64,000 bases of DNA, from the IMG/VR virus record IMGVR_UViG_3300010429_001883, positions 84,473-148,472 of that record; one strand, given 5' to 3'. Numbering within the stretch: position 1 is the first letter of the stretch; the number at the start of each line of letters is the position of its first letter. Of this stretch, positions 1 to 64,000 are shown in pieces. The notes below the pieces were generated by a model. That model saw only the letters and a list, made by a program, of their open reading frames with translations, was not told where the DNA came from and did not search any database. Source of the stretch: a virus (lineage: Duplodnaviria; Caudoviricetes). The position numbers and the translations under genes are program-made.

Positions 1-7
1 GGAAGAC

Positions 8-358
8 ATGGGCAGAATTGAACCATATAAATTTGAACCGCCTCCGAGCGAAATACGTTTAGAGGATAAAAAGTCGGCTGTTAAGCCAAAGGATACAACT
101 CAGGAAATTTATCAGCAGAGACTGAAAGATTTAATTGATTTGTTAGATTTGATTGCTGAATTGTGTGATTATTCGGAACAACTGATTGATCAAGAAATGA
201 AAGATGTTACTTTAGTTTTTGATCCTCAGAATTTTCCCGAACTTCATGCTAGTATGAAACGACGGTTTCCTTCAGCCGATCCTACAAAAGTAACATATGA
301 ACAATATAAGGATACGTTTAACCTGATTTCTGATCTTGTTGTTAATGGGGTATGGTAA
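8..358 (+). CDS. Hypothetical protein upstream of the head module
   Basis: 116-aa ORF, overlaps the next start. No recognisable motif; upstream context is cut by the window edge. Confidence 0.6.
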   Translation: MGRIEPYKFEPPPSEIRLEDKKSAVKPKDTTQEIYQQRLKDLIDLLDLIAELCDYSEQLIDQEMKDVTLVFDPQNFPELHASMKRRFPSADPTKVTYEQYKDTFNLISDLVVNGVW

Positions 359-1539
359 TGGAAATTACTGCTAAAGTGCCGGGACTAGATTTGACCAATA
401 AAGTCATTCAAGGATCTACAGCCGCTAAAAGGTTGGGAGTTGATCGTGGCATGACTGCTGCGGACTCTTGGAATCAATTAATAAGAGGGACTTATGATTT
501 AACTTACCCGCACATTGTTGGTGATTTTAGGCATATGAAGGATGACTATCAGATTACTAAATTCTCTGTTGCTTCTATCAAAAGGAAAATTCCTGCCTTT
601 GGAAACGTGATGTCTTTGTTTCCTAATAAATTAGGTTGGAATTTGGCCCTGCCTGATCCTGTGCATGGTTTTGTAAAAAAATCAAAAGTAAGTGCTGAAA
701 CGGTTTTTGAATCAGTACAGAATATGGACTATACAACTAAGGCGGCAGAAAAACTATTTAATATCGATACCGCTGCATCAACAGCAGCTAAGGGATTATT
801 TTCTGATTTAAATAGTACTTTTCCAGATACCAGTACGAGAGTTGATCTTATTGCTGGGCTAAACCCAGACAATGTTTTAAATGCAGCGTTCTCTGACGGT
901 CAGACCGCAACGCAGTTTAGCTCTTCAACCACACAAGCCGCCCCAAGTTCCGCTGTTGATCAAGCTAAACAAAGTGTAATTACACAATTACATGAATCTA
1001 TTGATGAGGCGGTTTTTGGCGATTCAGAAGCTATGTTGCCTGCTGTTGGGTACCCAGGAAGCAATATGAATGGTTATGTTTTCTACCAAAAATCAAAGAG
1101 CAACAAATGGCTTGTTCCAAACAGTTTAAGCAGTTTAAATTCTAATAAGCTTATGGTCGTGGTATTTGATGAAGAAGGCTATGAGATTCTTTATGATGAG
1201 TTTTTTGTAGATAAAAATTATAACGTTACTTTAACTTTTGAAGAGCCTGTTATTGGCCGAGCAGTTATTTTTAGACTGGACGAAGTATATAGACCAGAAA
1301 TACCCCCAGTGGATGTTGATGAACTTTTAGAAGCTTTAAGTGAAGATGAGGCTGCTGGAGCCGCCGGAACAACTTCCCCTGTTGACACATTAGATCCGTT
1401 GGCTAACTCCCAAATTGGGCCTGATCTTAGTCAGGTTGATTTAAATGATCCAGCAACTAAAGCCAAGGTTGAAGAAGATTTGATGGGCGGTGAGACGGTT
1501 TACAAATTTGAAGATCGTGCTATGCTAAACAGGAATTAA
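352..1539 (+). CDS. Hypothetical, possibly virion-associated protein
   Basis: 395-aa ORF. Segment KWLVPNSL...MVVVFDEEG...NVTLTFEEPVIGRAVI resembles a small beta-sandwich seen in phage structural proteins; acidic C-terminus. Confidence 0.5.
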   Translation: MVMEITAKVPGLDLTNKVIQGSTAAKRLGVDRGMTAADSWNQLIRGTYDLTYPHIVGDFRHMKDDYQITKFSVASIKRKIPAFGNVMSLFPNKLGWNLALPDPVHGFVKKSKVSAETVFESVQNMDYTTKAAEKLFNIDTAASTAAKGLFSDLNSTFPDTSTRVDLIAGLNPDNVLNAAFSDGQTATQFSSSTTQAAPSSAVDQAKQSVITQLHESIDEAVFGDSEAMLPAVGYPGSNMNGYVFYQKSKSNKWLVPNSLSSLNSNKLMVVVFDEEGYEILYDEFFVDKNYNVTLTFEEPVIGRAVIFRLDEVYRPEIPPVDVDELLEALSEDEAAGAAGTTSPVDTLDPLANSQIGPDLSQVDLNDPATKAKVEEDLMGGETVYKFEDRAMLNRN

Positions 1540-1541
1540 TT

Positions 1542-2894
1542 ATGTTACCAGATAAAATATTAGCTAACGATTTAATTGTTGTTTCTAATACATATGAAAA
1601 TCAAGTAATGAACTCCGGAGAAGAGTATCAAGGAACATTTCATTTTAGCCTCCTTAAGAATCTTCGAATGCTTAAGAATACTGCTCAAACGTTGTCTGAA
1701 ACATTAAAATCTGTTCCTAGCTATGAGCCTCCTACAGAGGAAGCTGGCTCAACGACAGAGGAAACAACTGGGAGTACAACAGATGTAGCAAGCGGGGTTA
1801 GTTCTGGTTCTGTTAATTCCCTTGTTGGTGGTTCAGGCGTATCTAGAGGAAGTACCAGCGGCGGTTCTGGTGCAGGTAGTTCTGGGATAAGAGTATCTGG
1901 TTCTGGTGGTATTGGCGGTAATTTTGGAATTAGAAATGCCATAAGACGCGGATCAATAAACTCAAGAATTGCCGGACCTATTGATACTAAACTTAAAGGA
2001 ACAGTACCTGGTGATATTTTAGATACTGTTGAAAAAATTGGTAATATTAGTCTAGGTAATTTGGCAGACGTTATCGATAATTTGACAGGCAATACTGACG
2101 CCGTAAAGGCAGCCGGATGCGCGGCCACTGCTTTAAGTGTTCTTGGCATGTTTGATAGAAATATTATGGTACAAATTAATAAGGCCTTTTCTTATGCTGG
2201 AGCAGTTTCAAACATGATCTCTGCCTTTACTGCTGCTCCAATGTCATTCTTTTCATCCTTTTTCGCAGGTGGTGGTCTGTCGGCGTGCATAGACATACCA
2301 GTACTTAGTAATATTATTGGCCCTATAACTGTTGGTTTGTCTGGTGTTGGTGTTATGGGTCCACACGGGTCTTTAGTATCCGCTGCCGCTTCGGCATCTA
2401 TGTATGGTAATATGCCATTACTTAGACAACTAAAAAGAGTAAGTGCCTTGGCCAGCGGAGTTGCCAATGCCTGTACTGGAAGTCCAGATAATCCTATAAG
2501 CCAACTTCTAGAAAAGAGCACAACAGAAATGGATAGGCTGTCTCAGCTATTTAAAGATGAAGTAGCTAAATTTTCAGATGTACTTAATAAAGGAATGAAA
2601 ACAATCAACGACCAAATAAGTGATATAGGAACTAATTATTTATTTAACAAAATGTCAGACAGTGCGACAAATGATTTTAATTCTTCTGCAAACATTCAAG
2701 CACCCGCCGGCGGAAACATTAATATAAGTGCTGGTAGTTTATTACAAACATTTGGTATATTCCCTCCTACATCTAGTTCAACTAACAGGAAACTAGATTA
2801 TTTCAGTACCAAACCAAAAACAGGTAAAGCTGCTGGCAGAATAAAAAGCACATTACAATTATCTGGTACGACTACTAAGCTTTCGTTGAGGTAA
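1542..2894 (+). CDS. Hypothetical Gly/Ser-rich protein with hydrophobic segments
   Basis: 450-aa ORF with a G/S low-complexity stretch and apolar helices; immediately precedes the portal. Confidence 0.55.
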   Translation: MLPDKILANDLIVVSNTYENQVMNSGEEYQGTFHFSLLKNLRMLKNTAQTLSETLKSVPSYEPPTEEAGSTTEETTGSTTDVASGVSSGSVNSLVGGSGVSRGSTSGGSGAGSSGIRVSGSGGIGGNFGIRNAIRRGSINSRIAGPIDTKLKGTVPGDILDTVEKIGNISLGNLADVIDNLTGNTDAVKAAGCAATALSVLGMFDRNIMVQINKAFSYAGAVSNMISAFTAAPMSFFSSFFAGGGLSACIDIPVLSNIIGPITVGLSGVGVMGPHGSLVSAAASASMYGNMPLLRQLKRVSALASGVANACTGSPDNPISQLLEKSTTEMDRLSQLFKDEVAKFSDVLNKGMKTINDQISDIGTNYLFNKMSDSATNDFNSSANIQAPAGGNINISAGSLLQTFGIFPPTSSSTNRKLDYFSTKPKTGKAAGRIKSTLQLSGTTTKLSLR

Positions 2895-2897
2895 ATT

Positions 2898-4595
2898 ATG
2901 GAAAACAATGATAACAATGATGAGATAACTGCTGTAGCAGCATACGATCAGCTACTAGAAACAAAGTTGATGGAACCCCATTCATTTGAGAATGGTCGTT
3001 TGGTTGTTGTGCGAAGAACCGATTTTATGGATAAAGTGTCAATGCGTTCTATCACTAAACCAGATTATGTTGATAGGGGATCTTTTTATTTTAAGTATGA
3101 TAGAGAGCGGATAGTAAACCCTGAATTTGATTTTCAGCAAGTATTTACTTATTACCATAATGAGCCTCTAATTGAGAGGGCAATATCTAAACGTGTTAGT
3201 TTAATGTTCAAGAATGGTTGGAAGATAGTAGGTAAGGATAAGAGCCTAGTAAAGCAAATCAATGAAAGGTTTTTTGAGAAATGCTTGATTAGTGGTAAGA
3301 CTCCTACTAGTTTTCTTATTGAGTTATGTGAATTATTGCTTAGGTATAGCAATGCATTCATTTATAAGAAAAGAGTAGCTTCTGAAGAAACCAATGAATC
3401 GGGTGTTGTTTATAAGGTTGGTAAAAAAATAATTAAACCTACAACTACTTACCAACTTATAAGCCCGCTTGTGATGAAGCCAAAATTAGATAAAGATGGC
3501 AGAATCATTCAATGGCTTCAATATTCTGTTGATAAGTCCAGAGAAGTTGCTAAATATAACCCGAACGATATAATTCATTTGCATATGAATAGGGAAACAG
3601 GGTTTATATTCGGTAAGCCAAAGATTTTATCAATAGTTCAAGATGTTGATGCTCTTAGAAGAATAGAAGAAAACGTGCAAATGCTTATTGCTATTCACTT
3701 GTTTCCTCTGTATCAGTATATAGTAGGTACTGAAGAGCGTCCTGCAAAAATTCTTCCCAACGGCACAACGGAAGTAGATGCAGTTCAAGAAATGGTAGAA
3801 TCTCTTCCTACTCAGGGCGTTATTTTTACACCAGAGCGGCATAAAATTCAGGCAGTATCCACAGATAGTGTTATGGATGTAAACCCATACCTGAGTTATT
3901 TTAAGAATAGATTGTATACTGGTTTGGGTGTTTCTAGTGTCGACATGGGCGAAGGCGATACTTCTAATAGAGGGACAGCAGTTACTATTTCTCAAGCATT
4001 GAAAGATTCAATCGGCTTTGATCAAACACTGATTTCTGAAATGCTCAACGCTACAATACTTAAGGATATTATTTTAGAAATTCCAGGGACAAAGAACGAA
4101 CTTGTTCAGTTATTAATGAGCACCAACTTCAGATTCTTAACTATTGATGTTGATGAGAAAATAAAGAAAGAAACACATGCTCAGGCTCTATATAATTCTG
4201 GGGCAATTTCCCACAATGAGATGAGAGACGCCGTTAACCAAGATCCTTGGGTTAGTGAGCAAGATCTTATTGATAATACTACGACTGGAATTAAGTTTAA
4301 ATTCCAAGTTGTGTTGGCAGAGCTAGCAGCCAAACTTAAGTCGCAAATGACTACAGCTTCGGCTGGAGGTACAGAACCGAAGACCTCTGCAGCTAAATCC
4401 TCTGCATCCACTGAAAGATACACAAGTAACATACTTAGGCCCGAAAATGCACAAGGAAAGAAGCTTGATCCTAAAAGACTTACCAATAGTTTGGATTGGT
4501 CGGCGTTTGGCCTAGATGCGGAAACTGATTCAGATAAGATTAACACAATCTCGGAATGGCTTATAGAAGAGATAGATAAGATCTTTTTAACTTAA
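2898..4595 (+). CDS. Portal protein
   Basis: 565 aa; portal-like sequence (ERAISKRVSLMFKNGW, LLRYSNAFIYK, DIIHLHMNRETGFIFGKP, LYTGLGVS); position just before protease and capsid genes. Confidence 0.85.
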   Translation: MENNDNNDEITAVAAYDQLLETKLMEPHSFENGRLVVVRRTDFMDKVSMRSITKPDYVDRGSFYFKYDRERIVNPEFDFQQVFTYYHNEPLIERAISKRVSLMFKNGWKIVGKDKSLVKQINERFFEKCLISGKTPTSFLIELCELLLRYSNAFIYKKRVASEETNESGVVYKVGKKIIKPTTTYQLISPLVMKPKLDKDGRIIQWLQYSVDKSREVAKYNPNDIIHLHMNRETGFIFGKPKILSIVQDVDALRRIEENVQMLIAIHLFPLYQYIVGTEERPAKILPNGTTEVDAVQEMVESLPTQGVIFTPERHKIQAVSTDSVMDVNPYLSYFKNRLYTGLGVSSVDMGEGDTSNRGTAVTISQALKDSIGFDQTLISEMLNATILKDIILEIPGTKNELVQLLMSTNFRFLTIDVDEKIKKETHAQALYNSGAISHNEMRDAVNQDPWVSEQDLIDNTTTGIKFKFQVVLAELAAKLKSQMTTASAGGTEPKTSAAKSSASTERYTSNILRPENAQGKKLDPKRLTNSLDWSAFGLDAETDSDKINTISEWLIEEIDKIFLT

Positions 4596-4615
4596 AATTC
4601 AAATTTTGAATTTTA
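4593..4615. promoter_or_regulatory. Perfect 11-bp inverted repeat with 1-nt spacer (operator-like)
   Basis: TAAAATTCAAA-T-TTTGAATTTTA at the end of the portal gene. Confidence 0.4.
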
Positions 4616-4637
4616 TCTAGAATCTTTTTAAATTACT

Positions 4638-4644
4638 ATACTAT
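4638..4644 (+). promoter_or_regulatory. Candidate late-promoter element ATACTAT
   Basis: Same heptamer recurs in intergenic gaps at 8942, 14151 and 37100. Confidence 0.45.
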
Positions 4645-4647
4645 GAG

Positions 4648-4677
4648 AGCGTACACTTTGTTGTACGCTTATTTTTT
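4648..4677 (+). terminator. Hairpin with T-tract upstream of the protease gene (terminator or attenuator-like)
   Basis: AGCGTACA-CTTTGT-TGTACGCT followed by TATTTTTT. Confidence 0.45.
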
Positions 4678-4689
4678 ATGGAGGGCGAG

Positions 4690-6624
4690 ATGGCCGATAA
4701 AATTATATTACCAAGTTTTATGGATACGATTGAAGCGGAGTTGAACAAAGATGATGCCAACCTTGCGTGGAAGAACTTTAAACAACAGGATAGTTCTAAT
4801 GTTGTTAGGGGCCTTTATGTAAAGGCAGTTGCTACTCACGCAGATAAAATAATTAATGGTCGTATATATGTCAGAGATAGGGTTGCTGCTGGTAGCCAGA
4901 CATTTATAAAGCCATTTCCTAAGCCAGTTTCTAAACAACATTCTGATGCAGATCCAATTGGTAGGGTTATAGAGCAAAAGTTTATTGATACAATTGATCT
5001 GTTGGGGCCTAAGTTTTACTCATTTAAACAGCTTACTTCTAAAGTACATCGGGATAAGTACATAGATTTTTTAGCTGATAACGTTCTTTTTAAAGACAAT
5101 AATTTAGGCACCGGTTACATTGAATTAGGTATGGACATCACAGATAAAGAAGCAATTGAAAAAGTTATGGATGAACGATACCTTACAATGTCAATTGAAT
5201 TTGATACAGATCACTATTATTGTAGTGCTTGTTATGCCGACTGGAAGGCTGGGGAAGTGTGTGAGCACCGGCCAGGTCAGGTTGTTGAGGAGCGCCCTGT
5301 TTTCAATATTACAGATAAGTTGATTTATAAGGGTATTGATTTTGTCAATAAGCCTGCCGACGACGGTTCAATTGTTATTCATAAGGGCGAAAAGCCGGCG
5401 CATGTTGATGCCTATGTTTTACGAACTTATGAAGATAAAATGACTTATTTTAAAGATCACCTGGAGGATTTTAGTATGTTTAAACAACTATTAGAGGGTT
5501 TAAAGGCCGGAGAGAAAATTAGTATAGATTCCCTTTGGGAAGCCGAAGATTTTAATAGCTATGAGCTTTATAAATTTCTTGGTATTGATGAGAAGCATCA
5601 ATTAACAGAAGAGGGCTACGCCGCACTACCTAAATCTAAATATTGTGGTTTTGGTAACTCGTTGCCAATTGTGGACTCTGTTCACTTTAATGCCATTAAA
5701 GAGTTTCTTAAACTATTTGGGCCTAGTGATGGAGTTAGCAAGGTTCGCAATCGTGCTTACTATGAAGCACAAAAACTTGGACTACTTCCTTCTTCTGAAG
5801 TAACGATTGAGTTAGCTACCGGTGCTGACAATGCCAATGAAACTTGGTCTATTAAATCAAACGACGATGTAGCTAAACTTTGCCATAAGCTGTGGGAAAC
5901 AAACATTGATTCTGAAATACCAGAGCAAGTTAAACAGAGAATGCTGATCCTAAATCTAGATGCCGAAGAGCTTAAGAATCAGTTTGTTGAACAAAAAGCA
6001 GCCCAAGACAGTGCTGAGGTCGAAGAGACCAAAACAGAAGAGGAAACAAAGGAAGAGATAAAAGAAGAGATTCAAGAGCAAGCCGATAGTGCTGAGCCCA
6101 AAGATGATACTGAACAGAAAAAGGAAACTTCTGTAAATGATTTGTATACTATTTTTACGAGTTTGGGAGAAGACCAGCAATGTGAGTTTCGCTCTTTGAT
6201 AGGAATGGATTCCAATATTGTTCAGCTTGAAGATAAGATAGGGGCCCTTCAAGCTGAGTTGGAAAAAACAAATAAAGAGCTAGAAGTTCTTAAAGCAGAG
6301 TATGAAAATAAAACAAAAGAGATTTTGGATTACCATTCTGCTTTAGCAAGCGCTGTTGTTGACCTAAGGATGATTTCAAGGAAACCTGAAACAACTAAGG
6401 ACAATTACTCAAGAGAAACAGCAACGAAAGAATTTGCCGGTAGAACAAAAAGCTCATTAATCGATTCTTTGAAGGATTTAAGATCTGAACTTTTCGATCC
6501 CTCAGATGAAGGGGCACCTGAAGAGACCGGAAAAGATGCCGTTGTTGCCAAAGTTAAAGAAGGGCTTGGTAATGCGGTTGATCAGAGTGAATTCTTTAAG
6601 ATTTTTAGACAACGGAATTATTAA
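4690..6624 (+). CDS. Prohead maturation protease fused to an acidic coiled-coil scaffold region
   Basis: N-terminal protease-like motifs (ATHA...INGRIY, KPVSKQH...PIGRV, RYLTMSI, CSAC...CEH, IDFVNKPADD); Glu/Lys-rich coiled-coil C-terminus; between portal and capsid. Start placed at ATG 4690 behind GGAGG (4680-4684); ORF track starts at 4678. Confidence 0.8.
   Translation: MADKIILPSFMDTIEAELNKDDANLAWKNFKQQDSSNVVRGLYVKAVATHADKIINGRIYVRDRVAAGSQTFIKPFPKPVSKQHSDADPIGRVIEQKFIDTIDLLGPKFYSFKQLTSKVHRDKYIDFLADNVLFKDNNLGTGYIELGMDITDKEAIEKVMDERYLTMSIEFDTDHYYCSACYADWKAGEVCEHRPGQVVEERPVFNITDKLIYKGIDFVNKPADDGSIVIHKGEKPAHVDAYVLRTYEDKMTYFKDHLEDFSMFKQLLEGLKAGEKISIDSLWEAEDFNSYELYKFLGIDEKHQLTEEGYAALPKSKYCGFGNSLPIVDSVHFNAIKEFLKLFGPSDGVSKVRNRAYYEAQKLGLLPSSEVTIELATGADNANETWSIKSNDDVAKLCHKLWETNIDSEIPEQVKQRMLILNLDAEELKNQFVEQKAAQDSAEVEETKTEEETKEEIKEEIQEQADSAEPKDDTEQKKETSVNDLYTIFTSLGEDQQCEFRSLIGMDSNIVQLEDKIGALQAELEKTNKELEVLKAEYENKTKEILDYHSALASAVVDLRMISRKPETTKDNYSRETATKEFAGRTKSSLIDSLKDLRSELFDPSDEGAPEETGKDAVVAKVKEGLGNAVDQSEFFKIFRQRNY
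5476..6624 (+). CDS. Putative nested in-frame scaffold protein (internal start, 382 aa)
   Basis: GGAGG at 5463-5467, then an in-frame ATG at 5476 right after the protease domain. Confidence 0.5.
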   Translation: MFKQLLEGLKAGEKISIDSLWEAEDFNSYELYKFLGIDEKHQLTEEGYAALPKSKYCGFGNSLPIVDSVHFNAIKEFLKLFGPSDGVSKVRNRAYYEAQKLGLLPSSEVTIELATGADNANETWSIKSNDDVAKLCHKLWETNIDSEIPEQVKQRMLILNLDAEELKNQFVEQKAAQDSAEVEETKTEEETKEEIKEEIQEQADSAEPKDDTEQKKETSVNDLYTIFTSLGEDQQCEFRSLIGMDSNIVQLEDKIGALQAELEKTNKELEVLKAEYENKTKEILDYHSALASAVVDLRMISRKPETTKDNYSRETATKEFAGRTKSSLIDSLKDLRSELFDPSDEGAPEETGKDAVVAKVKEGLGNAVDQSEFFKIFRQRNY

Positions 6625-6644
6625 TTCTGCTATGGAGGATTTAA

Positions 6645-7580
6645 ATGGCTAGAAATACTTACGGACAGTATACCGCAACTTCACTAACACCTGTGGGGCG
6701 CGGTGAAACAACTCCTGGCGTTGAATTGTGCGAATCAGTAGTGCCCTGGATTGGTAGTAGAGCACTACCGGCTCCATGGCTCCCCATTAAGCGTTGGGAT
6801 GAGCATGCCAAAAGCGGCGTGGTTATCTCAGTAGGTGTGGCTGTTGGTTATGATATTAATGGTTATCTTGTTCCCGCCGGCATGGTTGGGGGCACAACCA
6901 CAGTTACTTATACTTCTTATGACGTAGATATGGGCGTCATCAACGTTGCGGACGGAGAGCCTGTCGAAACTGGTGACATCGGAAGTGTAACAGTTCCTTC
7001 AGGTCTATTGGGAGGCACTAGCGGGGTTATTCCTGTTGGTTTTGCTTCTTATAATTATTATCAACATCTCGGTGGGTTTACAGCTACTGGTACATATGCT
7101 TCTGATTATGGGTATACAGTAGATAATGACAATCCCATCAAGTATAGACTACACAACACATCTAAAGAAGATCTAGTTGCATTTACTTGTGACTATGTAA
7201 TTGAAGTACCTTGGATTGGTACGGCTGAAGATTCTATCTCTGGACTAACTACTAAGGCTTTGTCCTATGCTCACGCATATGGCACATTCTCTTATGGTGG
7301 GTTTGTGAAGGTCGATGCAAAGGGTATGTATATTCCTTCAACTACAAATTATGATAATTTGTTTGTTGGTCAGGTTCTTGGTTACAGAACATACCCTGCT
7401 GACGCTCTAAACAGAGTAAAGACGGCGTATGAAGGCGCGACTAATACTAGCTGGTCAATGCCCGGCAGTGCTACTGGTGGTGTGCCGAGAGCTATTCATT
7501 TAGCTACTGATGGCGCTTACTATGGCGGAGATACAACTTCTCGTGCCTGCACCAGCATAATCATTAATTTCCAGAAGTAA
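6645..7580 (+). CDS. Head decoration or minor capsid protein
   Basis: 311 aa, Gly/Thr-rich beta protein directly before the major capsid gene; GGAGG RBS. Confidence 0.65.
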   Translation: MARNTYGQYTATSLTPVGRGETTPGVELCESVVPWIGSRALPAPWLPIKRWDEHAKSGVVISVGVAVGYDINGYLVPAGMVGGTTTVTYTSYDVDMGVINVADGEPVETGDIGSVTVPSGLLGGTSGVIPVGFASYNYYQHLGGFTATGTYASDYGYTVDNDNPIKYRLHNTSKEDLVAFTCDYVIEVPWIGTAEDSISGLTTKALSYAHAYGTFSYGGFVKVDAKGMYIPSTTNYDNLFVGQVLGYRTYPADALNRVKTAYEGATNTSWSMPGSATGGVPRAIHLATDGAYYGGDTTSRACTSIIINFQK

Positions 7581-7597
7581 TGGAGGGGTGTATAATT

Positions 7598-8881
7598 ATG
7601 AACGGCAACTTTAAAGACTACGAGGATTATCAGAATCAGTACGCCCAAATGAAGCACATCTGGGCAACCAACGGGTTCGATTTTGATCCCGTTGATAAGC
7701 GGCCCCTTCCGAAGCGTCTATCCCTGAAGGATACTTTGGCATTACCTAATGCCACTTTTTTGATTCCACAGGTATTGACTGAATTTGTCAGAGAGGGCAT
7801 TGAACCTCTGCTTGTTGGTCCTTCGCTACTGCGGAGAATTGATTATAAAGCAGGCATGACAATTAGCTTCCCCGCCATTGGCGGTATGGCTGCTGCTGAT
7901 TTGGCTCCTGGACAAGAATTTCCGGAATACGGGCCAGACTTGGCCGGCGCTGAACAGACAGAGATCAAGATCTCCAAAAGCGGTCTTGCTCTAAAGTTCC
8001 TAGACGATATAATCGAACAGGATAACTTTGGTCTTATTAGACTCTGGGTTCAGTTGGCTGGTAATGCTTTGGCTCGGCACAAGGAAGTCAAAATTTTCAA
8101 CTATATCGATGCGTCTGGTGTAACACTTTACAACAACGCGACAACTCCTGCTACCTATGAAACACCAATGATTGGTAAAACAACCGGTCGTAATGCTGCT
8201 GGTGCTTTCAATGGTACTCTAACTCATGACGACTTCTTCGAGGCAGTTGCTTTTGGGATGTCTCAGGGTTATGTGTATAATACGGTTCTTATGCACCCAT
8301 TGACTTGGTCAATGTGGGTTAAGGACCCATATATGCGGGCGTTTGCTCTGCAGGCCGGCCGTCCAGATTTCTTCCAAAACTGGACAGGCAACCGCGCAGT
8401 AAAGGGCAACAATTGGAATGATCCTATCCAGGAACTTGGTCCTACCGCTCCTGGTCAGAATGTGACATATGGTTCAGAACTCTCAACCATGCCACAGTGG
8501 CTGAACACTGCTCCGCAGTTCCCCAGCTACTTCCCATTCCCGATGACAATAATAGTGTCACCGTTTATGCCTATCACTGAAACAACAGATTCCTATGGGA
8601 ATAAGATGAAGCTAACTGACATCATCCTATTTGATCGTAGCAATCTTGGTGCTCTCGTTGTGAAAGACGAGATTCAGACAGCGGAGTGGAAAGAACCTTT
8701 CCGCGATGTAACCAAGATGAAGATCTGGGAATCCTATGCAATCGCTATTTTGAATCAGGGCCAAGGAATTGGCGTACTACGCAATATCCGCGTTGATTCT
8801 AATCAGCTGGTGCTACCTGCTCAGACTACACTCGATGTTTCTAGCATCCTAGCCACCACTGGTTGGACAGGTTTCGCATAA
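7598..8881 (+). CDS. Major capsid protein (HK97 fold expected)
   Basis: LIPQVLTEFVREGIEP, KISKSGLALKF...IIEQDNFGLI...AGNALARHKE, NTVLMHPLTW; followed by a strong terminator. Likely start ATG 7598 behind GGAGG; ORF track starts at 7580. Confidence 0.85.
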   Translation: MNGNFKDYEDYQNQYAQMKHIWATNGFDFDPVDKRPLPKRLSLKDTLALPNATFLIPQVLTEFVREGIEPLLVGPSLLRRIDYKAGMTISFPAIGGMAAADLAPGQEFPEYGPDLAGAEQTEIKISKSGLALKFLDDIIEQDNFGLIRLWVQLAGNALARHKEVKIFNYIDASGVTLYNNATTPATYETPMIGKTTGRNAAGAFNGTLTHDDFFEAVAFGMSQGYVYNTVLMHPLTWSMWVKDPYMRAFALQAGRPDFFQNWTGNRAVKGNNWNDPIQELGPTAPGQNVTYGSELSTMPQWLNTAPQFPSYFPFPMTIIVSPFMPITETTDSYGNKMKLTDIILFDRSNLGALVVKDEIQTAEWKEPFRDVTKMKIWESYAIAILNQGQGIGVLRNIRVDSNQLVLPAQTTLDVSSILATTGWTGFA

Positions 8882-8904
8882 GTCTAACTAACTCAAGTTA
8901 ATAT

Positions 8905-8937
8905 AAAAGGCGGCACTAGTTGCCGCCTTTTTATTTT
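8905..8937 (+). terminator. Intrinsic terminator after the major capsid gene
   Basis: AAAAGGCGGCA-CTAGT-TGCCGCCTTTT followed by TATTTT. Confidence 0.85.
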
Positions 8938-8941
8938 GAGT

Positions 8942-8948
8942 ATACTAT
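8942..8948 (+). promoter_or_regulatory. Candidate late-promoter element ATACTAT
   Basis: Directly after the terminator, 30 nt before the next ATG; TTGCCG lies 17 nt upstream of TACTAT. Confidence 0.45.
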
Positions 8949-8978
8949 TCTTTTGACCCCAAAAGGGAGGAAAAATAG

Positions 8979-9704
8979 ATGAGTTTAACCATTGTTTCAA
9001 ATTCCCCAGCAGATGGCGCAGTTGACGTTGTATTAAGAACTAAGATAACAATAACTTTTAGTGAAGCTGTTGTATCTGCATCAATTAATGATGATACGGT
9101 TGTTGTGTATAGTGCTGGCAGCACCGTCTACCGAGATATTGGTGGTAGCCTGCCTTATGACGCGGATAGTGTATCCGATAGTTATTTAGATACAGATTTT
9201 GTTGAAGGTACTTTAACAGTTACTGGAGCAATTGTAGAATTTACACCCGATAAGCCATTTAAAACAAACACAGTTTATACGATACTGGTGGCTGGTTTTG
9301 ATACTAGCATAGAAGATTATAAATATGTTGAGGCTACTGGTGGTGACTTTTTGTCCGAGACCGTTAGATGGTCTTTTACAACAGGGCAACTTGATATTGC
9401 TACTCCTCCTGATTCTGCTGTACCTATAGATTATGATTCTTTGATTGAAGCAATCAGCGAACTAGATGATTCTTCTGTATCCTCAACTGCAACCGTATCC
9501 GTTAGCCCAACTAACGGATCATACGGTACAATAATAGTTAATGATACTTTATTTACATTCACTTTTGATAATGATGTAGATTTATCTAGTGTTGATGCTT
9601 CTGTTTATGTAACGGATTACGATGATCCACAACGCAGACGGTATTCCATACCTGTTAAATTTGAACTAGAGGGCACTAAAATATTAAGGGTTAAAATGGT
9701 GTAA
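8979..9704 (+). CDS. Ig-like (Big_5/SbsA-type) virion protein
   Basis: SNSPADGAVDV...ITITFSEAV...FTPDKPF..NTVYTILV...WSFTTG signature. Confidence 0.75.
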   Translation: MSLTIVSNSPADGAVDVVLRTKITITFSEAVVSASINDDTVVVYSAGSTVYRDIGGSLPYDADSVSDSYLDTDFVEGTLTVTGAIVEFTPDKPFKTNTVYTILVAGFDTSIEDYKYVEATGGDFLSETVRWSFTTGQLDIATPPDSAVPIDYDSLIEAISELDDSSVSSTATVSVSPTNGSYGTIIVNDTLFTFTFDNDVDLSSVDASVYVTDYDDPQRRRYSIPVKFELEGTKILRVKMV

Positions 9705-9706
9705 CT

Positions 9707-9997
9707 ATGTTTAAACAATTAATACATGACTTAATTTCTGATTATGCTGATTATGTTATTCTTGTTCTTTTAATGATTATGTTTTTCTTTGGGTATACTT
9801 TTGCACCCGGAGATAATACTTTCTATGAACGAATTCTAGACACGCTTATTGGTGCTTTTTTAGGAGTATTTAAATCCCTACATGGAAGAACAAATAATAA
9901 GGTTAATGGAGATTTAGCCAAAACTGCCGCAACAACCAAAGCGAAAACAAAGGCCAGAAATATTAAAGCTAAATCAAAACTATTGGAGAATTCCTAA
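9707..9997 (+). CDS. Small membrane protein, holin-like
   Basis: 96 aa; two hydrophobic helices (YVILVLLMIMFFFGY; TLIGAFLGVF) and a Lys-rich C-terminal tail. Confidence 0.45.
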   Translation: MFKQLIHDLISDYADYVILVLLMIMFFFGYTFAPGDNTFYERILDTLIGAFLGVFKSLHGRTNNKVNGDLAKTAATTKAKTKARNIKAKSKLLENS

Positions 9998-10932
9998 TGA
10001 TTGTTACACTTACAGCAACATTTGTTCCAGAAGGAAGTTACTATGGCATAGAGATGGATGAAGTAACTTTGGCTATTAATAACTTTTTAGGAACAACACT
10101 GGCATCTTTAAGTTTAACTGGTGGTACTATAACCGGGGGTTTGAATTATTCCGGCGTGCAATACACGGTTGATTATGATACTGGCGGCTCTCTTGGTCCC
10201 TATTTGACAACAGAGTGGACAGGTTATTATGATAATGATATTTATTCTGTTACTGGTAAAGTTCCACTTGTTCCAGATAATACAAAAGTTTGCATTGTAT
10301 TTAACGACCCAGTACTTGATACAGACGGAGTTGCTGCAATACCGAAAGATACTACTTATTGTTATGCAACGAGTTTTGATCCATTTTATATTTCTGTAGA
10401 TTACTTTAGATCGTCTACTTATGATCTATTTACTTCTGCTACTGATTTAGAATTAGCCATAGAAATATGGATGGCTTCTAAAGAAGCCGATGCAGAAACA
10501 TTTTGTGATCCAGATCCAGATGGAGTAGAGTATCCTTATTTTGAATATGCAAGACAACAGTATGTTTTGCTTAAACCCCTCGTACGTGGTATTCAATATA
10601 TTTTATCTAGTGGCGCCAATAGCGTGACTAAACGTTTGGCAGATTTAGAAATAAGCGTTGAACGTGGTTCTGGAATGAGCGTTAGAGATGCTTTTAAAGA
10701 CTGGGCCACAATGCTTAAAGATTTAAGAACAGTATTAAATAGTTGTGGTGAATTGTCTGCGGGGGCTAGTGTAGGTATTCAAGTTGGTAGGATTGCTAAT
10801 GATTATGATTGGTCTAAGTTTGGTCGATATTTCCAAACATACGTTCCTGCATTAGGTATGGACTTTTATCCAATACCTGTTAAACACAACCACCTATTTA
10901 CAGACCCATACAGCACTTACTGGATATATTAA
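9997..10932 (+). CDS. Head-tail connector or neck protein
   Basis: 311 aa; position between head and sheath; SVTKRLADLEISV resembles adaptor-protein motifs. Confidence 0.5.
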   Translation: MIVTLTATFVPEGSYYGIEMDEVTLAINNFLGTTLASLSLTGGTITGGLNYSGVQYTVDYDTGGSLGPYLTTEWTGYYDNDIYSVTGKVPLVPDNTKVCIVFNDPVLDTDGVAAIPKDTTYCYATSFDPFYISVDYFRSSTYDLFTSATDLELAIEIWMASKEADAETFCDPDPDGVEYPYFEYARQQYVLLKPLVRGIQYILSSGANSVTKRLADLEISVERGSGMSVRDAFKDWATMLKDLRTVLNSCGELSAGASVGIQVGRIANDYDWSKFGRYFQTYVPALGMDFYPIPVKHNHLFTDPYSTYWIY

Positions 10933-10934
10933 TT

Positions 10935-11501
10935 ATGGCAGCAACAATTATTGATTTAAGGGCTGAACTGATTAAAATACTTGATGGAGATGAATATAAT
11001 GTTGGTGTATCAATTCCAGTAATTTTGCGCGTTGTTGACAAACAAAACCGATGTCCATGTAATACTGCAGATACTGGGGATAGGCTTGATTCGGATTGTA
11101 CTTACTGTGACAATGAGGGATTTTTGTGGACAGAGTATGTTGCTAAAGCTTATATGGCTCAAACATCTAATACCTTATCTTCTTATGGAACAACTAAATT
11201 AGATGATATTTATAAACCAAACCTAGTAGATCAAAATGATACGGCTGTCGTCTTCCTAAGGTATTCAAATACACCGCCTAAGATCGGTGACAGCATGTAT
11301 CAAATTAGGCTAAATTCTGACGGATCTGTATACTATCGTATTGATTCAGAGGGTAATAGATATTTTGAAAGACTTGTAAGGTGGATTATTAAAGAATCAA
11401 CAAGGGTTTACGGTGATAACGGTGAGTTAATTTATTATCGCGCTGTGGTCAAAAAAGACCAAACTTGGTTTGAAAATTTTGCCGGAAATAAAAAATACTA
11501 A
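10935..11501 (+). CDS. Head closure or neck protein with Cys cluster
   Basis: 188 aa; RCPC...DCTYCDNEGF; position in the neck region. Confidence 0.5.
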   Translation: MAATIIDLRAELIKILDGDEYNVGVSIPVILRVVDKQNRCPCNTADTGDRLDSDCTYCDNEGFLWTEYVAKAYMAQTSNTLSSYGTTKLDDIYKPNLVDQNDTAVVFLRYSNTPPKIGDSMYQIRLNSDGSVYYRIDSEGNRYFERLVRWIIKESTRVYGDNGELIYYRAVVKKDQTWFENFAGNKKY

Positions 11502-12181
11502 TGACAGATATTGATATTGGCAGCATGCATATAGAAACAAGAGAGCCCCTAAAGGGTGATCGAGTTTCTTATTATTGTAGAGATCGTCAACGGACGATTG
11601 ATACTGCTAAGGATATCGATAGGTTCTTTGAAACAATTTATAAGGCCCTACAAGATTACTATGAAGTAAATAGGGTTATTGCACAAGACAGATTTATTTT
11701 TGTGCCCCGTTACCCATCACAAATGAGTGCTGACGAACTAAAGGATAAGCCCTTCAACTATATAACTTATAGATTAGTTCACCGTCAGCCTGGGCCGTTA
11801 TGTAAAACTGCTGGAGGACGCCGAAACGCCCCTTTCCAATTCGACAGCAGCCAAGACCCGAATTATGCTGGATATGTGCTTACAGATGATGTAACTTGGA
11901 GAGATAATCTTGTTCAGTTTGATATTCAAAGCACATCCAGTGCTCTCGCTGATGAGTTTGCTCTATGGTTTGAAAATAATTTTTTCAGATCATATAAAGG
12001 AACTTTTGAGCGAACCGGGTTTCAACAGATGTTCTTTAAGGAACGGCTAGAGGATCGAGTAGACCTTGTTTACGATAAGGCTGTCTATGTTCGACCTCTT
12101 CGATACAAGGTAAGTACTCAAATTGTGATAACAAAGAGTATGAAAACGCTCGATTCTATTGAGCACACCTACGAACTTTAA
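11501..12181 (+). CDS. Tail completion or terminator-like protein
   Basis: 226 aa directly before the sheath; DNLVQFDIQS..SALADEFALWFE pattern. Confidence 0.5.
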   Translation: MTDIDIGSMHIETREPLKGDRVSYYCRDRQRTIDTAKDIDRFFETIYKALQDYYEVNRVIAQDRFIFVPRYPSQMSADELKDKPFNYITYRLVHRQPGPLCKTAGGRRNAPFQFDSSQDPNYAGYVLTDDVTWRDNLVQFDIQSTSSALADEFALWFENNFFRSYKGTFERTGFQQMFFKERLEDRVDLVYDKAVYVRPLRYKVSTQIVITKSMKTLDSIEHTYEL

Positions 12182-12196
12182 AGTGGAGGAAATTAA

Positions 12197-14110
12197 ATGG
12201 CTGATTATACTAGATTGCCCGGTGTATATGTAAAAATTAATGATGGTGGTCTTCGTGTAACTCCTCCAGTCAGCACCGCTCCACGTGTACTGATTATTGG
12301 AACAGCCGGGAAGGGTCCTGCCTATATGCCAATTGAACCATTGAGCATGGTTAGGGCCAAAACAACTTTTGGAAGCTCTGGCAGCTTACTTCAGAAATAT
12401 GCTGAGGCTATTGCGGGCGGCGCGGAAAACGTAACACTTTTCCGTGTTGGTTCAGAGGCTTCTACAATAACCGGTGTCGGTTATGTAAGTGCTGAAAGTC
12501 CTGGTTTGACTGTTACATTTGAAGATCATTCTCCTACTATCGGAGATGATTACTATATTGGTTACAGGGCGGGTATACTTGAAGTTTATACTTCTAGAGG
12601 TACCACCGTGTATAGTAATGATCCTGATGATCCGATAGATCTTCGGGTAGTTAGTATTAGTGGCACCAACACAAATGCTGGATCAGATATTTTAACTTCT
12701 GGCACAACGGTAGATTTCGATCATGCCGTGTTAGTTGATGATTTATCTGTATCCGATGTTACCTTTACATTAGGTGACGATGGCGTTGATATTAGTAATA
12801 GACGTTTGTTTGAAGTATGTTATACTGCATTTGCCTTACTGGATGGCTATGATTCAGATATTGTTGTCATAGCTGGTGCTTATGCAGATAACCCAAACGT
12901 AGCTTACTATGAAACTTCTGTTACTGGATCTGTTACCTCTGTGGTAGAAAATTATCCAGTAGGAGATACTAGTGTGTTGGGTTGGTTTAGAGCCGATTCT
13001 AACATTAACTCTAGCGAACTTTATGACTATTATTGGTCTGAAGAAGTTTGGACAGACGCTGGAGCCATGGCTGTTAGTGCCCTAGATGCTACCTATCTAG
13101 CTAACTATGCCGCTGATCCCGATACTTATCCTATCACGTTTGCTTCTGCTGCGGATAGAATTGCTAAGGGTTTCAGAGAAGTTAGCTTTGCCTATTTGTT
13201 AGCAAATTATTGCTATCAGATGACTAAAAATAACAATGAAATGATTGGCGTAATTGCCATTCGTGGACCTCGTGATACAAGTGGCAGATCTTCTGCTAAG
13301 CTGTATGATGTTAATCGGTGGGTCGGTGTAATGCCGACTTACAATGATGCTGGCGTTGTCACCAATGACGGCAGCGGCTTGCTTGCCTTCCCACTAACAA
13401 TGGGTTGTTCTGCTTCTAGACTTAATAATCTAGTGCTTGGACAAACAGAAGGCCGCATTCCTGGCATCTTTGCTACCGATGATGAATACATCGATGGTAC
13501 TGTTCTGTATGACGATAACAACTTTAAAATTGATATCGGTGCATATATTAGTATCGTTGGTGAGCATCCAATGATTGTAATTGGTAATTATCCGTATGTT
13601 GGACCTATTGATGGTCTTTATGCTGGTATGATCTCTCTGTTGGACCCGAAAGATGCTCCAACATTTAAGCCTCTTGGCAGTGTCAAGAAGCGCTGGAGAT
13701 TAAGCAAAGCCAAGCACGATGAGCTTATCCAAGCTAAGATTGTGTTGATGGACGATGTTCCGATTAAGGGGTATGCGATTGTTGATGCCATGACGGCTGC
13801 TACAGACGATTCTGATTTCCGTAGACTAACAACAGTTCGTATTCTTCACTTAGTTAGCCAGCGTATGCGGGCAGTGACAATTCCTTTTATTGGTACTGCT
13901 GCGCTGATTACTCCGAAGAAAATTGCTTTGGCTACAGCGATTGAAGGTGAATATGCCAAACTAGCCAAACGTGGATATCTATCGGATTATCAGTTTGAAA
14001 TTGAAATTAGCAAGTATGACCAGGTTAATGGTAACGTTAAAATTTACCACACCTTCATACCCGCTTTGGAAACTCGTAGAATTACCCATACCTACCAGTT
14101 TACGATCTAA
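12197..14110 (+). CDS. Contractile tail sheath protein
   Basis: 637 aa; N-terminal LPGVYVKINDG...VLIIGTAGKGP; C-terminal DAMTAA...SDFRRLTTVRI...FIPALETRRI. Confidence 0.9.
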   Translation: MADYTRLPGVYVKINDGGLRVTPPVSTAPRVLIIGTAGKGPAYMPIEPLSMVRAKTTFGSSGSLLQKYAEAIAGGAENVTLFRVGSEASTITGVGYVSAESPGLTVTFEDHSPTIGDDYYIGYRAGILEVYTSRGTTVYSNDPDDPIDLRVVSISGTNTNAGSDILTSGTTVDFDHAVLVDDLSVSDVTFTLGDDGVDISNRRLFEVCYTAFALLDGYDSDIVVIAGAYADNPNVAYYETSVTGSVTSVVENYPVGDTSVLGWFRADSNINSSELYDYYWSEEVWTDAGAMAVSALDATYLANYAADPDTYPITFASAADRIAKGFREVSFAYLLANYCYQMTKNNNEMIGVIAIRGPRDTSGRSSAKLYDVNRWVGVMPTYNDAGVVTNDGSGLLAFPLTMGCSASRLNNLVLGQTEGRIPGIFATDDEYIDGTVLYDDNNFKIDIGAYISIVGEHPMIVIGNYPYVGPIDGLYAGMISLLDPKDAPTFKPLGSVKKRWRLSKAKHDELIQAKIVLMDDVPIKGYAIVDAMTAATDDSDFRRLTTVRILHLVSQRMRAVTIPFIGTAALITPKKIALATAIEGEYAKLAKRGYLSDYQFEIEISKYDQVNGNVKIYHTFIPALETRRITHTYQFTI

Positions 14111-14114
14111 AAGT

Positions 14115-14148
14115 AATTGGGAGCTCCTTTTTGGGGAGCTCCCAATTT
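14115..14148 (+). terminator. 13-bp hairpin between sheath and tube genes (terminator or RNA-stabilising stem)
   Basis: AATTGGGAGCTCC-TTTTTGG-GGAGCTCCCAATT; only a short T-tract. Confidence 0.6.
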
Positions 14149-14150
14149 AC

Positions 14151-14157
14151 ATACTAT
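14151..14157 (+). promoter_or_regulatory. Candidate late-promoter element ATACTAT
   Basis: Directly after the hairpin, 45 nt before the tube ATG. Confidence 0.45.
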
Positions 14158-14202
14158 GGGTACTGAAGGGGTTAACACCCTAATTTCTTAGGAGGTTTGA
14201 AT

Positions 14203-14979
14203 ATGGCAAGAATAGGACGAGGAGTTACCGGTGGTGGTCAGAAATACTCCGAGTTCCAGAGAGGGTATAACTCCTTTTCTGGTGCAGATATTAAGGCCAT
14301 GTTCGCTGGCGTAGCTTTTAGCGAACTTCAAGCCCTTTCTTATTCTATCGAGCGTGAAAAAGCTGGTATATGGACTTTGGGGCAAGTAAACCCCCGCTCA
14401 TTCTCGCGTGGTAAAAGGGCTATTGCTGGTACATGTGTTGCTTTAAATTTTGATCGCCATCCGTTACTAGATCTATTTGACTACACTGGTGGTTACTTCA
14501 TGTCCGATGTGGATGATATTCGTCCGGATTGGAAGAACCCAGATGATTTAGATAGTTTTAATCTTTATTCGTCTGCTGTTGTTAATGAGGAAGGTTACGT
14601 TGATGGTGCTACCTGGGGACAGGTAGCAAGTCAGTATACATCGAACCCAGGTGACATGCCGGGGCCAGAAACTGTAGCTGCATTCCAAGAGAGTGCAGTG
14701 ACTTCTCCTTATGATGATCAAAGACCTGCCAAAGTGTGGCACGTAGATCAGATCATGCCATTTAACATTGCTGTTGCTGCTGCCAACGAATATGGCCACG
14801 CAGCCAGCATGAAAATCTATGGTGTTGAATTACTAAATGAAACATCTGGATTTTCTGTGGATGACATGGTAGTTGAAACAAGCTGGACATTCGTAGCCAG
14901 AGAAATAGGTCCGTGGCAACCTAGCCTAGATTCTGCTGCCCAAGCGGCCAGGCTGTTTGCCATGAACAACGTAACATAA
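14203..14979 (+). CDS. Tail tube protein
   Basis: Follows the sheath; SFSGADI, LQALSYSIEREK, NPRSFSRGKRAIAGT, ANEYG, IYGVELLNE, TFVARE. Start at ATG 14203 behind AGGAGG; ORF track starts at 14197. Confidence 0.8.
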   Translation: MARIGRGVTGGGQKYSEFQRGYNSFSGADIKAMFAGVAFSELQALSYSIEREKAGIWTLGQVNPRSFSRGKRAIAGTCVALNFDRHPLLDLFDYTGGYFMSDVDDIRPDWKNPDDLDSFNLYSSAVVNEEGYVDGATWGQVASQYTSNPGDMPGPETVAAFQESAVTSPYDDQRPAKVWHVDQIMPFNIAVAAANEYGHAASMKIYGVELLNETSGFSVDDMVVETSWTFVAREIGPWQPSLDSAAQAARLFAMNNVT

Positions 14980-14990
14980 TTAGTTTTTGC

Positions 14991-15019
14991 TTGACTTTTC
15001 TTTTGGGGTGAGCTACTAT
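14991..15019 (+). promoter_or_regulatory. Sigma70-type promoter
   Basis: TTGACT (14991-14996), 17-nt spacer, TACTAT (15014-15019). Confidence 0.6.
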
Positions 15020-15043
15020 GTTAGTAGCCACCCCTTTTCTTTT
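15005..15043 (+). terminator. Intrinsic terminator after the tail tube gene
   Basis: GGGGTG-A-GCTACTA-TGT-TAGTAGC-CACCCC followed by TTTTCTTTT. Confidence 0.75.
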
Positions 15044-15052
15044 GGAGGAGTT

Positions 15053-15349
15053 ATGGAGAATCTTGTTTTGTATTGTTTAATTGGATCTGGTGCAACCCAT
15101 GTATTAACACAAGGATTTGTTTTTGAGTGGTTAAGAAAATATTTTTATGAAAAATACCCAAACAGTTTAGGTTATTTATTTTATTGTCCAATGTGTACAG
15201 GATTTTGGGTAGGAGCTATAATGGCTTTTATACCTCTTCAGCTTTTAGATATAGACCCCATATCTAGTGGGTTTATGATTTCCATAACATCTGCACTTAC
15301 GTCTGGTTTATCTGATATGATGAGTAGAATAAGTTCCAAGGAGGATTGA
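15053..15349 (+). CDS. Small membrane protein, DUF1360-like
   Basis: 98 aa from ATG 15053 (GGAGG at 15044); VFEWLR...LGYLFYCPMCTGFWVG matches the CPxC.g.W pattern of DUF1360. Confidence 0.6.
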   Translation: MENLVLYCLIGSGATHVLTQGFVFEWLRKYFYEKYPNSLGYLFYCPMCTGFWVGAIMAFIPLQLLDIDPISSGFMISITSALTSGLSDMMSRISSKED

Positions 15350-15990
15350 TGTTTATTGTCTTTGAGGGAACAGATGGCACAGGTAAAACATCTTATATAA
15401 GAAAACTAAGTGAGTGGTTAAACACCCGAGGGCTAGATGTTATAAGCACTAGATTACCTGGAGGTACGATATTAGGTCAAAAAATTAGGGAACTGCTATT
15501 TGGGGAAGAAGTTAATACAAAGATATTACATAGAGCGTCTAGCTCATTACTTTATGCCGCTGATTTTTTAGAAACACAGTTGAAGATTATAAAGCCGGCG
15601 CTGGAGGCCGGCAGAATTGTTTTATGTGACAGGTGGTGCATATCTGAAACTGCCTATAATGATGGATATGATAATTATCCTGACTGGCATAAAAGAGTAA
15701 TTGATACATATTTAGGCCTAGAAATTGTTCCTCCAGATTATATTGTGTTTCTAACCGCTACTCCTGAAGTCATATCTAAAAGGCTGTCTAATAGGGCCAA
15801 CATTGATAAAAAGCAAGAAGGGAAGCTTTGGGGCAACTTGGAAAAGCTTGTAAATATTCAACATAAGTATGAAACTATACTTTCTAATGATCCCAGAGTA
15901 CTTCAATTTGACACTTCAAACGACCATACTATAGAATTATGGAAAGACGTGGCCAAAGCCACGTTTCCAGAGTTATACAGTATGGAGTAA
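15346..15990 (+). CDS. tmk: Thymidylate (dTMP) kinase
   Basis: FIVFEGTDGTGKTS P-loop, TRLPGGT..GQKIRELL, IIKPALEAGRIVLCDRW, PDYIVFL. Confidence 0.92.
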   Translation: MMFIVFEGTDGTGKTSYIRKLSEWLNTRGLDVISTRLPGGTILGQKIRELLFGEEVNTKILHRASSSLLYAADFLETQLKIIKPALEAGRIVLCDRWCISETAYNDGYDNYPDWHKRVIDTYLGLEIVPPDYIVFLTATPEVISKRLSNRANIDKKQEGKLWGNLEKLVNIQHKYETILSNDPRVLQFDTSNDHTIELWKDVAKATFPELYSME

Positions 15991-15993
15991 ACT

Positions 15994-17199
15994 ATGCCAT
16001 TTAATTTTAATTGGTTTTCTAATTATAGGCTTCCAACTTCGGTTGCCCAGGCTATTGCTTCCTCATATATACCTGGGATTGATGAAGCTGAAAGCGAATT
16101 TAATCGTTCAGCTTTTCTACTAGAGCATTTTGAACAAGAAAGACTTCGGAGAAAGAAACATAGGACTATAACACAGGTTGATACAAATACGAACTGGTTA
16201 TCCCACGCATTTTCTGGGCAAGATGTAAGAATATATGTTTTTATTACTCCAACAGACGATGAAAATCCAGAACAACCAGAAAGCGTTGATAGAGGTACAA
16301 CGACCCAGGCTGGAACCAATAGTTCTAGTGGTGGGGCACCGGACTTGTCTGATAAAGTTGATACCGAGAAGGCAAAGGCACTAAGAGACCCAATATATAG
16401 TGAAGCTGCTAATAATATTTGGGCTGGCATGGATGAGGAGGCTTTGGCTCAATTTGTAAATAGTAATGAGAGAACTTATGTAGAAGAAGAACCTCCTAGT
16501 GAATTAGTAGATACTTTAGCTGATGAGGAGAAAACAAAAAGAGAGATTTGGGATGCACTTTTTCCTGATGAAAAAATGTCTGTTTTAGTAAGTGAACTGT
16601 CAAGTTCTTTTTTATGTTTAGCATCTGCTAATAATATGACGTTCTCATCCTTTAGAGCTAAACCACAGGCAAGGCCAATAGGGCATGTTAATCCTAAAGG
16701 GTATGCTCGTGGCACGCGCACAATTGCTGGAACACTGGTTACTGTTACTTTTGATAGAGATGTTTTGTATAAATTGATATCTTCTATGGATCAAGACAGG
16801 GTTAATCAAACATATGACTATCATAACATCGATCAATTACCACAAATATCTTTTATTATAACGGGGAATAATGAATACGGAATGGGGTTTTTTAGGATAT
16901 TGCACGGCGTGGAATTTCTGTCTGAAGATGCGTCTTATGGGAGTAATGATTTAGTTCTATATCAAACGCTACAATTTGTTGCTTTAGATGCCACACCAAT
17001 AATCCCATTAGAGGGGTATGATTTATCTGATGATCCAGAATCAATGTCTGTTATAAGAAAATTTGTTGGTAAAATGGATTCAGGGTATTTTAACCGAATA
17101 ACTGGTAATAAAGAAGCCGCAAAAGCAGTTAAATATGAGGATGTGTTTACCGCCAAGTACGCTTCTGCATTTGATGTTCTTTATAGGAGAGATATATGA
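15994..17199 (+). CDS. Tail tube paralogue (tube initiator-like) with acidic insertion
   Basis: Shares AFSGQDV, NPKGYARGTRTIAGT..TFDR, DQLP, NNEYG, LHGVEFL, QFVALD with the tube at 14203. Confidence 0.75.
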   Translation: MPFNFNWFSNYRLPTSVAQAIASSYIPGIDEAESEFNRSAFLLEHFEQERLRRKKHRTITQVDTNTNWLSHAFSGQDVRIYVFITPTDDENPEQPESVDRGTTTQAGTNSSSGGAPDLSDKVDTEKAKALRDPIYSEAANNIWAGMDEEALAQFVNSNERTYVEEEPPSELVDTLADEEKTKREIWDALFPDEKMSVLVSELSSSFLCLASANNMTFSSFRAKPQARPIGHVNPKGYARGTRTIAGTLVTVTFDRDVLYKLISSMDQDRVNQTYDYHNIDQLPQISFIITGNNEYGMGFFRILHGVEFLSEDASYGSNDLVLYQTLQFVALDATPIIPLEGYDLSDDPESMSVIRKFVGKMDSGYFNRITGNKEAAKAVKYEDVFTAKYASAFDVLYRRDI

Positions 17200-17927
17200 G
17201 TAAATATTTTACTGCGGCGCAAAGCACAATTTACATTAACTCTATATTAGCTGATGAAATATTTGCCGTAAGTTATAATGAAACTTCTAATACAGTGCCT
17301 GTTTATGGTTATGCATCACGTAAATTTGATGCCGTAGTGCGTGGAAAGAGTATAGTAGAAGGAACTATCTTTGTTTATCATAATAAAGCTAAATATTTTT
17401 GGGTGTTGCTGTCGGAGGCTATTCTAGAGTTTGTTAATGGTAATAAAGAATTAGAAACTAAAAAGTCTGGTTTTGAAACAACTCTTAGGGAGTTGGCATC
17501 TGGAGTTAAAACCGGCAGCATTAGTGAATCTGATGCCGCTAAAAAATTGAGTGCGTTAATTGATAGTTCTCCGGCTGATTTAGATATTTTATTGCCAACG
17601 GCTCAAAGTATATTTAATAATGAATTTGCATCAATACGTCCTAAAAATAATCCAAGAAAGGCTTATGGCGAAGATATAATGGATGTTTTAACTCAGCATG
17701 CTGGCGGCACAACGTCAGCCAGATATCTATCAGAGGTTGACATAGCTGGACCATTTAGACTTAGCATAAATACAGGACTAATTGGCAGTAAGAATGATCA
17801 GCGACCACTTTTAGTGGACGGAGTGAATGATTGTTTTATTACCGGTAAGGGTACAGATATAGCAAATGATGATAAGATTTTATATAAGGCATATACCTTT
17901 TTTGGTAGAGAAGAACTAAAAGCATGA
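17196..17927 (+). CDS. Second, more distant tail tube paralogue
   Basis: YFTAAQSTIYI...VSYNETSNTVPVYGYAS..FDAVVRGKSIVEGTI...YTFFGRE parallels the tube motifs. Confidence 0.6.
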   Translation: MSKYFTAAQSTIYINSILADEIFAVSYNETSNTVPVYGYASRKFDAVVRGKSIVEGTIFVYHNKAKYFWVLLSEAILEFVNGNKELETKKSGFETTLRELASGVKTGSISESDAAKKLSALIDSSPADLDILLPTAQSIFNNEFASIRPKNNPRKAYGEDIMDVLTQHAGGTTSARYLSEVDIAGPFRLSINTGLIGSKNDQRPLLVDGVNDCFITGKGTDIANDDKILYKAYTFFGREELKA

Positions 17928-18499
17928 TAAAAAAGAAGTTATATAGAATGGTTGTTGAAAATAAACTTGATATTGACTTTACACAACCAACATTAAAAAC
18001 ACTAGATCGAGCTAAGACCGATATAGAATGGTTACCTTTTCCTATGCGGCACTATCTGTCAGCGCTAGATGTTTTTAGAACCAGTGTGGTAGGTGGCGAA
18101 GAAAAAATTAGACAAATGGCGGCAGGCACTATCCTTAGCATTGGAATGATAATATTATCATTTTCTGGGTTATTCGCTGATAAAGATAAAATGGACTCTG
18201 ACTTTAAAAGGGCTAAAGAAAACTGTGGAAATTACTTTAATCATATACGTAATTTAGCTGCTATTCATTTTGGTTACAAATTTGAAGAGTCTGCCGAATG
18301 GGACTACGATAAATTAATAGAGATTGCTGCAAGGCTAAGTCTTGTCACTTCTCAAGATTTATCTATTAGCAAATTAACTGAAACTAAGAAACCCAGTGCG
18401 ACAATAAACGCTAACGAGGTTACAATAACAAAGGGAGCAGCAATCCCAGAACAAGTAGTTGATTTTCATAATACTAAAACATTTACTAAAGAAAATTAA
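17924..18499 (+). CDS. Putative tail assembly chaperone
   Basis: 191-aa helical protein between the tube genes and the giant tape-measure-position gene; call is positional only. Confidence 0.4.
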   Translation: MIKKKLYRMVVENKLDIDFTQPTLKTLDRAKTDIEWLPFPMRHYLSALDVFRTSVVGGEEKIRQMAAGTILSIGMIILSFSGLFADKDKMDSDFKRAKENCGNYFNHIRNLAAIHFGYKFEESAEWDYDKLIEIAARLSLVTSQDLSISKLTETKKPSATINANEVTITKGAAIPEQVVDFHNTKTFTKEN

Positions 18500-21400
18500 T
18501 GGCAAAATCCTCGGTTAATGACATTTTTGTAGATATATTCTTAGACTTGGAAGCAAGTTTTGATCCTACGTCTGAACAATCCTATCAAAATTTAAAACAA
18601 TTAAATAAAAGAATTCTTAATTCGAGGGCTACTAAACGAAGCCACCGCGGCATTGTTTCTTCCCAACACAGAGCAGCGCATGTTATTGATTTAGCGTATT
18701 CAACATTTAATTCTAACAAGAAGATAAGTAAGCCGTTAACAAGTTTTATTAAAGAAAGACAGCTTGCTGCCGATCCTAAAAAATTTGTAGGCGATTTCTG
18801 GAAAACCACAGAAGAACCAAGAAAACTTTTGGAAGAGTTGCGGTCATTTGCATCTGGTAAAACAACAGCAACAAAATTTATACAACCCATAGATGCATTA
18901 ACTGAGTTTTTAGAGCATGTTGATGAGCAAGCCAAGTTAGCAGCCAAGGTTGGCAAGAAAGTAAGAATCAGTGGGTGGTCATTACAGTATGATCTATCTG
19001 TACTAATAGGCAATATTGAGGGAATACTTTCTTCTGGAAAGAGAAAAGATCCGGCAATTGCTGCTAAACTGCATAAACTATCTTCTGTATATAATCAATT
19101 TGTTGATCATATTCAACGAAAAACAATTACTACCCACAGCCTAGAAACTGGGTTTTTGAAATACCGCGCCGCCCTGGTTGCTAAGGCATATGAAAAGTAT
19201 GGTCAATCATTTATTTCCAACACTAAACTTAATGAAAGCGCCGTCAAGCATATATCGAATGTTATAAGGAAAGGGGATGCTGCTGCTTTTGATGAATTAA
19301 TAAGTGGTCGAACGGCTAAATTTGGTGGATATAGGGTAGAAGATGTTTTAAGGTTTTTAGATATTTATGGTGGAAAAGAAAAACACCGCGCAGCAATGGA
19401 TGTTTTACAAGAAACAGACATTGCTTTAAGGTTTAGAGATTTTAATCCATTTGTAGACGATCCTTTTGAATATGCTAAAAAGGTTGGTGGTAAGTCTGTT
19501 ACTGCTATAACTGATCAGCAGGTTTTTTATAAACGAGCCATAAAAGAAATTATAGTGCCAGATAGGATGGGACGAGCGGTGGCTGGGGAAGCGGCGGCTG
19601 CGGTTGGGTCAGCCTCTTCACAAATAGTTAAAGGCCAAAGTTCAATTATATCAAGACTTGCTCTAGGTAAAATTTCTTCCAACAAAGCAATAAAGATAGC
19701 TGGCATTGGTGCTCTTGCTGTTGTTGGTTTAGGTGTTGTGCAGAGACTTTGGGATAGTGCTGGCGACGATGATTATTCTAATAAGCATGAAGCTCTAATA
19801 GGAAGTTCACATAAAAAGTTTGGTATTTTTGGTTCTGGTTACCGCGGAGGTAGGAGTGACTATCTAGATCGAAAGATAGAAGAGGCACGCTCTCGTGGAT
19901 CGATGTTTGTTGGTGCTAGCTATGTTGGATTGCCAACAAGAGAGATTAGACAGAAATTAGTTTCTAATATAGTTGCAAATAGCCCATATGGTGGGGCTGG
20001 TGGTTTTGGCGGAAGAAAGAAAAATACAACATATTCAGAAACGGCCGCTGGTTTTGGTACTTTTGCTCACCAAATAGCTCAACGTGAAATGATGGATACC
20101 GGCAGTTACACCGGTAAAACTTTGACGTGGCGACAAAATTTTGCAGATGCGATAATAGGTCGGGATAGAGGAAAGGGAATTACTCCCGAATATAAGGCTG
20201 TTAGCCAAGAAACCGGCATGTATGGCAGTATAGACGTACTGCAAAATGAAGTTATTATTGAACATAAGTTTGTTACAGCTGGAATTTTTGAGACAATTGT
20301 TAGAACTGGAAAACCATTCCCGTCCCATGTGCTCCAGATAAATGCATATATGGGTATGCTTGGTAAACGAAAAGCACAACTAATATACACTAACAGAGAA
20401 AATCTTCAACAGAGAATAGTTTTTGATGTTGATTTTGGTGAAAAAGCATATAAGCAAACTGCTAGAAAAGTAAGAAAAGCCTCTAGGCAGGCAATGCGTG
20501 ATGCATTAGAAATGGGAGTTGATGTTTCTAGTTTGCCTGTTAATGAGGACATTACTGGACAAGAAACACAAATACCTTCAATGGAAGAACTGAAAGAAAG
20601 GTATCCTGTTGAACTCTTCCATGCGTTAACAGTTAGACGCGGTATTCCAACTAATCTTGAAAAATTAAGAGAAGATCGGGACTTAGAACAACAACGTGTT
20701 CGTGCTAGGAAAGGTAATATAATTGAGGGCATGAGACACGGGTGGTTTGGCAGTTCTAGAAAAGATAGAACAGACTTCGGTTCTGGTTTTAGACCAGAAG
20801 ATGAATATGGTACTCCTGATAACGTATGGACATCCAGGGCGGTAGCTGTAGCTGCTGTTGGTGGTTTTGCCTATGGGATGGCAAAACACCCGGTTTGGCT
20901 TTATAATAAAATTAAGAAACTTGAAGATAGAAGTCCTTTACAAATACTTAAAACTTTTCGTTTATCTGAAAGACTTCAGCCTCGTGTTATCAGTGCTCTT
21001 GATAGCAAAGGTAAACAAGTAATCCCAGCATCTGCTTTATTAATACGTGGCGGTTCTGCGATGCGCGGCCGATCTTATGCGTACGCAGATACCTCTCTAA
21101 CAAAACTAGGGATGTTGGTGCAAAATTTACTTGGCGAATTACCAATTGATGAGAAAGGTAATTTAGTTTTTACAAAGGCGGAAGGAAATTTTTATAAAAT
21201 AGCTGTAGGGGGGCAAGAGAAATTTGTCACCTTTGCGTCAGCAAATACTAGGCTAGCCTCTGCGGCGTTTAGATATAATAAGCGAACAGGAGAGAAAGCT
21301 CTTTCTGATTTTGAAGTAGCAGCTACCAAAAGAATGTCAAATATGCCAGAATGGTTTAAAGCTTTTGCTGGCATGCATAACGCTAAGAAAACTAAGACAG

Positions 21401-24400
21401 AAGAGTTAATTTATAAAGCTGGATTACAAATCCAAAAATTAAAATTATCTCAGATAGAACAAAAATTAACGGGTGTTGCTGATGATGCCGTTGCACCAAT
21501 ATATGCTACAACTAAAAGTACGCCAATTTTAAGAACAGCAGATATATTTTTACAAAAATCTAGGCGCGCAGCTCTTGGAGGACTTGAAAGATTTAATAGA
21601 TTGATTGCTGAGTTTGGAGTGGCGTTGCCGGCTGGTTCTTTTAATAGGGTTTTAACGGTTCCATGGAACGACGTAGTAGCTCGTACCCCTGTGGGTAAAA
21701 AACTTGGGATGCAGGTTGGTAGGCGCGGTTTTATAAATCAATTATTAGCTAAAAGGTATTTCCCCATAGCAGCAATTGCTGCGACTGCCGGGCTTTTGGA
21801 TTATGTTACTGGACATACAGTATCAGATATGCCTGTAGAAACATATGCTAATACACAAATAGGCATGTCTACTGTTGCTCGTATGACTGGACTGAATAAA
21901 TATAAAGAACTTATAAATACAATTTCTCCTGTTCCAGATTATGGGATTGCTCTAGCAACACTATCTACAGCAGCGATAGGTTCTCAAATATATGCTAATA
22001 GGCTTGCAGCTTCTAATAATATTGCTCCTGCTTTGTCGCGCCTAGGAGTTACTCAACAATTTTCTACATATGAAAAATTTTCCACCCGTGCTGGACAGGC
22101 TCTTGCCAGTGAATCCTATACGCCTGCTTATCAAACACTGAAGAAAAAGTTGTTAACAAAAAGCCTAAAGGGTGCGGCTTTACTTGCAGCTCCTTTTATT
22201 GCCAGTGCTCTTATACCAGAAGAATCTCCTCAGGAATTAAGAGATATTTATAGTGGCCGACAAGAAATTGAAGTCATGAAAGGGCGATGGTGGGAAACAT
22301 CTTCTACTCCATATGAAGGCGATAAGACTAAAGAATTTCGTCAGCATTTCGTTGCTAGGTTCTTAAATAGGCAATGGATAAAAGATGAATATGGCTCTGA
22401 AGGTGAATATTGGAAAAGAAATTTGGGCACCCCAATTGGGTGGTTTAATTTACTAACCGATCCATATGGCAAAGAAGTAGAAGCTGCGAAAAGAGGACGT
22501 AACTTTCCTTTAACAGAAGAACTATTTTTAGATGTACCTTTTTCTGATATAACCGGCTTAAGATTTATTGGGCATGCGTTAAAGCCACCAAAATTTATGC
22601 ATGCTCGAAGTGTTGAAGATTTTGCTAGGATGTATGAATCAGAGAACCCAGACTTAGAGCCATCCTATGAGCTTGGAGGACTGAAGCCACTGGTTCCTCA
22701 AATGCCGTGGAGCTTAAGGAATATGGCTGCCAGAACTTTTTCTCAATATACAACAGTAGCAGGGTTACCTGGTTTTATAGGAACAACTACGTCCAAAAAA
22801 TTGTTAGGCGAAGAAAATGTTTTTATTGATAAGTATACCCCAACGCTACAGGCAGCCAATGAGATAGGTAATCAAGAACGTTGGTTTTATGGATTAGAAT
22901 TGGGCGGCGCTGCCTTTTTGTCTGAGCCTGTTCGTAGGTACATTCAACGAACACCGCGACAATTTGGTGCTCCCTATAACCCAATACCAAATGATTTGCC
23001 CGACTGGTTATCTGGAAAAAATGAGTTAAAAGATTTAGCAACGGGCGATGCTATAGCAAAAGTTGGATTCAACGCTAGATATTTGCCTCCTAGGGGGGAA
23101 GGCGAGGAGTACAACGAACTACAAAAGGCAGAAGCCTTAGCACATGTGCAGCCCTATAGTAGAAGATTAACTAGGATGTTTTCTGCATTAGATGAAGTCG
23201 CTCTTGAGCCTATGGCTAGATACCGAGTTGAGGAACTGAAGCAACAAGTAAAAGCAATAAAAGAAAGAGAAAAATTTTCTGAAAACACGTTTGCAACGCC
23301 GTTGGCTGGATATAGTGGGACTGTTGAGCAAGTTGAGGGCGAATATTTAAAACTAAAAGAATACCCTTTTAAGGAATTTAAAGTAGGGGGATTTGCTTTA
23401 AATTATTATCAGACGGCAAAGAATTTTATTAGAACTGAAAATATTTCTATACAAAGGGCCGCCATGCGTGCCGCTGAAGTTCAAGAAAAAGCTAGAGAGC
23501 ATATTGAGAAACAGCTTACACCGGGAACTAGAATTGGCTTTGCTGCAGCCGCCGGTGCGCCAGAAAATTTACGTCAAGTTGATATAGCTGTATATACATC
23601 TAATGGCCTTTTAAATAGAGAAGTAAAAGATAAGTATAATTTACCAATAGAGCAAAATAAAGCCATAAGCCAACTTATGTATTCTGCCCCCACTAGGGCA
23701 ATGGGAACAGTGGCTGAATCTATATTTCATGACCCGGCTCTTCCAACAATGGCAAAATTTGCTGGTAAATATACAGCACTAGAAAAATATAAAAAAGAAA
23801 GGGTCTATGGAAAGAAAATAAAACTTTGGGATAACCCAATAGAAAGTTTTATTATGCAACCTGCTTATGGTGCCTCACGTCGATTTGGGTCTGTTGTACC
23901 CTTTAATCCTTTTTCTGGATTTGATGATGAATATAATAGCATAGAGGGTTTGAAGGGGAATGTTCACCAGCAATTTGGAGTATTCGGTAGCGGATTTATA
24001 AATAAACTTGGCAATATAATGGAAACAACCTTATCAAAGATATTGTTTTCTGGTAAGGGGATGTCTCCGCTTGTAAGTAGTGAAAAATATTTATTAATTG
24101 ATGCCGATAAAACATTATTTGGAGGTTTTCTTGACACGGCATTTAACGCTGTTAACAGAGTAAGCCCTAGCATAGCCAGAGATTTATATGCTTCTAGCAC
24201 AGCTCGATTTATTTCTTCTAGAATTCCTGTAACAAAACAAGGAAAAAATGTTTTATCTATGGCTGAAAGAGCCAAAAGTTTTGGTTTTAAACCAATACTT
24301 TTTACCGACAGGCCGATAGAACACGCCAGCTCTACAATAGGGGCACTGAAGCGCTCCGTAGGGGATAAGCGGATTGAAAATTTATTCGAAGGAAGGTATT

Positions 24401-25515
24401 ATTTTGGTGCTGGCAAAAAGCAGTCTTCTGTTTTACCAGAATCTTTTTTAATAGATGACAGAATTACAGAGTATGGTAGTTTAGTTAAAGGAGGGCTACA
24501 CCCAGGAAGTGAAGGTATTGCAACAGCATTCATTAGACAAACTACTCCCTTTGGTTCTGGTTTTGCTTCATCAGATCGATATGTGCCTGTTCCTGGATAC
24601 ACTGAAAACATCAGAAAGTATAATGAATATTTTGATAAATTAGAATACATAAAATGGATAAAACTTGCAAAACAGGCAGAGGAAAAAGGACACGATAGGC
24701 TAATATCTTACTATATGGCGAAAGCTAGGGGCACGATGATTGGTATAAACCCCCTAATAGCAGAACCAGAACAAGTTATGCAGGTTTTACCAAAATCTGA
24801 GCGTCCTTATTTTGCTGCATTCGCTAATGAGCCCAATCCCGAGAAGCGACAGGAAATTATGGAAATGCTTCCTGCATCTCAAAGAAGACTAATGGCTGGG
24901 ACTTGGTTTAGGCAAATGAATCATGCGTCTATGTTGGAGGAAGAAATTCCACAGTATCGGGAGTATGTTCGTAATGAAGGATATATGACAGATGCTGAAA
25001 AACAAGTTATTCCTGGGCTTGCTAAGGTATATGGTGGAGCAGTTGAGCCTGCTGCTCTTGATCGTATGGCAGAAATTTATCAGTTTTTAGATGAAAATAA
25101 TCTTCCACTTCCGAGTGAAAATTGGAAAGGGTGGCAAGCACAAATTGATATGCAAGATCTGAAACTTATGTATTTAAAAAGCATAGGTGAAGATATCCAT
25201 GAATATGATCTGTGGGAAGACCGTGAAAGAATGCTTGCTAGAAAACCATACTTGAAAAACACGCTGGGTGCTTTACGAAACAACTTTAATCCGTCTGGTA
25301 CCATTAGTGTCATGGATGGGATATTAAAAGACAATGGAGTATTAGCTAATAGGTATTCTTCTACACCTACAACTGAGACTAGTTTTACTCTTAACTTTGG
25401 TGTTGATCCTGATACTATGTTATATGATACTGATTTTAATAGAGCAATAGATGATTCAATGAGAAAGACACGGCCAGGCTTTGATAATCTAGACCTTTAT
25501 CTTGGGAGAATGTAG
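18499..25515 (+). CDS. Giant tape-measure-position multidomain protein (DEDDh exonuclease, PD-(D/E)XK nuclease, SNase-like, HAD phosphatase, several membrane-like helices)
   Basis: 2338 aa. DLE/YD/HRAAMD (D16, E18, D165, H296, D301); GSID...IEHK...QINAY (D579, E588, K590, Q613, Y617); GTVEQVEGEY...VYTSNGLLNRE; IDADKTL...FTDR...IDDR (D1868). Basic, Ala/Gly-rich helical core with apolar segments. Confidence 0.75.
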   Translation: MAKSSVNDIFVDIFLDLEASFDPTSEQSYQNLKQLNKRILNSRATKRSHRGIVSSQHRAAHVIDLAYSTFNSNKKISKPLTSFIKERQLAADPKKFVGDFWKTTEEPRKLLEELRSFASGKTTATKFIQPIDALTEFLEHVDEQAKLAAKVGKKVRISGWSLQYDLSVLIGNIEGILSSGKRKDPAIAAKLHKLSSVYNQFVDHIQRKTITTHSLETGFLKYRAALVAKAYEKYGQSFISNTKLNESAVKHISNVIRKGDAAAFDELISGRTAKFGGYRVEDVLRFLDIYGGKEKHRAAMDVLQETDIALRFRDFNPFVDDPFEYAKKVGGKSVTAITDQQVFYKRAIKEIIVPDRMGRAVAGEAAAAVGSASSQIVKGQSSIISRLALGKISSNKAIKIAGIGALAVVGLGVVQRLWDSAGDDDYSNKHEALIGSSHKKFGIFGSGYRGGRSDYLDRKIEEARSRGSMFVGASYVGLPTREIRQKLVSNIVANSPYGGAGGFGGRKKNTTYSETAAGFGTFAHQIAQREMMDTGSYTGKTLTWRQNFADAIIGRDRGKGITPEYKAVSQETGMYGSIDVLQNEVIIEHKFVTAGIFETIVRTGKPFPSHVLQINAYMGMLGKRKAQLIYTNRENLQQRIVFDVDFGEKAYKQTARKVRKASRQAMRDALEMGVDVSSLPVNEDITGQETQIPSMEELKERYPVELFHALTVRRGIPTNLEKLREDRDLEQQRVRARKGNIIEGMRHGWFGSSRKDRTDFGSGFRPEDEYGTPDNVWTSRAVAVAAVGGFAYGMAKHPVWLYNKIKKLEDRSPLQILKTFRLSERLQPRVISALDSKGKQVIPASALLIRGGSAMRGRSYAYADTSLTKLGMLVQNLLGELPIDEKGNLVFTKAEGNFYKIAVGGQEKFVTFASANTRLASAAFRYNKRTGEKALSDFEVAATKRMSNMPEWFKAFAGMHNAKKTKTEELIYKAGLQIQKLKLSQIEQKLTGVADDAVAPIYATTKSTPILRTADIFLQKSRRAALGGLERFNRLIAEFGVALPAGSFNRVLTVPWNDVVARTPVGKKLGMQVGRRGFINQLLAKRYFPIAAIAATAGLLDYVTGHTVSDMPVETYANTQIGMSTVARMTGLNKYKELINTISPVPDYGIALATLSTAAIGSQIYANRLAASNNIAPALSRLGVTQQFSTYEKFSTRAGQALASESYTPAYQTLKKKLLTKSLKGAALLAAPFIASALIPEESPQELRDIYSGRQEIEVMKGRWWETSSTPYEGDKTKEFRQHFVARFLNRQWIKDEYGSEGEYWKRNLGTPIGWFNLLTDPYGKEVEAAKRGRNFPLTEELFLDVPFSDITGLRFIGHALKPPKFMHARSVEDFARMYESENPDLEPSYELGGLKPLVPQMPWSLRNMAARTFSQYTTVAGLPGFIGTTTSKKLLGEENVFIDKYTPTLQAANEIGNQERWFYGLELGGAAFLSEPVRRYIQRTPRQFGAPYNPIPNDLPDWLSGKNELKDLATGDAIAKVGFNARYLPPRGEGEEYNELQKAEALAHVQPYSRRLTRMFSALDEVALEPMARYRVEELKQQVKAIKEREKFSENTFATPLAGYSGTVEQVEGEYLKLKEYPFKEFKVGGFALNYYQTAKNFIRTENISIQRAAMRAAEVQEKAREHIEKQLTPGTRIGFAAAAGAPENLRQVDIAVYTSNGLLNREVKDKYNLPIEQNKAISQLMYSAPTRAMGTVAESIFHDPALPTMAKFAGKYTALEKYKKERVYGKKIKLWDNPIESFIMQPAYGASRRFGSVVPFNPFSGFDDEYNSIEGLKGNVHQQFGVFGSGFINKLGNIMETTLSKILFSGKGMSPLVSSEKYLLIDADKTLFGGFLDTAFNAVNRVSPSIARDLYASSTARFISSRIPVTKQGKNVLSMAERAKSFGFKPILFTDRPIEHASSTIGALKRSVGDKRIENLFEGRYYFGAGKKQSSVLPESFLIDDRITEYGSLVKGGLHPGSEGIATAFIRQTTPFGSGFASSDRYVPVPGYTENIRKYNEYFDKLEYIKWIKLAKQAEEKGHDRLISYYMAKARGTMIGINPLIAEPEQVMQVLPKSERPYFAAFANEPNPEKRQEIMEMLPASQRRLMAGTWFRQMNHASMLEEEIPQYREYVRNEGYMTDAEKQVIPGLAKVYGGAVEPAALDRMAEIYQFLDENNLPLPSENWKGWQAQIDMQDLKLMYLKSIGEDIHEYDLWEDRERMLARKPYLKNTLGALRNNFNPSGTISVMDGILKDNGVLANRYSSTPTTETSFTLNFGVDPDTMLYDTDFNRAIDDSMRKTRPGFDNLDLYLGRM
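19762..19842 (+). repeat. Peptide repeat 1, left type (GDDDY...HKKFGIFGSGY)
   Basis: Precedes the PD-(D/E)XK domain; resembles repeat 3. Confidence 0.65.
20713..20790 (+). repeat. Peptide repeat 2, right type (GNIIEGMRHG...RKDRTDFGSGF)
   Basis: Follows the PD-(D/E)XK domain. Confidence 0.65.
23911..23997 (+). repeat. Peptide repeat 3, left type (FSGFDDEYNSIEGLKGNVHQQFGVFGSGF)
   Basis: Precedes the HAD domain; resembles repeat 1 and shares IEG with repeat 2. Confidence 0.65.
24490..24564 (+). repeat. Peptide repeat 4, right type (GGLHPGSEG...IRQTTPFGSGF)
   Basis: Follows the HAD domain; R-x-x-T-[DP]-FGSGF ending similar to repeat 2. Confidence 0.6.
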
Positions 25516-28500
25516 TGCCAGATTCAAATGAAAAATTAAGAGTTAATGACAGCCGCTCTATTAGTAGCTTTTTAGGTATTGCCGGCGTTGGCGCCGCAGT
25601 ATTTGCTGGTGGTTGGCATTTATTAAATAATGCTGGATTGCGGGAAGCTATGTCTGGTGGTGTTAAGGGTGTTACAAATGTCGATATGAGGGCTGCTGCT
25701 GCTAAGGGGATTTTAAGACAAAGACAGGAAGATTTTATTAGACCTGGGTTTGAGGCGGCATTTGAGGCCAACCAGAAAAAGTTCGCTGAGTTTGGTTCAA
25801 AAGAAACTTTGCATAGGGTTAATAAAGCACTTGATACTGCGCTTAATCCAAAATCTAGTAGAATAGATTACATCTTGAAAAGAAACAAACAAAAGCTTGA
25901 TAAGGCTCGGGAAGATTTAGCCAGAGCAACAACACCAAGAGATAAAGAAAGATTACTGCAACGTGTAGCTGGGAAAGAAAGAATAGAAAAACACTTTATG
26001 TCTAAGGCTAAACAGCTTGTTGTTGACGCTAACGATTCGCTTAATAAAACATTAAAGCCTTACCTGGCTGGTACAGATCTTGGATCATTAAAGAATACTA
26101 AAGAAACATTCTTGGCTGTATATAAATCCTTAGCTAAAACTAATCCCTCAGAGGCGGCGAAGCTATATAACACCGTTAGTATGATGTCAGAAATGGCTGC
26201 CAGCGGAAAAACAATCTCAGCAAATTCAAGAATTGGTAGTAAATTTAAGAAAAGGGGACTAACGGCTGTTTCTAAATCCAGAAGACTTGGATTTTTAGAA
26301 GCCGGCGGATATTTAGAAGGTTTATCTAAGAAACAAGTAAAAGCATTATCTTCCTCGGCAGGTTTCCGTGTATACAGCAGACAAACTGCTGGTGGAGAGA
26401 TGGCTTTTGTTTCATTTGGAACTAGTAATCGGATATGGTCTTTAGGTGAGGCAGGATCTAAGTCCATCTCTTCTGTCTATGAACACGTTGGATCTGGTGG
26501 TGGAATTCTTTCTGGGATGCTGGTTAAGAAAGCTGGTGGTCAGTTTGAAGAGGTTAAAGGGTCTACTTATGTTCTTTCTAAAATAGCAGAAACTGCTGAA
26601 ATGGCCGGCAAGGCAATATCAAAAGAAGATGAAGAAATTTTATCTGCCTTGTATGCACATAGAACGTCTAATACGGCCGCACTTTGGCAGGCCCATGGAA
26701 CTAATTCTCCACTGCGGGGTTTTGCGACAAATAGGGCACTAGTTGAAGAAATGGTTTTGGATCGTGGTTTTATGCATAATACCGAGGCTGTTTCTGAGTT
26801 AAGCTCTAAATTAGCTAATCAAGGGTATGTTCCTGCAGCCGGCGGTAGTGCAATAGAAACAGTTTATAAAATGTTTGGTTTTGATGAAAAAGGACAGAAG
26901 ATAGCTACCGGGCTTGGAGCTGAAACATATAAATTTAATGTATGGGATGAGGCCTCTGGATGGTTGCCCAAAGAAATGAAAATGGCAGACTGGTTAATGC
27001 AACATCACGGTAAATTTAAAGATCAGTTTGAATTGTACAGAGCACACATGAAAATGGATTATTTGGTTAGTTCTGCTGAAGAGGGAGATAAATTTTTTCA
27101 ACCGCTTTCAAAGACACAGGCTAAATTAAGAGTGAACGCTGGGGTTCTAAGTAATAAACAGTTTCAAGATTTTAGAGAACTTAGTGCTCTCGCTCAAGAA
27201 CTTAAAGGCAATGTTAAAAGTTTTAAAGAAACAGATATTTTAGATGCTTTAACAGGGGGTAAAGTTTCTCAAAAGTTACTTAAAAATTTAGGCATAAGTG
27301 AAGGTTCTGTTATAGATAGAACTAAAGCAGCTGCCATAGCCAAACAATTCGCAAAAATGGGACAAGTGGGAGTAGAGGATTTACATTATATAGCTAACAT
27401 TGGTGCTGGACAGGCCCTAGGCTCTAAAGAGTTTATGCAAAGAATTAATTCTATTGAGTTTGCTTCTGTTTTTGATGTTGATGACTTCTCTAGTGATATT
27501 GTGGAAAAAATTAACAGAGCGAAACCAGGAGAAACAATAGAAATTAAAAATCTAAAGCCAGGACAAATATTAGGTAGAAAGGATAATAGAAGTATACGGT
27601 TAGCAAAAGATGGCACGAGAAAATATCGTGCTGAAATTATGAAAACTGAAAAGGGATATAAAGTGATTGCATATGGGCAACATGCTCATAGAGAATATAT
27701 GAGTAAAACAGCTAGATCATTTACTGGTGCAGGTGAAAATTTAGATAGACGTCTTGTGGTAATGGGAGACCTTAGAGGGGGCCTAAGCCACGCTAAAGAA
27801 CTTATGTCTACTATTGGTGGAAAAAAATATCAAGATACTATGGAAGCTGTTACGGCACTTTTGTCCGGTGGGAAAAGTTTAGATTTATTATATGGAGAAG
27901 ATATATTAAGCAACGCTCCAAGCTATGTTAAAACCATGGCAGTTAAGTCTATGGAGCAAACCAAGAAAACAGGTAAATATGTTCCTTTAATGATACAAAG
28001 TTATTTTAGCTTGTGGGCAGCAGGGGCTGCGCATATAGGGTCAAAAGCGAAGGGAGATATCTTACATGCTCAAATGATGCGGAACATGGGGCTTGATTTC
28101 ATGATTCCTAAATATTTTGCTAAGATGACTAGTTTAAATAAGGAAGGATTACAGCTGGCATTGAAAATGACAGAGGCATATCAAACAGGTACGGACGCTG
28201 TTGGTGATTTAATAAAAACACAAGTATCAAATGTAAATGAGTTAAGAGAGGTGCTTGGTAAAGGAATAGCTTCAGAAGAATATGCTGGTGGGTTTAAGTA
28301 TAAATCAAGAAAAGGACTTATTGACGAAGTTAGAAAAATGTACGGAGATACTGATCCAAAAATCTCTAAATTGTTAGATAGTATTAAGGATCAGGAATAT
28401 TATTATATGCCTGGAGCCAGATCCGGCCTTCAAGAGAAAATTGCTGCTGCGGCTAAAGAGGGCGCTGCGTCACAACGGCCGCTTTATTCTACTAAGCTAG

Positions 28501-30464
28501 AGCAGAAAATTATGGATGTGGCAAGAGCAGAAGAATCTTTACAGTTAAGTTTAGAAAAAGGAGACGCGGCGGGAGTTAGGTCGTCTCTTGTTAAATTAAA
28601 GAAAGCACAAAGAGAATACGCCACAACTCCAGGAATTGGTTTAACTGGTAAAAGGTCTATACTTCGTGATTTGGGTCCAACAGAGGGCGGCACGAGGTTT
28701 ACAATTCATTCAAATATAACTGCCAAGCAATTCGAAAGCGTAGCCGAAGTTGGTGAAGTTGGTTTAATTGACCTTGGTTTTAATCAGGAGGAGATAGCAA
28801 AAATAAAAACTGCTGCCAAGAAGGCTGGCGGAGTAACGGATGTATCTGGTGTTTTGTATGGTACCAGATGGCCGATAACTTCTGGTGGTTTTTATAAATT
28901 GAAATTTAATCAAGATATAATGGATAAAACAATTCGTACCACAACCCTTATGGACCAGTTATCTATGATTGATAGAGATAAAGACGCTATGGATGCTGTA
29001 TTTTTTAGAGGTAAGGGATTGGCTGGTGCCGAACTAACGCAGGAACAGATTAAGACAATATTTGAAAGACAAAAGCAATTACTTAAAACTGCTGAGCCAC
29101 TGATGTTTCAGTTTAAGTCTGCGTTTGACTACACAAAGAGCGATGTAAAGGGGATGCCATCTTATTTTAATTCAGCTGGATTTGCTGACCTTTTAAAAGA
29201 CCAAGGAATAACTGATTTTAAAGACGTAAATAAATGGAAAGAAGTTGGAACAATACAAAAACAATATGATGATATGCTGTCCTCTATTACTGGCGGTAAG
29301 GCCGACAAGCAGCTAATGGAAGAATTTACACAATTTGAAACAGATTATGGCCACATGTTTTATAAAAATAAAGATAAAGCTATGAGGAGGCTAAGATCTG
29401 CCGAAGCATTTTCGCATATGAAACTTTTTGAACAAACGTTTGTTCGCAAAATAGGTGGCAAGGGGATTATTCCACAAACAACGAATATGACTAGATTAAT
29501 GGATGTTTTGGCTCAACGTGGCGGAATAACTGAAATGGGGGATAAAGCACGAACACAGATTCAACTGTTGGGTGAGGCTCTTTTCCAATTTCCAATTCAC
29601 TCTCTTAAGCACGCCGACTCGGCGTCGATGTTAAACTTTGCTCAGATGACAGATAGAGCTATGCAAGAACTTAAGAAAGGAAATGTTGATAAATATTTTG
29701 AAGAATTGGGTTCTTCCTCGTTTTTTAGAGAAAAATTAATAAAACCCGATTTATTAAAGAGAAAGGATTTGACCAAAGCCAAAGTAGATGCTATAATGAA
29801 AGACGAAGAACTATATAGGAAGGCATCTAAAGATTACTTTAATAAATATTATTCTGAATTGTCAACAGCTTTGAAAACCGCCGCCGGAGCAGGACCAGAG
29901 GAATTTAATGAAATTGTTCGTGGCGTCGAGGGCTTTTATTCTAAGACAGGGAATTTGGGGTATATGAATAAACGCATGGCAGCTATGGCTGCCCATACGC
30001 TTGTTCCAGAGGAAATTATATCAAAGGCAGGTATGGCGAAAAAAGATGTTGCTTTAGATGTAGCTAAAACAACATTAAAGAAGCATCCTGCTGTTGCTAT
30101 TAGTGTTGGAGGAGGGGTGGCCGCTTTAGCTCTTATAGGGATGTTACAGTCTCCTAGTGATACTTCTCCATTAATTTCTCCAACTGCTGCTGATAAAGAA
30201 GCCATGAGTAAGAAAAGGCCAACATCCCCAGCAGATGCTTTGGGGATGCCAAGAGAACCAAGTTTTTTAGATAATTTGAAAAGAGCCACCGGCGGTCGAT
30301 TTGCTTCCGAAGGAACAGTATCTTATGATACAAACGGCGAACAGCTTGGCAAACAAATACAGCAAAAATTAGGATCAAATGATGTTAAAGTTAACATTAT
30401 GAATCCCTATGATAGTAGAACATCTATACGGACAAGACGCAGAATAAGCGGAGAACAACAATGA
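25515..30464 (+). CDS. Putative single-chain two-barrel (DPBB) RNA polymerase-like virion protein
   Basis: 1649 aa, GTG start. Ordered motifs GAGQALGSKEF, LKPGQILGR, GKSLDLLY (beta-like), then LTGKRSILRDLG, GTRFTI, GEVGL, YGTRWP and IDRDKDAM (beta-prime-like). Hydrophobic helices near both termini. Confidence 0.6.
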   Translation: MPDSNEKLRVNDSRSISSFLGIAGVGAAVFAGGWHLLNNAGLREAMSGGVKGVTNVDMRAAAAKGILRQRQEDFIRPGFEAAFEANQKKFAEFGSKETLHRVNKALDTALNPKSSRIDYILKRNKQKLDKAREDLARATTPRDKERLLQRVAGKERIEKHFMSKAKQLVVDANDSLNKTLKPYLAGTDLGSLKNTKETFLAVYKSLAKTNPSEAAKLYNTVSMMSEMAASGKTISANSRIGSKFKKRGLTAVSKSRRLGFLEAGGYLEGLSKKQVKALSSSAGFRVYSRQTAGGEMAFVSFGTSNRIWSLGEAGSKSISSVYEHVGSGGGILSGMLVKKAGGQFEEVKGSTYVLSKIAETAEMAGKAISKEDEEILSALYAHRTSNTAALWQAHGTNSPLRGFATNRALVEEMVLDRGFMHNTEAVSELSSKLANQGYVPAAGGSAIETVYKMFGFDEKGQKIATGLGAETYKFNVWDEASGWLPKEMKMADWLMQHHGKFKDQFELYRAHMKMDYLVSSAEEGDKFFQPLSKTQAKLRVNAGVLSNKQFQDFRELSALAQELKGNVKSFKETDILDALTGGKVSQKLLKNLGISEGSVIDRTKAAAIAKQFAKMGQVGVEDLHYIANIGAGQALGSKEFMQRINSIEFASVFDVDDFSSDIVEKINRAKPGETIEIKNLKPGQILGRKDNRSIRLAKDGTRKYRAEIMKTEKGYKVIAYGQHAHREYMSKTARSFTGAGENLDRRLVVMGDLRGGLSHAKELMSTIGGKKYQDTMEAVTALLSGGKSLDLLYGEDILSNAPSYVKTMAVKSMEQTKKTGKYVPLMIQSYFSLWAAGAAHIGSKAKGDILHAQMMRNMGLDFMIPKYFAKMTSLNKEGLQLALKMTEAYQTGTDAVGDLIKTQVSNVNELREVLGKGIASEEYAGGFKYKSRKGLIDEVRKMYGDTDPKISKLLDSIKDQEYYYMPGARSGLQEKIAAAAKEGAASQRPLYSTKLEQKIMDVARAEESLQLSLEKGDAAGVRSSLVKLKKAQREYATTPGIGLTGKRSILRDLGPTEGGTRFTIHSNITAKQFESVAEVGEVGLIDLGFNQEEIAKIKTAAKKAGGVTDVSGVLYGTRWPITSGGFYKLKFNQDIMDKTIRTTTLMDQLSMIDRDKDAMDAVFFRGKGLAGAELTQEQIKTIFERQKQLLKTAEPLMFQFKSAFDYTKSDVKGMPSYFNSAGFADLLKDQGITDFKDVNKWKEVGTIQKQYDDMLSSITGGKADKQLMEEFTQFETDYGHMFYKNKDKAMRRLRSAEAFSHMKLFEQTFVRKIGGKGIIPQTTNMTRLMDVLAQRGGITEMGDKARTQIQLLGEALFQFPIHSLKHADSASMLNFAQMTDRAMQELKKGNVDKYFEELGSSSFFREKLIKPDLLKRKDLTKAKVDAIMKDEELYRKASKDYFNKYYSELSTALKTAAGAGPEEFNEIVRGVEGFYSKTGNLGYMNKRMAAMAAHTLVPEEIISKAGMAKKDVALDVAKTTLKKHPAVAISVGGGVAALALIGMLQSPSDTSPLISPTAADKEAMSKKRPTSPADALGMPREPSFLDNLKRATGGRFASEGTVSYDTNGEQLGKQIQQKLGSNDVKVNIMNPYDSRTSIRTRRRISGEQQ

Positions 30465-33400
30465 AGGATAATGACGTATTAGCATTTAAATCTTTAGACC
30501 ATCCAGCTCAGTCGGAGTTTACAATTGGTTACATTAAATTAGAAGTACCTCCCTCTGATATACATGTCACTAAAAGTACCAATTCTATGTTTTTGGGGGC
30601 TTTAAGAAGTCCTGCTGATACGCCATTTAAAACCGGATATTCAAATTGGGATATAACAGTTCGTATGCAGTTTTATGGTGAAGAAGAAATTGCTTCCAAG
30701 CTTCTTCCAATTGTTGGGATGTGTAAAGTTGCTCCCATTGTAAATGTAAATAATTTGACAATAAAAGAGCAGCTTTTTGGGCATTTGGCAGGAACTTTAG
30801 GTGCTTCTACTGCTGTGGATGATTTAGACTTTTTAGGAACTCTTAATTACTATTATTCAAAAGATAACACTATTTCTGTTATTATTGAAGGAATGTCAAT
30901 AAATGTTATGTCTCAATATGGCGGGCTGTGTCTAGATGTTAATTTATATTTGAAATATTATAATCACCATGCAGTCAGTCCTTATTTTAGAATTAATGAA
31001 GAAAAACTCAAGGGAAGAGTTGACAGATGGATACAACAAGCTAAATTAAATTATGATACGCACGTTAATGCTATAAAAAATTTTAAAGTTAATTTAAATT
31101 CTGATAATGAATTTATGGTGGTTGGTAGATATTTTCATGCTATCTCTACTGGTGGTGTATCCTTTGGAACTCTTATAGAGCTTTTAAAATCAATGGCTGT
31201 GCCAGAAAAAGATAGAGCAGATGCAATTAATGATATATTAGAGAAAGATAAATATAAGAGAGATCTCTATAATAAAAAAATGGAAGAGCTGGAAAAAACG
31301 TTACAAGAAGCACAAGCTAAGGAACGTGCCAGCCAACAAACTAAACCTGATCCCCAAAAAGAGGGAGCAAGCAGTAAAATAAAATTAGGGTGGCCTTTAA
31401 AACAACATACAATTGTACATGATTGGGGAGAATCTGGACATACGATTACCAGATCTAATCCAACAGGAGTCCATGAGGGAGTTGATTTGAGGGCTGCACA
31501 AAGAACACCGGTATTCGCAGCTGAATCAGGAAAGGTTGTAACGGCTTCTGAAGATACTCAGTATAGTGGTGGTTTAGTTGTTATATCTCATGAAGGTGGA
31601 ATTACAACACACTATGCACACTTAAGTCAAGTGTGGGTCAGAGTTGGTATGAAGGTGGAAAAGGGACAGCAAATAGGAGAATCTGGGGGTACGCCAGGAA
31701 CAAAGGGCGCGGGTTCTTCGAGTGGACCGCACCTACATTTTGCTGTTAAGGAAAAAGGCAAGCCAGTTGACCCAAAATTATATTTAGATTTAAATGATAA
31801 TTATAAAAACATTCGTCCAATAGCAGCCGGAGCACAGACGCCTGAAATAAATATTGGTAAAACGCCGTATCAAGAAATAAGAGATTCAGAGCAGCTAAGG
31901 GCAGCAGCCGAAGATATAAAAAATAAGTTAGAAGACGGATGGACAGTTGATATAATGAAAACGGACGAAAACTACATAGTCTTTTTTAAAGAATTTGGTA
32001 TTCCGTTTTTTAAAGATTTCAATATTTCTAGTTATATGGATTATGATATACAGGGGTTTAAACTTGTTGATACAAGAGCAAGAATAATTCTTAACAGTAT
32101 AGGCATATCATTAAAAAATAAATTTGTTCCTATTCCTATTGCCGGGTACCCAATGCCGTTTTATCAGCATTTGGGCGGATGTAATGTTTCTGTTGGTGTG
32201 GGGGGCTTGGCACTAGTTGATGAGAAGACTGGAACATGTACTCCGCTATCTAATTTACAGGCCTTATATAACTTGAAAGAAGTTCAATTCTTAGCTTTGC
32301 GTGGTAAAATTGATTACACGCCTGGTTCTAATTATGATATACAAGGAGTAAGAATACTTAATAAACCGCTGGGTCTTCTTGGTCTTGTTAATTTTGTTAT
32401 CTCTGATTTGGCTGTTGGTACAGTACCTGACACGCCGAACGCTATGAATGTTAATTTAAACATGTTTGAGAACTATGTCTATGATAATACAATTTATAAT
32501 GATTCAGGTAATATTAGTATTTTTCAGGACTATATTTTACCAGATTTAATAGTTGATGAACTTAAAAAATTAGGCCCAATAGAGGCAAAGAACCTTGGGC
32601 CGGAAACATTTAAGCTATACTTACAAATACAAGTTTGGGACAAGTTTGAAAGAGATAATCCCAACTATATGAAGAATATAAATAACGATGCCAAATTGGT
32701 TGAAGCCACTAAGAAAACTATAGAAGGTTGGGCCAACGTAGAAAAACTAAACAGCCTTTTGCCTGCTGGTGGTTTAGAGGATTATCAGAAATTAATGGGT
32801 GGGAGTTTTTTACACGGATCGATTGTCCAGACGCTTGTGTGGATGACTTCTATGGGCGTTCCAGGTACAGGGACTGTCGCAGCAGGACCAATTCCATCTT
32901 TACCGTTGCTTTTTGCTAAGCCAGTTACAGAAATAATTGATGTATACTTTATGCCATCTATTAAGCAAGCAAGCTGGATGGAGCATGCACAAACAAGGCG
33001 AGAGTATATTCAAGATTTTTACACAAAAAATTGTGATAAAGATCCATTTTTGATCTGGATAAGGGATAAAATCAATCGTGGCGAGTATACGCACGAACTC
33101 AAGAATAGATTTAATTTTGATATGGATGCATTGACAAGGACGTGTTATCCAGATCTTTTATTACAGAGGGGAGAAGACCCTGGTGCATATATAGATTCTG
33201 GGCTAGAACCAGACCCAGAACAGATGAGTCAATTATGTGCAGAATCGGTTGTCGTTTCTAACGCCGCCATTCAAAATATAAAAGAACATTATTCTGGTTT
33301 ACTTCGGTATAAAACAGTAGAATTAAGTTATGCGGAGGGGGCAGAAGACAAGGGTCAGGGTGTTTTAAATAAACCAGAGACAGAGCCTTTGAAGCATTCT

Positions 33401-36373
33401 AGTTCAGACGGCCCATATGAAACCAATGCCTCATCCTATATTAATTTAATGACGGCTGTTGATACAAACGGCGGTACTCATCTAGTTGTTGATCAATTTA
33501 CATACGATACAAGTTTTCCTACTTTTAAGATATATTTAATAGAAGACGTAGCTGCTGACGATTCTTCGGAGTTTCTGGGGTTAAAACAAGTAGAGTGGGA
33601 TAAGTTTTACAGTTACTCCGCTGTTACTGAAATTGAGGTAGCTAGGTTTAAGCATGATGTAGATGTTGCAGTTATTAAATTCTTAAATACGTTTGGTAAT
33701 TTAACAACAAAAATTTATGGAGCAGATGTTTATTTAACGCAAGAATTTAGTAGAGACGTTATTGAAAAAGATTTTGAAAATAGATACAGACTGCAACGAA
33801 TGGATAATGGAACACTTGTCCAAATGGATAGGTTTACAAACGAATTGATGCCTATAACTAAAATGTTTTTACAGGCAGGAACAAAAATACTTATTAAACT
33901 AGGATACCATAATTTAGAACATAAATTGCCAACAGTATTTACAGGGCTGGTTACAGAGGTGCAGCCAGGGGAAATAGTTACTGTTGTATGCCAGGGATTT
34001 TTAAGTGAACTTTTGGCTCCATTAGATGGTAGGTTTCCCTCTAGCTTTGGTGGGAAAATTAGACAGTTGCTTGGTTTGGACGCTACAAGTTCCGGGTTAA
34101 TGGAAGATGCGTCCACCTATTTAGCGCACAATGCGGAGCTTATGACTTATTATGGTCAAAAAATATATGAAGATCCGACATACGCTGCCAGGCTATTTAA
34201 TGTAGTTAATCATTATAATTCACTTACGTCACTTTATGATAGATTTATGGGAAAATCGCAGCCAACCGCTTCTGGTAAAATGGGGGGACAGGGCATTGAT
34301 CCAAGACTTAGAAAAATACATAGAGCTGTCCACCTAAACAACGCCTGTACGGCAGTTATAGTACAGAAATTGTTGGAACATCCTGCAGCTATACACTTTG
34401 GTGGGTGGTACCTAACTAATTCTGGAATGGATGGGTCAGCTACAATGTTTGGTGGATTTTTTGATGTGTGGATAGGACAGAGCAATAGATCAATAGAAAA
34501 CATTGATCCTGTTTTATTAAGTGCGTGGCAGAAGGACAATAACTTATTAGCGATTTATCCGACTTTTCCTACTTTTTATGTTAATGATAAGAATATGTCC
34601 ACAGTTTGGGAAACAATAAGAGAACTTGGATATAGACATCCAACACATATTACGACAGTACGTCCATATGGTACCAATGCTTCTCTTATAATGAAAGAAA
34701 GGACCGATACATACAAAACATCTGGTTTAAGTTTTTATGGAAACACTAGAACTGAAATTGTTCAAACTAATATTTTTGCTAAGTTTTTGAACGAAGAATA
34801 CAATATAAAAACTTTTACTGATGACATGTTTAAAATTTATCATGGTGCCACATTTGATAATTTCAATAATTATGTTGCAATAACAGCGGAAACAAAGAAA
34901 GCCATACAAGACTATATTTTGTACTATGGCAAGCCCACTAAGCAACAAATTTATTATGTTTCCGCAGATAAAGTAATGGCAAAAAATGAAATATATTTTG
35001 AAGAGTCTTTGCCTGCTGGTACCGTTTTTGTGAAACCATCGGATATTTGGACGGTGGCTTTACAAATGGGGAAGTTAGAATTTTTTAAGCTTTTTTTGCC
35101 TGCCGATATGTATCTTGTTTTGGCTGATAAATTTACTAATTTTAAAGCTAAACAAGCAAAAATAGATCCAGTACTTGGGCCACAGCTTTCAGTTGAAAGA
35201 GAAGTAGAACCAGTAACAATGCCACACTATGTTAGCGATAAAGTTAATATGGTTTTTAATAATATAAGAACTAATGAAAACATATTTAATGCTGTTCTTA
35301 TAAAGAAAGATGTAGAAGACATAGCATTAGAAAGTATGATTGCCTTAGATGACAATATTTTAGATTCTCATAAAAAGGTGTTTAATTATACAAGTAAAAA
35401 CATACAAGCAAATGCTGAAGACATGGATGCTAGAAAATTTAATGATTTGCAGGCACTATATGGATTTTCTATTTTAATGGAAAAACTTGCACAAATGTAT
35501 AAAGGCGAGTTAGCTATGGTAGGTAATCCAAACATACGTCCATTTGATACCATAGTTTTGGATGATGCTCAATCGCAACTTTATGGGTCTTTCGAAGTAG
35601 CCTCTGTGATCCACAGGTTTACACAAGATGAAGGTTTCGTAACTTTTGTTGAGCCACACCTCATATCAAATGTTTCCAATTATGCCCTGGCGGCTGCACA
35701 GGGTAGAATAGAGGATATGGTAAGAGAGGGTAATAAACAATCTAGATTTTTACGATCAAGAGAAGAAAGAAATATATATTCCTCTAGTGAGACGGCTAGA
35801 GAATTTATGAAAACAAACCCCAACGCTAGTGGTGATTTTATAACATCAACAGGCAGCAATGCATCTCAGTTGCTGTTAAAATATTTTGCTGCAGGAACTA
35901 CGGGTGGTTTGTCTGGTCTAATAGCAAGCACAGAAATGGGTAGAAGTTTTTTTGATGATGAGGGGGCTAAGGGGGCTGAGATAGGTGCTTATATTGGCAT
36001 GTATCAGGCTGCAGATGCCTATGTACTAGGAGATTGGATTAGCGCCGCATCGAAAGCAAGAAGTCTGCCTATGTTCATGTTTAGTAGATTTTTTCCTAGC
36101 TGGGCATCAACGTTATCTAACTACATGTATCATGCCGGGCCATATAGACAGCCTATTGTTATCAAGCCGTTAACATTAAGATCTGTTCCATTTATAGCTG
36201 GAATAAAGGGGGCTGTATTTAATAGTTGGTTCGATAGCGCAACTATGGGGCTTTCAAGAGCAATAAAAGCGTTACCGGAAGAATTTGTGGCGTTAAATAA
36301 AGGACTTCGTAGTATGATTAGGGCATACAACCATACAATTGGATCTAAATTTAAGTTCTTGAGGTTTAATTAA
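30461..36373 (+). CDS. Large baseplate hub protein with an internal M23 (LytM) peptidoglycan endopeptidase
   Basis: 1970 aa. M23 at about 31388-31786: HEGVD (HxxxD), THYAHL, GPHLHF (HxH), VDP. Hub-like motifs IKLGY...LPTVFTGLVTEV and YKGELAMVGNPNIRPFD...FEVASVIHRF..DEGFVT. Confidence 0.8.
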   Translation: MKDNDVLAFKSLDHPAQSEFTIGYIKLEVPPSDIHVTKSTNSMFLGALRSPADTPFKTGYSNWDITVRMQFYGEEEIASKLLPIVGMCKVAPIVNVNNLTIKEQLFGHLAGTLGASTAVDDLDFLGTLNYYYSKDNTISVIIEGMSINVMSQYGGLCLDVNLYLKYYNHHAVSPYFRINEEKLKGRVDRWIQQAKLNYDTHVNAIKNFKVNLNSDNEFMVVGRYFHAISTGGVSFGTLIELLKSMAVPEKDRADAINDILEKDKYKRDLYNKKMEELEKTLQEAQAKERASQQTKPDPQKEGASSKIKLGWPLKQHTIVHDWGESGHTITRSNPTGVHEGVDLRAAQRTPVFAAESGKVVTASEDTQYSGGLVVISHEGGITTHYAHLSQVWVRVGMKVEKGQQIGESGGTPGTKGAGSSSGPHLHFAVKEKGKPVDPKLYLDLNDNYKNIRPIAAGAQTPEINIGKTPYQEIRDSEQLRAAAEDIKNKLEDGWTVDIMKTDENYIVFFKEFGIPFFKDFNISSYMDYDIQGFKLVDTRARIILNSIGISLKNKFVPIPIAGYPMPFYQHLGGCNVSVGVGGLALVDEKTGTCTPLSNLQALYNLKEVQFLALRGKIDYTPGSNYDIQGVRILNKPLGLLGLVNFVISDLAVGTVPDTPNAMNVNLNMFENYVYDNTIYNDSGNISIFQDYILPDLIVDELKKLGPIEAKNLGPETFKLYLQIQVWDKFERDNPNYMKNINNDAKLVEATKKTIEGWANVEKLNSLLPAGGLEDYQKLMGGSFLHGSIVQTLVWMTSMGVPGTGTVAAGPIPSLPLLFAKPVTEIIDVYFMPSIKQASWMEHAQTRREYIQDFYTKNCDKDPFLIWIRDKINRGEYTHELKNRFNFDMDALTRTCYPDLLLQRGEDPGAYIDSGLEPDPEQMSQLCAESVVVSNAAIQNIKEHYSGLLRYKTVELSYAEGAEDKGQGVLNKPETEPLKHSSSDGPYETNASSYINLMTAVDTNGGTHLVVDQFTYDTSFPTFKIYLIEDVAADDSSEFLGLKQVEWDKFYSYSAVTEIEVARFKHDVDVAVIKFLNTFGNLTTKIYGADVYLTQEFSRDVIEKDFENRYRLQRMDNGTLVQMDRFTNELMPITKMFLQAGTKILIKLGYHNLEHKLPTVFTGLVTEVQPGEIVTVVCQGFLSELLAPLDGRFPSSFGGKIRQLLGLDATSSGLMEDASTYLAHNAELMTYYGQKIYEDPTYAARLFNVVNHYNSLTSLYDRFMGKSQPTASGKMGGQGIDPRLRKIHRAVHLNNACTAVIVQKLLEHPAAIHFGGWYLTNSGMDGSATMFGGFFDVWIGQSNRSIENIDPVLLSAWQKDNNLLAIYPTFPTFYVNDKNMSTVWETIRELGYRHPTHITTVRPYGTNASLIMKERTDTYKTSGLSFYGNTRTEIVQTNIFAKFLNEEYNIKTFTDDMFKIYHGATFDNFNNYVAITAETKKAIQDYILYYGKPTKQQIYYVSADKVMAKNEIYFEESLPAGTVFVKPSDIWTVALQMGKLEFFKLFLPADMYLVLADKFTNFKAKQAKIDPVLGPQLSVEREVEPVTMPHYVSDKVNMVFNNIRTNENIFNAVLIKKDVEDIALESMIALDDNILDSHKKVFNYTSKNIQANAEDMDARKFNDLQALYGFSILMEKLAQMYKGELAMVGNPNIRPFDTIVLDDAQSQLYGSFEVASVIHRFTQDEGFVTFVEPHLISNVSNYALAAAQGRIEDMVREGNKQSRFLRSREERNIYSSSETAREFMKTNPNASGDFITSTGSNASQLLLKYFAAGTTGGLSGLIASTEMGRSFFDDEGAKGAEIGAYIGMYQAADAYVLGDWISAASKARSLPMFMFSRFFPSWASTLSNYMYHAGPYRQPIVIKPLTLRSVPFIAGIKGAVFNSWFDSATMGLSRAIKALPEEFVALNKGLRSMIRAYNHTIGSKFKFLRFN

Positions 36374-37086
36374 TGAGTAAGCGTATAGTGAGGGGTATTT
36401 TATCTCCATGTAAGGTCAATATTGGCGGAAAAGAATATATCTGCCCAAAATCTAAAGGCTGGTGGCAAGATGAGTGGGTTTTGCTTAATAATAATAAAAC
36501 TAGAGCTGTTAAAGCCGCTTGCCCTAAATGTACACTTTTGCATCACGCAGAGAAAATATGGGAGAACAAAATTCAAGAAAAATACCCGAAAGATTGGGTA
36601 TATGGCGTAACGCAACCAACAGAAAATCCAATTTTACATATTCCAAAAAAGTATAATGATTATGATGCAGATGGATATGATTACTATGGGTATATGGCTA
36701 GTTATGAAGATAATGCCGGAAAATTAGATCTAAGATTTAGATTAATGGATACTGTAAAAGATTTTGAAGAAGCATGTGAGTGGATAACATGTCGCGGTCC
36801 GTTTAGAATACCTAAATCTATTGGAGAATTAGATTCGACTGGCCATTACCAACCACTAGAAAGCGTATATGCTTTAGTAGATGCTTCTCCTATTAGGCAT
36901 CTTTCCGGATTTAAAGACTATATGTTAGAAGTTCAGGGTACGCTACTAAAGGATGATGACATTGAAAATAAAACGCAACCGAGAGCAGACTCTGTTGAAG
37001 ATAGAAAGGATACTGTTTGTGTTGCCATGTTAACGTATTCTGGTGCTTCTGGTAAAGATAATGGTGGCAATGGTGCTTTTTCTTAA
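36373..37086 (+). CDS. Hypothetical baseplate-region protein with Cys motifs
   Basis: 237 aa; PCK...ICPK...CPKC. Confidence 0.5.
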   Translation: MSKRIVRGILSPCKVNIGGKEYICPKSKGWWQDEWVLLNNNKTRAVKAACPKCTLLHHAEKIWENKIQEKYPKDWVYGVTQPTENPILHIPKKYNDYDADGYDYYGYMASYEDNAGKLDLRFRLMDTVKDFEEACEWITCRGPFRIPKSIGELDSTGHYQPLESVYALVDASPIRHLSGFKDYMLEVQGTLLKDDDIENKTQPRADSVEDRKDTVCVAMLTYSGASGKDNGGNGAFS

Positions 37087-37099
37087 TGTTTTAATGAAC

Positions 37100-37106
37100 A
37101 TACTAT
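37100..37106 (+). promoter_or_regulatory. Candidate late-promoter element ATACTAT
   Basis: In the 45-nt gap before 37132, upstream of GGAGG. Confidence 0.45.
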
Positions 37107-37131
37107 TACTTAAGTAAGGTGGAGGTTTATA

Positions 37132-37506
37132 ATGAGTTCAGTACGTGGCCATCATAAAATGCAAGACCCTGCTATACCGAAATTTATGTATAGTGGCAAT
37201 ACGTATGAAAATCAAGCATTTATATTTTTAGATCCTAACTATGTGGCTATTGCTGCCAACATGGAAGATAGCTATGATGTTGGGCTGGTATTGCATAAGC
37301 ACCTGGGGACGATTGTTCAGGGACCGTTTGCGATGAATGCGGCACTAAATCAAATTCGTGTGGGCCCAAAATCCTGTTTTAATCCACTGCTTGAGTCGTA
37401 TGTTCCATCCACACTTTATACGCCAATTCCAGTTCTTTGGCCGAAAACACCATTTTCTATTGATACTTCGGGTATTACTTCGGCCATCAACTCTAGCATG
37501 ACTTAA
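37132..37506 (+). CDS. Hypothetical baseplate-region protein
   Basis: 124 aa with a strong RBS; between hub and wedge genes. Confidence 0.5.
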   Translation: MSSVRGHHKMQDPAIPKFMYSGNTYENQAFIFLDPNYVAIAANMEDSYDVGLVLHKHLGTIVQGPFAMNAALNQIRVGPKSCFNPLLESYVPSTLYTPIPVLWPKTPFSIDTSGITSAINSSMT

Positions 37507-37517
37507 TAGGAGAATAT

Positions 37518-37961
37518 ATGTGGAGTACTAGGGTTAACTTTAATGATCTCTTGACAAGTTACTTCGGTGACTTTATAATAGATAAAAATGATTTAATTGA
37601 TACATTTACTTTTGAGGATACTAGAGAGGATTTGTTTGGAGTATCATTAAAGCAAGAAGTAATCAAGCGGGTGGAGGCTTACGATGCTGATTGGCAACTT
37701 CACCCGGAATTTAATACGAATTTAAGGGATCTTATAGGTACGGTTGCGGATATAGATTATGTCATGCGTAGTGGTGAATTTTCTATTAGAAAGATTCTTA
37801 CATTTGATAATTTTATTGATACCAGTGATTTAAGTATTTATCCAATACGAATTGGTCCAACTACAGTTCTTTTCGCTGTAGTAATTAATACGTCGGGCGG
37901 AAAGTATAAGCTAGCATTTAATTATGATTTAGACCAGACTATTTTTAGGCACATTTATTAA
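37518..37961 (+). CDS. Baseplate wedge protein, gp25-like
   Basis: 147 aa; GDFII...LKQEVIKRV...DWQLHPEFNTNLRDLIG; directly before the baseplate J-like gene. Confidence 0.65.
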   Translation: MWSTRVNFNDLLTSYFGDFIIDKNDLIDTFTFEDTREDLFGVSLKQEVIKRVEAYDADWQLHPEFNTNLRDLIGTVADIDYVMRSGEFSIRKILTFDNFIDTSDLSIYPIRIGPTTVLFAVVINTSGGKYKLAFNYDLDQTIFRHIY

Positions 37962-37975
37962 GTAGGAGTTAGAAC

Positions 37976-39190
37976 ATGCCTTTAGCACATAAAACATACC
38001 AAACTATACTAGATGAATTAAAATCTAGACTATTGACGACAACCAGTTTGCGGCAGTTGTCTAAGGGTGGAACTGCCAGAAGTATATTAGAAGTGATCGC
38101 CGCAGAACACGCCGATATATATAGTGATATTGTATCCAATGTTTCACAAGGATTCCTAAAATATGCTTCTGGTGAGTACTTAGATGCTTATGGGGAGATG
38201 TTTGGTGTTTATCGTAAAGGCACAACCTATGCTTTTACCACTTCAGATGAGTCTAACCTAAAATTTTATGTTGATAGCGATACTTTTGAAGATATAAACG
38301 ACGGATCATCTTTTACTGTTCCAGCTGGCACTAAAATATCTACTGTTTCTGGTTTGGAATACATCCTTAATTCTTCTGTTACTCTAGGTAGCGAGACGGA
38401 AAAGTATGTTTCTGCAATTGCCTCTACGGCAGGTTCTTACAGTAACGTAGACAAAGATACTTTAATCAATCATGATTTTACATCATATGATGATTACGAA
38501 AATGAATCACTTAAAGTTATTAATGATTACGCCATTGGCAATGGACAGGATGTTGAAACAGATACAAATTACAGATATAGAATAAGTAAGAAATTACTGG
38601 AACTAGAAAAGGCCAACTTGGCCGCCCTTTACGTTAACTTACTAAGTTTGCCAGGAATTAAAGATATTAATATAGATAGATATGAAAGTGGCCTCGGCAC
38701 AGCAACGCTCTATGTTTATGGAATTTATCCAAACCAAAGTGACCAAATGGCAGTTCTGGGCCAAGTTATTGCTAACTCCGTATCTGCCGTAGGAGACAGA
38801 ATACTGGTTAAATCACCAGATATCGTTGGTATTTCTTTTAGAGCCAAGATTAATTTTAAAACAACAAGGACATCTTCGTTAACACAACGAAAAGAACTAA
38901 CAACGACAGAAAAGAAAGCTATAGCAGAAAAAGCTGAAGAAGCTGTTATTAATTACTTTGAGAATATGAGTATCTTTGAACCTTTTAGTACTGAGAAATT
39001 AATGGCTACAATTATTAATGCAGATGAAAAAATACTTGATATAGGTGAGAATGATACTAGTTTTGATTATGTTCTAATTTGGAGAGAGTTGCCAGACGGA
39101 ACAGACTACTCTAAATATTTAATTGGTAATTATACTCCAGAGACGGGTGAATATATAACCTTGAAGGCAGTGGATTTTTATTATGACTAA
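37976..39190 (+). CDS. Baseplate J-like wedge protein
   Basis: 404 aa; GGTARSILE, FLKYASGEYLDAYGEMFGVYR, VPAGTKIST, GNGQDVETDTNYRYRI. Confidence 0.85.
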   Translation: MPLAHKTYQTILDELKSRLLTTTSLRQLSKGGTARSILEVIAAEHADIYSDIVSNVSQGFLKYASGEYLDAYGEMFGVYRKGTTYAFTTSDESNLKFYVDSDTFEDINDGSSFTVPAGTKISTVSGLEYILNSSVTLGSETEKYVSAIASTAGSYSNVDKDTLINHDFTSYDDYENESLKVINDYAIGNGQDVETDTNYRYRISKKLLELEKANLAALYVNLLSLPGIKDINIDRYESGLGTATLYVYGIYPNQSDQMAVLGQVIANSVSAVGDRILVKSPDIVGISFRAKINFKTTRTSSLTQRKELTTTEKKAIAEKAEEAVINYFENMSIFEPFSTEKLMATIINADEKILDIGENDTSFDYVLIWRELPDGTDYSKYLIGNYTPETGEYITLKAVDFYYD

Positions 39191-40982
39191 TCGGTTATCA
39201 AACTATACACAGAAGTTAACCAACTATTACCCGCTGTATTATAATGTTAGGGCATATCCATACAGCTCTGGATCAAGGCTTTTAAATACGGCAGGGATAG
39301 AGCTTGAAGACCTAACGATTAAACTAAATAAAACATTTAATGATCGCTGGCCGCTAACACATTCACAATCTGGTATTCCAACGCTGTGTGTTTCTAAATC
39401 TTTTGATAACTTAACTGGGTATAGTACGCTTAAATTCGATGGGTTCGTTGGGCCTTATTATACAGATACCTATACTTTTGAGTCGCCAATTTTTACTGCA
39501 GTTGATCCCCTTCTTAACTACATGTATTTTGAATCACCAAAGTATATGATACATCAATTTCCTAGTGATGGGGATTGGTTTATGTACAACGGCGATGGAA
39601 CCCCGTTTCAATTTGATAGTTTTTCAGACCCTGCTCCCAAAACAATAGCTTATAATTATTATAAAGATACCACCTGGTATAGCATACTCACAACCAGCGA
39701 AACAATCCCGTATGAACCTACTTTTTATTTACAAAATATTTTTGGTAATACAGACCTTAACGTTGGCTATAAAATAATTAAAATAACAGGTAAGCGACTA
39801 GGGGTTAATTCTCACGACGACTTTTCAGAGCTTATTTATCCCGGTTTGGATGGTATCTACAAATCCAAATATCGTTGGGAGTACATAGAATACATAGAAT
39901 ACTTCAATATGAAAAGTGTTGAAGTTACAATTTATCCTGTTTTTTATACCCAAAGTATTGAGAGGATTGTTCCCCGCGCATGGTATACTCCAGAAACAAG
40001 AGAAGATCAACAAACATTCATTAAATGGGATGCTGAGCATTCTTGTTTTATTCATCATAAGAAGGTATATAACGCTGTGGGGGAAAGCGATGACGAGGTT
40101 ATTTCTGCTTTGTTTATTAACGGACCAGGAATTCTTGGTCGAATAGATACAATAGCTGATTTTGATGTAGACCCTTTCAGTAGGTTCATCTATGTGATAC
40201 CAAGCGGAGGGTTTACATCCGATAACGTTTATTTATATAGGCTAGAAGAAGACCTGCAATTAACCCATGAAGCTACAGGTAACCTTAAACAGCACAGTAT
40301 GTGCCCGTACAATATAAAGTTTGAAGTACATGATTATGACCAAGTTGTGCTGAAGATCGAAAATAAGTTTATCAATAATCCTTTTGACTATGAATTTGGG
40401 CTGCTTGTAACAGTTCCAAGTGGTGGGCAATTCTTGATAGACGGAGAGGGAACACCCACATCTTATACTGGTGAGCTTTTAGACTTCTCTCAGTATCCTA
40501 AAAGATTTATATACAATTTGGATTCTCCTGGTATTTATAAATTCACTTTAAAGTACTATGATTCTGAAGAGCGAATTTATAGAGAACAAGATTTTATCTA
40601 TAATCACAGGGAGCTTAATTTAGTAAACTATTTTAGAGCATCTGAGTCTGAAACAGAAGACCACCAAATGCACGGCCTAACGGCATATGAAGTTTCTTTT
40701 GATAGAATTAAATGCCTCTGTCATAATGAAATCGCCGTTAGAACTGTTACTGGAGATTATACATATTATTTTAAGGGGTATAATCCAGCGATATATTGGG
40801 ATAATGCAAATAAACTCTCTTATTTTATTGATTTTACTCCAACAACTATTTGGACAACACCCCCAAATCCAGGAGAGGGTATTACTGGGACTGGGGTTGA
40901 TTTTGAACTTACTGAATGGATTACAGGAGAAAGATATCTTGCCTTTGGTGAACTATTTGATTTGGGAGATGTAAATGGATAA
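39183..40982 (+). CDS. Baseplate structural protein
   Basis: 599 aa, Tyr-rich, overlaps the J-like gene; positional call. Confidence 0.5.
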   Translation: MTNRLSNYTQKLTNYYPLYYNVRAYPYSSGSRLLNTAGIELEDLTIKLNKTFNDRWPLTHSQSGIPTLCVSKSFDNLTGYSTLKFDGFVGPYYTDTYTFESPIFTAVDPLLNYMYFESPKYMIHQFPSDGDWFMYNGDGTPFQFDSFSDPAPKTIAYNYYKDTTWYSILTTSETIPYEPTFYLQNIFGNTDLNVGYKIIKITGKRLGVNSHDDFSELIYPGLDGIYKSKYRWEYIEYIEYFNMKSVEVTIYPVFYTQSIERIVPRAWYTPETREDQQTFIKWDAEHSCFIHHKKVYNAVGESDDEVISALFINGPGILGRIDTIADFDVDPFSRFIYVIPSGGFTSDNVYLYRLEEDLQLTHEATGNLKQHSMCPYNIKFEVHDYDQVVLKIENKFINNPFDYEFGLLVTVPSGGQFLIDGEGTPTSYTGELLDFSQYPKRFIYNLDSPGIYKFTLKYYDSEERIYREQDFIYNHRELNLVNYFRASESETEDHQMHGLTAYEVSFDRIKCLCHNEIAVRTVTGDYTYYFKGYNPAIYWDNANKLSYFIDFTPTTIWTTPPNPGEGITGTGVDFELTEWITGERYLAFGELFDLGDVNG

Positions 40983-41937
40983 TAAACTGATACAAGTTAA
41001 CTCCCTAGACCTAACTGCCGAGCTTATGGCATTAGATAGGTATGATACAGAAAGTATTGGTAATTTTATAGATAGAGTAAAAACTTATTATGCTAATGAT
41101 CCTTCTTCAACAAAGGAAGGATTGTCATGGGCACTAATGAAAGACCTGGCCCTTCCTCCGGTGTTAGTTGGTGAAATTTGGATTGGTGATATTGAGTGCG
41201 AAGTTTTAATAGAGCCCACAGGAATGACGCTGTCTGGACCGAAAGATTGGCTTCAGTTTCCTTTCTTCTCTACATCAACAAGCGGTGAAATAACTTTAAA
41301 ACCAGACCCCGTTATTAGAACACCACGGCCCACTGAGTATGTAGATGGATTTGATGATATTTTTGACGATATTAACAATGACGCAGTTGACTACATCATA
41401 AGTTGGTTACAAGAAGTTTCAATAGACGGAACATTTATGTATTGGTCACCAATATATAGATATAATATAACTCTGAGTCCTTTTCATCTAATGCATGGAA
41501 GCAATCTGCGTGACTCTGGAAATGTTTTAATTCCTCTAGACTTGAAAAAAGTACAACTTGAAAAGTATCCAATTAAACCCGGAACATTAATTTTTGATGA
41601 TACGGAAAATTATTTTGTTACTGAGGTGGCTTCTGAGGATGACGTTGTAGTAAAAGGTGATTATTATATCGATTATGAGAACGGTATAATTTATTTTTAT
41701 GGGATAGAAGAAGATGACCAGCAACTTATTCTATGTAGATATTTATATGTTTTAGGTTACAACACTTCTTTTAAACTTTATTTGACACCCATACAGGTTG
41801 TTCCATGGTATGATGAATCTTTAAAGCGATTATTTTTTAACATGTGGGAACAATCAAAGAATTGGTACCAAGACGCAATGCCAATAATGCTGCCCATGAT
41901 TTCTGAATTGAGGAGTGCACATGCTAGCTATAAATAG
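40975..41937 (+). CDS. Baseplate structural protein
   Basis: 320 aa; NSLD..AELMALDRYDTES N-terminus and GDYYIDYENGIIYF motif typical of phage structural proteins. Confidence 0.5.
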   Translation: MDNKLIQVNSLDLTAELMALDRYDTESIGNFIDRVKTYYANDPSSTKEGLSWALMKDLALPPVLVGEIWIGDIECEVLIEPTGMTLSGPKDWLQFPFFSTSTSGEITLKPDPVIRTPRPTEYVDGFDDIFDDINNDAVDYIISWLQEVSIDGTFMYWSPIYRYNITLSPFHLMHGSNLRDSGNVLIPLDLKKVQLEKYPIKPGTLIFDDTENYFVTEVASEDDVVVKGDYYIDYENGIIYFYGIEEDDQQLILCRYLYVLGYNTSFKLYLTPIQVVPWYDESLKRLFFNMWEQSKNWYQDAMPIMLPMISELRSAHASYK

Positions 41938-44551
41938 TGTATTAACACTAGATACTTTTAGATTGTTGCCGTGGGAACACCAAAATAGGGCTTACTTTGA
42001 GCCAGCTATGTGGGATGCTCCTTTAGCGGATATTGATTATTTTCAAAGTGGTATTGGGTATGCAACAAATAACATAGTTGTCGGATTACAGGCCAGCTGG
42101 GACCCCATATTAGAAACAGGGTTTTATTTTATAAAATATTACAGATTTTTTAATTACGCCACACGGGAAACAGCTACAGTTTATAGAACCATTAATCCTA
42201 CCGAATTTGTTCAAACAACAGAGAATGGTCCATATAGTTATTCTTTTGCTTTAGCAGAAAATGAGCCAATGTATCGTGGGTATAAACCAGCGTACTTAGT
42301 GACATTTGATAGATACGGAGAATTAGACGATACCCTGTTGCCTGCTGCTGGTTATGACTATAAACATGTTCGCGTATTTACTGAACTTGAATCCACTTAT
42401 CCCAGCGGGTATGTTGCTCCTTGGGAGACATTAGAACAAGAACTATTGGCCGAACACCCTGAAATGATGGTTAATAGAGTAACAGGTGACGTTGGACTAG
42501 TGCAGGTTACTGGTTTTGCTGGTTATGATAGTGATACATATTACGAAAAAGTTGTTGTTGAGACACAGTATATAAATTTAGCTGTTAACGATAATCCTAA
42601 TATAGGAATGCAAACAGAAGTATTTTCTATTGACGGCTCCGAAGTTTTTTGTAAATTACGTTATGTTCCAGTTGTTAGCATTAGCGGGGTTGTTTTAACA
42701 TCGGGTGGAAGTACATACGATATAACTAATAATTATAATCAATATGGATTATTTACACCCTCCGGGTATATTGATTCTAAGGCCCTTCCAGGTGTGATTA
42801 CTTTTTATAATAAGCCAACAGAGAACAATGATTGGGATCTTTTATACCCGTCGGGAAGCATTAGTATTACTTATCAGCCCGGTTTATTCTTTGTTTACGA
42901 AGCTGTTGACAGTGTATGGAAACTGACGAATAAAAATGTAAACCCACTGTTAGTTGGGGAGAAGGATTATAATTTACTTTTGACGAATACAGAAATAGAT
43001 CCTCTAACTCTTGGCATAGGTGGAGAAGATAGGATTGCATACATAGGGGGATTGCCATTAGAATTAAAGATATTTTGTGAATTTAACGAGGCACCAATTT
43101 TAAATCACCCCGTCTCAGTTATAGCTGGCCTTTCTAGGCTTACTCTTAATAATTTGATTTTAACTACAGAGTTGAGAGAATTGCGTCTTGATGGGACGGG
43201 CAACACCTCTTGTCTTTATGTCCCCCCGAAAGAACTTGATGACGAAAGTTTTTACTTTAGGTCTGGTCATTATGTGCCAACAGTTATATTAAATAACTAT
43301 TCAATAGATAGTACTGTAACAGTAAATCCAGAAAGGCTACATGGAGTATCCGAGGTAGGAACAACAACTACTGGGTTTGAAAATGCTATGTTTTTCCCAA
43401 CCGAAAAATTTGCAAAACAGTTTTTGTTGGGCGGCGCCTATGTAGTGTATGATAATGATCACATAAAGACAAATAATTTTAGTGGGTTCATGGGCGTGCT
43501 GCGAATAGCTGGTATAAAGAAGGCAATTGTTTTACCATCTTATTTTGCTAACGATCCTAAAAATATTACTAAAGGTATTTATCAAGTTAACAGCAATGAA
43601 GAGGCTGTCCAGGTTAAGGGATTCATGTCAGAGTTTAACTATAAATATAGAACTAATACTTTTAGAGATTTGGGAGTTAGTTTTAGAGTATTTTCAACAC
43701 TAACAGACAGGCTTTTAGTGTATAATAATGGAAGTCTTATTGGTATTTTTGATGAAGAAGTAGCTAGTAATAAATTCTATCCTGAAGTTGTTACTATGGA
43801 TTTAACTAAAGAATACTTCTTAGCTGAACCAGTAACGTTTAATGCAAGTAACTCCTATTACTTAAGACATGAATATGATATAGTTAATCCAGATGTAACT
43901 GATTTTGATCAAGGCCCAACAAGGTTGTATGATAGTTCTGGAACAGAATACACGTTTGGCGTTGATTTCACTGTTGTCAGCGGAGAGAACATGTTAGTAT
44001 TTAATTCTTCTCCTGCGCCCACTGGTTTGTTTGTAGACTACTTGGCAAAAGGTGACCATGTAATAATAGATGAGGTTAATATAATCAGATTTATTCTTAA
44101 TAATCCCGATAGAACAACAGATACATGGAGTGTCAATGATGTCAACTTAAATAAGAATAATAGAATAACTAGTTATGATAATTATTATTCACCAGCAGTG
44201 CCTATAGGTTTCCTGAAATGGGAGCAAGCATCTGGTACACAATACACACTTAGGTTTGTGGCTTTAGATGAAGTCGGTGAAGACACCAAAGTTAATGGTG
44301 TTTTGTTTTCTAATTTGCCGCACAGTGTTGCTACATTTGATGAAATTATTGGCTATTATCTCTATACCCCTGGATCGGACTTTGTAGTAGCTAAAACAAA
44401 AACAAGTTATGGTAAAGAGATAGTTAGTCCTATCTTTAACATTGAAATTAAAGCCCCAGCATATATGCGTGGGTTGTACTACTCTACTTCTAATGAATAT
44501 TTTAGTGCGTCACCATATGCTGCAATTGAATTTAAACAGGTGGTTGTATAA
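41921..44551 (+). CDS. Large baseplate or tail structural protein
   Basis: About 876 aa, beta-rich. Start at ATG 41921 behind GAGGAG; ORF track starts at 41915. Confidence 0.5.
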   Translation: MLAINSVLTLDTFRLLPWEHQNRAYFEPAMWDAPLADIDYFQSGIGYATNNIVVGLQASWDPILETGFYFIKYYRFFNYATRETATVYRTINPTEFVQTTENGPYSYSFALAENEPMYRGYKPAYLVTFDRYGELDDTLLPAAGYDYKHVRVFTELESTYPSGYVAPWETLEQELLAEHPEMMVNRVTGDVGLVQVTGFAGYDSDTYYEKVVVETQYINLAVNDNPNIGMQTEVFSIDGSEVFCKLRYVPVVSISGVVLTSGGSTYDITNNYNQYGLFTPSGYIDSKALPGVITFYNKPTENNDWDLLYPSGSISITYQPGLFFVYEAVDSVWKLTNKNVNPLLVGEKDYNLLLTNTEIDPLTLGIGGEDRIAYIGGLPLELKIFCEFNEAPILNHPVSVIAGLSRLTLNNLILTTELRELRLDGTGNTSCLYVPPKELDDESFYFRSGHYVPTVILNNYSIDSTVTVNPERLHGVSEVGTTTTGFENAMFFPTEKFAKQFLLGGAYVVYDNDHIKTNNFSGFMGVLRIAGIKKAIVLPSYFANDPKNITKGIYQVNSNEEAVQVKGFMSEFNYKYRTNTFRDLGVSFRVFSTLTDRLLVYNNGSLIGIFDEEVASNKFYPEVVTMDLTKEYFLAEPVTFNASNSYYLRHEYDIVNPDVTDFDQGPTRLYDSSGTEYTFGVDFTVVSGENMLVFNSSPAPTGLFVDYLAKGDHVIIDEVNIIRFILNNPDRTTDTWSVNDVNLNKNNRITSYDNYYSPAVPIGFLKWEQASGTQYTLRFVALDEVGEDTKVNGVLFSNLPHSVATFDEIIGYYLYTPGSDFVVAKTKTSYGKEIVSPIFNIEIKAPAYMRGLYYSTSNEYFSASPYAAIEFKQVVV

Positions 44552-46674
44552 TGTATACAATGACAGATTTTAATCGTTGTTATCTCTCTGGTGAAACGCA
44601 TGAAAATTGCGCCACTTTGGCCAAATTTTCAAATCTAGGAACTACGACTTCAAGCAATATCGCTTTGAAAAAAGCACCCATTCCATTAACAAGAAGATGG
44701 GATTTTATTGAAGTGCCAGAGGATGGATATTACGATATTATCTTTTATCCGTTTTTTATAACTAATGTATATCGTATAGACAAACCATATTACTTTTATC
44801 ACGAAATTCTGGGCGGCATAGATCGTTATGCCCAAAGTGCTGTTATAACAGACAATGCCGGGAACGTAATTGATAGAAGCAACTATGAAGTGAGAAACAT
44901 AAATGGTAAAATTTATATCTACCATAATTTAGTAAACAATAAATCTAAATATTACTTTGTTGTTTTTGTAAAAGAAGTAAGAGTTCACTCTGATCCCAAT
45001 ATTCCAGGAGTAATCAACTATGGATTTAGAGAACTTTTAACTGCTAACAAGGTGCTACGTGAGCGCGAAGCCGGGGCAGCTATGAGATCAAATGAATATT
45101 ATGTAGACATAGCTGATGATCATATTAGACTATATACTTCTCCTGGATATTATTATATTTCATATGATTATGCTAATCTAATTTATTTTCAATTTAACGC
45201 CTCGTCAAGACAGCAGTGGTGGATGTGTGCTAGACACTTTGCTTACCTGAATGAAGCTTCTGACACGGTATTTTCTACTAGACAAAATTATTTAAGTGAA
45301 GATTTTTACCCACACTTTATAAGTAGTTCTGTTGTAGGGATGAATTTTATAGTAGAAAAAGACATTTCAATGGATGATAATAATGTACTGTTTTTATCTA
45401 GTTTTCCAGTTTACTATACGTTTTTAGAATATCCAATTATAGATACTGATTTAAATCGTCGGCTGCCTATTAAATCTATCGATCCATATTCTGGGGCAGT
45501 AGAAATTAATACAGATGATTTAAAATCACCTAAATCGGTGTTTAATCTTTCGTATTATATTAGACAAGAACACGTTGTTTTAGATAAACCAAAACTTATA
45601 TTTTCCGAAGAAAACTATTTGAATTTTAATCCTGTTTATAGGCCAGTTGAAAATGATGCAACAATGTCAAACACATATTTATTGGATAAATATGTTGTAA
45701 CGTATCTAAGAAAAAACTCTGAAGACGGCGAGAAGATACACCAGGCAATTTTTGAAGTTGGTAATCGGGCGGGCGTGCAAGATTTTTATTTAACAGAAAC
45801 ATTTCCTAATGATCCATATATTTCTGAGTTATTAGATTCATATGGATTCTTGTCTTACTCTTTTTTTAAATCTCAATTAAGCACCATTGCTTCTCCAAAT
45901 TTTTCTGGATCTGTACTTATACTTGGTATATCATTAGTACATAATAGTACAGATCCGCCAGTAGCTATTGAGGATAATGTAAAGGATATGAGACAGTTGG
46001 GCGGAGGTCTTGCAGAGGAATACTTAGAAGATGCAATAGATGCTACAAGAGAAAGTAAATACTATTGGGATTTACAGCCACTAGATGGGGATATGTTGCC
46101 AGCAATGACAAACTTTTTCTTATTTATTCCTGAGCAGCTATTGACATTCTTTACACCGGATGATATAATGATTAAGGTAAATAAGCATTCTGCTGCTGGA
46201 AGTTTTGCAACGATGGTTAGAACAGATTCCTTAAATTTGTACCATGGTACTAAACTATATATTAGTAAAACTTTTACTACTGAAGACACCTTTAATGAAT
46301 ATTGGGAAGAAGAGGGGGCGTATTTTACAGAGGGTCTATTCTATCCACATCCGGTTATTCTCGGCCGGCCACAAAATCCAACAACGATAGAATACTCTAT
46401 AGGTAAAAAAGTTTTGTTTGTTTTACTACCAGATACTTCGGAAGGTTATTATGAAGATAGAATAGGTACAATTAAAACAGGAATTACCATTCACTCAGAT
46501 CTATCTGGTTTGGGAATTTTAGGTGGTATTCCAATATATTCAGAAATTACTCTTGAAATTAACGATGAATTACAAGAAACCATATCTAATATATATGCAA
46601 CACTATCAAGTGTTGCGTATGATTCTTATCAAACTTATGGCGGGAAAATAACACTCTGGTATCGAGTTGTATAA
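44551..46674 (+). CDS. Baseplate or tail structural protein
   Basis: 707 aa; LNFNP and DMRQLGGGL...YWD..PLDG motifs; operon context. Confidence 0.5.
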   Translation: MYTMTDFNRCYLSGETHENCATLAKFSNLGTTTSSNIALKKAPIPLTRRWDFIEVPEDGYYDIIFYPFFITNVYRIDKPYYFYHEILGGIDRYAQSAVITDNAGNVIDRSNYEVRNINGKIYIYHNLVNNKSKYYFVVFVKEVRVHSDPNIPGVINYGFRELLTANKVLREREAGAAMRSNEYYVDIADDHIRLYTSPGYYYISYDYANLIYFQFNASSRQQWWMCARHFAYLNEASDTVFSTRQNYLSEDFYPHFISSSVVGMNFIVEKDISMDDNNVLFLSSFPVYYTFLEYPIIDTDLNRRLPIKSIDPYSGAVEINTDDLKSPKSVFNLSYYIRQEHVVLDKPKLIFSEENYLNFNPVYRPVENDATMSNTYLLDKYVVTYLRKNSEDGEKIHQAIFEVGNRAGVQDFYLTETFPNDPYISELLDSYGFLSYSFFKSQLSTIASPNFSGSVLILGISLVHNSTDPPVAIEDNVKDMRQLGGGLAEEYLEDAIDATRESKYYWDLQPLDGDMLPAMTNFFLFIPEQLLTFFTPDDIMIKVNKHSAAGSFATMVRTDSLNLYHGTKLYISKTFTTEDTFNEYWEEEGAYFTEGLFYPHPVILGRPQNPTTIEYSIGKKVLFVLLPDTSEGYYEDRIGTIKTGITIHSDLSGLGILGGIPIYSEITLEINDELQETISNIYATLSSVAYDSYQTYGGKITLWYRVV

Positions 46675-46683
46675 GGAGATAAC

Positions 46684-47325
46684 ATGGATTGGGTTGAACT
46701 TAGGAAGAAGTTAGAAGAGCCGTTTAGTATTCGAGCTATTAAATTTAAGCCACAAACAATTAGCAAGAATAGAGATAAGGCACTAATGGTGGCGTTTATT
46801 GATGCTAGGGATGTACAAGACCGGCTAGATTCGGTTGTTGGCCCAGAGAATTGGCAATTTACTGTAAGGGAAATAGACACTGGCGTGACATCCAACAACA
46901 AGATAGCTTCTGTTATTGGTGCATTATCTATTTTCGGGGTTATACGCGAAGAAGTTGGCGAAGATAGCCAACCAGATAGAGATAAAACTACTAAAGAAAT
47001 TATAATGTCTAGTTATAAATCTGCCGTAAGTGATGCCCTAAAAAGATGTGCTGTTCAGTTTGGTGTATTTAGATACGCGTATAGTCTAGATCAGCAATGG
47101 ACTAAAAGTATTGATTCTGGTGGGTATAAATTTGAAAGTCCAATTTTACCGTACTGGGCATTGGCTCACACCGATAAAATTTGTGAAGTAACGGGCAATG
47201 AAATACCAGAAACTGTAGTTTATGAAGGTAAAAAATATAATGGTGCCCAAATAATTTGCAAAAGTTTTTATAAGTACGATAAGATACTTTGTTTTGATGA
47301 ATATCTGAAACTTGGGGGGCAGTAA
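46684..47325 (+). CDS. Rad52/Rad22-family (Sak-like) single-strand annealing protein
   Basis: LEEPF...IKFKPQ...AFIDARDVQDRLDSVVGPENWQ...YKSAVSDALKRCAVQFGVFRYAY. Confidence 0.88.
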   Translation: MDWVELRKKLEEPFSIRAIKFKPQTISKNRDKALMVAFIDARDVQDRLDSVVGPENWQFTVREIDTGVTSNNKIASVIGALSIFGVIREEVGEDSQPDRDKTTKEIIMSSYKSAVSDALKRCAVQFGVFRYAYSLDQQWTKSIDSGGYKFESPILPYWALAHTDKICEVTGNEIPETVVYEGKKYNGAQIICKSFYKYDKILCFDEYLKLGGQ

Positions 47326-48753
47326 ATGTCGCTTTATACATTATTTGTTAATGACTTATTAACTAAACAAAATGAGCTTATTAAGTTACTTTTGAATAGA
47401 AAAAGGTATCTTGGCGAACTTATTTCTGAGGATGACTATAATAATGCTTTTCAGAAGTTAAGCAAGTCAACAACAAATAATTTTGTTCCTATTGATATTG
47501 AACATCCTTACCACGATGAAAGAAAGTTTAGTTCATATCTGTTAGATGAGATGATATCTAGGATAGATATTAATCTAGATTTCATTAATAATTTTCTACT
47601 AAATGGTAATACATCTTTACAAGAAATATCGGATGAATATGATGTTCTATTGGAACAAATTTCGGATAATTATAATAAATTATTGTCTGTTAGAAATTTA
47701 ATCATTCCATCGCCGCTAGAAACTTCTTTGCCGCTACCAATGGTAGATTATAACGACCCCTCTGCTATAAACAGGTATAGGTATTTACGTGTTCCAACAC
47801 GAGAAGGGACAGAAACCAATGTTTCTAAATTATCTTTAAATTCTGTGTTTCCTTTAAGGGCTGTTACTTACGCTGGATCTATTCTTTATAACAGGGCTGC
47901 CGGGCAAGGATTTGATATATCTTTTACTGGTGAGGCTCCTCAATACAGCTTCTTGTTTAAGGATTTTTCAATAGTTCCAAGAGAAACATTTGTGTATTTT
48001 CTACAAATAGAAAAATATGAGGACTACCTAAGATACAGGGCCTCTGCTGATGGTGTGTACTACGGCGAATGGAAAATAATTTTTGACATTACTCAATATC
48101 AACCAATTTATAATGACTATGATGAAGCTACAGACCTGTACTTTAAAATAATATCTAAACTCCCAGATTTATCCTATAACTTAGACTGGTTCTTTGAGAG
48201 AAGAGAGCATACCATTAAAATAAATTATAGTACAGATTATGGTTTTGTTAAAAGATTTAAATTTAGTTTGGGCGCCCCAACAACAGTTGATACTATACAG
48301 GTTTCAAATTTTGGTGCCGACCCGTTTATAATTGAAGGAATAGAAGGATCAATTGATGGTGTAAATTTTTATGATGTCTCAACTGTTAGGTATCCTGTTA
48401 TAGATTACGTTAATATTCCTGTTTGGGCGGCCATGCCTGTTAAATATTTGTTGTTTACAATAAAACAAGAAACATATGATATACAATACATTCCAGACTT
48501 TAACCTAGATAAGATTCTAAATAGCATGGTATTAAATTATAACGCAGCTAGATATAATGATCAAGTAGATAAGATTAGGTATGAACTTGGACTTAGATTA
48601 GTGAATATAAATCTTATAAGAACTAAAATTGTAGAACTATTAAATAACAAAAATTTTAGTGATGCATATATTTATCGTCGATTTGTTTATCAAATTGATC
48701 TAAATAGCATAACAGTTAATAAGCAAAATGTTATCTCGGAGTACTTAGGATAA
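47326..48753 (+). CDS. Structural protein (helical N-terminus plus beta-sandwich)
   Basis: 475 aa; SADGVYY and SIDGVNF motifs; resembles 51678-52877. Confidence 0.45.
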   Translation: MSLYTLFVNDLLTKQNELIKLLLNRKRYLGELISEDDYNNAFQKLSKSTTNNFVPIDIEHPYHDERKFSSYLLDEMISRIDINLDFINNFLLNGNTSLQEISDEYDVLLEQISDNYNKLLSVRNLIIPSPLETSLPLPMVDYNDPSAINRYRYLRVPTREGTETNVSKLSLNSVFPLRAVTYAGSILYNRAAGQGFDISFTGEAPQYSFLFKDFSIVPRETFVYFLQIEKYEDYLRYRASADGVYYGEWKIIFDITQYQPIYNDYDEATDLYFKIISKLPDLSYNLDWFFERREHTIKINYSTDYGFVKRFKFSLGAPTTVDTIQVSNFGADPFIIEGIEGSIDGVNFYDVSTVRYPVIDYVNIPVWAAMPVKYLLFTIKQETYDIQYIPDFNLDKILNSMVLNYNAARYNDQVDKIRYELGLRLVNINLIRTKIVELLNNKNFSDAYIYRRFVYQIDLNSITVNKQNVISEYLG

Positions 48754-48755
48754 AA

Positions 48756-51677
48756 ATGTTTCCAGAAATAAAATCACCAGAAACAGAGGGCTTTATTAGG
48801 TATAATGTTGTACAAACAAATGCCCAGGCTAAGATGGCTTTATCTGTTTTAGAGAAAGAACAGATAATTGCTGTTGATACAGAAACAACTGGGTTAGACC
48901 CAAAATACGACAATGTTCTGCTTCTTCAATTAGGCAATCCAAATAATGCTTTTGTTATTAATGTAGCGAAGGTAGACCCAAGGATATTTAAAGACCTACT
49001 ACTTGATCCAAGCAAGGTTAAAGTTTTACAAAACGCAATCTTTGATTACAAGATGCTAAAGTATCATTATGATATGGATATTGTAAGGATATTTGATACA
49101 AAGCTAGCTGAACTGGTTCTTTTATGTGGGCACATGAGCGGATCGGTTGCCAAAAACCTTGTTAGTCTTAAAGCCATGATTAAAAAATATTTTAACATTG
49201 ATCTTGACAAAGACATTACTAAGGAATTTATAGGCTATAAAGGAGATCCAACAGAGAGAGAAGATTTGGTCAAATATGCGGCGTCCGATGTTTATTACCC
49301 CGTTTATCTGTATCTTGATCAGAGAAGAAAACTATATGAACAGGAACTGGCTCAGGCTGCAAAACTAGAGTTTGATTTAATACCAGCCATGGTGGATGTT
49401 GAGCTAACTGGCATTTTAATGGATGTGGATAAGTGGAATAAGATAATAAATGCAGTAGAAGAAGAAAAGTATTTAATCCAAAATAAAATGCTTAAGATTC
49501 TTAATAAGAATTTGAAGCAAAAAGCCCTTTGGGACGATGCGCCCACAGTTAATGTTAGCAGTCCGCCTCAAATGTTAAAGGCATTGCTTGAAATGGGCAT
49601 GGATATTAATGATACATCACACCGGTCTTTGCTGGAGAAACAATCTGACGAATTGGTTAAATTGTTGTTGGAACACAGGGAAAAGGACAAGTTTCTAACA
49701 TCTTTTGGTAAAAGTATGATAGAAACAGTTAATAAGAAGACAGGAAGAATCTATGCTCAATTTAATCAGCTAGGTGCTTCGCAAACGGGCCGCATGTGCA
49801 TAGCTGCTGGCAGTAAGGTTGAGTGTGTGCGTGATGTTTCTTTGCACCCAGACGGCATTCCGATAGAGGAAATTAAACCAGGGGACCTTGTTTACACATA
49901 CGATGATAACCTGAAATTAACACTAAAGAAAGTAAAATGGGTAGGTAAAACTGGAAATAAGGAAGTTATTAGGCTGCATTGGAGGAGTTTTGGAAGAGCT
50001 AAAAAGCAGGGATATTTAGACTTAACTCCGGAACACAAAGTCCGCCTAACTAGTGGGGAATATGTAGAGGCACGGCTTTTGAAGAAAAATACTAGAACAC
50101 TCAGTTTAGGGCGTTCGGAGAATAGGGACGGATATTGCACCTTGCAAATTACAGGATGTAAAGACCCTAAACTAGAGCATAGGTTTATTTATCAAACATT
50201 ATTTGGGCCAACAAACTATAATGTTCATCATAAGGATGAAAATAAGAAAAATAATACGGTTTCTAATTTAGAGGCGTTGCCAGATTCTTACCATAAAAGC
50301 TATCATGCCAAAGCCTCTATGACTGAGGAGCGACGTAAATACTTAGGAGCAATATTAGCTGCCAATCGACATAAGGCAACTCCTGCAAGTGGCTGTAAAT
50401 CCCATAATTGGCTTGGGTTAACTAAAGAGTGGATGGAAAATGTTCTTTGGCAGAACTGTGGTAAACCCACGGCTTTTAGAGATATTTATGGTATAGATTA
50501 TGAAACATGCCAAAAATATTTAAAGATTAATAAAATAAATTGGAAAGATATTAGAAATAATTTTACTAAAAACGGCCGTAGAATAGATAATGAATTTTAT
50601 GTCGAATGCCTTAAAGAATTAAAAAAATCCCCAGGCCAACAAGATAAAGTACTTGCTAAATTTGGAATAGGGAGCAGGCGTTGGCGTGTTATTAAAAACA
50701 CGTTTGAGAAACCTGCAAATAACCATAGAGTTTTATGTATTGAAAATATTAATGTTGCAGTAGACGTATATGACCTTGAAGTTGAAGATACGCATAATTT
50801 TATAGTTAATGGCATCTGTGTTTCTAACAGCGCATCTTCTCCAAATTTACAACAGATTCCGAATCAGGGGTTTATGCTAGATACCGGTGTTGCAAAATTT
50901 AGAGATTGCTTTATTCCTGCGCCTGGGTATAAATTTGTTTCTGGGGATTATTCGCAACAAGAGGTTCGGGTTGCGGCACACGTGTTTAATGAACCAATGC
51001 TACGTAAATGCTACGAAGACGGTTTAGATGTGTACCGTGTTACCGCCAGCATGATGTTTAATAAACCTTATGATGAAATAGATAAGAAGAGCGTAGAACG
51101 GGCTATAGCTAAGGTTATTGTTTTGGCATCTAACTATGGGGGTGGGCCTGACGTTGTACGTTATCAGCTTTTAGAGCTTGGTATTATTGTTTCATTAGAT
51201 GAAGCCAGGAAATACCTAAACATGTATCGCAGTAGCTATCCTACTATGTCTTTTAACATGGAAAAGTATGCAAAGTCATGCATTGATAGAGGATATATTA
51301 CATTTGCTTTAGGAAAGAAAAGATATCTAACAAGTAAAATTAAAGAGTTACGTAAGAAAGAAAAAGATAGTGAAGAGTATAGGATTGTACTTGGTTCTTT
51401 AAAAAGGCGAGCTAAGAACACCCCGGTTCAAGGGAATTCAGCAATTATGATGAAGCTGGCTATAATTGGCGTTAGAGAAAGGATACTAAAAGAAGGATTA
51501 GATGCTCATCCTGTTCTTTATGTTCATGATGAAATAGTTTATGAAGTGGCAGAAAAAGACGCTGAAATTGTTAGGCACATCATTAAAGAAGAAATGGAAA
51601 AAGCATTTACTGTTATTTGTCCAGGATTTCCTAATAAGGTAGACGTTGGTATCTTCGACAGGTGGGAGAAAGAATAA
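48756..51677 (+). CDS. polA: Family A DNA polymerase (3'-5' exonuclease plus polymerase, no 5'-3' domain) interrupted by an intein
   Basis: AVDTETTGLD, QNAIFD, YAASDV; TGRM-[intein]-SASSPNLQQIP; motif A GDYSQQEVR; motif B RAIAKVIVLASNYG; motif C VHDEI. 629 aa after splicing. Confidence 0.93.
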   Translation: MFPEIKSPETEGFIRYNVVQTNAQAKMALSVLEKEQIIAVDTETTGLDPKYDNVLLLQLGNPNNAFVINVAKVDPRIFKDLLLDPSKVKVLQNAIFDYKMLKYHYDMDIVRIFDTKLAELVLLCGHMSGSVAKNLVSLKAMIKKYFNIDLDKDITKEFIGYKGDPTEREDLVKYAASDVYYPVYLYLDQRRKLYEQELAQAAKLEFDLIPAMVDVELTGILMDVDKWNKIINAVEEEKYLIQNKMLKILNKNLKQKALWDDAPTVNVSSPPQMLKALLEMGMDINDTSHRSLLEKQSDELVKLLLEHREKDKFLTSFGKSMIETVNKKTGRIYAQFNQLGASQTGRMCIAAGSKVECVRDVSLHPDGIPIEEIKPGDLVYTYDDNLKLTLKKVKWVGKTGNKEVIRLHWRSFGRAKKQGYLDLTPEHKVRLTSGEYVEARLLKKNTRTLSLGRSENRDGYCTLQITGCKDPKLEHRFIYQTLFGPTNYNVHHKDENKKNNTVSNLEALPDSYHKSYHAKASMTEERRKYLGAILAANRHKATPASGCKSHNWLGLTKEWMENVLWQNCGKPTAFRDIYGIDYETCQKYLKINKINWKDIRNNFTKNGRRIDNEFYVECLKELKKSPGQQDKVLAKFGIGSRRWRVIKNTFEKPANNHRVLCIENINVAVDVYDLEVEDTHNFIVNGICVSNSASSPNLQQIPNQGFMLDTGVAKFRDCFIPAPGYKFVSGDYSQQEVRVAAHVFNEPMLRKCYEDGLDVYRVTASMMFNKPYDEIDKKSVERAIAKVIVLASNYGGGPDVVRYQLLELGIIVSLDEARKYLNMYRSSYPTMSFNMEKYAKSCIDRGYITFALGKKRYLTSKIKELRKKEKDSEEYRIVLGSLKRRAKNTPVQGNSAIMMKLAIIGVRERILKEGLDAHPVLYVHDEIVYEVAEKDAEIVRHIIKEEMEKAFTVICPGFPNKVDVGIFDRWEKE
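49797..50828 (+). mobile_element. Intein (344 aa) with HNH homing endonuclease
   Basis: Starts CIAAGSKV; block B LTPEHKV; HNH EHRFIY...VHHKDENKKNN..SNL (50130-50306); ends VYDLEVEDTHNFIVNGICVSN, followed by +1 Ser. Confidence 0.92.
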
Positions 51678-52877
51678 ATGGATACTAAGATTTTACTTAA
51701 TTATTCAATAATACAGGAAAAAGTAAAACAGAAAGAAGATGAGGTTCTATCTTCTACCAGTAATACTTACTTGCGCAACAACACATTTGAAATTCTTACC
51801 AATGTTTTGTCAGACGATGTTCTTAATATAGCGAAGCCGCTTACATATCCTGAATATATTTATTCTAAATATCCTATTCACACCGGCAATATGCGTATTT
51901 ATGTAGACAGGGTTTCTCAAGACTTTAAGATCCTTTGTGATTGTTTGAATAAGTTCTGTAATAATCTTAATTTAGTTGTTGCTGATGCCAATGAAATCTA
52001 TGGCTATCGTGGTGTAAAATTTCTGGCATACGATTTTATGGATGATTATAAAAAAGCAAGATTTTCTACGTCTTCAATGATTAAAGAAACATTTCAGAAT
52101 ATGGAAAAGGATGTTATTGATACTAAGTTCTTTGTAGATAGGAATTTAGGCTTTTTGTGTAAAAAAATAACCGGCATGTATTATTTAGAAACAACCATTG
52201 AGCAGATTACGTCTTCGCTGCGCCGCGTCGACGGTTCATATTTTAGGCCGGACCAAGACCTAACTGTTGAATATCTTATTAAAACCAATGAAGACAGTAT
52301 TGTTAATTTTCTTTATGTAGATTTGGAGTTTGGTGGTTACCAATATATTGATGAAATTACGCATATTAAATATTCTCTAGATGGTGTTAATTATTTAGAC
52401 ATTCCTTCTGATCTTTTAACACTAATTAATCATAATATTTATTCTGTTTATGACCAAAACTATTTAGCAGCATTTATTCCCATATACCCGTCTTTTATGA
52501 AGTACATAAGACTTGGTATTAAAAAGAAGGTGGCTTCTCCAGAGATAACTATTAATAACATACTAATGATAAGAGCACAATTTTCTGATGAAGCCGATAT
52601 GTATGAATTACCAATTATTTATGATTTTCCGTATGTTTCAAGCTCTGAAGTTGAAGCTAACATATTTAAACCATGGGATTTCAATCATTATTCGGGCGAA
52701 TTATATCTACGAGAAAGCGGCTCTTTGATTTATAAAATTGAACTAGCTAAGGATGCCAATAAATTGAAACAGCTCTTAAGCACCAATTTACCAGAAGCAG
52801 ATGCCAAAATGCTAAGAAATTTCAGTAATTATTTCTCACCAATATTATTTGGGTATACAATTTACGTTAGGGTATAA
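51678..52877 (+). CDS. Structural protein (helical N-terminus plus beta-sandwich)
   Basis: 399 aa; YSLDGVNY...MKYIRL, discoidin-like pattern. Confidence 0.45.
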   Translation: MDTKILLNYSIIQEKVKQKEDEVLSSTSNTYLRNNTFEILTNVLSDDVLNIAKPLTYPEYIYSKYPIHTGNMRIYVDRVSQDFKILCDCLNKFCNNLNLVVADANEIYGYRGVKFLAYDFMDDYKKARFSTSSMIKETFQNMEKDVIDTKFFVDRNLGFLCKKITGMYYLETTIEQITSSLRRVDGSYFRPDQDLTVEYLIKTNEDSIVNFLYVDLEFGGYQYIDEITHIKYSLDGVNYLDIPSDLLTLINHNIYSVYDQNYLAAFIPIYPSFMKYIRLGIKKKVASPEITINNILMIRAQFSDEADMYELPIIYDFPYVSSSEVEANIFKPWDFNHYSGELYLRESGSLIYKIELAKDANKLKQLLSTNLPEADAKMLRNFSNYFSPILFGYTIYVRV

Positions 52878-52879
52878 TT

Positions 52880-54532
52880 ATGACCATACCGACTATTAAT
52901 TTTCCAGAACTTAATTATTCCATCTATTCGTCTGATAATTCCTTATTAGCTGAGATAAGGGATTATTCTAACTTTAGTACTAATAATTACAATACATATA
53001 TAAATGAAGTTCAATCTAATTTAGTTAATGCTTATAGTGGCGTGTTGTCTCTTAGCGCGTCTCTTTCTAAACTTGTAGAATTTAAACGTAGTAGAATAAG
53101 CTATTATCTCAGAGAAATTTCTGAGCTTGTTGATTCTATGAATTCTGTTTTATTTAATAAAACATCTAATATATTTATTCTTCCTACTCATGGATATCAC
53201 TATATAAATCAAGCTGAAACTTCCGCCAGAATTAATAAAGGTGAAGGAACAATTCAAATTAATGAAACAAAGAAAGGATATCGGATTCCGCTTGAGAATA
53301 TAGTCAAAGATGAAGATGTTAGCATGTATGTTAAAGATAACCCCAGCATGTATTCCTTTGTTGAGCTAGGTTCAGAGATAAAAAATCTATTTTTGGATGT
53401 ATACAATTACTACAAATTAATTGTAAGATCACCAGAAAAGAAATCAATTACACTTGTTGTTGATATAGAAATACCTGAACAGTATGTTAGTTCAATTCGT
53501 CTATACATGGACCATATCAATCCTTATATAGATAAAATAAAAGTTAGCTATAAGAACTCTGCTACAGTGCAAGAATTTACAACAACCGTAGATAATTATT
53601 TTTATGGCCAAATAACAGAGTGTTTTATAGGAAATGATGTTGATACATTAAGGATAGAGATAATCAAAGCCACAAATAATACGATGTCGTTTTCTAATTC
53701 TGTTGTTTATTTTGATTATTTTTTTACATTCTTTTTGATTGAGTTTTTTAATAAAAGGTATTATAGGCAAAATGTTTTAGTTACTAAACCGCTGGCTTTT
53801 GATAACAGCCAGCTTGGTGTAGCTTGTAATTCAGTTAAATTTGGAGCATCGGTTAAAGAACCACCAGAAACAGGTGTCAGATTCTTCTATTATAAGGTTA
53901 ACCGTGGCCGATACGGTCAGCTTCCACCAACAAATCCAAAGGATATGAAATCTGTAAGAAACGGAGATTCAATTGAATTAGTTAGTTACGATAGAATTTT
54001 ATTGGCCGAAAATGCTTTTATTACTAGGAATTATGATATTAATTATAGTTACCTAGATGTTGGAGTAGAGGCTGACAAAATTTTAAATGCTGGTATCTAT
54101 TGTTTTAGGGGCCCTAACAAATATACACAGGTGGGTGAAAATTTTTATAGGGTTTATTTAATTAAAACTACTCCACAATATTTAGAAATTGACTTTGATG
54201 ATTACTGTGACTCTGGATATTTAGATAAAAATAAAATAACCGGTTCCACATTTTCTATAAATAGAGGATTTTATGTCCTTGCTGTTGAAACAGAAGATAT
54301 AGATACTTATATGGCATATTTAGTTGGGTTGTCTTCTGGACTATTTTTAGCCCAAGACAGATTGTTGTTTGGATATCCATCAGAGATACTTTCAGGAAGT
54401 TACCCAAACGGTTTTACAATTATAATGGACTCTGGTAGAACTACGGGCAAGCTGCTTGTTAAAACTCCGTCCATTGATGAAATAAGTAAGAGATATTTAG
54501 TCCTTTATGATAAAAGGATTGAGACTACATAA
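52880..54532 (+). CDS. Structural protein
   Basis: 550 aa; same overall layout as its neighbours; operon context. Confidence 0.45.
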   Translation: MTIPTINFPELNYSIYSSDNSLLAEIRDYSNFSTNNYNTYINEVQSNLVNAYSGVLSLSASLSKLVEFKRSRISYYLREISELVDSMNSVLFNKTSNIFILPTHGYHYINQAETSARINKGEGTIQINETKKGYRIPLENIVKDEDVSMYVKDNPSMYSFVELGSEIKNLFLDVYNYYKLIVRSPEKKSITLVVDIEIPEQYVSSIRLYMDHINPYIDKIKVSYKNSATVQEFTTTVDNYFYGQITECFIGNDVDTLRIEIIKATNNTMSFSNSVVYFDYFFTFFLIEFFNKRYYRQNVLVTKPLAFDNSQLGVACNSVKFGASVKEPPETGVRFFYYKVNRGRYGQLPPTNPKDMKSVRNGDSIELVSYDRILLAENAFITRNYDINYSYLDVGVEADKILNAGIYCFRGPNKYTQVGENFYRVYLIKTTPQYLEIDFDDYCDSGYLDKNKITGSTFSINRGFYVLAVETEDIDTYMAYLVGLSSGLFLAQDRLLFGYPSEILSGSYPNGFTIIMDSGRTTGKLLVKTPSIDEISKRYLVLYDKRIETT

Positions 54533-54549
54533 AAGAGGTTTATAAGTCT

Positions 54550-55620
54550 ATGAGCACTATTACATTTACAGACAATTTTAACACTTATACATCTGGGTAT
54601 GTCCCACTTAATTGGTATGGAAGCTGCGAAGTTACGACCAATGGATATCCTGATGAATCGTTGGTGTTAACGCCAGGCTTACTAATAGGCACAGACGGGG
54701 GAGTGGATGTTGTTGCGCCATACCCGCGTGCAGACTATGTTGTGCCTTTGGCACAGAACGATGCGTGGTCAATTGAATTTAAGATGATGGTTCGTTCCTT
54801 AGACGGGTGTTTTACTGTTGACACGTGTGATACTCCAATTACACTATTCACTTTGGGATCTATGGACAGCGAACACCGGCTGAAGATACAAGCAACACCA
54901 GACGGTTATTTACAGGTTTACCCGTATAAAACAACTACAAGTATATTAACGTGTACATGGATTTATATTAAGATAGAGGTTTGGGATGTCTATGTAAATG
55001 TATATGTAAACAATAGCACAACTCCTTTCTTGCAGTATGCTATTCCAAAGTTTGAACCTTTTTGGCATGCTGGTGATAATAGAATTCGTTTGGTATTCAA
55101 TTGCTCTTCTACACATAGACTTATTCTTGATGATTTTGTATTTTCTACAACTGCCACACTCCCAAACGAAACATACGTGGATGCGGCCTGTTACGCCATT
55201 AGAAACTCTTTGAATGAGGTAGCTGCTAACGCCAGTGTATTTTTATTGGATGCTACTGTTGCTGCTAATCAAACCACAGATGCCAACGGTGCTTTTAGCA
55301 TTACAAATGTACCAAGTGAATCTAGTGTATTCGTAGTTCATCCAGATTTGAAAACTTCTTTTATACCAAAAGACGATGTCCTGTTGGCTAAACAAAGGAG
55401 AGCTGTTTCAGGCGTGGATGAATTCAGTAACATTTTATATGATGATGACGGCACGCCTGTTGCTGGTGCCAGACTTTATTATATCGATGTAGGTAATCCT
55501 AATTTTTCTACAGACACAGATGGTAGGTTTGCTCGTTCTGAAGTTCCTGCTGGGTATAATGTGTTTATTTGGACAGAAGATGACGAAACTTGCTACCTAG
55601 ATTCTTCACTGTTTAGTTAA
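54550..55620 (+). CDS. Lectin/ConA-like domain plus two prealbumin-like repeats; fibre or adhesin
   Basis: FTDNF...WSIEFKM...WIYIKIEV..VNVYVN; repeats TTDANGAFSITNVP and STDTDGRFARSEVP. Confidence 0.5.
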   Translation: MSTITFTDNFNTYTSGYVPLNWYGSCEVTTNGYPDESLVLTPGLLIGTDGGVDVVAPYPRADYVVPLAQNDAWSIEFKMMVRSLDGCFTVDTCDTPITLFTLGSMDSEHRLKIQATPDGYLQVYPYKTTTSILTCTWIYIKIEVWDVYVNVYVNNSTTPFLQYAIPKFEPFWHAGDNRIRLVFNCSSTHRLILDDFVFSTTATLPNETYVDAACYAIRNSLNEVAANASVFLLDATVAANQTTDANGAFSITNVPSESSVFVVHPDLKTSFIPKDDVLLAKQRRAVSGVDEFSNILYDDDGTPVAGARLYYIDVGNPNFSTDTDGRFARSEVPAGYNVFIWTEDDETCYLDSSLFS

Positions 55621-55629
55621 GGGGTTTAT

Positions 55630-57504
55630 ATGCCTGATGGAGTAACCAGAGAACAGGTCCAACCTGAAATCGGTGGACAATCAGAACCAAGAGTTGGTCC
55701 ATACGGCGGCCTTGTGCCGTTGCCTCCAACTCCGGAGCCACCTAGCCCAAGCACGCCATTGCCTCCAATCAAAGATCCAGACCGCGGACTTAAACCGGAT
55801 ACCTCTCCTGACAGCGGGGTGGTGAAACCAAAACCAGAAGTAGACAATACAACAATAGCTCAACAAGATTTTCCAGATGAAATATCTGAGCAGCTAATTA
55901 CAGACCCAACAATAAATGCTACTGGTCTTATAGATATTCGTATAGAAGAATGGCAGATAACGGAAGATCCAGAAGATACAATTCCATATTTTACAGATAC
56001 GCCAAGATCAACACCAACTATTCATATAGAAGACAGTTTTTGCAGAAGCATAGAAACCCTTCGCCCGCCGCCTTCTGTTAAATTGCCATATGGTTCTACT
56101 GTTAAGAAAGTTTTTACAGAAAATTTTGATGATGCAATAGTTGGTAGATTGCCTTCCACCTGGGCCAGATCGTCTGGTCTTTCTGTTAAAGTTTCTGCGA
56201 CAGACAAACTAGCTTATTCGTGCCCTAACTCAGTTGTTGTTAATTTGGTTAATGCGTGGATTGATGCTAACGCTTCTAGGCAGTTGGCGCCAACAGTTCG
56301 GCTAACAGACAACTGCCCGCAAGTTATACAATTTTGTGCGCACTTTGGAGCTAAGACCGACACAGTTGCTATCTCTTTGGTATCAAAAGGGGATACATCT
56401 ACTAAGAAAAGAATACCTCTTGTTGAGATCAGTAGGACTGCAAAAGAAGAAATAGTTACACTAAACTCTAGTGAAATATCGTTAATAGATCAAAAGACTC
56501 TTAATACGTATTATTTTATGGATATTCCCACAGAATATATACGTTCTGATGGACGACTTATTGAAGTTGATATAGAAGATACGATGGATATTGTTAATAG
56601 AGATTTGGTTACTCCAACAATTCCAACGACTAATGCAACTAGTTACTATAGTTTGATATCTAGAATGCAAACGATGGGTACCAGGAGAGTTATTCTAAAC
56701 GAAACCTACTCGTTCAAATATTCAGATTCCTCTGGCAATGTAGTAACAACTACAAAAGATATTTTACCATATATAACTGATTCCGCATATAAATTAAAGC
56801 TTTATGGTTGGAATTGTTTTACTGTTGTGTGTTATTCCACAATGTTTGATCTTTTCGTCAATGGAGAAAAGATTCTAGATAAGGCAAAATATTTGGGAGA
56901 AACGTATACTGCTAAGCCACTTTATTACAATTTAGGGTATTTGGCTGTTGGAAGTCCGCTTGGGGTAAAAACATCAACAAATGGAACAGTATTTCTAGAT
57001 AATATTGATATGTATGCTGTTAATTCTCCTAGTGGTACTGTTATTTTTGATGCCACTACATTTCCACAAACAGACATAACTGAAACAGAAGTAATTGATC
57101 TTTATCCAACAGAAACCGTTCCAAGTGGTAACAACTTTACAGAAGATGGGGCCCTAATTGTTACATTAAACACAACTAATCTACTTTGTGACTCAAGGGG
57201 TTCGTTTACTTATTCAACAACATCTAATGCCATTACTAAATATACGTTTCAAAGTGATATTTACGTTGGGGCAGATGGCTCGTTGTCTACCAACCCGTCG
57301 GCCAATATAATACGCCGTACGAGGAGAAGAAACTTATACTTAGGTGTTGATGGACGACTATTTTTAGGTACTACTATAGATAATAGAAAGGATAGAATTC
57401 CTTTTGATGTACAAAATGGAGAGGTTGTTATAGTTGCGGCATTAAATACTAATGATACCAGATGGACGCCAACTATTGATTATATCTTCTTTGAGTTTAA
57501 TTGA
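55630..57504 (+). CDS. Pro-rich N-terminus plus ConA-like domain; fibre or adhesin
   Basis: PLPPTPEPPSPSTPLPP stretch; FTENFDD..VGRLPSTW...GWNCFTVV...FDLFVNG...VFLDNI. Confidence 0.5.
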   Translation: MPDGVTREQVQPEIGGQSEPRVGPYGGLVPLPPTPEPPSPSTPLPPIKDPDRGLKPDTSPDSGVVKPKPEVDNTTIAQQDFPDEISEQLITDPTINATGLIDIRIEEWQITEDPEDTIPYFTDTPRSTPTIHIEDSFCRSIETLRPPPSVKLPYGSTVKKVFTENFDDAIVGRLPSTWARSSGLSVKVSATDKLAYSCPNSVVVNLVNAWIDANASRQLAPTVRLTDNCPQVIQFCAHFGAKTDTVAISLVSKGDTSTKKRIPLVEISRTAKEEIVTLNSSEISLIDQKTLNTYYFMDIPTEYIRSDGRLIEVDIEDTMDIVNRDLVTPTIPTTNATSYYSLISRMQTMGTRRVILNETYSFKYSDSSGNVVTTTKDILPYITDSAYKLKLYGWNCFTVVCYSTMFDLFVNGEKILDKAKYLGETYTAKPLYYNLGYLAVGSPLGVKTSTNGTVFLDNIDMYAVNSPSGTVIFDATTFPQTDITETEVIDLYPTETVPSGNNFTEDGALIVTLNTTNLLCDSRGSFTYSTTSNAITKYTFQSDIYVGADGSLSTNPSANIIRRTRRRNLYLGVDGRLFLGTTIDNRKDRIPFDVQNGEVVIVAALNTNDTRWTPTIDYIFFEFN

Positions 57505-57512
57505 GGTGCTAA

Positions 57513-58544
57513 ATGAGTGATAATAAACTACAAATCATAACTCCGACAACAATTGTTGTTCCTAATCCTTATGGTGGTGTGAGGAGTTCTATAGATTTAA
57601 ATAAATTTATGGACGGTGTTAAATCTGATATCTATACAATAATAGAAGCTTTAAACGACAGGGTACGTCCAATTTTGAATGGACTTCCTTTGGGAGAGGT
57701 TGAAAGTACTCTTGATGCCGTTATAGATGGTCTTACTTCAGAAGCAATGTACATAGGTCCATATATTACGGCTAATAGTACATATGCTGAATATTATTAT
57801 CATTCGGCGATGCCAGAACGATCAAATACTGTTAAAGAAACACTAGACCTATTAATTGGTAAATTAGTAGAACTAGAAGATGAACTAGATACATTAACAA
57901 ATGAAGTTGATGATCTTGGGTCTACAACAGATTTTGGTGCTTTACTAGCAGAGGTTAGGGATTTAAGAAACTCTGTTGCCGAAATTATTGCTGTTCTTAG
58001 AAGCTTGATATTTTATACAGATGCTAGAAGAATACAAAGTATCATAGTTTTATCTGATCCAGACCTCACTAAAGCACCATTACAGGTACTTATTGGACGT
58101 GCTCCTGGTATCAAATACTCTGCAACGGTTAACCAAAGTCTTTATCTTAATTTTACAATACCAACAGATTTAGATACCAGCCAACCAATTTACCCAGTTT
58201 TAACTTATTGTATGGATACAGATGAAGTAGGGTCTAGTTTGAAGCTAGATATGGAATACTTGTTATGCTTAGAGAACGAATTGGTAACTGATGATACTAA
58301 CGTAGTTACAAAGACTATTACTATAACGCCACCCAGCACAGCTAATGCGGTTGGTTATTATGTTCCCACTGGTTCTGAATTTTATATAACCGATACTATT
58401 AATGGTACTTTTTCTGATCATCAGCTTGTTAACGTTAAACTAACGAGAGATTGTGCGGTTGCTTCTAACCACACAGGTAATTTCTATGTACTTGATTTAT
58501 CTTTTTACTATAAAGCTAGACAAGTATCAATGATTAGCATATAG
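57513..58544 (+). CDS. Coiled-coil structural protein with C-terminal beta-domain
   Basis: 343 aa; heptad segment LVELEDELDTLTNEVDDL; fibre-region context. Confidence 0.45.
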   Translation: MSDNKLQIITPTTIVVPNPYGGVRSSIDLNKFMDGVKSDIYTIIEALNDRVRPILNGLPLGEVESTLDAVIDGLTSEAMYIGPYITANSTYAEYYYHSAMPERSNTVKETLDLLIGKLVELEDELDTLTNEVDDLGSTTDFGALLAEVRDLRNSVAEIIAVLRSLIFYTDARRIQSIIVLSDPDLTKAPLQVLIGRAPGIKYSATVNQSLYLNFTIPTDLDTSQPIYPVLTYCMDTDEVGSSLKLDMEYLLCLENELVTDDTNVVTKTITITPPSTANAVGYYVPTGSEFYITDTINGTFSDHQLVNVKLTRDCAVASNHTGNFYVLDLSFYYKARQVSMISI

Positions 58545-58553
58545 GAGTAGGAT

Positions 58554-61463
58554 ATGGCACTTATTATAAATGTTGAAGACCGTGCCGGGCAACCAATACG
58601 AGTTAACATTGTACCCAAAAACCCGTGTGTTGAGGTCTTTAATACCGTTCAATTTACTGCCATAGTAGAAAACTCTACAAATGGGGCTGTAACTTGGTCT
58701 GTTTTTGGTCCAGATGGTACAGCTACTATAAATACTGCTGGATTATTTACTGCACTTGCATCTCCAAGCGGAGAAAATGTTATAGTAAGAGCCATATCTT
58801 CTGCCGATCCAAAGGTTTATTCAGATGTTTATGTAGACATAGTGGAAGATGAGGGGGAGTGTTGTAGCCCTCTCGTTGATATTTCTCCTTCAGTTTTACA
58901 GTTAACGCCTGGAGAAACCTATGAATTTGATGTATATGAAAACGGCTTGCTGGCAGATAATTGGAATTTTAATTGGGAGATAACTGGGCAAGGCAGTGTA
59001 ACTCCAAGTGGAGCGTATACTGCTCCAACTGTAATTACTGGAGAAATATATTGTATTGATTATGTACATGCTATTTCTCCATCTGCGGAACTTGGGTGTT
59101 ATGGTGACACAACGATAGTTGTTAGTAACAATCCAATCTATGTAAAAATTTTACCAAGCACACAAACAGCGGCACTAAACGAAACAGTAACATATACAGC
59201 TACTGTTTATGGCGTTGGCAATCAAAATGTTATTTGGACAGTAGAAAATTACTTAGAACAATTAACTAATCCTATTTCTTATACACCTACTGGGTATACA
59301 ACTGAAGCCCTTTCAATTACTGCTCCTGCTGTTTTACCATCTAATCCGTATATAAGAATTAGGGCAACTTCTATAATAGATCCAAGTATTTATGACGAAG
59401 CTATTCTTCAAATTGTTTCTTCTAGCATTCCTTTTACATATAAGCATTATACAAAATATTATGTTAGAGAAAGACAGGTTGAATACACTTACGATAGCCT
59501 AGAAAATGCTTGGATTGCAACAACTTCTACACCAGTTGCTGAAACTGTGTTTCAAAAAACAGACCCATATAAGGGATTACCAGAGTTTACTGTTTCTTCT
59601 ATACGGCAATCCTGGCCCGTTCGCATAAATAAAACAACGATAACAGAACGAACGATGCCAACAGGCACATCTGCGACTTATCCTATTTGGGTAACTGCCC
59701 ACGATGATTACACCATACTTGGGCTTCCTGCTTCCGATCCTACATATAGTGCGTGGGCAAGATCTTATAAAATTCCCATGTATTCTAGAGTTTATCTTAC
59801 AATTAATCTAACTGGAACAATTACTTCGCCAACTGCAGAATTTTTACAGCACGATTTTTCAAGTATTGGTTCTACTATAGATGTAATTACAACAAATGTT
59901 CATCAATCAGAAACACTGGCATTCTTGTCTAGTACTAAAATAACATTTGTATATTATACAACAAGCGGATTCTTTAGAGGTACGCAGGGTGCTGGCTTTG
60001 ATCCGGCCTCTGATGCATATGATATCGTTAAATTTACTTGTTATAAAGACGGTAATTTATATGCTACGACATTGTATTTTAGACCAGAACCGGAACTGCC
60101 TGAAGTATTTCCAGAAGTGGCTGGACCTAAAATAACCGGTGCTTTGGGTATGTATATTCCTGGAGAGGTTCCAACAACTATAACCAACAAGTTAGAAGGG
60201 ACGCCAATGACATATACTTCCACTCCAGGAAATATAGTTGAATGGGAGTGCGAAGGAGACCTGTGCAAAGTTGATTGGACAAATACAACGTTTGGGTTGT
60301 TTAGCGATCTTCCTTATACGGAACAACCGGCGGGTACAGACATCAATGTTGAAACACAGTATTCACAGCAAACAGGAATCATAAAAAGAACTTCTGTTGA
60401 TTTAACTGCACCCGTGCAGCCTGCATATTTTATGCATTATTATCACGGCATGTGGTTAGTTGCCTGTCCTGCTGTTTGCTTGCCGTTGCGGTATTGGTCA
60501 ACATCAGGAATTTTAGCCAGTACTGTTAATACTACTACTTCTTCTACAACAAATACGGTAGTTGGAGGAACAAGTACTACAACAAATGGAACAGAAACAA
60601 CAACCAATACAGTTGACGAAATAACATCTTATGTAACACAAGGTACAGGAGATGCAACTACAAGCACTGTAAATTATTTTCCAGTATATCAACTTAAATT
60701 CCAAGCAATTAAAAATAGACATTATATGTCACATTCGCCAAACTTACTATCTAAATCAGCATATCCATGTAATTTAAAGTTTGAACTAGTGAATGAGGCA
60801 ATTCAAGTAGATGCCAGACCAACATGCAGCACAAGAACGGCAACGCTGCCGGCAACAAATGGTTCTTTAACTGTGGCAGTTGGGAAAGAAACAACATTTT
60901 CAACAAACATTTGGACATTTACTGGCCCTGCCAAAATGATGTTTTTGAAAGTAACACCAATTTTATTTGGTGGTACTTATAGTAAAGCAACATATGTACC
61001 AATCTTCCTTTATGGAGTAATTACTTCTGGACAAACAATTAGTGCCGAAACAACTGATTGCTATTATAATGTCAAGCTCAGATTCTTTGGTTATCACCTA
61101 CATGCTACAAATTGGACATATAATGTGACAACATCCTGGCCAGAAAACATGTGGAAGCATGCTTGTGGAACGTGGCATAATGGTGCTGACGAAGTCGGCG
61201 GCACGTTGGATGGAATTTCAATTGCTGTTCCTAGAACACCAACAACTAATTTGAGTACTCATACTTTTGCTAAACTACGCGTAGATGGATTTATTTCATG
61301 TACTCGGTATGTGGCTGGCAACGAAGTATTTTATTCTAAAATGGCTACAGATGCTGAAGGATCTAGTATAACAACTACTGATAAAATTAGACAAGGCGTT
61401 CATAGCAACTTCTTTGTGTCGGTTTACTCATATAATGTAACCAACACTCTATACAACTTTTAG
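58554..61463 (+). CDS. Ig-like (Big_2-type) repeat fibre protein with Thr-rich linker
   Basis: Three repeats of V.I.P....V...TVQFTA.V......VTW....G.FTAP; Thr-rich run at about 60519-60620. Confidence 0.7.
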   Translation: MALIINVEDRAGQPIRVNIVPKNPCVEVFNTVQFTAIVENSTNGAVTWSVFGPDGTATINTAGLFTALASPSGENVIVRAISSADPKVYSDVYVDIVEDEGECCSPLVDISPSVLQLTPGETYEFDVYENGLLADNWNFNWEITGQGSVTPSGAYTAPTVITGEIYCIDYVHAISPSAELGCYGDTTIVVSNNPIYVKILPSTQTAALNETVTYTATVYGVGNQNVIWTVENYLEQLTNPISYTPTGYTTEALSITAPAVLPSNPYIRIRATSIIDPSIYDEAILQIVSSSIPFTYKHYTKYYVRERQVEYTYDSLENAWIATTSTPVAETVFQKTDPYKGLPEFTVSSIRQSWPVRINKTTITERTMPTGTSATYPIWVTAHDDYTILGLPASDPTYSAWARSYKIPMYSRVYLTINLTGTITSPTAEFLQHDFSSIGSTIDVITTNVHQSETLAFLSSTKITFVYYTTSGFFRGTQGAGFDPASDAYDIVKFTCYKDGNLYATTLYFRPEPELPEVFPEVAGPKITGALGMYIPGEVPTTITNKLEGTPMTYTSTPGNIVEWECEGDLCKVDWTNTTFGLFSDLPYTEQPAGTDINVETQYSQQTGIIKRTSVDLTAPVQPAYFMHYYHGMWLVACPAVCLPLRYWSTSGILASTVNTTTSSTTNTVVGGTSTTTNGTETTTNTVDEITSYVTQGTGDATTSTVNYFPVYQLKFQAIKNRHYMSHSPNLLSKSAYPCNLKFELVNEAIQVDARPTCSTRTATLPATNGSLTVAVGKETTFSTNIWTFTGPAKMMFLKVTPILFGGTYSKATYVPIFLYGVITSGQTISAETTDCYYNVKLRFFGYHLHATNWTYNVTTSWPENMWKHACGTWHNGADEVGGTLDGISIAVPRTPTTNLSTHTFAKLRVDGFISCTRYVAGNEVFYSKMATDAEGSSITTTDKIRQGVHSNFFVSVYSYNVTNTLYNF

Positions 61464-61471
61464 GATATAAG

Positions 61472-62881
61472 ATGTTAATAAAAGGCCGAATATATGATTT
61501 ACCTAAGATGGTTGTTGTCCACCCGACATCGGTGACCATACCTGGCGGCGAGGATTCAACATATCAATTTACAGCTTCGGTTTATAATACAAGTCAAAAA
61601 GCTTTAGAGTGGACTATTATTTCTGGTGGGGGGTTCATTGATGCCGATACAGGTCTTTATTATGGTCCTTCAGGAATTATTCCTGCTACTACAACAGTTA
61701 TTATACAGGCTACTTTAAGAATTGATCCTAGTATTTATGGTAGGGCTACAATAACAATTGAAGAAAATAGAGCGATTACTGTAACTGTTACTCGTGTTGA
61801 TGTATATGATAACTTTATTGGTGACATTCATTCCATGAGCGAATTTGTACAGAGGGCCGTTCTTTATCCTGATGAAGTTGAAGGAGGAATAACAGGGTGG
61901 ATACACAGTAGCGTTGTTACTGGAGACAGCTACGCTATTGCTGATAGTGTTCCTATTTATAGTGAATATTGGTTTGAAGCTTCTACAGTAAATGCCACAG
62001 GTGGAACTGAATACCCTGAAATTTCTGGATATATAATTTCCAATAGTTACACAAATTTAGCCACTAGGCTTGAAAATCTGGATAATGTAGTTGTAGTTTA
62101 TCCTATTATTACATCAAGAGATGATTATGCTACGTGTCCTGGTTGGCCTGCGAATGTAACTACAACGTCTCCAGAAGGTGTTGTTATAGGAATAGATACT
62201 AGTTACCTTGGAGGCGGTGGAGATCTCCACAAAGAGTATACGTTGCTCTGGCGCCGCGGTGACGATATGTTAACGTGGTATAATTGCCCAACAGGCATGG
62301 TAACTGCCATGGTTCCTGGGAAAGCTCCAGGGGGACAAGTTATTATATTTAACCCGAATCCTATAGATATAAACGGAGACGGTTGCTATACTAATTTTCA
62401 TTCGTTTAATATAACAACAAGAGATGTTGTTAAGCCAGACTTGGCGTTGTACAACTACTCCTCTAATTATGAATTTAATGATGAAGATTGCTGGAATTTT
62501 TATATTCCAATAGCTACTCCATCTTCAGCAGTGGATTATATAACTGTTGATATGACAGACTCTTGGCAGACAGAAACTATACCAGTTTATTATATGCCTT
62601 ACATGGAAAGTGCCTCACCGCCTTCTGGCAGTGTTGGAACTGAGATAACACTTTACGCTGGCGAAAACGGACGTTTCTACGATGATATGAATTTTATCAT
62701 AAATGATACTCATGTAATAAATAATTTTACCATAACTGATGGAAATTACTTGACTTTTATATTACCAGATGTTAATATGTTAGGTGCTATAGATTTAAAG
62801 ATACAATGGAAATCATTTGAGTATTCTAATTATGGGGTTTATTTAACTGCCGATTTCCCAAAATTTTTTATAGTTGTTTAG
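61472..62881 (+). CDS. Ig-like protein (N-terminal Big_2-like, C-terminal IPT/TIG-like)
   Basis: VHPTSVTIP...YQFTASV...LEW...GFIDADTGLY; SASPPSGSVGTEITL...LTFILP. Confidence 0.65.
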   Translation: MLIKGRIYDLPKMVVVHPTSVTIPGGEDSTYQFTASVYNTSQKALEWTIISGGGFIDADTGLYYGPSGIIPATTTVIIQATLRIDPSIYGRATITIEENRAITVTVTRVDVYDNFIGDIHSMSEFVQRAVLYPDEVEGGITGWIHSSVVTGDSYAIADSVPIYSEYWFEASTVNATGGTEYPEISGYIISNSYTNLATRLENLDNVVVVYPIITSRDDYATCPGWPANVTTTSPEGVVIGIDTSYLGGGGDLHKEYTLLWRRGDDMLTWYNCPTGMVTAMVPGKAPGGQVIIFNPNPIDINGDGCYTNFHSFNITTRDVVKPDLALYNYSSNYEFNDEDCWNFYIPIATPSSAVDYITVDMTDSWQTETIPVYYMPYMESASPPSGSVGTEITLYAGENGRFYDDMNFIINDTHVINNFTITDGNYLTFILPDVNMLGAIDLKIQWKSFEYSNYGVYLTADFPKFFIVV

Positions 62882-62893
62882 GATTTATAATTT

Positions 62894-63505
62894 ATGAATA
62901 CTAAATTAGAAATTAATGCATTAAAAGCAAGAATGTCCGCCCTTGAAGACAATCTTGCTAGAGTTATTGCTCAATTAAATGGATTAGCAACAACTAAAGC
63001 ACTATCTAATTTGAGTGCTTTGTTTAATGCGGACGCAAATACCAAGACATCTCAAATAGCTTCATTAACTTCTACTGTGGCTAGCCATACAGCACTTATT
63101 GCTACTTTGATGGAGTATCTTAATTTATCAACCGGGGCAACTGGAGAAACGGGGGCAACAGGAGCAACTGGGCCGACCGGTGCAACCGGAGCTACGCCGC
63201 AGGTGTTCGCGCTGGACGAGCCCGGGGCGCTGGTGGACGGGACGCTGTGCACATGGGTGGCTGCTGCCGGCAGTATCACGGCGGCGGCGGGTGTCGTGGT
63301 GACCGGGCCGACTGGTGCAATGACTCTGACGTTAAACAAGAATGGTGTTGCATCGGCTGTGCTGACGTGGGCGCCGAGCGGAACCACGGCGACATCGAGC
63401 GGCCTGCCGGTGACGCTGACGGGAGGGGAGACGATGACGGCGGTGCTGGCGACATCGGTTGGCGCTGCCAACCTGACGGCTAACTTCCGGGGGGTGCTGT
63501 CGTGA
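62894..63505 (+). CDS. Short fibre protein: coiled coil, collagen-like repeat, beta-tip
   Basis: 203 aa; heptad N-terminus, (G-X-T)7, C-terminal part encoded in high-GC DNA. Confidence 0.65.
   Translation: MNTKLEINALKARMSALEDNLARVIAQLNGLATTKALSNLSALFNADANTKTSQIASLTSTVASHTALIATLMEYLNLSTGATGETGATGATGPTGATGATPQVFALDEPGALVDGTLCTWVAAAGSITAAAGVVVTGPTGAMTLTLNKNGVASAVLTWAPSGTTATSSGLPVTLTGGETMTAVLATSVGAANLTANFRGVLS
63131..63196 (+). repeat. Collagen-like G-X-T repeat (7 units)
   Basis: TGATGETGATGATGPTGATGAT. Confidence 0.85.
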
Positions 63506-63693
63506 GGATCATGACCATTTATGAAACCGAGTCGGACTGGTGCGCGCTGGTGGAGCTGTCGAGCGGCGCCAAAACCACGCTGACGTTCGCCCGGCAGCCG
63601 AACGAGGCCGAGGTCGAGGCGTTGGCGGCGGCCCTGGAGCTGCCGGTAGAGACGACGCCGGAGGTGGAAGCCGAAGATGGCGCCGTCATCTAA
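63502..63693 (+). CDS. Small acidic hypothetical protein (high-GC segment)
   Basis: 63 aa, GTG start overlapping the previous stop, GC-rich third codon positions. Confidence 0.55.
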   Translation: MRIMTIYETESDWCALVELSSGAKTTLTFARQPNEAEVEALAAALELPVETTPEVEAEDGAVI

Positions 63694-63913
63694 AGCAACG
63701 GCTGTCATGGCCGCCGACAAACCGCGCAAGAGCATCAAGCTGACGCCGGGTAAGGAGCGGCAGTTTCGGGCCGCCCTGGCCGACATGAAGGCGCATTACG
63801 GTGACGTGCTGGCCGCCTTGGGCAGCCTGACGGCCGAACAGCAGGCCGACGTGCTGGCGCACTCGCCGCTGCTGGCCGAGTTGAAGGCGCTGACGGAACC
63901 GTTGAGGGGGTAG
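63677..63913 (+). CDS. Small hypothetical protein (high-GC segment)
   Basis: 78 aa, GGAGG upstream, GC-rich third codon positions. Confidence 0.5.
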   Translation: MAPSSKATAVMAADKPRKSIKLTPGKERQFRAALADMKAHYGDVLAALGSLTAEQQADVLAHSPLLAELKALTEPLRG

Positions 63914-63916
63914 GGC

Positions 63917-64000
63917 ATGGGAACGATCACATCGGCCGGTAGCGGTAATTGGGGCACTGGCGCGACCTGGGTAGGCGGCTCAGTACCCGCGAATGGGGAT
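63917..64000 (+). CDS. Start of a G8-like or adhesin-type protein, truncated by the window end
   Basis: MGTITSAGSGNWGTGATWVGGSVPANGD matches the S..SGNW....TW.GG.VP..GD opening motif; not in the ORF track. Confidence 0.55.
   Translation, partial: MGTITSAGSGNWGTGATWVGGSVPANGD

Follow-up and report, generated by a model that had tools for sequence, protein, structure and literature searches.

A predicted RNA polymerase-like domain within three coupled giant genes of an uncultured relative of Bacillus phage 0305phi8-36

What would a phage do with three overlapping giant genes lying where a tape measure and a baseplate hub are expected? The question is raised by a window of 64,000 nucleotides (the whole stretch of DNA analysed, positions 84,473 to 148,472 of viral record IMGVR_UViG_3300010429_001883), in which a preliminary description had read the trio as a tail-delivered payload comprising a nuclease/phosphatase polyprotein, an RNA polymerase (RNAP)-like protein and a wall hydrolase. 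That interpretation as a whole is partly supported by our analysis. Judged by its sequence, the source phage is an uncultured myophage and kin of Bacillus phage 0305phi8-36, and we think it probable that the trio furnishes the lumen proteins and the hub of a contractile tail in this lineage, acting as a kit for the initiation of infection.

Position of the trio and gene order in relatives

The three ORFs, whose lengths and overlapping layout are as first described, and their neighbours are as follows.

12197-14110: tail sheath (phrog_16991, 1e-55)
14197-14979: tail tube, equivalent to 0305phi8-36 gp140 (9e-34)
15994-17199: tube paralogue, equivalent to 0305phi8-36 gp141
17196-17927: equivalent of 0305phi8-36 gp142
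17924-18499: putative chaperone, identity from position only
18499-25515, + strand: giant 1 (P0001), ORF of 2338 aa, 261 kDa, ATG start
25515-30464, + strand: giant 2 (P0002), ORF of 1649 aa, GTG start
30461-36373, + strand: giant 3 (P0003), ORF of 1970 aa, ATG start
37132: ORF after the trio, equivalent to ME3_39
37518: second ORF after the trio, equivalent to gp150/ME3_40
37976-39190: baseplate wedge protein, gp6/J-like

The trio occupies the tape-measure/hub position between tail tube and baseplate, with the sheath, tube and gp142 equivalent 5' of it and the wedge 3' of it. The chaperone reported in front of it agrees with the position of the ORF at 17924-18499, while no similarity of this ORF to 0305phi8-36 gp143/144 was found. 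The three giant ORFs are translationally coupled: the overlaps at the junctions of the trio are 1, 1, 4 and 1 nt (in order, TAATG, TAGTG, ATGA and TAATG), and GGAG-like sites are present 5' of giants 2 and 3. The first two giants are indeed basic (pI 9.44 and 9.52) and the third is not (5.81); neither giant 1 nor giant 2 matched the Pfam tape-measure families.

A synteny survey, which the preliminary description had proposed, took in Acinetobacter phage ME3, Bacillus phage WH1 and Bacillus phage 0305phi8-36. The three-giant layout is kept in all three cultured phages (0305phi8-36 gp145-147, ME3 35-37, WH1 gp096-094) and in five uncultured relatives, and the records of the cultured phages share the order tube, tube paralogue, chaperonins, three giants, baseplate. 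Homologues were found for giant 1 (0305phi8-36 gp145, 2.5e-30; ME3_35, 6e-23) and for giant 3 (ME3_37, a 'baseplate hub', 3.1e-36; gp147, 3.4e-20), and equivalents of giant 2 lie at the same gene position in every relative. The 0305phi8-36 record notes identification in the virion by mass spectrometry for gp145 and likewise for gp146, which takes the place of giant 2 in that phage.

Enzyme cassettes of giant 1 and the hydrolase of giant 3

From comparison with its relatives (L003, L004, L006 and L007 below), giant 1 appears to be a conserved virion-protein core with enzyme cassettes set into it.

18499-19818, + strand: N-terminal region, aa 1-440, common to the closest relative, L003, only
19828-19842, + strand: bracket FGSGY, type A (GSSHKKFGIFGSGY), 5' of cassette 1
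20017-20484, + strand: RecB/Cas4-like PD-(D/E)XK nuclease domain, aa 507-662 (phrog_1706, 1.7e-12)
20776-20790, + strand: bracket FGSGF, type B (GSSRKDRTDFGSGF), 3' of cassette 1
20890-24012, + strand: core part 1, aa 798-1838 (blastp to giant 1 of L004, L006 and L007, gp145 and ME3_35)
23983-23997, + strand: bracket FGSGF, type A (NVHQQFGVFGSGF), 5' of cassette 2
24010-24552, + strand: cassette 2, aa ~1838-2018, resembling a HAD phosphatase in motifs only
24550-24564, + strand: bracket FGSGF, type B (IRQTTPFGSGF), 3' of cassette 2
24568-25512, + strand: core part 2, aa 2024-2338 (blastp to L004, L006, L007, gp145 and ME3_35)

The N-terminal region, which is closed by a hydrophobic helix (aa 397-415), gave no Pfam, NCBIfam or PDB match and a weak match to a tail-protein PHROG (0.0033); a further hydrophobic helix (aa 1222-1240) lies within the most conserved block of core part 1. 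The claimed nuclease is borne out at the profile level: it belongs to cassette 1 (aa ~467-770), its motifs (D...ExK...QxxxY) are intact as GSID576, EHK588 and QINAY613, and the cassette is also present in L006 giant 1 (aa 136-401) with 35% identity. For the claimed phosphatase, cassette 2 does contain HAD-like motifs (LLIDADKTL at 1867, ILFTD at 1934, GAGKK at 1970, FLIDD at 1984), while no profile, homologue or PDB entry supported a HAD/phosphatase identity, which we regard as putative. Cassette 2 is missing at this point in giant 1 of L004, L006 and L007, and L004 giant 1 carries a DNA_pol_A_exo1 domain (7e-28). The cassettes seem to be exchangeable between relatives, with a nuclease and a HAD-like cassette here and a DnaQ-type 3'-5' exonuclease in relatives.

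The FGSG[FY] motif occurs four times in giant 1, with codon use that differs among the copies, and nowhere else in a six-frame translation of the whole 148-kb genome. We also observed it in giant 1 of L003, L006 and L007; L004 giant 1 has neither the motif nor these cassettes. We hypothesize that each cassette brings its own pair of brackets, inserted at fixed points, and that the pairs may be either protease sites, for release of the enzyme, or the two strands that make up an insertion stalk. These repeated motifs suggest that giant 1 may be cleaved, as the 'polyprotein' of the preliminary description implies; no protease is known to act on FGSG sites.

Giant 3, by homology, is a baseplate hub bearing a wall hydrolase.

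31469-31774, + strand: M23 peptidase domain, aa 337-438 (Pfam PF01551, 2.8e-28)
33569-34018, + strand: hub-homology block 1, aa 1037-1186, common to gp147 aa 865-1009
35201-35809, + strand: hub-homology block 2, aa 1581-1783 (ME3_37 aa 1819-2018, gp147 aa 1344-1413, phrog_20474)

The M23 peptidase already recognized in this ORF has both of its motifs, HEGVD (HxxxD) and HLH (HxH), and its PDB M23 matches reach values as low as 2e-21; gp147 of 0305phi8-36 has been placed in the T4 gp27/P2 gpD hub family (PMC2147016).

The predicted RNAP-type domain of giant 2

Giant 2 is, in our estimation, probably a tape-measure-slot protein with an embedded catalytic domain of the two-barrel RNAP type, as predicted by modelling.

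25557-25613, + strand: N-terminal hydrophobic helix, aa 15-33
28671-29105, + strand: beta-prime-type double-psi beta-barrel (DPBB), aa ~1053-1197 (AF2 model, Foldseek, VIA-align)
28866-28880, + strand: RWPIT (R1118, P1120, T1122), family-invariant
28971-28985, + strand: DRDKD (D1153, D1155, D1157), candidate Mg-binding DxDxD loop, family-invariant
30090-30146, + strand: C-terminal hydrophobic helix, aa 1526-1544
30387-30461, + strand: conserved basic C-terminal tail (..DSRTSIRTRRRISGEQQ)

These helices and those of giant 1 confirm the membrane-like segments described earlier. The N-terminal helix is at the same place in giant 2 family members and ME3_36, and a helix comparable to the C-terminal one lies ~110-125 aa before the C-terminus in ME3_36, gp146 and WH1 gp095 (the giant 2 equivalent). 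The basic tail, with invariant residues S1637, R1639, T1640, R1642 and R1643, is a candidate hub-docking end.

In an AF2 model covering aa 900-1215, whose mean pLDDT is 67, the barrel has a pLDDT of 68-93. Foldseek found 330 PDB matches to it at E<=1e-3 (best E 2.7e-5, probability 1.0), the best 50 of the 330 all being RNAP largest subunits (beta'/Rpb1/RpoA' chains). VIA-align superposed the barrel on E. coli beta' 343-489, a range that covers NADFDGD 458-464, with Z 7.2 and an rmsd of 3.9 over 115 aligned residues; Z was 5.6-6.7 for Mtb (beta', 6.7), vaccinia, archaeal, AR9, phiKZ and P23-45 gp96 (5.6) barrels and 6.1-6.2 for designed DPBBs. Scores of 5-7 are middling, and non-polymerase DPBB proteins scored similarly (a formylmethanofuran dehydrogenase subunit, Z 7.2; the AMP phosphorylase N-domain, Z 7.1). 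The best BFVD match is an 802-aa fragment of an uncharacterised phage ME3 protein (E 1e-5); in our reading this fragment is the second half of the protein at giant 2's gene position in ME3, ME3_36.

The barrel contains the signature RxPxT-x30-DxDxD, in which R, P, T and the three Asp are invariant among six proteins of ~21-55% identity; K928/Y929/S931, K1046, F1183/Q1186 and Q1358/P1360/I1361/K1365/H1366, which flank the barrel, are also invariant. The R-to-D spacing of 36 equals that of RAPTLH...DFDGD in E. coli beta', although the loop reads DRDKD in place of the usual DFDGD. Similar signatures occur in ME3_36 (REPAQG...DHDQD at residue 1217) and in WH1 gp095 (NRYPTIN...ADHDGD), neither of which can be aligned to the giant 2 family by sequence. 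The signature is missing from 0305phi8-36 gp146 and from giant 2 of Moorella phage MTATph1, so an RNAP-like domain is not universal at this position, and what mass spectrometry shows for gp146 cannot be carried over directly to an RNAP-bearing protein. The earlier claim of an RNAP-like giant 2 is borne out as far as predicted fold and catalytic motif go; the second RNAP barrel was not recovered, a larger model (aa 780-1560, pLDDT 51) giving no useful Foldseek match.

We considered it unlikely that the role of giants 1 and 2 is structural alone, one serving as tape measure and the other in the lumen or in ejection, with the barrel an inactive relic or a metal-binding module and transcription left to the host polymerase and/or a separate phage gene. 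Such a reading accommodates the single barrel, the non-canonical loop, the gp146 and MTATph1 proteins that fill the slot, the many non-polymerase DPBB folds of similar Z, and the canonical DFDGD loop of another ORF in the genome; it also agrees with the lack of any profile similarity of giant 2 to RNAPs in Pfam, NCBIfam, PHROG and PDB HMM searches, and with the best hhalign P of 0.013 against P23-45 gp96. However, the signature residues are invariant in spite of only ~21% identity, and a relic would drift; the flanking invariant positions (K928 to H1366), the recurrence of the signature in unalignable proteins and the dominance of polymerase barrels in the Foldseek list likewise argue for a catalytic domain.

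Storage and exit of the giants

The closest precedent for giant 2 is gp96 of Thermus phage P23-45, a tape-measure-fused virion RNA polymerase described in 2024 that transcribes the first DNA entering the cell (PMC10770324); it is by analogy with this protein that delivery into the cell and polymerase activity are proposed here. The virion would house giants 1 and 2, most probably within the tail lumen or next to it, and one or the other would be the tail length ruler. Giant 1 would be a conserved virion scaffold carrying exchangeable nucleic-acid enzyme cassettes, and giant 2 a single-chain RNA polymerase core that has diverged strongly and is set between helical, tape-measure-like arms. As the tube drives into the envelope, the M23 domain of the gp27/gpD-type hub would cut peptidoglycan cross-links; giants 1 and 2 would pass down the tube as extended chains, and their hydrophobic helices would become embedded in the cytoplasmic membrane. 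The giant 2 core would act like P23-45 gp96 and transcribe the DNA that enters first.

Exit through the tail in an unfolded state fits the absence of cysteine from giants 1 and 2 and not from the hub. None of their 3987 residues is Cys, against 0.83% elsewhere in the window, over 35 other ORFs (P ~4e-15); within the lineage, Cys is absent from every giant 2 protein (nine) and from all but two of the eight giant 1 proteins, the exceptions being L004, with all 8 Cys inside an intein insert, and L007, with most inside or adjoining an intein insert and one in a cassette. Lineage hubs have 4-25 Cys (9 in giant 3), and P23-45 gp96 (5002 aa) has none.

In N4, crAss-like and phiKZ-like phages the virion RNAP is packaged in the head (PMC10770324, discussion), and the giants could be injected from there, like T7 core proteins, the phiKZ inner body or crAss-like cargo, with the tail measured by another protein or by only one giant. 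Globular domains such as the nuclease and the polymerase core are hard to fit into a tail lumen, which counts against storage there, and the lack of a Pfam tape-measure match points the same way. We nevertheless hold head storage to be quite improbable: the tube and chaperone genes on one side and the hub gene on the other strictly enclose the two genes, which show translational coupling to the hub gene and keep their order in all relatives, the basic tail and the helix ~110 aa from the C-terminus of giant 2 recall tape-measure ends, and P23-45 shows that a polymerase can form part of a tape measure.

That the barrel belongs instead to another two-barrel enzyme (primase-like, an RNA-dependent polymerase or a PolD-like DNA polymerase) protecting or repairing the entering genome end is very improbable; the superfamily takes in RdRPs and archaeal PolD (PMC7824862), and the DNA-end enzymes of giant 1 (nuclease, exonuclease, possibly phosphatase) suggest DNA-end processing over transcription, but among the matches listed all those with polymerase function are RNAP largest subunits, and the one tail-fused enzyme that has been characterised is a DNA-dependent RNAP (PMC10770324).

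Elsewhere in the genome, the separate ORF with a canonical loop (LHP...DFDGD; genome positions 14298-17738, minus strand) could handle phage transcription alone.

The three giant genes and their surroundings

The window makes up the final 64 kb of a viral record 148,472 bp long, whose completeness is estimated at 78%. The three overlapping giant ORFs that the preliminary description had placed there were confirmed, both in their coordinates and in the 1- or 4-nt overlaps that join them to each other and to both neighbouring genes (TAATG, TAGTG, ATGA and TAATG). Judged by homology, the genes around the trio make up a contractile tail module.

Giant genes and tail module genes, in window coordinates
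12197-14110, tail sheath (phrog_16991, 1e-55)
14197-14979, tail tube (0305phi8-36 gp140, 9e-34)
15994-17199, tube paralogue (gp141 homologue)
17196-17927, gp142 homologue
18499-25515, plus strand, giant 1 (P0001), 2338 aa
25515-30464, plus strand, giant 2 (P0002), 1649 aa, GTG start
30461-36373, plus strand, giant 3 (P0003), 1970 aa
Downstream of the trio, homologues of ME3_39 and of gp150/ME3_40
37976-39190, gp6/J-type wedge protein

We also observed a thymidylate kinase gene inside the tail module, between the tube gene and its paralogue (15346-15990; phrog_761, 2e-34), and the same gene at the same place in L003 and L004, two loci of relatives.

As had been described, the first two giants are basic, with pI values of 9.4 and 9.5, and hydrophobic, membrane-like helices are present; giant 3, at pI 5.8, is not basic. 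Megablast of the region gave no match. With tblastn, sequences distantly related to giants 1 and 3 were found in Acinetobacter phage ME3, Moorella phage MTATph1 and three Bacillus phages (0305phi8-36, WH1 and Edson), all five of them cultured. Giant 1 is similar to 0305phi8-36 gp145 (2.5e-30) and ME3_35 (6e-23), and giant 3 to the ME3_37 'baseplate hub' (3.1e-36) and 0305phi8-36 gp147 (3.4e-20). The records of the cultured relatives have a common gene order of tube, tube paralogue, chaperonins, three giant genes and baseplate. The synteny survey that had been proposed found the same trio order in these phages and in five uncultured relatives, which were reached through the giant 2 family (identity to giant 2 of 53% for P0005 and 26-30% for P0006-P0009); the slot of giant 2, between tube/chaperone and hub, is kept in all relatives examined. 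According to the 0305phi8-36 record, mass spectrometry found gp145 and gp146 in virions.

The position of the trio suggests that one of its proteins is the ruler of the tail. Outside the M23 domain of giant 3, no tape measure protein family of Pfam or PHROGs matched the giants, and their language-model resemblance to tape measure proteins is weak (0.81-0.83). We also considered a head-cargo block of the kind found in crAss-like phages, which are podoviruses with head-stored cargo; this was ruled out because sheath, tube and wedge genes flank the trio.

A predicted RNA-polymerase-type barrel in giant 2

Giant 2 had been described as RNA-polymerase-like. It matches nothing in Pfam, NCBIfam, PHROGs or the PDB (by phmmer or by profile search) and nothing in 50,697 phage records by tblastn; profile searches of a 5.8-billion-protein set, IMG/VR and JGI metagenomes brought no new family members, which leaves an alignment of six rows, and ESM Atlas feature searches gave no usable lead (scores of 0.81-0.86). 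Across the six-member family, at about 21-55% identity, the residues R1118, P1120, T1122, D1153, D1155 and D1157 are invariant and form an RxP...DxDxD signature. The spacing from RxP to DxDxD is 36 in giant 2 (RWPITSGG...DRDKD), identical to that in the E. coli β' subunit (RAPTLH...NADFDGD), and 39 in gp96 of Thermus phage P23-45 (RNPVMGHGG...DFDGD).

A first AF2 model, of residues 780-1560, was poor (pLDDT 51), and its Foldseek list was helical noise in which a designed DPBB at Z 5.3 was the only hint of a barrel. A second model, of residues 900-1215, was usable, with a mean pLDDT of 67 and values of 68-93 in the barrel. Foldseek comparison of this model with the PDB gave 330 matches at E<=1e-3, and the best 50 of the 330 are all RNA polymerase largest subunits, of bacterial, archaeal, plastid and eukaryotic origin, with probabilities of 0.97-1.0; 6VR4 and QDE-1 are absent among the structural matches listed. 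Superposition with VIA-align placed model residues 147-287 on residues 343-489 of E. coli β', a range that includes the catalytic loop NADFDGD (458-464), with a Z-score of 7.2 and an rmsd of 3.9 over 115 residues; the Mtb, vaccinia, archaeal, AR9, phiKZ and P23-45 gp96 barrels gave Z-scores of 5.6-6.7, and designed DPBBs reached 6.1-6.2. We stress that these Z-scores are middling and that non-polymerase DPBB proteins score alike.

Among the BFVD viral models, the best match (E 1e-5) comes from an uncharacterised protein of ME3, as a fragment of 802 aa that from its size is probably the second half of ME3_36 (1603 aa), and ME3_36 itself carries REPAQG...DHDQD at residue 1217. The protein in the giant 2 position of WH1, gp095 (L016:10593-18140), is a 2515-aa 'virion structural protein' that has no polymerase annotation and contains NRYPTIN...KADHDGD at residue 1996. 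The signature is absent from 0305phi8-36 gp146 and MTATph1 CDS27, which hold the same position. Alignment by hhalign of the giant 2 family profile with single sequences (E. coli β and β', gp96, ME3_36, gp146, WH1 gp095 and two large ORFs of the same genome) gave nothing significant; DxDxD loops were sometimes aligned, as with gp96, where DRDKD was paired with DFDGD at non-significant P values of 0.013 (whole region) and 0.12 (core).

One barrel, a β'-type DPBB, was recovered, and a second, β-type DPBB was not seen in either AF2 model. Candidates for the second barrel are the region of the invariant K928/Y929/S931 and K1046, or the strand-rich residues 680-760 with G740/R745. The remainder of giant 2 consists of long helices, with an N-terminal hydrophobic helix (residues 15-33), a conserved basic C-terminal tail and, about 110 residues before the C-terminus, a second hydrophobic helix (residues 1526-1544) that is common to ME3_36, gp146 and WH1 gp095. 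Taken together, the models support a polymerase-type β' DPBB with an intact catalytic loop in giant 2; the earlier RNA-polymerase reading is supported by the fold (from AF2, Foldseek and VIA-align) and by the invariant DxDxD.

Enzyme domains of giants 1 and 3

The M23 peptidase domain reported earlier in giant 3 is an ordinary and correct reading: residues 337-438 match PF01551 at 98.4 bits, against a cut-off of 28.7 (2.8e-28), both zinc-ligand motifs are present (HxxxD as HEGVD at 338, HxH as HLH at 424) and M23 structures in the PDB match with E values down to 2e-21. Two blocks of giant 3 are common to the hubs of ME3 and 0305phi8-36, and homology to ME3_37 and gp147 supports the prediction that giant 3 is a baseplate hub of the T4 gp27/P2 gpD family. 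The hub gp147, with wall-degrading domains that include M23, was tied to gp27/gpD by HHsearch (Hardies et al. 2007, PMC2147016). Given that a GH108 lysozyme replaces M23 in the hubs of relatives, the wall-cutting module can be swapped while the hub itself stays the same, which Hardies et al. also described for gp147 (PMC2147016).

Comparison with relatives by blastp showed that residues 798-1838 and 2024-2338 form the conserved core of giant 1 and that the rest is variable. Within the variable part we recognised two enzyme inserts, or cassettes. Cassette 1 (residues ~467-770), which is common to giant 1 of locus L006, matches phrog_1706 at 1.7e-12 over residues 507-662 and has intact D...ExK...QxxxY motifs (GSID576, EHK588, QINAY613), by which it is classed as a PD-(D/E)XK nuclease of the RecB/Cas4 branch. 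Cas4 proper, for which TIGR00372 gave an E value of only 0.18, was ruled out: giant 1 has no cysteine, so the four-cysteine Fe-S cluster is impossible and the cassette is predicted to be RecB-like. Cassette 2 (residues ~1838-2018) is present only here and in L003. It contains strings at residues 1867, 1934, 1970 and 1984 that resemble HAD motifs I-IV (DxDxT, S/T, K, DD) and has no match in Pfam, NCBIfam, PHROGs, the PDB or the 5.8-billion-protein search. Hence the nuclease half of the nuclease/phosphatase originally proposed for giant 1 held, through the phrog_1706 match and the catalytic motifs, and the phosphatase half is a candidate by its motif strings. The N-terminal 340-440 residues found no support in Pfam, NCBIfam, PHROGs, the PDB or the homologue search, and for that reason a DEDDh exonuclease reading of this region (DLE, YD and HRAAMD strings) was reduced to a guess. 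The N-terminal part of giant 1 in L004 contains a DnaQ-type 3'-5' exonuclease (PF01612, 7e-28), and LAGLIDADG-type inteins interrupt the conserved core in two of the relatives (giant 1 genes at L004:3387-10004 and L007:3-7571).

Each cassette is preceded by G-x-x-H-[KQ]-[KQ]-F-G-[IV]-F-G-S-G-[FY] and followed by R-x-x-T-[DP]-F-G-S-G-F. Giant 1 contains four copies of FGSG[FY], the core of these brackets, and translating the 148-kb genome in all six frames revealed no further copy. Giant 1 of L003, L006 and L007 has the motif too, and that of L004, where these cassettes are missing, does not; therefore, the motif travels with the cassette. As the codons of the brackets differ between copies, selection acts on the peptide. 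FGSG[FY] could either be cut by a protease or form a paired insertion stalk. We recognised no autoprotease domain. Directly after the hub gene of L004 (L004:21539-23488) we noted IS605 OrfB/TnpB-like and caspase-like (Peptidase_C14) genes; a protease encoded so close to the three giants may have a bearing on how FGSG is processed.

Absence of cysteine and comparison with known delivery systems

Giants 1 and 2 have no cysteine in 3987 residues, compared with 0.83% in the 35 other ORFs of the window (P ~4e-15). Extending the count from 18499-30464 of the window to L001-L008 and L016 (Bacillus phage WH1), we found none in 9/9 giant 2 proteins, which include gp146, ME3_36 and WH1 gp095, and none in 6/8 giant 1 proteins. 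The two exceptions, L004 and L007, both bear inteins: all 8 cysteines of the L004 protein are inside a 401-aa intein insert that starts with Cys888, and most of those in L007 are in or beside the intein insert, with one in a cassette. Hubs have 4-25 cysteines (9 in giant 3), and P23-45 gp96, an experimentally proven tape-measure polymerase, has none in 5002 residues. From these counts, we infer that the absence of cysteine marks proteins that cross the tube and the periplasm unfolded. Being lineage-wide, it would offer a simple sequence marker for tail-exported proteins.

The closest known parallel is P23-45 gp96, a tape measure whose N-terminal part is a virion two-barrel RNA polymerase that transcribes pre-early genes, among them the gene for a second, non-virion RNA polymerase; this fusion was called 'previously unsuspected' (Chaban et al. 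2024, PMC10770324; PDB 8H2M/8H2N). Like giant 2, gp96 is a cysteine-free giant that takes the tape-measure slot and contains an RxP...DxDxD barrel, which superposes on that of giant 2 at Z 5.6, and both phages have a separate second candidate polymerase gene, gp64 in P23-45 and ORF 14298-17738 here. However, P23-45 is a siphovirus, whereas the phage studied here is contractile-tailed; the polymerase of gp96 is N-terminal (residues 327-1124 of 5002), whereas the barrel of giant 2 lies in the C-terminal half of 1649 residues and is flanked by hydrophobic helices; the two have no significant sequence similarity (hhalign P 0.013-0.12); and in the present phage giant 2 comes after a second, cassette-bearing giant and before a separate giant hub. 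Of the two proteins, only gp96 has been demonstrated in virions and as an active polymerase. We regard the arrangement as P23-45-like, in a contractile-tail lineage. Full-text literature searches found no publication linking a myophage tape-measure-slot protein to RNA polymerase, and we found no description of the two added features, which are the FGSG-bracketed cassettes of the giant next to it and the lack of cysteine throughout the lineage.

Phage 0305phi8-36 (Thomas et al. 2007; Hardies et al. 2007, PMC2147016) shares both the gene order and the set of three giants, with gp145 homologous to giant 1, gp147 homologous to giant 3, and gp145 and gp146 cysteine-free, but gp146 lacks the RxP...DxDxD signature and any detectable similarity to giant 2, and gp145 lacks the FGSG brackets and nuclease cassette. 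In the case of giant 2, virion detection by mass spectrometry concerns a positional equivalent that is itself without the signature. The YonO-like RNA polymerase of this phage (orf99) is encoded elsewhere in its genome (PMC2147016, PMC7824862). ME3 (vB_AbaM_ME3; gp35/gp36/gp37) and the Bacillus cereus phage WH1 (vB_BceM_WH1; gp096/gp095/gp094) have the same trio, whose annotation goes no further than 'hypothetical' or 'virion structural protein', and ME3_36 and WH1 gp095 bear the signature, although both lack sequence-level similarity to giant 2 and neither phage has FGSG-bracketed cassettes. A jumbo-phage survey assigned two-barrel RNA polymerases only to group 1 phages, 0305phi8-36 (orf99, YonO-like) and c-st, with ME3 unlisted (Iyer et al., PMC7824862). 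SPbeta YonO and gp66 of crAss-like phi14:2 (PDB 6VR4) are likewise single polypeptides with a DxDxD barrel, and the crAss-like enzyme is a giant protein that the virion delivers and whose gene lies among the structural ones (PMC10770324). PF05183 (RdRP/YonO) has no match in the genome studied here.

Polymorphic cassette-bearing proteins are known as MuF-toxin fusions in phage heads and as Rhs/PAAR effectors. Giant 1 resembles these in its conserved delivery scaffold, exchangeable enzymatic modules and short conserved junction motifs; unlike them, it has its cassettes internally, not as C-terminal tips, with FGSG[FY] on both sides. To our knowledge, FGSG[FY] is not a known junction motif.

It is possible, though on balance less likely than not, that in the whole lineage of large contractile-tailed phages, ME3 and WH1 included, two giants free of cysteine leave through the tail, of which the tape-measure-like one would refold into an active single-chain RNA polymerase at a membrane pore, and the modular carrier would have its FGSG-bracketed cassettes cut free as variable nucleic-acid enzymes. 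Such ejection of two giants, if true, would parallel polymorphic effector delivery, with the tail as its vehicle. We know of a tape-measure-linked virion RNA polymerase only from Thermus siphophages; host-independent first transcription by a tail-delivered enzyme would then also occur in phages with contractile tails that infect Bacillus, Acinetobacter and uncultured hosts, and the annotation of proteins as 'hypothetical' or 'tape measure' would have to be revised. The cassettes of giant 1 and their private bracket motif suggest a route for swapping injected enzymes, which bears on counter-defence and host takeover. Since ME3 and WH1 are both cultured and signature-bearing, the idea is directly testable.

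Elsewhere in the record (G000:C1), ~67 kb upstream of the window, a 1145-aa minus-strand ORF at 14298-17738 reads ELHPEDWATASGDFDGDLAGILP, a canonical β'-type LHP...DFDGD loop, and is by this motif a candidate non-virion RNA polymerase. Neither this ORF nor a 1116-aa minus-strand ORF at G000:C1:29575-32928 matched anything in Pfam, PHROGs, the PDB or the phage database. A ribonucleotide reductase large subunit at G000:C1:73619-77500 contains an intein bearing a LAGLIDADG domain, and a family A DNA polymerase in the window (48756-51677; phrog_17, 2e-98) has an HNH endonuclease domain inserted at residues ~436-530. The final stretch of the record (window 62001-64000) has a GC content of 0.49, higher than the 0.31-0.43 found elsewhere.

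Follow-up and report, generated by a model that had tools for sequence, protein, structure and literature searches.

A conserved motif of about 38 residues marks the module junctions of giant phage proteins and is a possible processing signal

MAIN FINDING

The four FGSG[FY] sites encoded by the giant open reading frame at 18499-25515 are, on alignment, copies of one motif. Among the proteins compared, this motif is found at module junctions only, and the modules that lie between its copies vary among relatives at an equivalent site. The protein that carries the four copies (P0001) is, by homology and gene position, a member of the gp145-like virion protein family of phage 0305phi8-36, into which three enzyme modules have been grafted (Table 1). 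Related motif copies also separate the domains of a second type of carrier, a free polyprotein encoded next to the large terminase. The motif is without earlier description in the databases and literature that we searched: it is covered by no Pfam, PHROG or NCBIfam family, a profile search of the PDB gave no matches, a search of the ESM Atlas gave no usable match, and literature queries with FGSGF, DFGSG[WYF] and NTIEGL found no relevant description. We discuss it below as a possible proteolytic processing signal and weigh this reading against three others.

Table 1. Features of the giant ORF and of structural genes in the window (the whole 64-kb stretch of DNA that was analysed)
Feature	Position	Strand	Evidence
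Portal	2898-4595		
Prohead protease/scaffold homologue	4678..6624	+	tblastn to 0305phi8-36 ORF123 'protease/scaffold' and KLEB27-3 'prohead protease'
Major head protein	7580-8881		
Sheath	12197-14110		
Giant virion protein P0001, 2338 aa, gp145-like core plus three grafted enzyme modules	18499..25515	+	ORF, tblastn, synteny
DEDDh-type 3'-5' exonuclease module, N-terminal	18529..19430	+	ExoI/II/III residues in translation
Hydrophobic TM-like helix just upstream of copy 1	19687..19743	+	Kyte-Doolittle 1.9 over aa 397-415; AF2 helix
Motif copy 1, short clade-specific variant, aa 415-451	19741..19851	+	Motif HMM, 39 bits
PD-(D/E)XK nuclease cassette, lambda-exonuclease/Cas4-like, no Fe-S cysteines	19864..20673	+	PHROG 1706, Foldseek
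Motif copy 2, near-canonical, aa 729-768	20683..20802	+	Motif HMM, 59 bits
Second helix, weakly hydrophobic, after copy 2	20821..20886	+	AF2 pLDDT about 80; TM equivalent in P0098
gp145-like conserved core, N-terminal part	20890..23898	+	Full-length alignment to P0006, P0069, P0090 and P0004
Motif copy 3, short variant, aa 1801-1834	23899..24000	+	Motif HMM, 45 bits
HAD-like phosphatase cassette	24001..24453	+	Catalytic motifs, ESM Atlas, weak Foldseek
Motif copy 4, 'HPGSEG' variant, aa 1986-2026	24454..24576	+	Motif HMM, 27 bits
gp145-like conserved core, C-terminal part	24577..25515	+	Joined to N-terminal part in most homologues

RESULTS

Four copies of one motif in a single ORF

The first-pass annotation of this DNA had reported four FGSG[YF] motifs, and all four are present in one ORF where it placed them (starts 19828, 20776, 23983 and 24550; aa 444, 760, 1829 and 2018). 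A six-frame scan of the window found no further FGSG and no relaxed variant in any other frame, and across the whole 148-kb virus record FGSG does not occur outside this ORF. Composition predicts 0.004 copies of FGSG[FY], and none of 20 000 shuffles produced more than one copy, which rules out chance or a low-complexity repeat as the source. At the DNA level, copies 1, 2 and 4 have TT[TC]GGTTCTGGTT in common, while copy 3 reads TTC GGT AGC GGA. No extended DNA repeat connects the copies beyond this 13-nt codon coincidence, and a DNA repeat or an assembly artefact was rejected because nothing longer than 13 nt is repeated and the codons differ. Among 56 distinct copies from related loci, the invariant serine is encoded by TCN in 45 and by AGY in 11; the use of both codon families indicates that selection acts on the protein, as the annotation had argued.

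All four copies align as variants of a single motif of ~38 aa. We aligned 32 copies at first and later 352, which gave the consensus [FI]SGKDDxYNTIEGLxHGGxAxxxR[KR]xxTDFGSG[WYF]xG. Over the 352 copies, G-S-G is conserved in 100%, the preceding phenylalanine (F-1) in 99%, the aromatic residue at +3 in 93%, R-7 in 89% and T-3 in 87%. The first-pass annotation had divided the copies into a left and a right form that act as a matched pair, and this division did not survive the wider alignment. The 'left' form is a variant shorter by four residues that is restricted to the clade of P0001, P0002, P0003 and P0006, and proteins outside this clade have canonical copies on both flanks. Copy 4 belongs to the 'HPGSEG' variant, which is also found in P0006, P0206 and P0242. 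Two distinct signals were therefore rejected, since all copies align as one motif, and the rule that replaces the pair is one copy per junction.

Enzyme modules of P0001

The protein is built in the order exonuclease, TM helix, motif, PD-(D/E)XK, motif, helix, core, motif, HAD-like, motif, core. Its N-terminal exonuclease is not scored by Pfam. The ExoI/II/III residues are invariant in the three closest homologues, and P0069 and P0157 have an RNase_H_2/PolB-exo match at the equivalent position. The PD-(D/E)XK domain spans aa ~456-725 and matches PHROG 1706 with an E-value of 1.7e-12, and its D...ExK and QxxxY motifs are invariant in homologues. Its core was predicted by AlphaFold2 with pLDDT of 85-94 and has Foldseek matches to LHK-Exo, lambda exonuclease and Cas4 (3sz4, 3slp, 4ic1). 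By both motif and fold, the cassette at this first site is a PD-(D/E)XK nuclease of the lambda-exonuclease/Cas4 branch.

The HAD-like domain (aa ~1835-1985) has the DxDxT, S/T, K and DD motifs, which are conserved with its 67% homologue in P0002. Although no sequence match was found in Pfam or the PDB, the nearest ESM Atlas clusters are DUF2608, Acid_phosphat_B and T5 dNMPase (score 0.93). An AlphaFold2 model of this cassette from a four-row alignment was poor (mean pLDDT 47), with the best Foldseek rows nearly all HAD enzymes at E-values of 4e-3 to 0.1. These matches uphold the earlier statement that the motifs bracket a PD-(D/E)XK and a HAD domain. An intein or Hint element was also considered and rejected, because the cassettes are ordinary enzymes and P0001 has no Hint or intein match. 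True inteins were recognised in the homologues P0004 and P0098, at other places than the cassettes.

P0001 as a gp145-like virion protein

The window is a structural block of a contractile-tailed phage. Searched by tblastn, P0001 matches gp096 of vB_BceM_WH1, Bacillus phage Edson and Moorella phage MTATph1 with E-values from 5e-13 to 3e-6, and two other members of its core family, P0069 and P0090, match ORF145 of 0305phi8-36 and Acinetobacter phage ME3. The core family comprises 951 representatives at E<1e-3 (HMMER), and its isolate homologues (in WH1, ME3 and 0305phi8-36) are annotated as 'virion structural protein'. A search of the literature found no proteomics paper on vB_BceM_WH1.

Three giant genes stand in a row here: the ORF at 18499-25515, a gene of 1649 aa and a gene of 1970 aa with M23 peptidase and lysin domains. 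The gene order of chaperonins, gp145-like gene, gene in the tape-measure position and giant hub is common to the window, WH1, ME3, 0305phi8-36 and three related virus loci (L003-L005). A role of P0001 as the tail tape measure protein was considered and rejected. The tape measure of 0305phi8-36 has been assigned to orf146, which follows the gp145 gene (PMC2147016). The ORF at 18499-25515 corresponds to orf145 and is therefore a gp145 homologue. The product of 4678-6624 has His and Ser positions conserved with its homologue in locus L007. It is the sole protease recognised in the window and a candidate processing enzyme.

Cargo exchange at two sites

FGSG sites occur in 19 of the best 150 core relatives. 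Site 1 holds the PD-(D/E)XK domain in P0001, P0002 and P0003 and a staphylococcal-nuclease domain (SNase) in P0046 and P0069, the N-terminal exonuclease and the core being common to both arrangements. In P0098 the site consists of two neighbouring motifs without cargo, and in P0123, P0136 and P0090 of one motif only. Site 2 holds the HAD-like domain in P0001 and P0002, a ~500-aa unit of no known identity together with an additional motif in P0006, and a single decayed motif, a relic, in P0003. In P0004, P0098, P0069, P0046 and P0136, the residues that match aa ~1797 and ~2031 stand side by side and no motif lies between them, so the block of motif, HAD-like domain and motif was inserted into a core that is normally continuous. 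In the gp145-like proteins compared, the motif is thus found only where a foreign module joins and is absent or decaying without such a module. The first-pass annotation had proposed to look for homologues with the same core and other domains between the repeats, and the search found them (SNase in place of PD-(D/E)XK, and the ~500-aa unit in place of HAD). This pattern supports cassette exchange at both sites.

The annotation had also suggested that the motifs are junctions for domain swapping. As an evolutionary pattern this part of its proposal holds, while a motif that itself drives recombination does not follow, the DNA identity between copies being too low to show it. A stricter form of the idea is that the motif has no biochemical role and is only the shared sequence through which co-infecting phages exchange cassettes. 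Different cargo at fixed, motif-bounded sites would be expected from this, and the site-2 relic of P0003 resembles a hybrid of the left and right copies, as expected after deletion between them. However, the DNA repeat of at most 13 nt and the differing codons offer little to recombine on, and a scar would decay, yet paired flanking copies are both well kept (65/67 and 73/62 bits against the motif HMM, for example) and hold 60-70 bits over wide divergence. In addition, the site at which the HAD-like block interrupts the core is motif-free in other homologues, so the entry of this block was not by motif-to-motif exchange. We consider it very improbable that the motif is a recombination junction and nothing else.

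A second carrier next to the terminase

To find further carriers, a profile of 12 motif copies was searched against 5.8 billion clusters. At E<=10 it retrieved 326 proteins, and every one of the 120 matches listed has E<1e-18. The motif-bearing proteins that we examined (137) have one to six copies each, with two to six in 125 of them. Copies are mostly spaced by 150-300 aa (median 235 aa) with one domain per interval, and the general rule of one motif copy per junction gives n-1 motifs for n modules. The gp145-like core is missing in 106 of the 118 newly found carriers. In P0159, for example, SNase, PolB-exo, kinase and unassigned units follow one another, one per interval, and P0157, P0164 and P0174 are arranged likewise. 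The interval domains include protein kinases (Pkinase, ABC1 and RIO1), SNase, exonucleases of the PolB and RNase T types and PD-(D/E)XK units, and there is a weak, sub-threshold DnaJ-like match. The PD-(D/E)XK cassettes mapped between motif copies of the free polyproteins are homologous to that of P0001. Single-linkage clustering of the inter-motif units gave 90 clusters, 58 of them singletons, which describes their diversity only roughly because one over-merged cluster took in 234 units.

These free polyproteins are encoded directly upstream of the large terminase in phages of ~170-200 kb; the portal and protease/scaffold of these phages have their homologues in the window. A query of cultured phages (INPHARED) by tblastn with a free polyprotein gave no match. 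Related loci numbered three when a single cassette was the query and 17 with a narrower motif alignment. In four records of related viruses, including a complete genome of 170 kb, the motifs are in the free polyprotein only, and the separate gp145-like ORFs of these viruses are short (1186-1690 aa) with zero motif copies. In the phage studied here, the polyprotein slot upstream of the terminase is empty and all four copies are on the gp145-like protein. Carriers are thus of two types, the terminase-adjacent free polyprotein and the gp145-like protein encoded among the tail genes. Because relatives have their motifs in the polyprotein and this phage has them in the gp145-like protein, units of cassette plus motif have moved between the two.

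The motif as a linear signal in flexible linkers

For the AlphaFold2 model of aa 392-802 we used an alignment of 36 rows, of which 32 were motif copies. Motif 1 was predicted at pLDDT 28-47 and motif 2 at about 47-59, mostly as coil, and beside the confident nuclease core these low-confidence stretches make the motif look like a linear motif within flexible linkers. A hydrophobic helix stands immediately before 27-40% of motif copies, compared with 1-3% of random positions.

This association with helices gives weight to an uncleaved connector or anchor, in which the motif, often with the upstream helix, would bind a common partner and leave the polypeptide intact. The partner could be the membrane, the tail-tube lumen, the portal or the scaffold, and the enzymes would be kept together like a string of beads, either inside the virion or at the membrane of the host. 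The long conserved stretch, with charged and aromatic positions as in docking peptides, would suit such a role. Hydrophobic helix and motif also alternate in tandem arrays such as P0172 and P0098, and the first motif copy of gp145-like proteins comes after a TM helix. On the other hand, a tether or tag should suffice once per protein, but the motif follows the junctions, and it is lost or decayed where cargo is absent (site 2 of P0003; core-only homologues). Small tagged proteins would be expected as well, and hardly any were found: a search for motif proteins of 165-525 aa gave one gene fragment, with a single query copy, against hundreds of multi-module carriers. The same count disfavours a portable loading tag, one of the functions named in the first-pass annotation. 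An intact connector accounts for the helices and is still, in our view, unlikely.

DISCUSSION

Processing at the junctions

A plain linker needs no invariant F-G-S-G-aromatic core and a tag is needed once per protein, which together point to a recognition site for a factor common to all junctions. Our best explanation, put forward tentatively and as somewhat short of probable, is that the motif is a proteolytic processing signal that is cleaved in trans. One common factor would recognise it at each junction, and the simplest such factor would be a protease that releases the single enzymes from the polyprotein, here the exonuclease, the PD-(D/E)XK nuclease and the HAD phosphatase. The cut could be made during virion maturation or in the host after delivery, by the phage prohead protease (as the first-pass annotation had suggested), a host protease or another enzyme. 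With a copy on either side, a cassette could join an essential virion protein in frame.

The retention of flanking copies, the near absence of small single-domain carriers and the way in which the motif tracks junctions all favour processing. Terminal mini-units also resemble pro-peptides: some polyproteins end in a motif and a basic tail of ~45 aa, and one has a motif after eight N-terminal residues. As a precedent, processing is either predicted or known for polyvalent proteins of phages (PMC5512222). The P23-45 TMP-RNAP paper does not mention processing.

Several observations count against cleavage. The 38 conserved residues far exceed what known prohead-protease sites need, a cut at site 2 would break a core that most homologues have in one piece, and 27 tandem copies separated by just 14-70 aa, the spacers often hydrophobic, make poor sense as products. 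The prohead protease in particular usually acts on proteins of the capsid module. Here no other protein in the 64-kb window has the motif, the capsid, scaffold and portal proteins included, and the carrier gene lies among tail genes, where this protease is not normally active.

A dedicated protease would be superfluous if the motif were a self-cleaving mini-module, which might break its own peptide chain at the invariant Gly-Ser, for instance through an N-to-O acyl shift. Each carrier could then release its cargo, and the two unrelated carriers that use the motif, including free polyproteins without the core, share no protease domain; P0001 consists of exonuclease, nuclease, core and HAD only, and scans with Pfam, PHROGs or NCBIfam matched no peptidase family in P0001 or in 17 further carriers. 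The serine is replaced by Thr or Ala in none of the 352 copies, and neighbouring His, Asp, Thr and Arg positions are conserved. Nevertheless, ~38 residues of predicted disordered coil are few for an autoproteolytic fold, the upstream His is missing in several copies (such as those of P0003 and of the R4 type), and the motif resembles neither a solved structure nor a family known for autoprocessing. Self-cleavage is accordingly a reading to which we give only a small chance.

We attach similarly little probability to the broader proposal of a portable, self-sufficient release element that either cuts itself or is cut at Gly-Ser by a ubiquitous host enzyme. If this were true, a motif-flanked enzyme could be inserted, in frame, within an essential virion protein and set free once delivered, which would amount to a cassette system at the protein level, with a whole lineage of large phages shuffling injected anti-host enzymes. 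If the motif were a compact cleavage module, it would also be a possible tool for the release of fused proteins.

Significance

With the motif, hundreds of giant proteins that lack annotation can be divided into functional units, many of them without a known fold. Polyvalent proteins are regarded as toolkits against host defences that are injected by the phage, and a junction motif would provide a direct handle on how their modules are separated. The motif further shows that the same enzyme cassettes move between carriers, one a head-side polyprotein and the other a structural protein on the tail side.

Comparison with known systems

Within its own family, P0001 resembles gp145 of 0305phi8-36 in its homologous core and in the matching gene order with a wall-hydrolase hub (PMC2147016). 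It differs by its motif copies, which are absent from gp096 of vB_BceM_WH1, the sole isolate homologue scanned.

Polyvalent proteins of phages and conjugative elements were described by Iyer, Burroughs, Anand, de Souza and Aravind in 2017 as single polypeptides that combine conflict enzymes, nucleases and protein kinases among them, and that are believed to accompany the DNA on delivery; processing was predicted and cassette-like variability noted (PMC5512222). Release of their domains was attributed to internal metallopeptidase domains, and the main text does not mention a repeated inter-domain separator, the word 'linker' having no occurrences (PMC5512222). The motif carriers fit this concept as multi-enzyme phage polypeptides with variable cassettes, and P0001 has two or more distinct catalytic domains in one virus ORF (exonuclease motifs, PD-(D/E)XK and HAD-like). 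They differ in that no peptidase domain is present, a motif of 38 aa stands at each junction, and one of the carriers is a structural protein of the tail module.

Three other systems offer partial parallels. MARTX toxins carry an exchangeable array of effectors in a giant protein, with strain-variable effector content and linkers that are cut at short Leu-containing sites by an internal cysteine protease domain. Both systems are exchangeable enzyme arrays, but the carrier here is a phage virion protein and not a secreted toxin, and it has no MARTX-type sites, while P0001 and the 17 carriers scanned had no match to a peptidase family. Polymorphic toxins have boundary motifs at their exchange points, VENN in CdiA and DPxGL in Rhs proteins, which lie between a constant carrier and a variable cassette. 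These motifs occur once, before the C-terminal toxin, whereas the motif described here occurs at every junction and also flanks internal insertions. In phages of the phiKZ/SPN3US type, head proteins, and in T4 the internal proteins, are ejected virion precursors trimmed by the prohead protease at short sites of 3-4 residues (e.g. S/A/G-x-E), which are found in capsid and scaffold proteins as well. In contrast to those sites, the present motif is long and confined to multi-enzyme carriers.

Enzyme modules and inteins in the gp145-like proteins

A distant core relative, P0005, carries a PD-(D/E)XK domain within its core, at a different core position and with no separator motif. The separator motif, a peptide of ~38 residues ending in F-G-S-G-aromatic, can therefore also be dispensed with when enzymes are grafted onto the gp145-like core. 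In the window protein P0001, the N-terminal module and the hydrophobic helix behave as a further ‘cargo’, with motif copy 1 as their connection to the core. Both this exonuclease module and the helix are missing from core-only homologues. Inteins with a LAGLIDADG domain are present in two relatives, P0004 and P0098. The P0004 intein interrupts the core where its conservation is highest, immediately after GRWWE; at the equivalent site of the window protein (GRWWE|T, aa 1266, near position 22294) there is none.

Features and their coordinates
Feature	Location	Remarks
N-terminal module	window 18529-19430	complete set of DEDDh exonuclease residues
PD-(D/E)XK domain	P0005 aa 961-1063
Intein	P0004 aa ~547-933
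Intein	P0098 aa ~1306-1738
Conserved Cys-rich protein	G000:C1:80383-80985	L038
Conserved Cys-rich protein	L007:9166-10017
Conserved Cys-rich protein	L006:9017-9823
Conserved Cys-rich protein	L034:5174-6001
Cys cluster	window 4678-5430	prohead protease/scaffold homologue

Peptides of the motif carriers and a neighbouring gene

About 12 free polyproteins, the multi-enzyme motif carriers encoded upstream of terminase (P0170, P0181, P0191, P0240, P0255, P0264 and others), end with the last motif followed only by a basic tail of ~45 residues; this tail is conserved and terminates in ...HH[IVL]G(G). In proteins with motifs in tandem (e.g. P0098 aa 755-767, P0175, P0178 and P0208), a short conserved sequence, [LV]xxDD[IV]A[FY]xx[YW], is frequent in the small spacers that follow a motif. 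The polyprotein slot is always preceded by the gene for a conserved protein of ~250-280 residues, which has a Cys-rich motif and contains ...MVGDRQEKYKKEAALK... in its sequence. Three of these phages have a polyprotein in that slot, and in two of them (L007 and L034) the start of the polyprotein overlaps the stop of the preceding gene.

Other features of the window

GC content rises to 0.49 at 62001-64000, against 0.31-0.43 over the remainder. The window as a whole yielded no tRNA. In the prohead protease/scaffold homologue, a group of conserved cysteines, CSxC...CxHRPG, looks like a zinc ribbon inserted into the protease domain; the L007 homologue has kept this cluster too.

Follow-up and report, generated by a model that had tools for sequence, protein, structure and literature searches.

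A predicted, extremely diverged β′-like RNA polymerase module in a tape-measure-position protein of a contractile-tailed phage

The three giant genes

The DNA analysed (the window) is a stretch of 64,000 nt of IMG/VR record IMGVR_UViG_3300010429_001883 (record positions 84,473-148,472), and the phage genome to which it belongs is at least 148 kb long. The window carries a conserved triad of translationally coupled giant genes, the central member of which encodes the RNA polymerase (RNAP)-like protein:

18499..25515, + strand: upstream member of the triad, 2338 aa; corresponds to the virion protein of 0305phi8-36 ORF145 by PHROG match, alignment and synteny
25515..30464, + strand: RNAP-like giant protein (P0001), 1649 aa; in the tape-measure position
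30461..36373, + strand: downstream member of the triad, 1970 aa; residues 337-438 match an M23 peptidase domain

The central gene starts with a GTG sharing 1 nt with the TAG that ends the upstream gene, and it terminates in a TGA overlapping the first codon (ATG) of the downstream gene. The GTG start is backed by the homologue P0003, which has the same residues at its beginning. The upstream protein matches PHROG 1706 (E 1.7e-12) and contains a nuclease-like stretch (residues 507-662) and a very conserved core (residues ~1240-1560). The downstream protein matches Pfam PF01551 (E 2.8e-28) as well as PHROGs, and corresponds to the hub/cell-wall-hydrolase gene, which is ORF147 in 0305phi8-36 and gp037 in ME3; GH108 replaces M23 in its homologues.

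The RNAP-like gene lies 3′ of sheath, tube and chaperone-like genes and 5′ of the hub/hydrolase gene. In 0305phi8-36 this place is taken by ORF146, a ‘hypothetical tape measure’ whose product, gp146, was identified in virions by mass spectrometry (PMC2147016), the only indirect pointer to a virion location of the present protein. The initial annotation had located the gene between a tape-measure-like gene and the hub; because of the synteny with ORF145/146/147 of 0305phi8-36 (PMC2147016), the gene is instead to be seen as occupying the tape-measure position itself.

Motifs and predicted fold of the RNAP-like protein

Along the chain, the following features can be recognized, with residue numbers referring to the 1649-aa protein:

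25557..25625, + strand: N-terminal apolar segment (residues about 15-37, hydropathy scan); hydrophobic in 6/6 homologues
27438..27683, + strand: small β-rich domain (residues 642-723), LKPGQILG with invariant G687; strands in fragment residues 43-124 of an AF2 model, pLDDT 52-71
28287..28430, + strand: candidate β-barrel remnant, invariant G926-x-K928-Y929-x-S931, then Y964 in YYxPG 36 residues on; pLDDT <50 in both models
28497..28625, + strand: predicted hairpin of two helices (residues about 995-1037), immediately N-terminal to the barrel, where β′ has its clamp coiled-coil
28641..29009, + strand: predicted β′-type double-psi β-barrel (residues 1043-1165), with GK(1046)..LR, G-T-R(1061)-F-T-I, GEVGL, R1118-W-P1120-I-T1122 and the D1153-R-D1155-K-D1157 loop
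28971..28985, + strand: DRDKD, candidate metal-binding Asp triad; Asp invariant in six homologues
29376..29519, + strand: bridge-helix candidate, long helix of residues 1288-1335 (model helix 459-506) with IPQTTNMTRLMDV, R1327 invariant; motif matched by eye
29568..29618, + strand: trigger-loop candidate LGEALFQFPIHSLKH; Q1358, P1360, I1361, K1365 and H1366 invariant
30084..30152, + strand: C-terminal transmembrane-like segment (residues about 1524-1546), hydropathy maximum 2.18; conserved HPAVA...GMLQSP block
30423..30461, + strand: conserved extreme C-terminus; S1637, R1639, T1640, R1642 and R1643 invariant

The eight motif strings by which the initial annotation had recognized the protein are all present in the ORF where they had been placed. 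Five of them belong to the β′-type barrel: LTGKRSILRDLG at 28641 (residue 1043), GTRFTI at 28689, GEVGL at 28752, YGTRWP at 28857 (R1118 at 28866) and IDRDKDAMDAV at 28968. The other three, GAGQALGSKEF (27402), LKPGQILGR (27552) and GKSLDLLY (27870), had been likened to the β subunit. The distance from the Arg of RxP to the first Asp is 35 residues, as in E. coli β′ (R425 to D460, read from the E. coli locus). In six homologues with an identity of only ~21%, R1118, P1120, T1122, D1153, D1155 and D1157 are all invariant, as is K1046, so that the expected conservation of R-x-P and the three Asp is borne out. Each homologue has exactly one DxDxD, always 35 residues after RxP, and the loop varies to DFDKD or DRDND. 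Since RxP followed by DxDxD 28-42 residues on arises in only 0.36% of shuffles of the protein, the β′-like motif set is more than a chance occurrence.

The double-psi β-barrel with its Asp loop, on which the earlier proposal depended, is indeed predicted. It is found at residues about 1055-1167 in two independent AlphaFold models, with the metal-binding loop carried between the last two strands. The best 50 PDB matches of either model in Foldseek are RNAP largest subunits exclusively, and the top lists contain only RNAPs in three libraries. An ESM-Atlas shape search and VIA lengthen the match to about 250-330 residues, so as to include the bridge-helix-like and trigger-loop-like segments. The VIA rows begin at model residue 164, opposite E. 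coli β′ 263 (6alg_J, 6oul_J), and stop opposite β′ 932 at model residue 534 (full-length 1363; 6wmu_D) or 544 (8jo2_D). The hairpin helices are residues 166-185 and 189-208 of model m99e392cfd389. By eye, the bridge-helix candidate IPQTTNMTRLMDV resembles TANSGYLTRRLVDV at residue 790 of E. coli β′, and the trigger-loop candidate LGEALFQFPIHSLKH can be compared with GEPGTQLTMRTFH at residue 924. ESM-Atlas feature searches yielded sub-threshold tape-measure look-alikes only.

The predicted double-psi β-barrel (DPBB) fold, the DxDxD triad and the RxP and GK..R strand features place the module in the two-barrel RNAP superfamily, on the β′-type side, while sequence searches do not reach the known members. 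Neither Pfam and PHROG searches of the protein nor tblastn and megablast searches of 50,697 phage records gave anything useful, and the same holds for hhalign between the family and a proteobacterial RpoC profile (Neff 1.4). The RpoC loci collected were too uniform to help, each sharing at least 84% identity with E. coli. No PDB sequence, 8H2M included, was matched by phmmer or profile search. The protein stays below the gathering score of the canonical RpoC/Rpb1 family (PF00623, RNA_pol_Rpb1_2), and the PF00623 HMM has no match up to E 10 in the whole genome, while 14/14 control genomes were matched. No homologues beyond the six came from a word-indexed sub-alignment search, IMG/VR or JGI metagenome contigs. 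In its polymerase region the family HMM matches none of ME3 gp036, 0305phi8-36 gp145-147 and the Moorella phage proteins significantly.

The apolar segments reported at both ends are real by the hydropathy scan and are conserved in the homologues. The extreme C-terminus is possibly an assembly or anchoring signal, by analogy with the C-termini of tape-measure proteins; in the tape-measure gene of 0305phi8-36, the last 60 residues alone aligned with a relative (PMC2147016).

The second barrel and the function of the module

Judging from the models, residues about 990-1370 most likely make up a module, though a very diverged one, of the largest (β′) subunit type of two-barrel RNAPs. Of the initial proposal of a highly diverged single-chain RNAP, the RNAP-like catalytic core stands in both predicted fold and motifs, while its second barrel in the same chain is not supported as proposed. 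Both barrels had been thought to lie in one chain; this is unproven because a second, β-like barrel appears in neither model. The region 5′ of the barrel is poorly modelled (pLDDT below 50 at residues 724-1055), and the second AF2 model (m0bb693e4475a, residues 600-1180; mean pLDDT 51, pTM 0.30) shows no second barrel and no packing. β-subunit chains are absent among the listed fold-search matches of both models. The three β-like motifs are weaker than the β′-like ones: G687 of LKPGQILGR is invariant, but GAGQALGSKEF and GKSLDLLY are not kept in distant homologues. The β-rich domain that includes G687 may represent a piece of a second barrel or an insert resembling the flap, and is matched by no fold-search row. 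Of the candidate second-barrel elements only G926-x-K928, comparable to G1063-D-K1065 ... PVDIVLNP of E. coli β, is conserved in the six homologues. The second barrel is probably contributed by the chain itself, from residues about 640-990.

The β-like barrel might instead come from a different virion protein, with the upstream-gene core as the most plausible source and the present ORF as the β′-like half of a heteromeric polymerase. Such an arrangement would mirror the cellular β-then-β′ gene order as well as the division into subunits seen in phiKZ-type virion polymerases. It would agree with the lack of a second barrel in the models of the RNAP-like chain and with the upstream gene, which is translationally coupled to the RNAP-like gene and adjoins it in all genomes of homologues compared; its core is also better conserved (32-41% identity in alignments of homologues, against about 21%). 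In two homologues this core is interrupted by inteins, one between RWWE and xSxTPY and one directly after WxGW; inteins typically occupy functionally critical sites. The core, however, has no detectable similarity to β subunits or to any PDB or Pfam entry, and the more than 1000 residues before the barrel in the RNAP-like chain, with their conserved G926-x-K928, leave room for a barrel, so that a heteromer appears unlikely. A small probability also attaches to an exapted module that does not transcribe early genes and serves as a DNA-binding or translocation aid pulling the genome in, in primer or short-RNA synthesis, or as a structural plug. The non-canonical DRDKD/DFDKD/DRDND loops and the missing second barrel would fit such a role, as would the same-position proteins of related phages, which lack the Asp triad. 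The genome, moreover, already carries at least one candidate non-virion polymerase, a 1146-aa ORF with GDFDGD that may be YonO-like. The GDFDGD of this one ORF is the sole basis for identifying two candidate YonO-like ORFs; they have no relatives in Pfam, PHROG, PDB, phage or protein databases, and hhalign found nothing between either of them and the RNAP-like family. A non-virion polymerase gene, however, must itself first be transcribed by something else, as in P23-45 (PMC10770324). The three Asp, RxP, the GK...R strand, R1327, Q1358, P1360, K1365 and H1366 are, in addition, all invariant at ~21% identity, which is the pattern to be expected for a working active site and not for a relic.

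A DPBB of the RlpA/MltA/expansin type, cleaving or binding glycans with its Asp residues acting on peptidoglycan, is very improbable, although such barrels are plausible cargo for tail proteins. The RNAP-only Foldseek matches of both models, a structural match that reaches past the barrel, and the RNAP-specific RxP-35-DxDxD and GK..R...R..I motifs all speak against it; there is no Pfam match to RlpA, 3D or lytic transglycosylase families, and the next gene already supplies a wall hydrolase. An ordinary helical tape-measure protein with an accidental DxDxD and a few short strings can be regarded as effectively refuted. DxDxD does occur in 20% of the shuffles, and HMM-level similarity to RNAPs is lacking, but the motif set and its spacing are invariant across six distant homologues, its core pattern is rare in shuffles, and the barrel is confidently predicted in two models with RNAP-only top lists.

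The favoured reading, held with moderate confidence, is that of a tail-internal giant protein of a contractile-tailed phage that carries a diverged β′-type module and functions as a virion RNAP. With a very diverged but recognizable RNAP catalytic core in a tape-measure-position protein, the phage probably brings a polymerase of its own into the cell to begin infection. The analysis shows motif conservation, the predicted fold, fold-level similarity to RNAP largest subunits and synteny, and from these catalytic activity, virion packaging, ejection and early-gene targets are inferred. The protein would be assembled inside the tail together with its two giant neighbours and expelled upon sheath contraction. 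Its apolar segments could then anchor it in the envelope, where it would transcribe the first-entering phage genes without the host polymerase, as P23-45 gp96 does (PMC10770324). More speculatively, and on balance doubtful, the injected enzyme, acting first, and two YonO-like non-virion enzymes whose genes flank a block of phage-specific promoters (a 16-nt motif occurs at genome 17.8-28.8 kb) might form a three-polymerase cascade fully independent of host RNAP, or the catalytic centre might be built from two giant tail proteins in a new heteromeric virion RNAP architecture.

The six homologues and the present protein are predicted to form a new, extremely diverged family of β′-like polymerase modules carried by tail-internal proteins of phages with contractile tails. 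If active, it would add to the known polymerases a family with DRDKD/DFDKD/DRDND loops which sequence models all miss. Tail-delivered two-barrel polymerases would then exist in contractile-tailed phages too, suggesting that the strategy is old or has evolved repeatedly. How a polymerase with a clamp-like hairpin passes through the tail tube becomes a mechanical question. RxP, 35 residues and DxDxD in tape-measure-position genes provide a search image for ‘hypothetical’ giant tail proteins, and gp036 of Acinetobacter phage ME3, with a DHDQDQ loop, is a cultured candidate.

Comparison with known polymerases

Two-barrel virion RNAPs are known from crAss-like podoviruses, from phiKZ-type jumbo phages, where a multisubunit enzyme resides in the head, and from one Thermus siphovirus, where the enzyme is a tape-measure fusion. 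The concept of a tail-injected polymerase is thus not new, even though an RNAP in the tape-measure position was previously known from one long-tailed Thermus phage only. The crAss-like phi14:2 gp66 (PDB 6VR4) is a giant, virion-packaged single-chain two-barrel RNAP with a DFDxD-type loop, whose gene lies among those for tail or ejection proteins and which is believed to leave the virion to carry out early transcription (bioRxiv 10.1101/2020.03.07.982082). Unlike the present protein, it belongs to a podovirus-like virion and has both barrels resolved in one chain; it is absent among the fold-search matches listed. The YonO / 0305phi8-36 gp99-type enzymes are single-chain two-barrel phage enzymes of an RdRP-like clade (PMC2147016, PMC7824862). 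The 0305phi8-36 lineage has a related tail module and encodes an enzyme of this type, which is non-virion and about 800-1200 residues long, whereas the RNAP-like protein is a tail protein.

Bacterial β′ is the best Foldseek and Atlas match. The order of elements is shared with RpoC (PF00623/PF04983/PF04998): a coiled-coil hairpin, the GK..R / S(T)xRxxI strand, RxP, the 35-residue gap and DxDxD, then, as candidate equivalents, a long helix and a GE...Q...H-type loop. In contrast to RpoC, the present protein is much shorter, its loop carries Arg for Phe and Lys for Gly, and it has no HMM match. Its module is embedded in a tail protein that also has membrane segments, and no partner β, α or ω is known.

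The nearest precedent is gp96 of P23-45, the tape-measure-fused virion RNAP of a Thermus siphovirus (PMC10770324; PDB 8H2M/8H2N). Neither phmmer nor profile searches of PDB sequences link the protein to gp96 or gp64, and the structural alignment with gp96 is limited to the barrel. The function would here be spread over the triad of giant genes, with the second barrel not seen in the models. The tail is contractile in the present phage, and long and non-contractile in P23-45. Here the polymerase module belongs to the C-terminal half of the protein (about residues 990-1370 of 1649), in gp96 to the N-terminus. The gp96 enzyme is clamp-less, while the present protein has a helical hairpin at that place, and the loop reads DRDKD or DFDKD here and DFDGD in gp96.

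Motifs and conservation of the polymerase-like protein

Three giant genes, the stop and start codons of which overlap, lie side by side with the RNA polymerase-like ORF in the middle:
18499-25515, upstream giant gene, 2338 residues
25515-30464 (+), RNA polymerase-like ORF, 1649 residues
30461-36373, downstream giant gene, 1970 residues, with an M23 peptidase domain

All strings quoted for the middle ORF in the initial annotation are found there at the positions it gave. The Arg to first Asp spacing is indeed equal, 35 residues from R1118 to D1153 and from R425 to D460 in E. coli beta-prime, the latter taken directly from the E. coli locus sequence. DxDxD alone is common, being present in 20% of shuffles of the protein, while RxP followed by DxDxD 28-42 residues on is present in just 0.36%.

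HMMER, run exhaustively against 1.84 billion representative proteins, gave only four distant relatives beyond the protein's own cluster, with 26-30% identity across the matched stretches, and a word-indexed search gave one more, with 55% identity. Statements on conservation refer to an alignment of six sequences only, in which the close relative is 55% and the others are 20-22% identical to the query, and 53 columns are invariant. The R-x-P and the three Asp singled out in the initial annotation are kept in all homologues: R1118, P1120, D1153, D1155 and D1157 are invariant, as are K1046, T1122 and, further downstream, R1327, Q1358, P1360, I1361, K1365 and H1366. Every homologue has a single DxDxD, 35 residues past RxP with no intervening indels. 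The distant homologues' loops, GYRDPITH...ADFDKDRM or MDRDND, are nearer to the canonical NRAPTLH...NADFDGDQM than is the query's own loop. IPQTTNMTRLMDV at residue 1319 resembles the bridge-helix TANSGYLTRRLVDV of E. coli beta-prime (residue 790), and LGEALFQFPIHSLKH at residue 1352 its trigger-loop GEPGTQLTMRTFH (residue 924). Both resemblances include invariant columns and were noticed independently of the structural match, which concurs with them to within a few residues; they are suggestive of bridge-helix and trigger-loop equivalents.

Position in the contractile-tail module

The window makes up the final 64 kb of a viral contig of 148,472 bp (classed linear; CheckV completeness 78). Portal, major head and tail-sheath genes lie upstream of the ORF, and further structural genes, among them one for a baseplate wedge, lie downstream. 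The same triad surrounds the gene in all five homologues, in which the third gene carries a GH108 lysozyme in place of M23. The only sheath relatives in databases are from Acinetobacter phage ME3, Moorella phage MTATph1 and Bacillus phage 0305phi8-36, which share a sheath-tube-chaperone-triad layout with the present genome. In 0305phi8-36 the middle gene, ORF146, has been assigned as the tape measure, its product was found in virions by mass spectrometry, and ORF147 is a gp27-like hub with wall hydrolases (PMC2147016). Because ORF146 is the assigned tape measure, the polymerase-like ORF occupies the tape-measure position itself, rather than a place between a tape-measure-like gene and the hub as originally thought. 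The apolar segments noted at both ends of the protein are present and conserved among homologues, and these, with the conserved last 13 residues, fit a tape-measure role.

Not all proteins at this position carry the module. DxDxD was sought and not found in 0305phi8-36 gp146 (L090:13624-21234) and MTATph1 CDS0027 (L091:30039-33965), which means that this tail-module lineage has gained or lost the polymerase-like module. ME3 gp036 (L089:11173-15981), a 1603-aa hypothetical protein encoded in the corresponding slot of the triad, contains a single DxDxD (GGDHDQDQAAV, residue 1217); SREP precedes it by 43 residues, and the protein has apolar segments at both its N- and C-terminus.

Transposase genes lie immediately after or inside the triad in two related phages, an IS605 OrfB/TnpB-like gene (L001:21539-22567) and an annotated MTATph1 gene (L091:34065-35552). 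Elsewhere in the window, 48756-51677 encodes a 973-aa family-A-like DNA polymerase (PHROG 17, E 2e-98); HNH-endonuclease matches in mid-protein, at about residues 436-529, suggest an inserted homing-endonuclease or intein-like element.

Predicted fold and alternative explanations

The AlphaFold2 model of residues 830-1400, built from the six-sequence alignment (mean pLDDT 62), contains a beta-rich domain at residues 1056-1164 (pLDDT 71-91), whose strand-strand-helix-helix-strand-strand-strand-strand order is consistent with a double-psi beta-barrel. The same barrel (pLDDT 70-89) was recovered in an independent model of residues 600-1180, which is poor overall (mean pLDDT 51). The expected barrel is therefore seen in both models, which are of moderate to low confidence outside it. 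In Foldseek searches of the whole PDB, the top 50 matches for both models are exclusively RNA polymerase largest subunits (bacterial, cyanobacterial, plastid, archaeal, Pol II, AR9 and phiKZ; best E 1e-4, probability up to 1.0). An ESM-Atlas shape search places beta-prime families (PF00623 with PF04983/PF04998) in its first two rows, with 328-336 residues aligned and TM 0.40-0.42 by query, and LEF-9 next. Matches in BFVD are RNA polymerase subunits of giant viruses and jumbo phages and a few uncharacterised giant phage proteins; the list also holds Microcystis phage MaMV-DC and an uncultured siphovirus 'minor tail protein'. The second-best BFVD match is an unnamed ME3 protein (E 2e-5), probably the C-terminal half of gp036, with which it was paired by protein length; gp036 is a candidate cultured-phage polymerase of the same kind. 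Beside these matches, a wall-active double-psi barrel is a very improbable identity for the domain, and a chance resemblance to beta-prime is scarcely credible.

A second barrel in the same chain, as had been proposed, was found in neither model: both give residues 724-1055 a pLDDT below 50, and the small beta domain at residues 642-723 is covered by none of the fold-search rows. Of the three beta-like strings, LKPGQILG retains an invariant G687, whereas the other two are not conserved. Invariant G926-x-K928-Y-x-S, with YYxPG 36 residues further on, is the best candidate remnant of a beta-like barrel, being similar in pattern and spacing to G1063-D-K1065 ... PVDIVLNP of E. coli beta. Since one Lys alone is invariant in this region and the Arg counterpart of PSRM is not conserved, two barrels in one chain are unproven. 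The other barrel might instead come from the upstream giant protein. Its core, at about residues 1240-1560, is very strongly conserved, with dozens of invariant residues (e.g. RWWE.S.TPY.GD), and LAGLIDADG inteins interrupt conserved sites in two homologues (L001:3387-10001; L004:3-7568), the insertion points following RWWE (residue 1266 of the window's protein) and W.GW (residue 2212). A 3'-5' exonuclease domain is also present at the N-terminus of one homologue. These features suggest a tail-delivered enzyme of unassigned kind. The conservation and intein targeting of the core favour a heteromer in which the polymerase-like protein is the beta-prime-like half only, an arrangement that we consider unlikely. 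Exaptation of the beta-prime-like module for a non-transcriptional role is likewise doubtful.

The explanation that we favour, with moderate confidence, is a virion polymerase built into the tail. The protein would be assembled there with its two giant neighbours and expelled on contraction; its apolar segments would hold it at the envelope during wall opening by the M23-bearing neighbour, and it would transcribe the first DNA to enter.

Comparison with the P23-45 system

Outside the window, the same genome contains:
14298-17738 (-), 1146-aa ORF with a single GDFDGD
29575-32928 (-), 1117-aa ORF
17.8-28.8 kb (L092:3846-14763), 11-kb block with a 16-nt motif

Neither ORF has a relative in Pfam, PHROG, PDB, phage-database or protein-database searches; both are possible non-virion single-chain polymerases. 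The motif, CA[ATG][GA]AAAAGAGAA[AT]A, has eight copies (10 counting the core) that share one orientation and are confined to the block between these two ~1100-aa ORFs, with none elsewhere in the genome. Copies whose context was read lie shortly upstream of the ribosome-binding site of a minus-strand gene, and a GC-rich hairpin precedes most copies; motif and hairpin are a candidate phage-specific terminator-promoter unit.

Among known systems, gp96 of the Thermus siphovirus P23-45 comes closest. Since this two-barrel polymerase in a tape-measure gene was published in 2024 (PMC10770324), the idea itself is not new; a literature search found no description of a polymerase module in the tape-measure-position genes of the present lineage. 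The tape-measure-fused virion enzyme of P23-45 acts from promoters of its own within a short pre-early block that also holds the non-virion polymerase gene (PMC10770324), and the layout of ORFs and motif block in the present genome parallels that arrangement. Unlike gp96, to which no sequence homology is detected, the present protein comes from a contractile-tailed lineage, carries its module in the C-terminal half, and has a clamp-like hairpin and a non-canonical loop chemistry, and function is shared among an arrangement of three genes.
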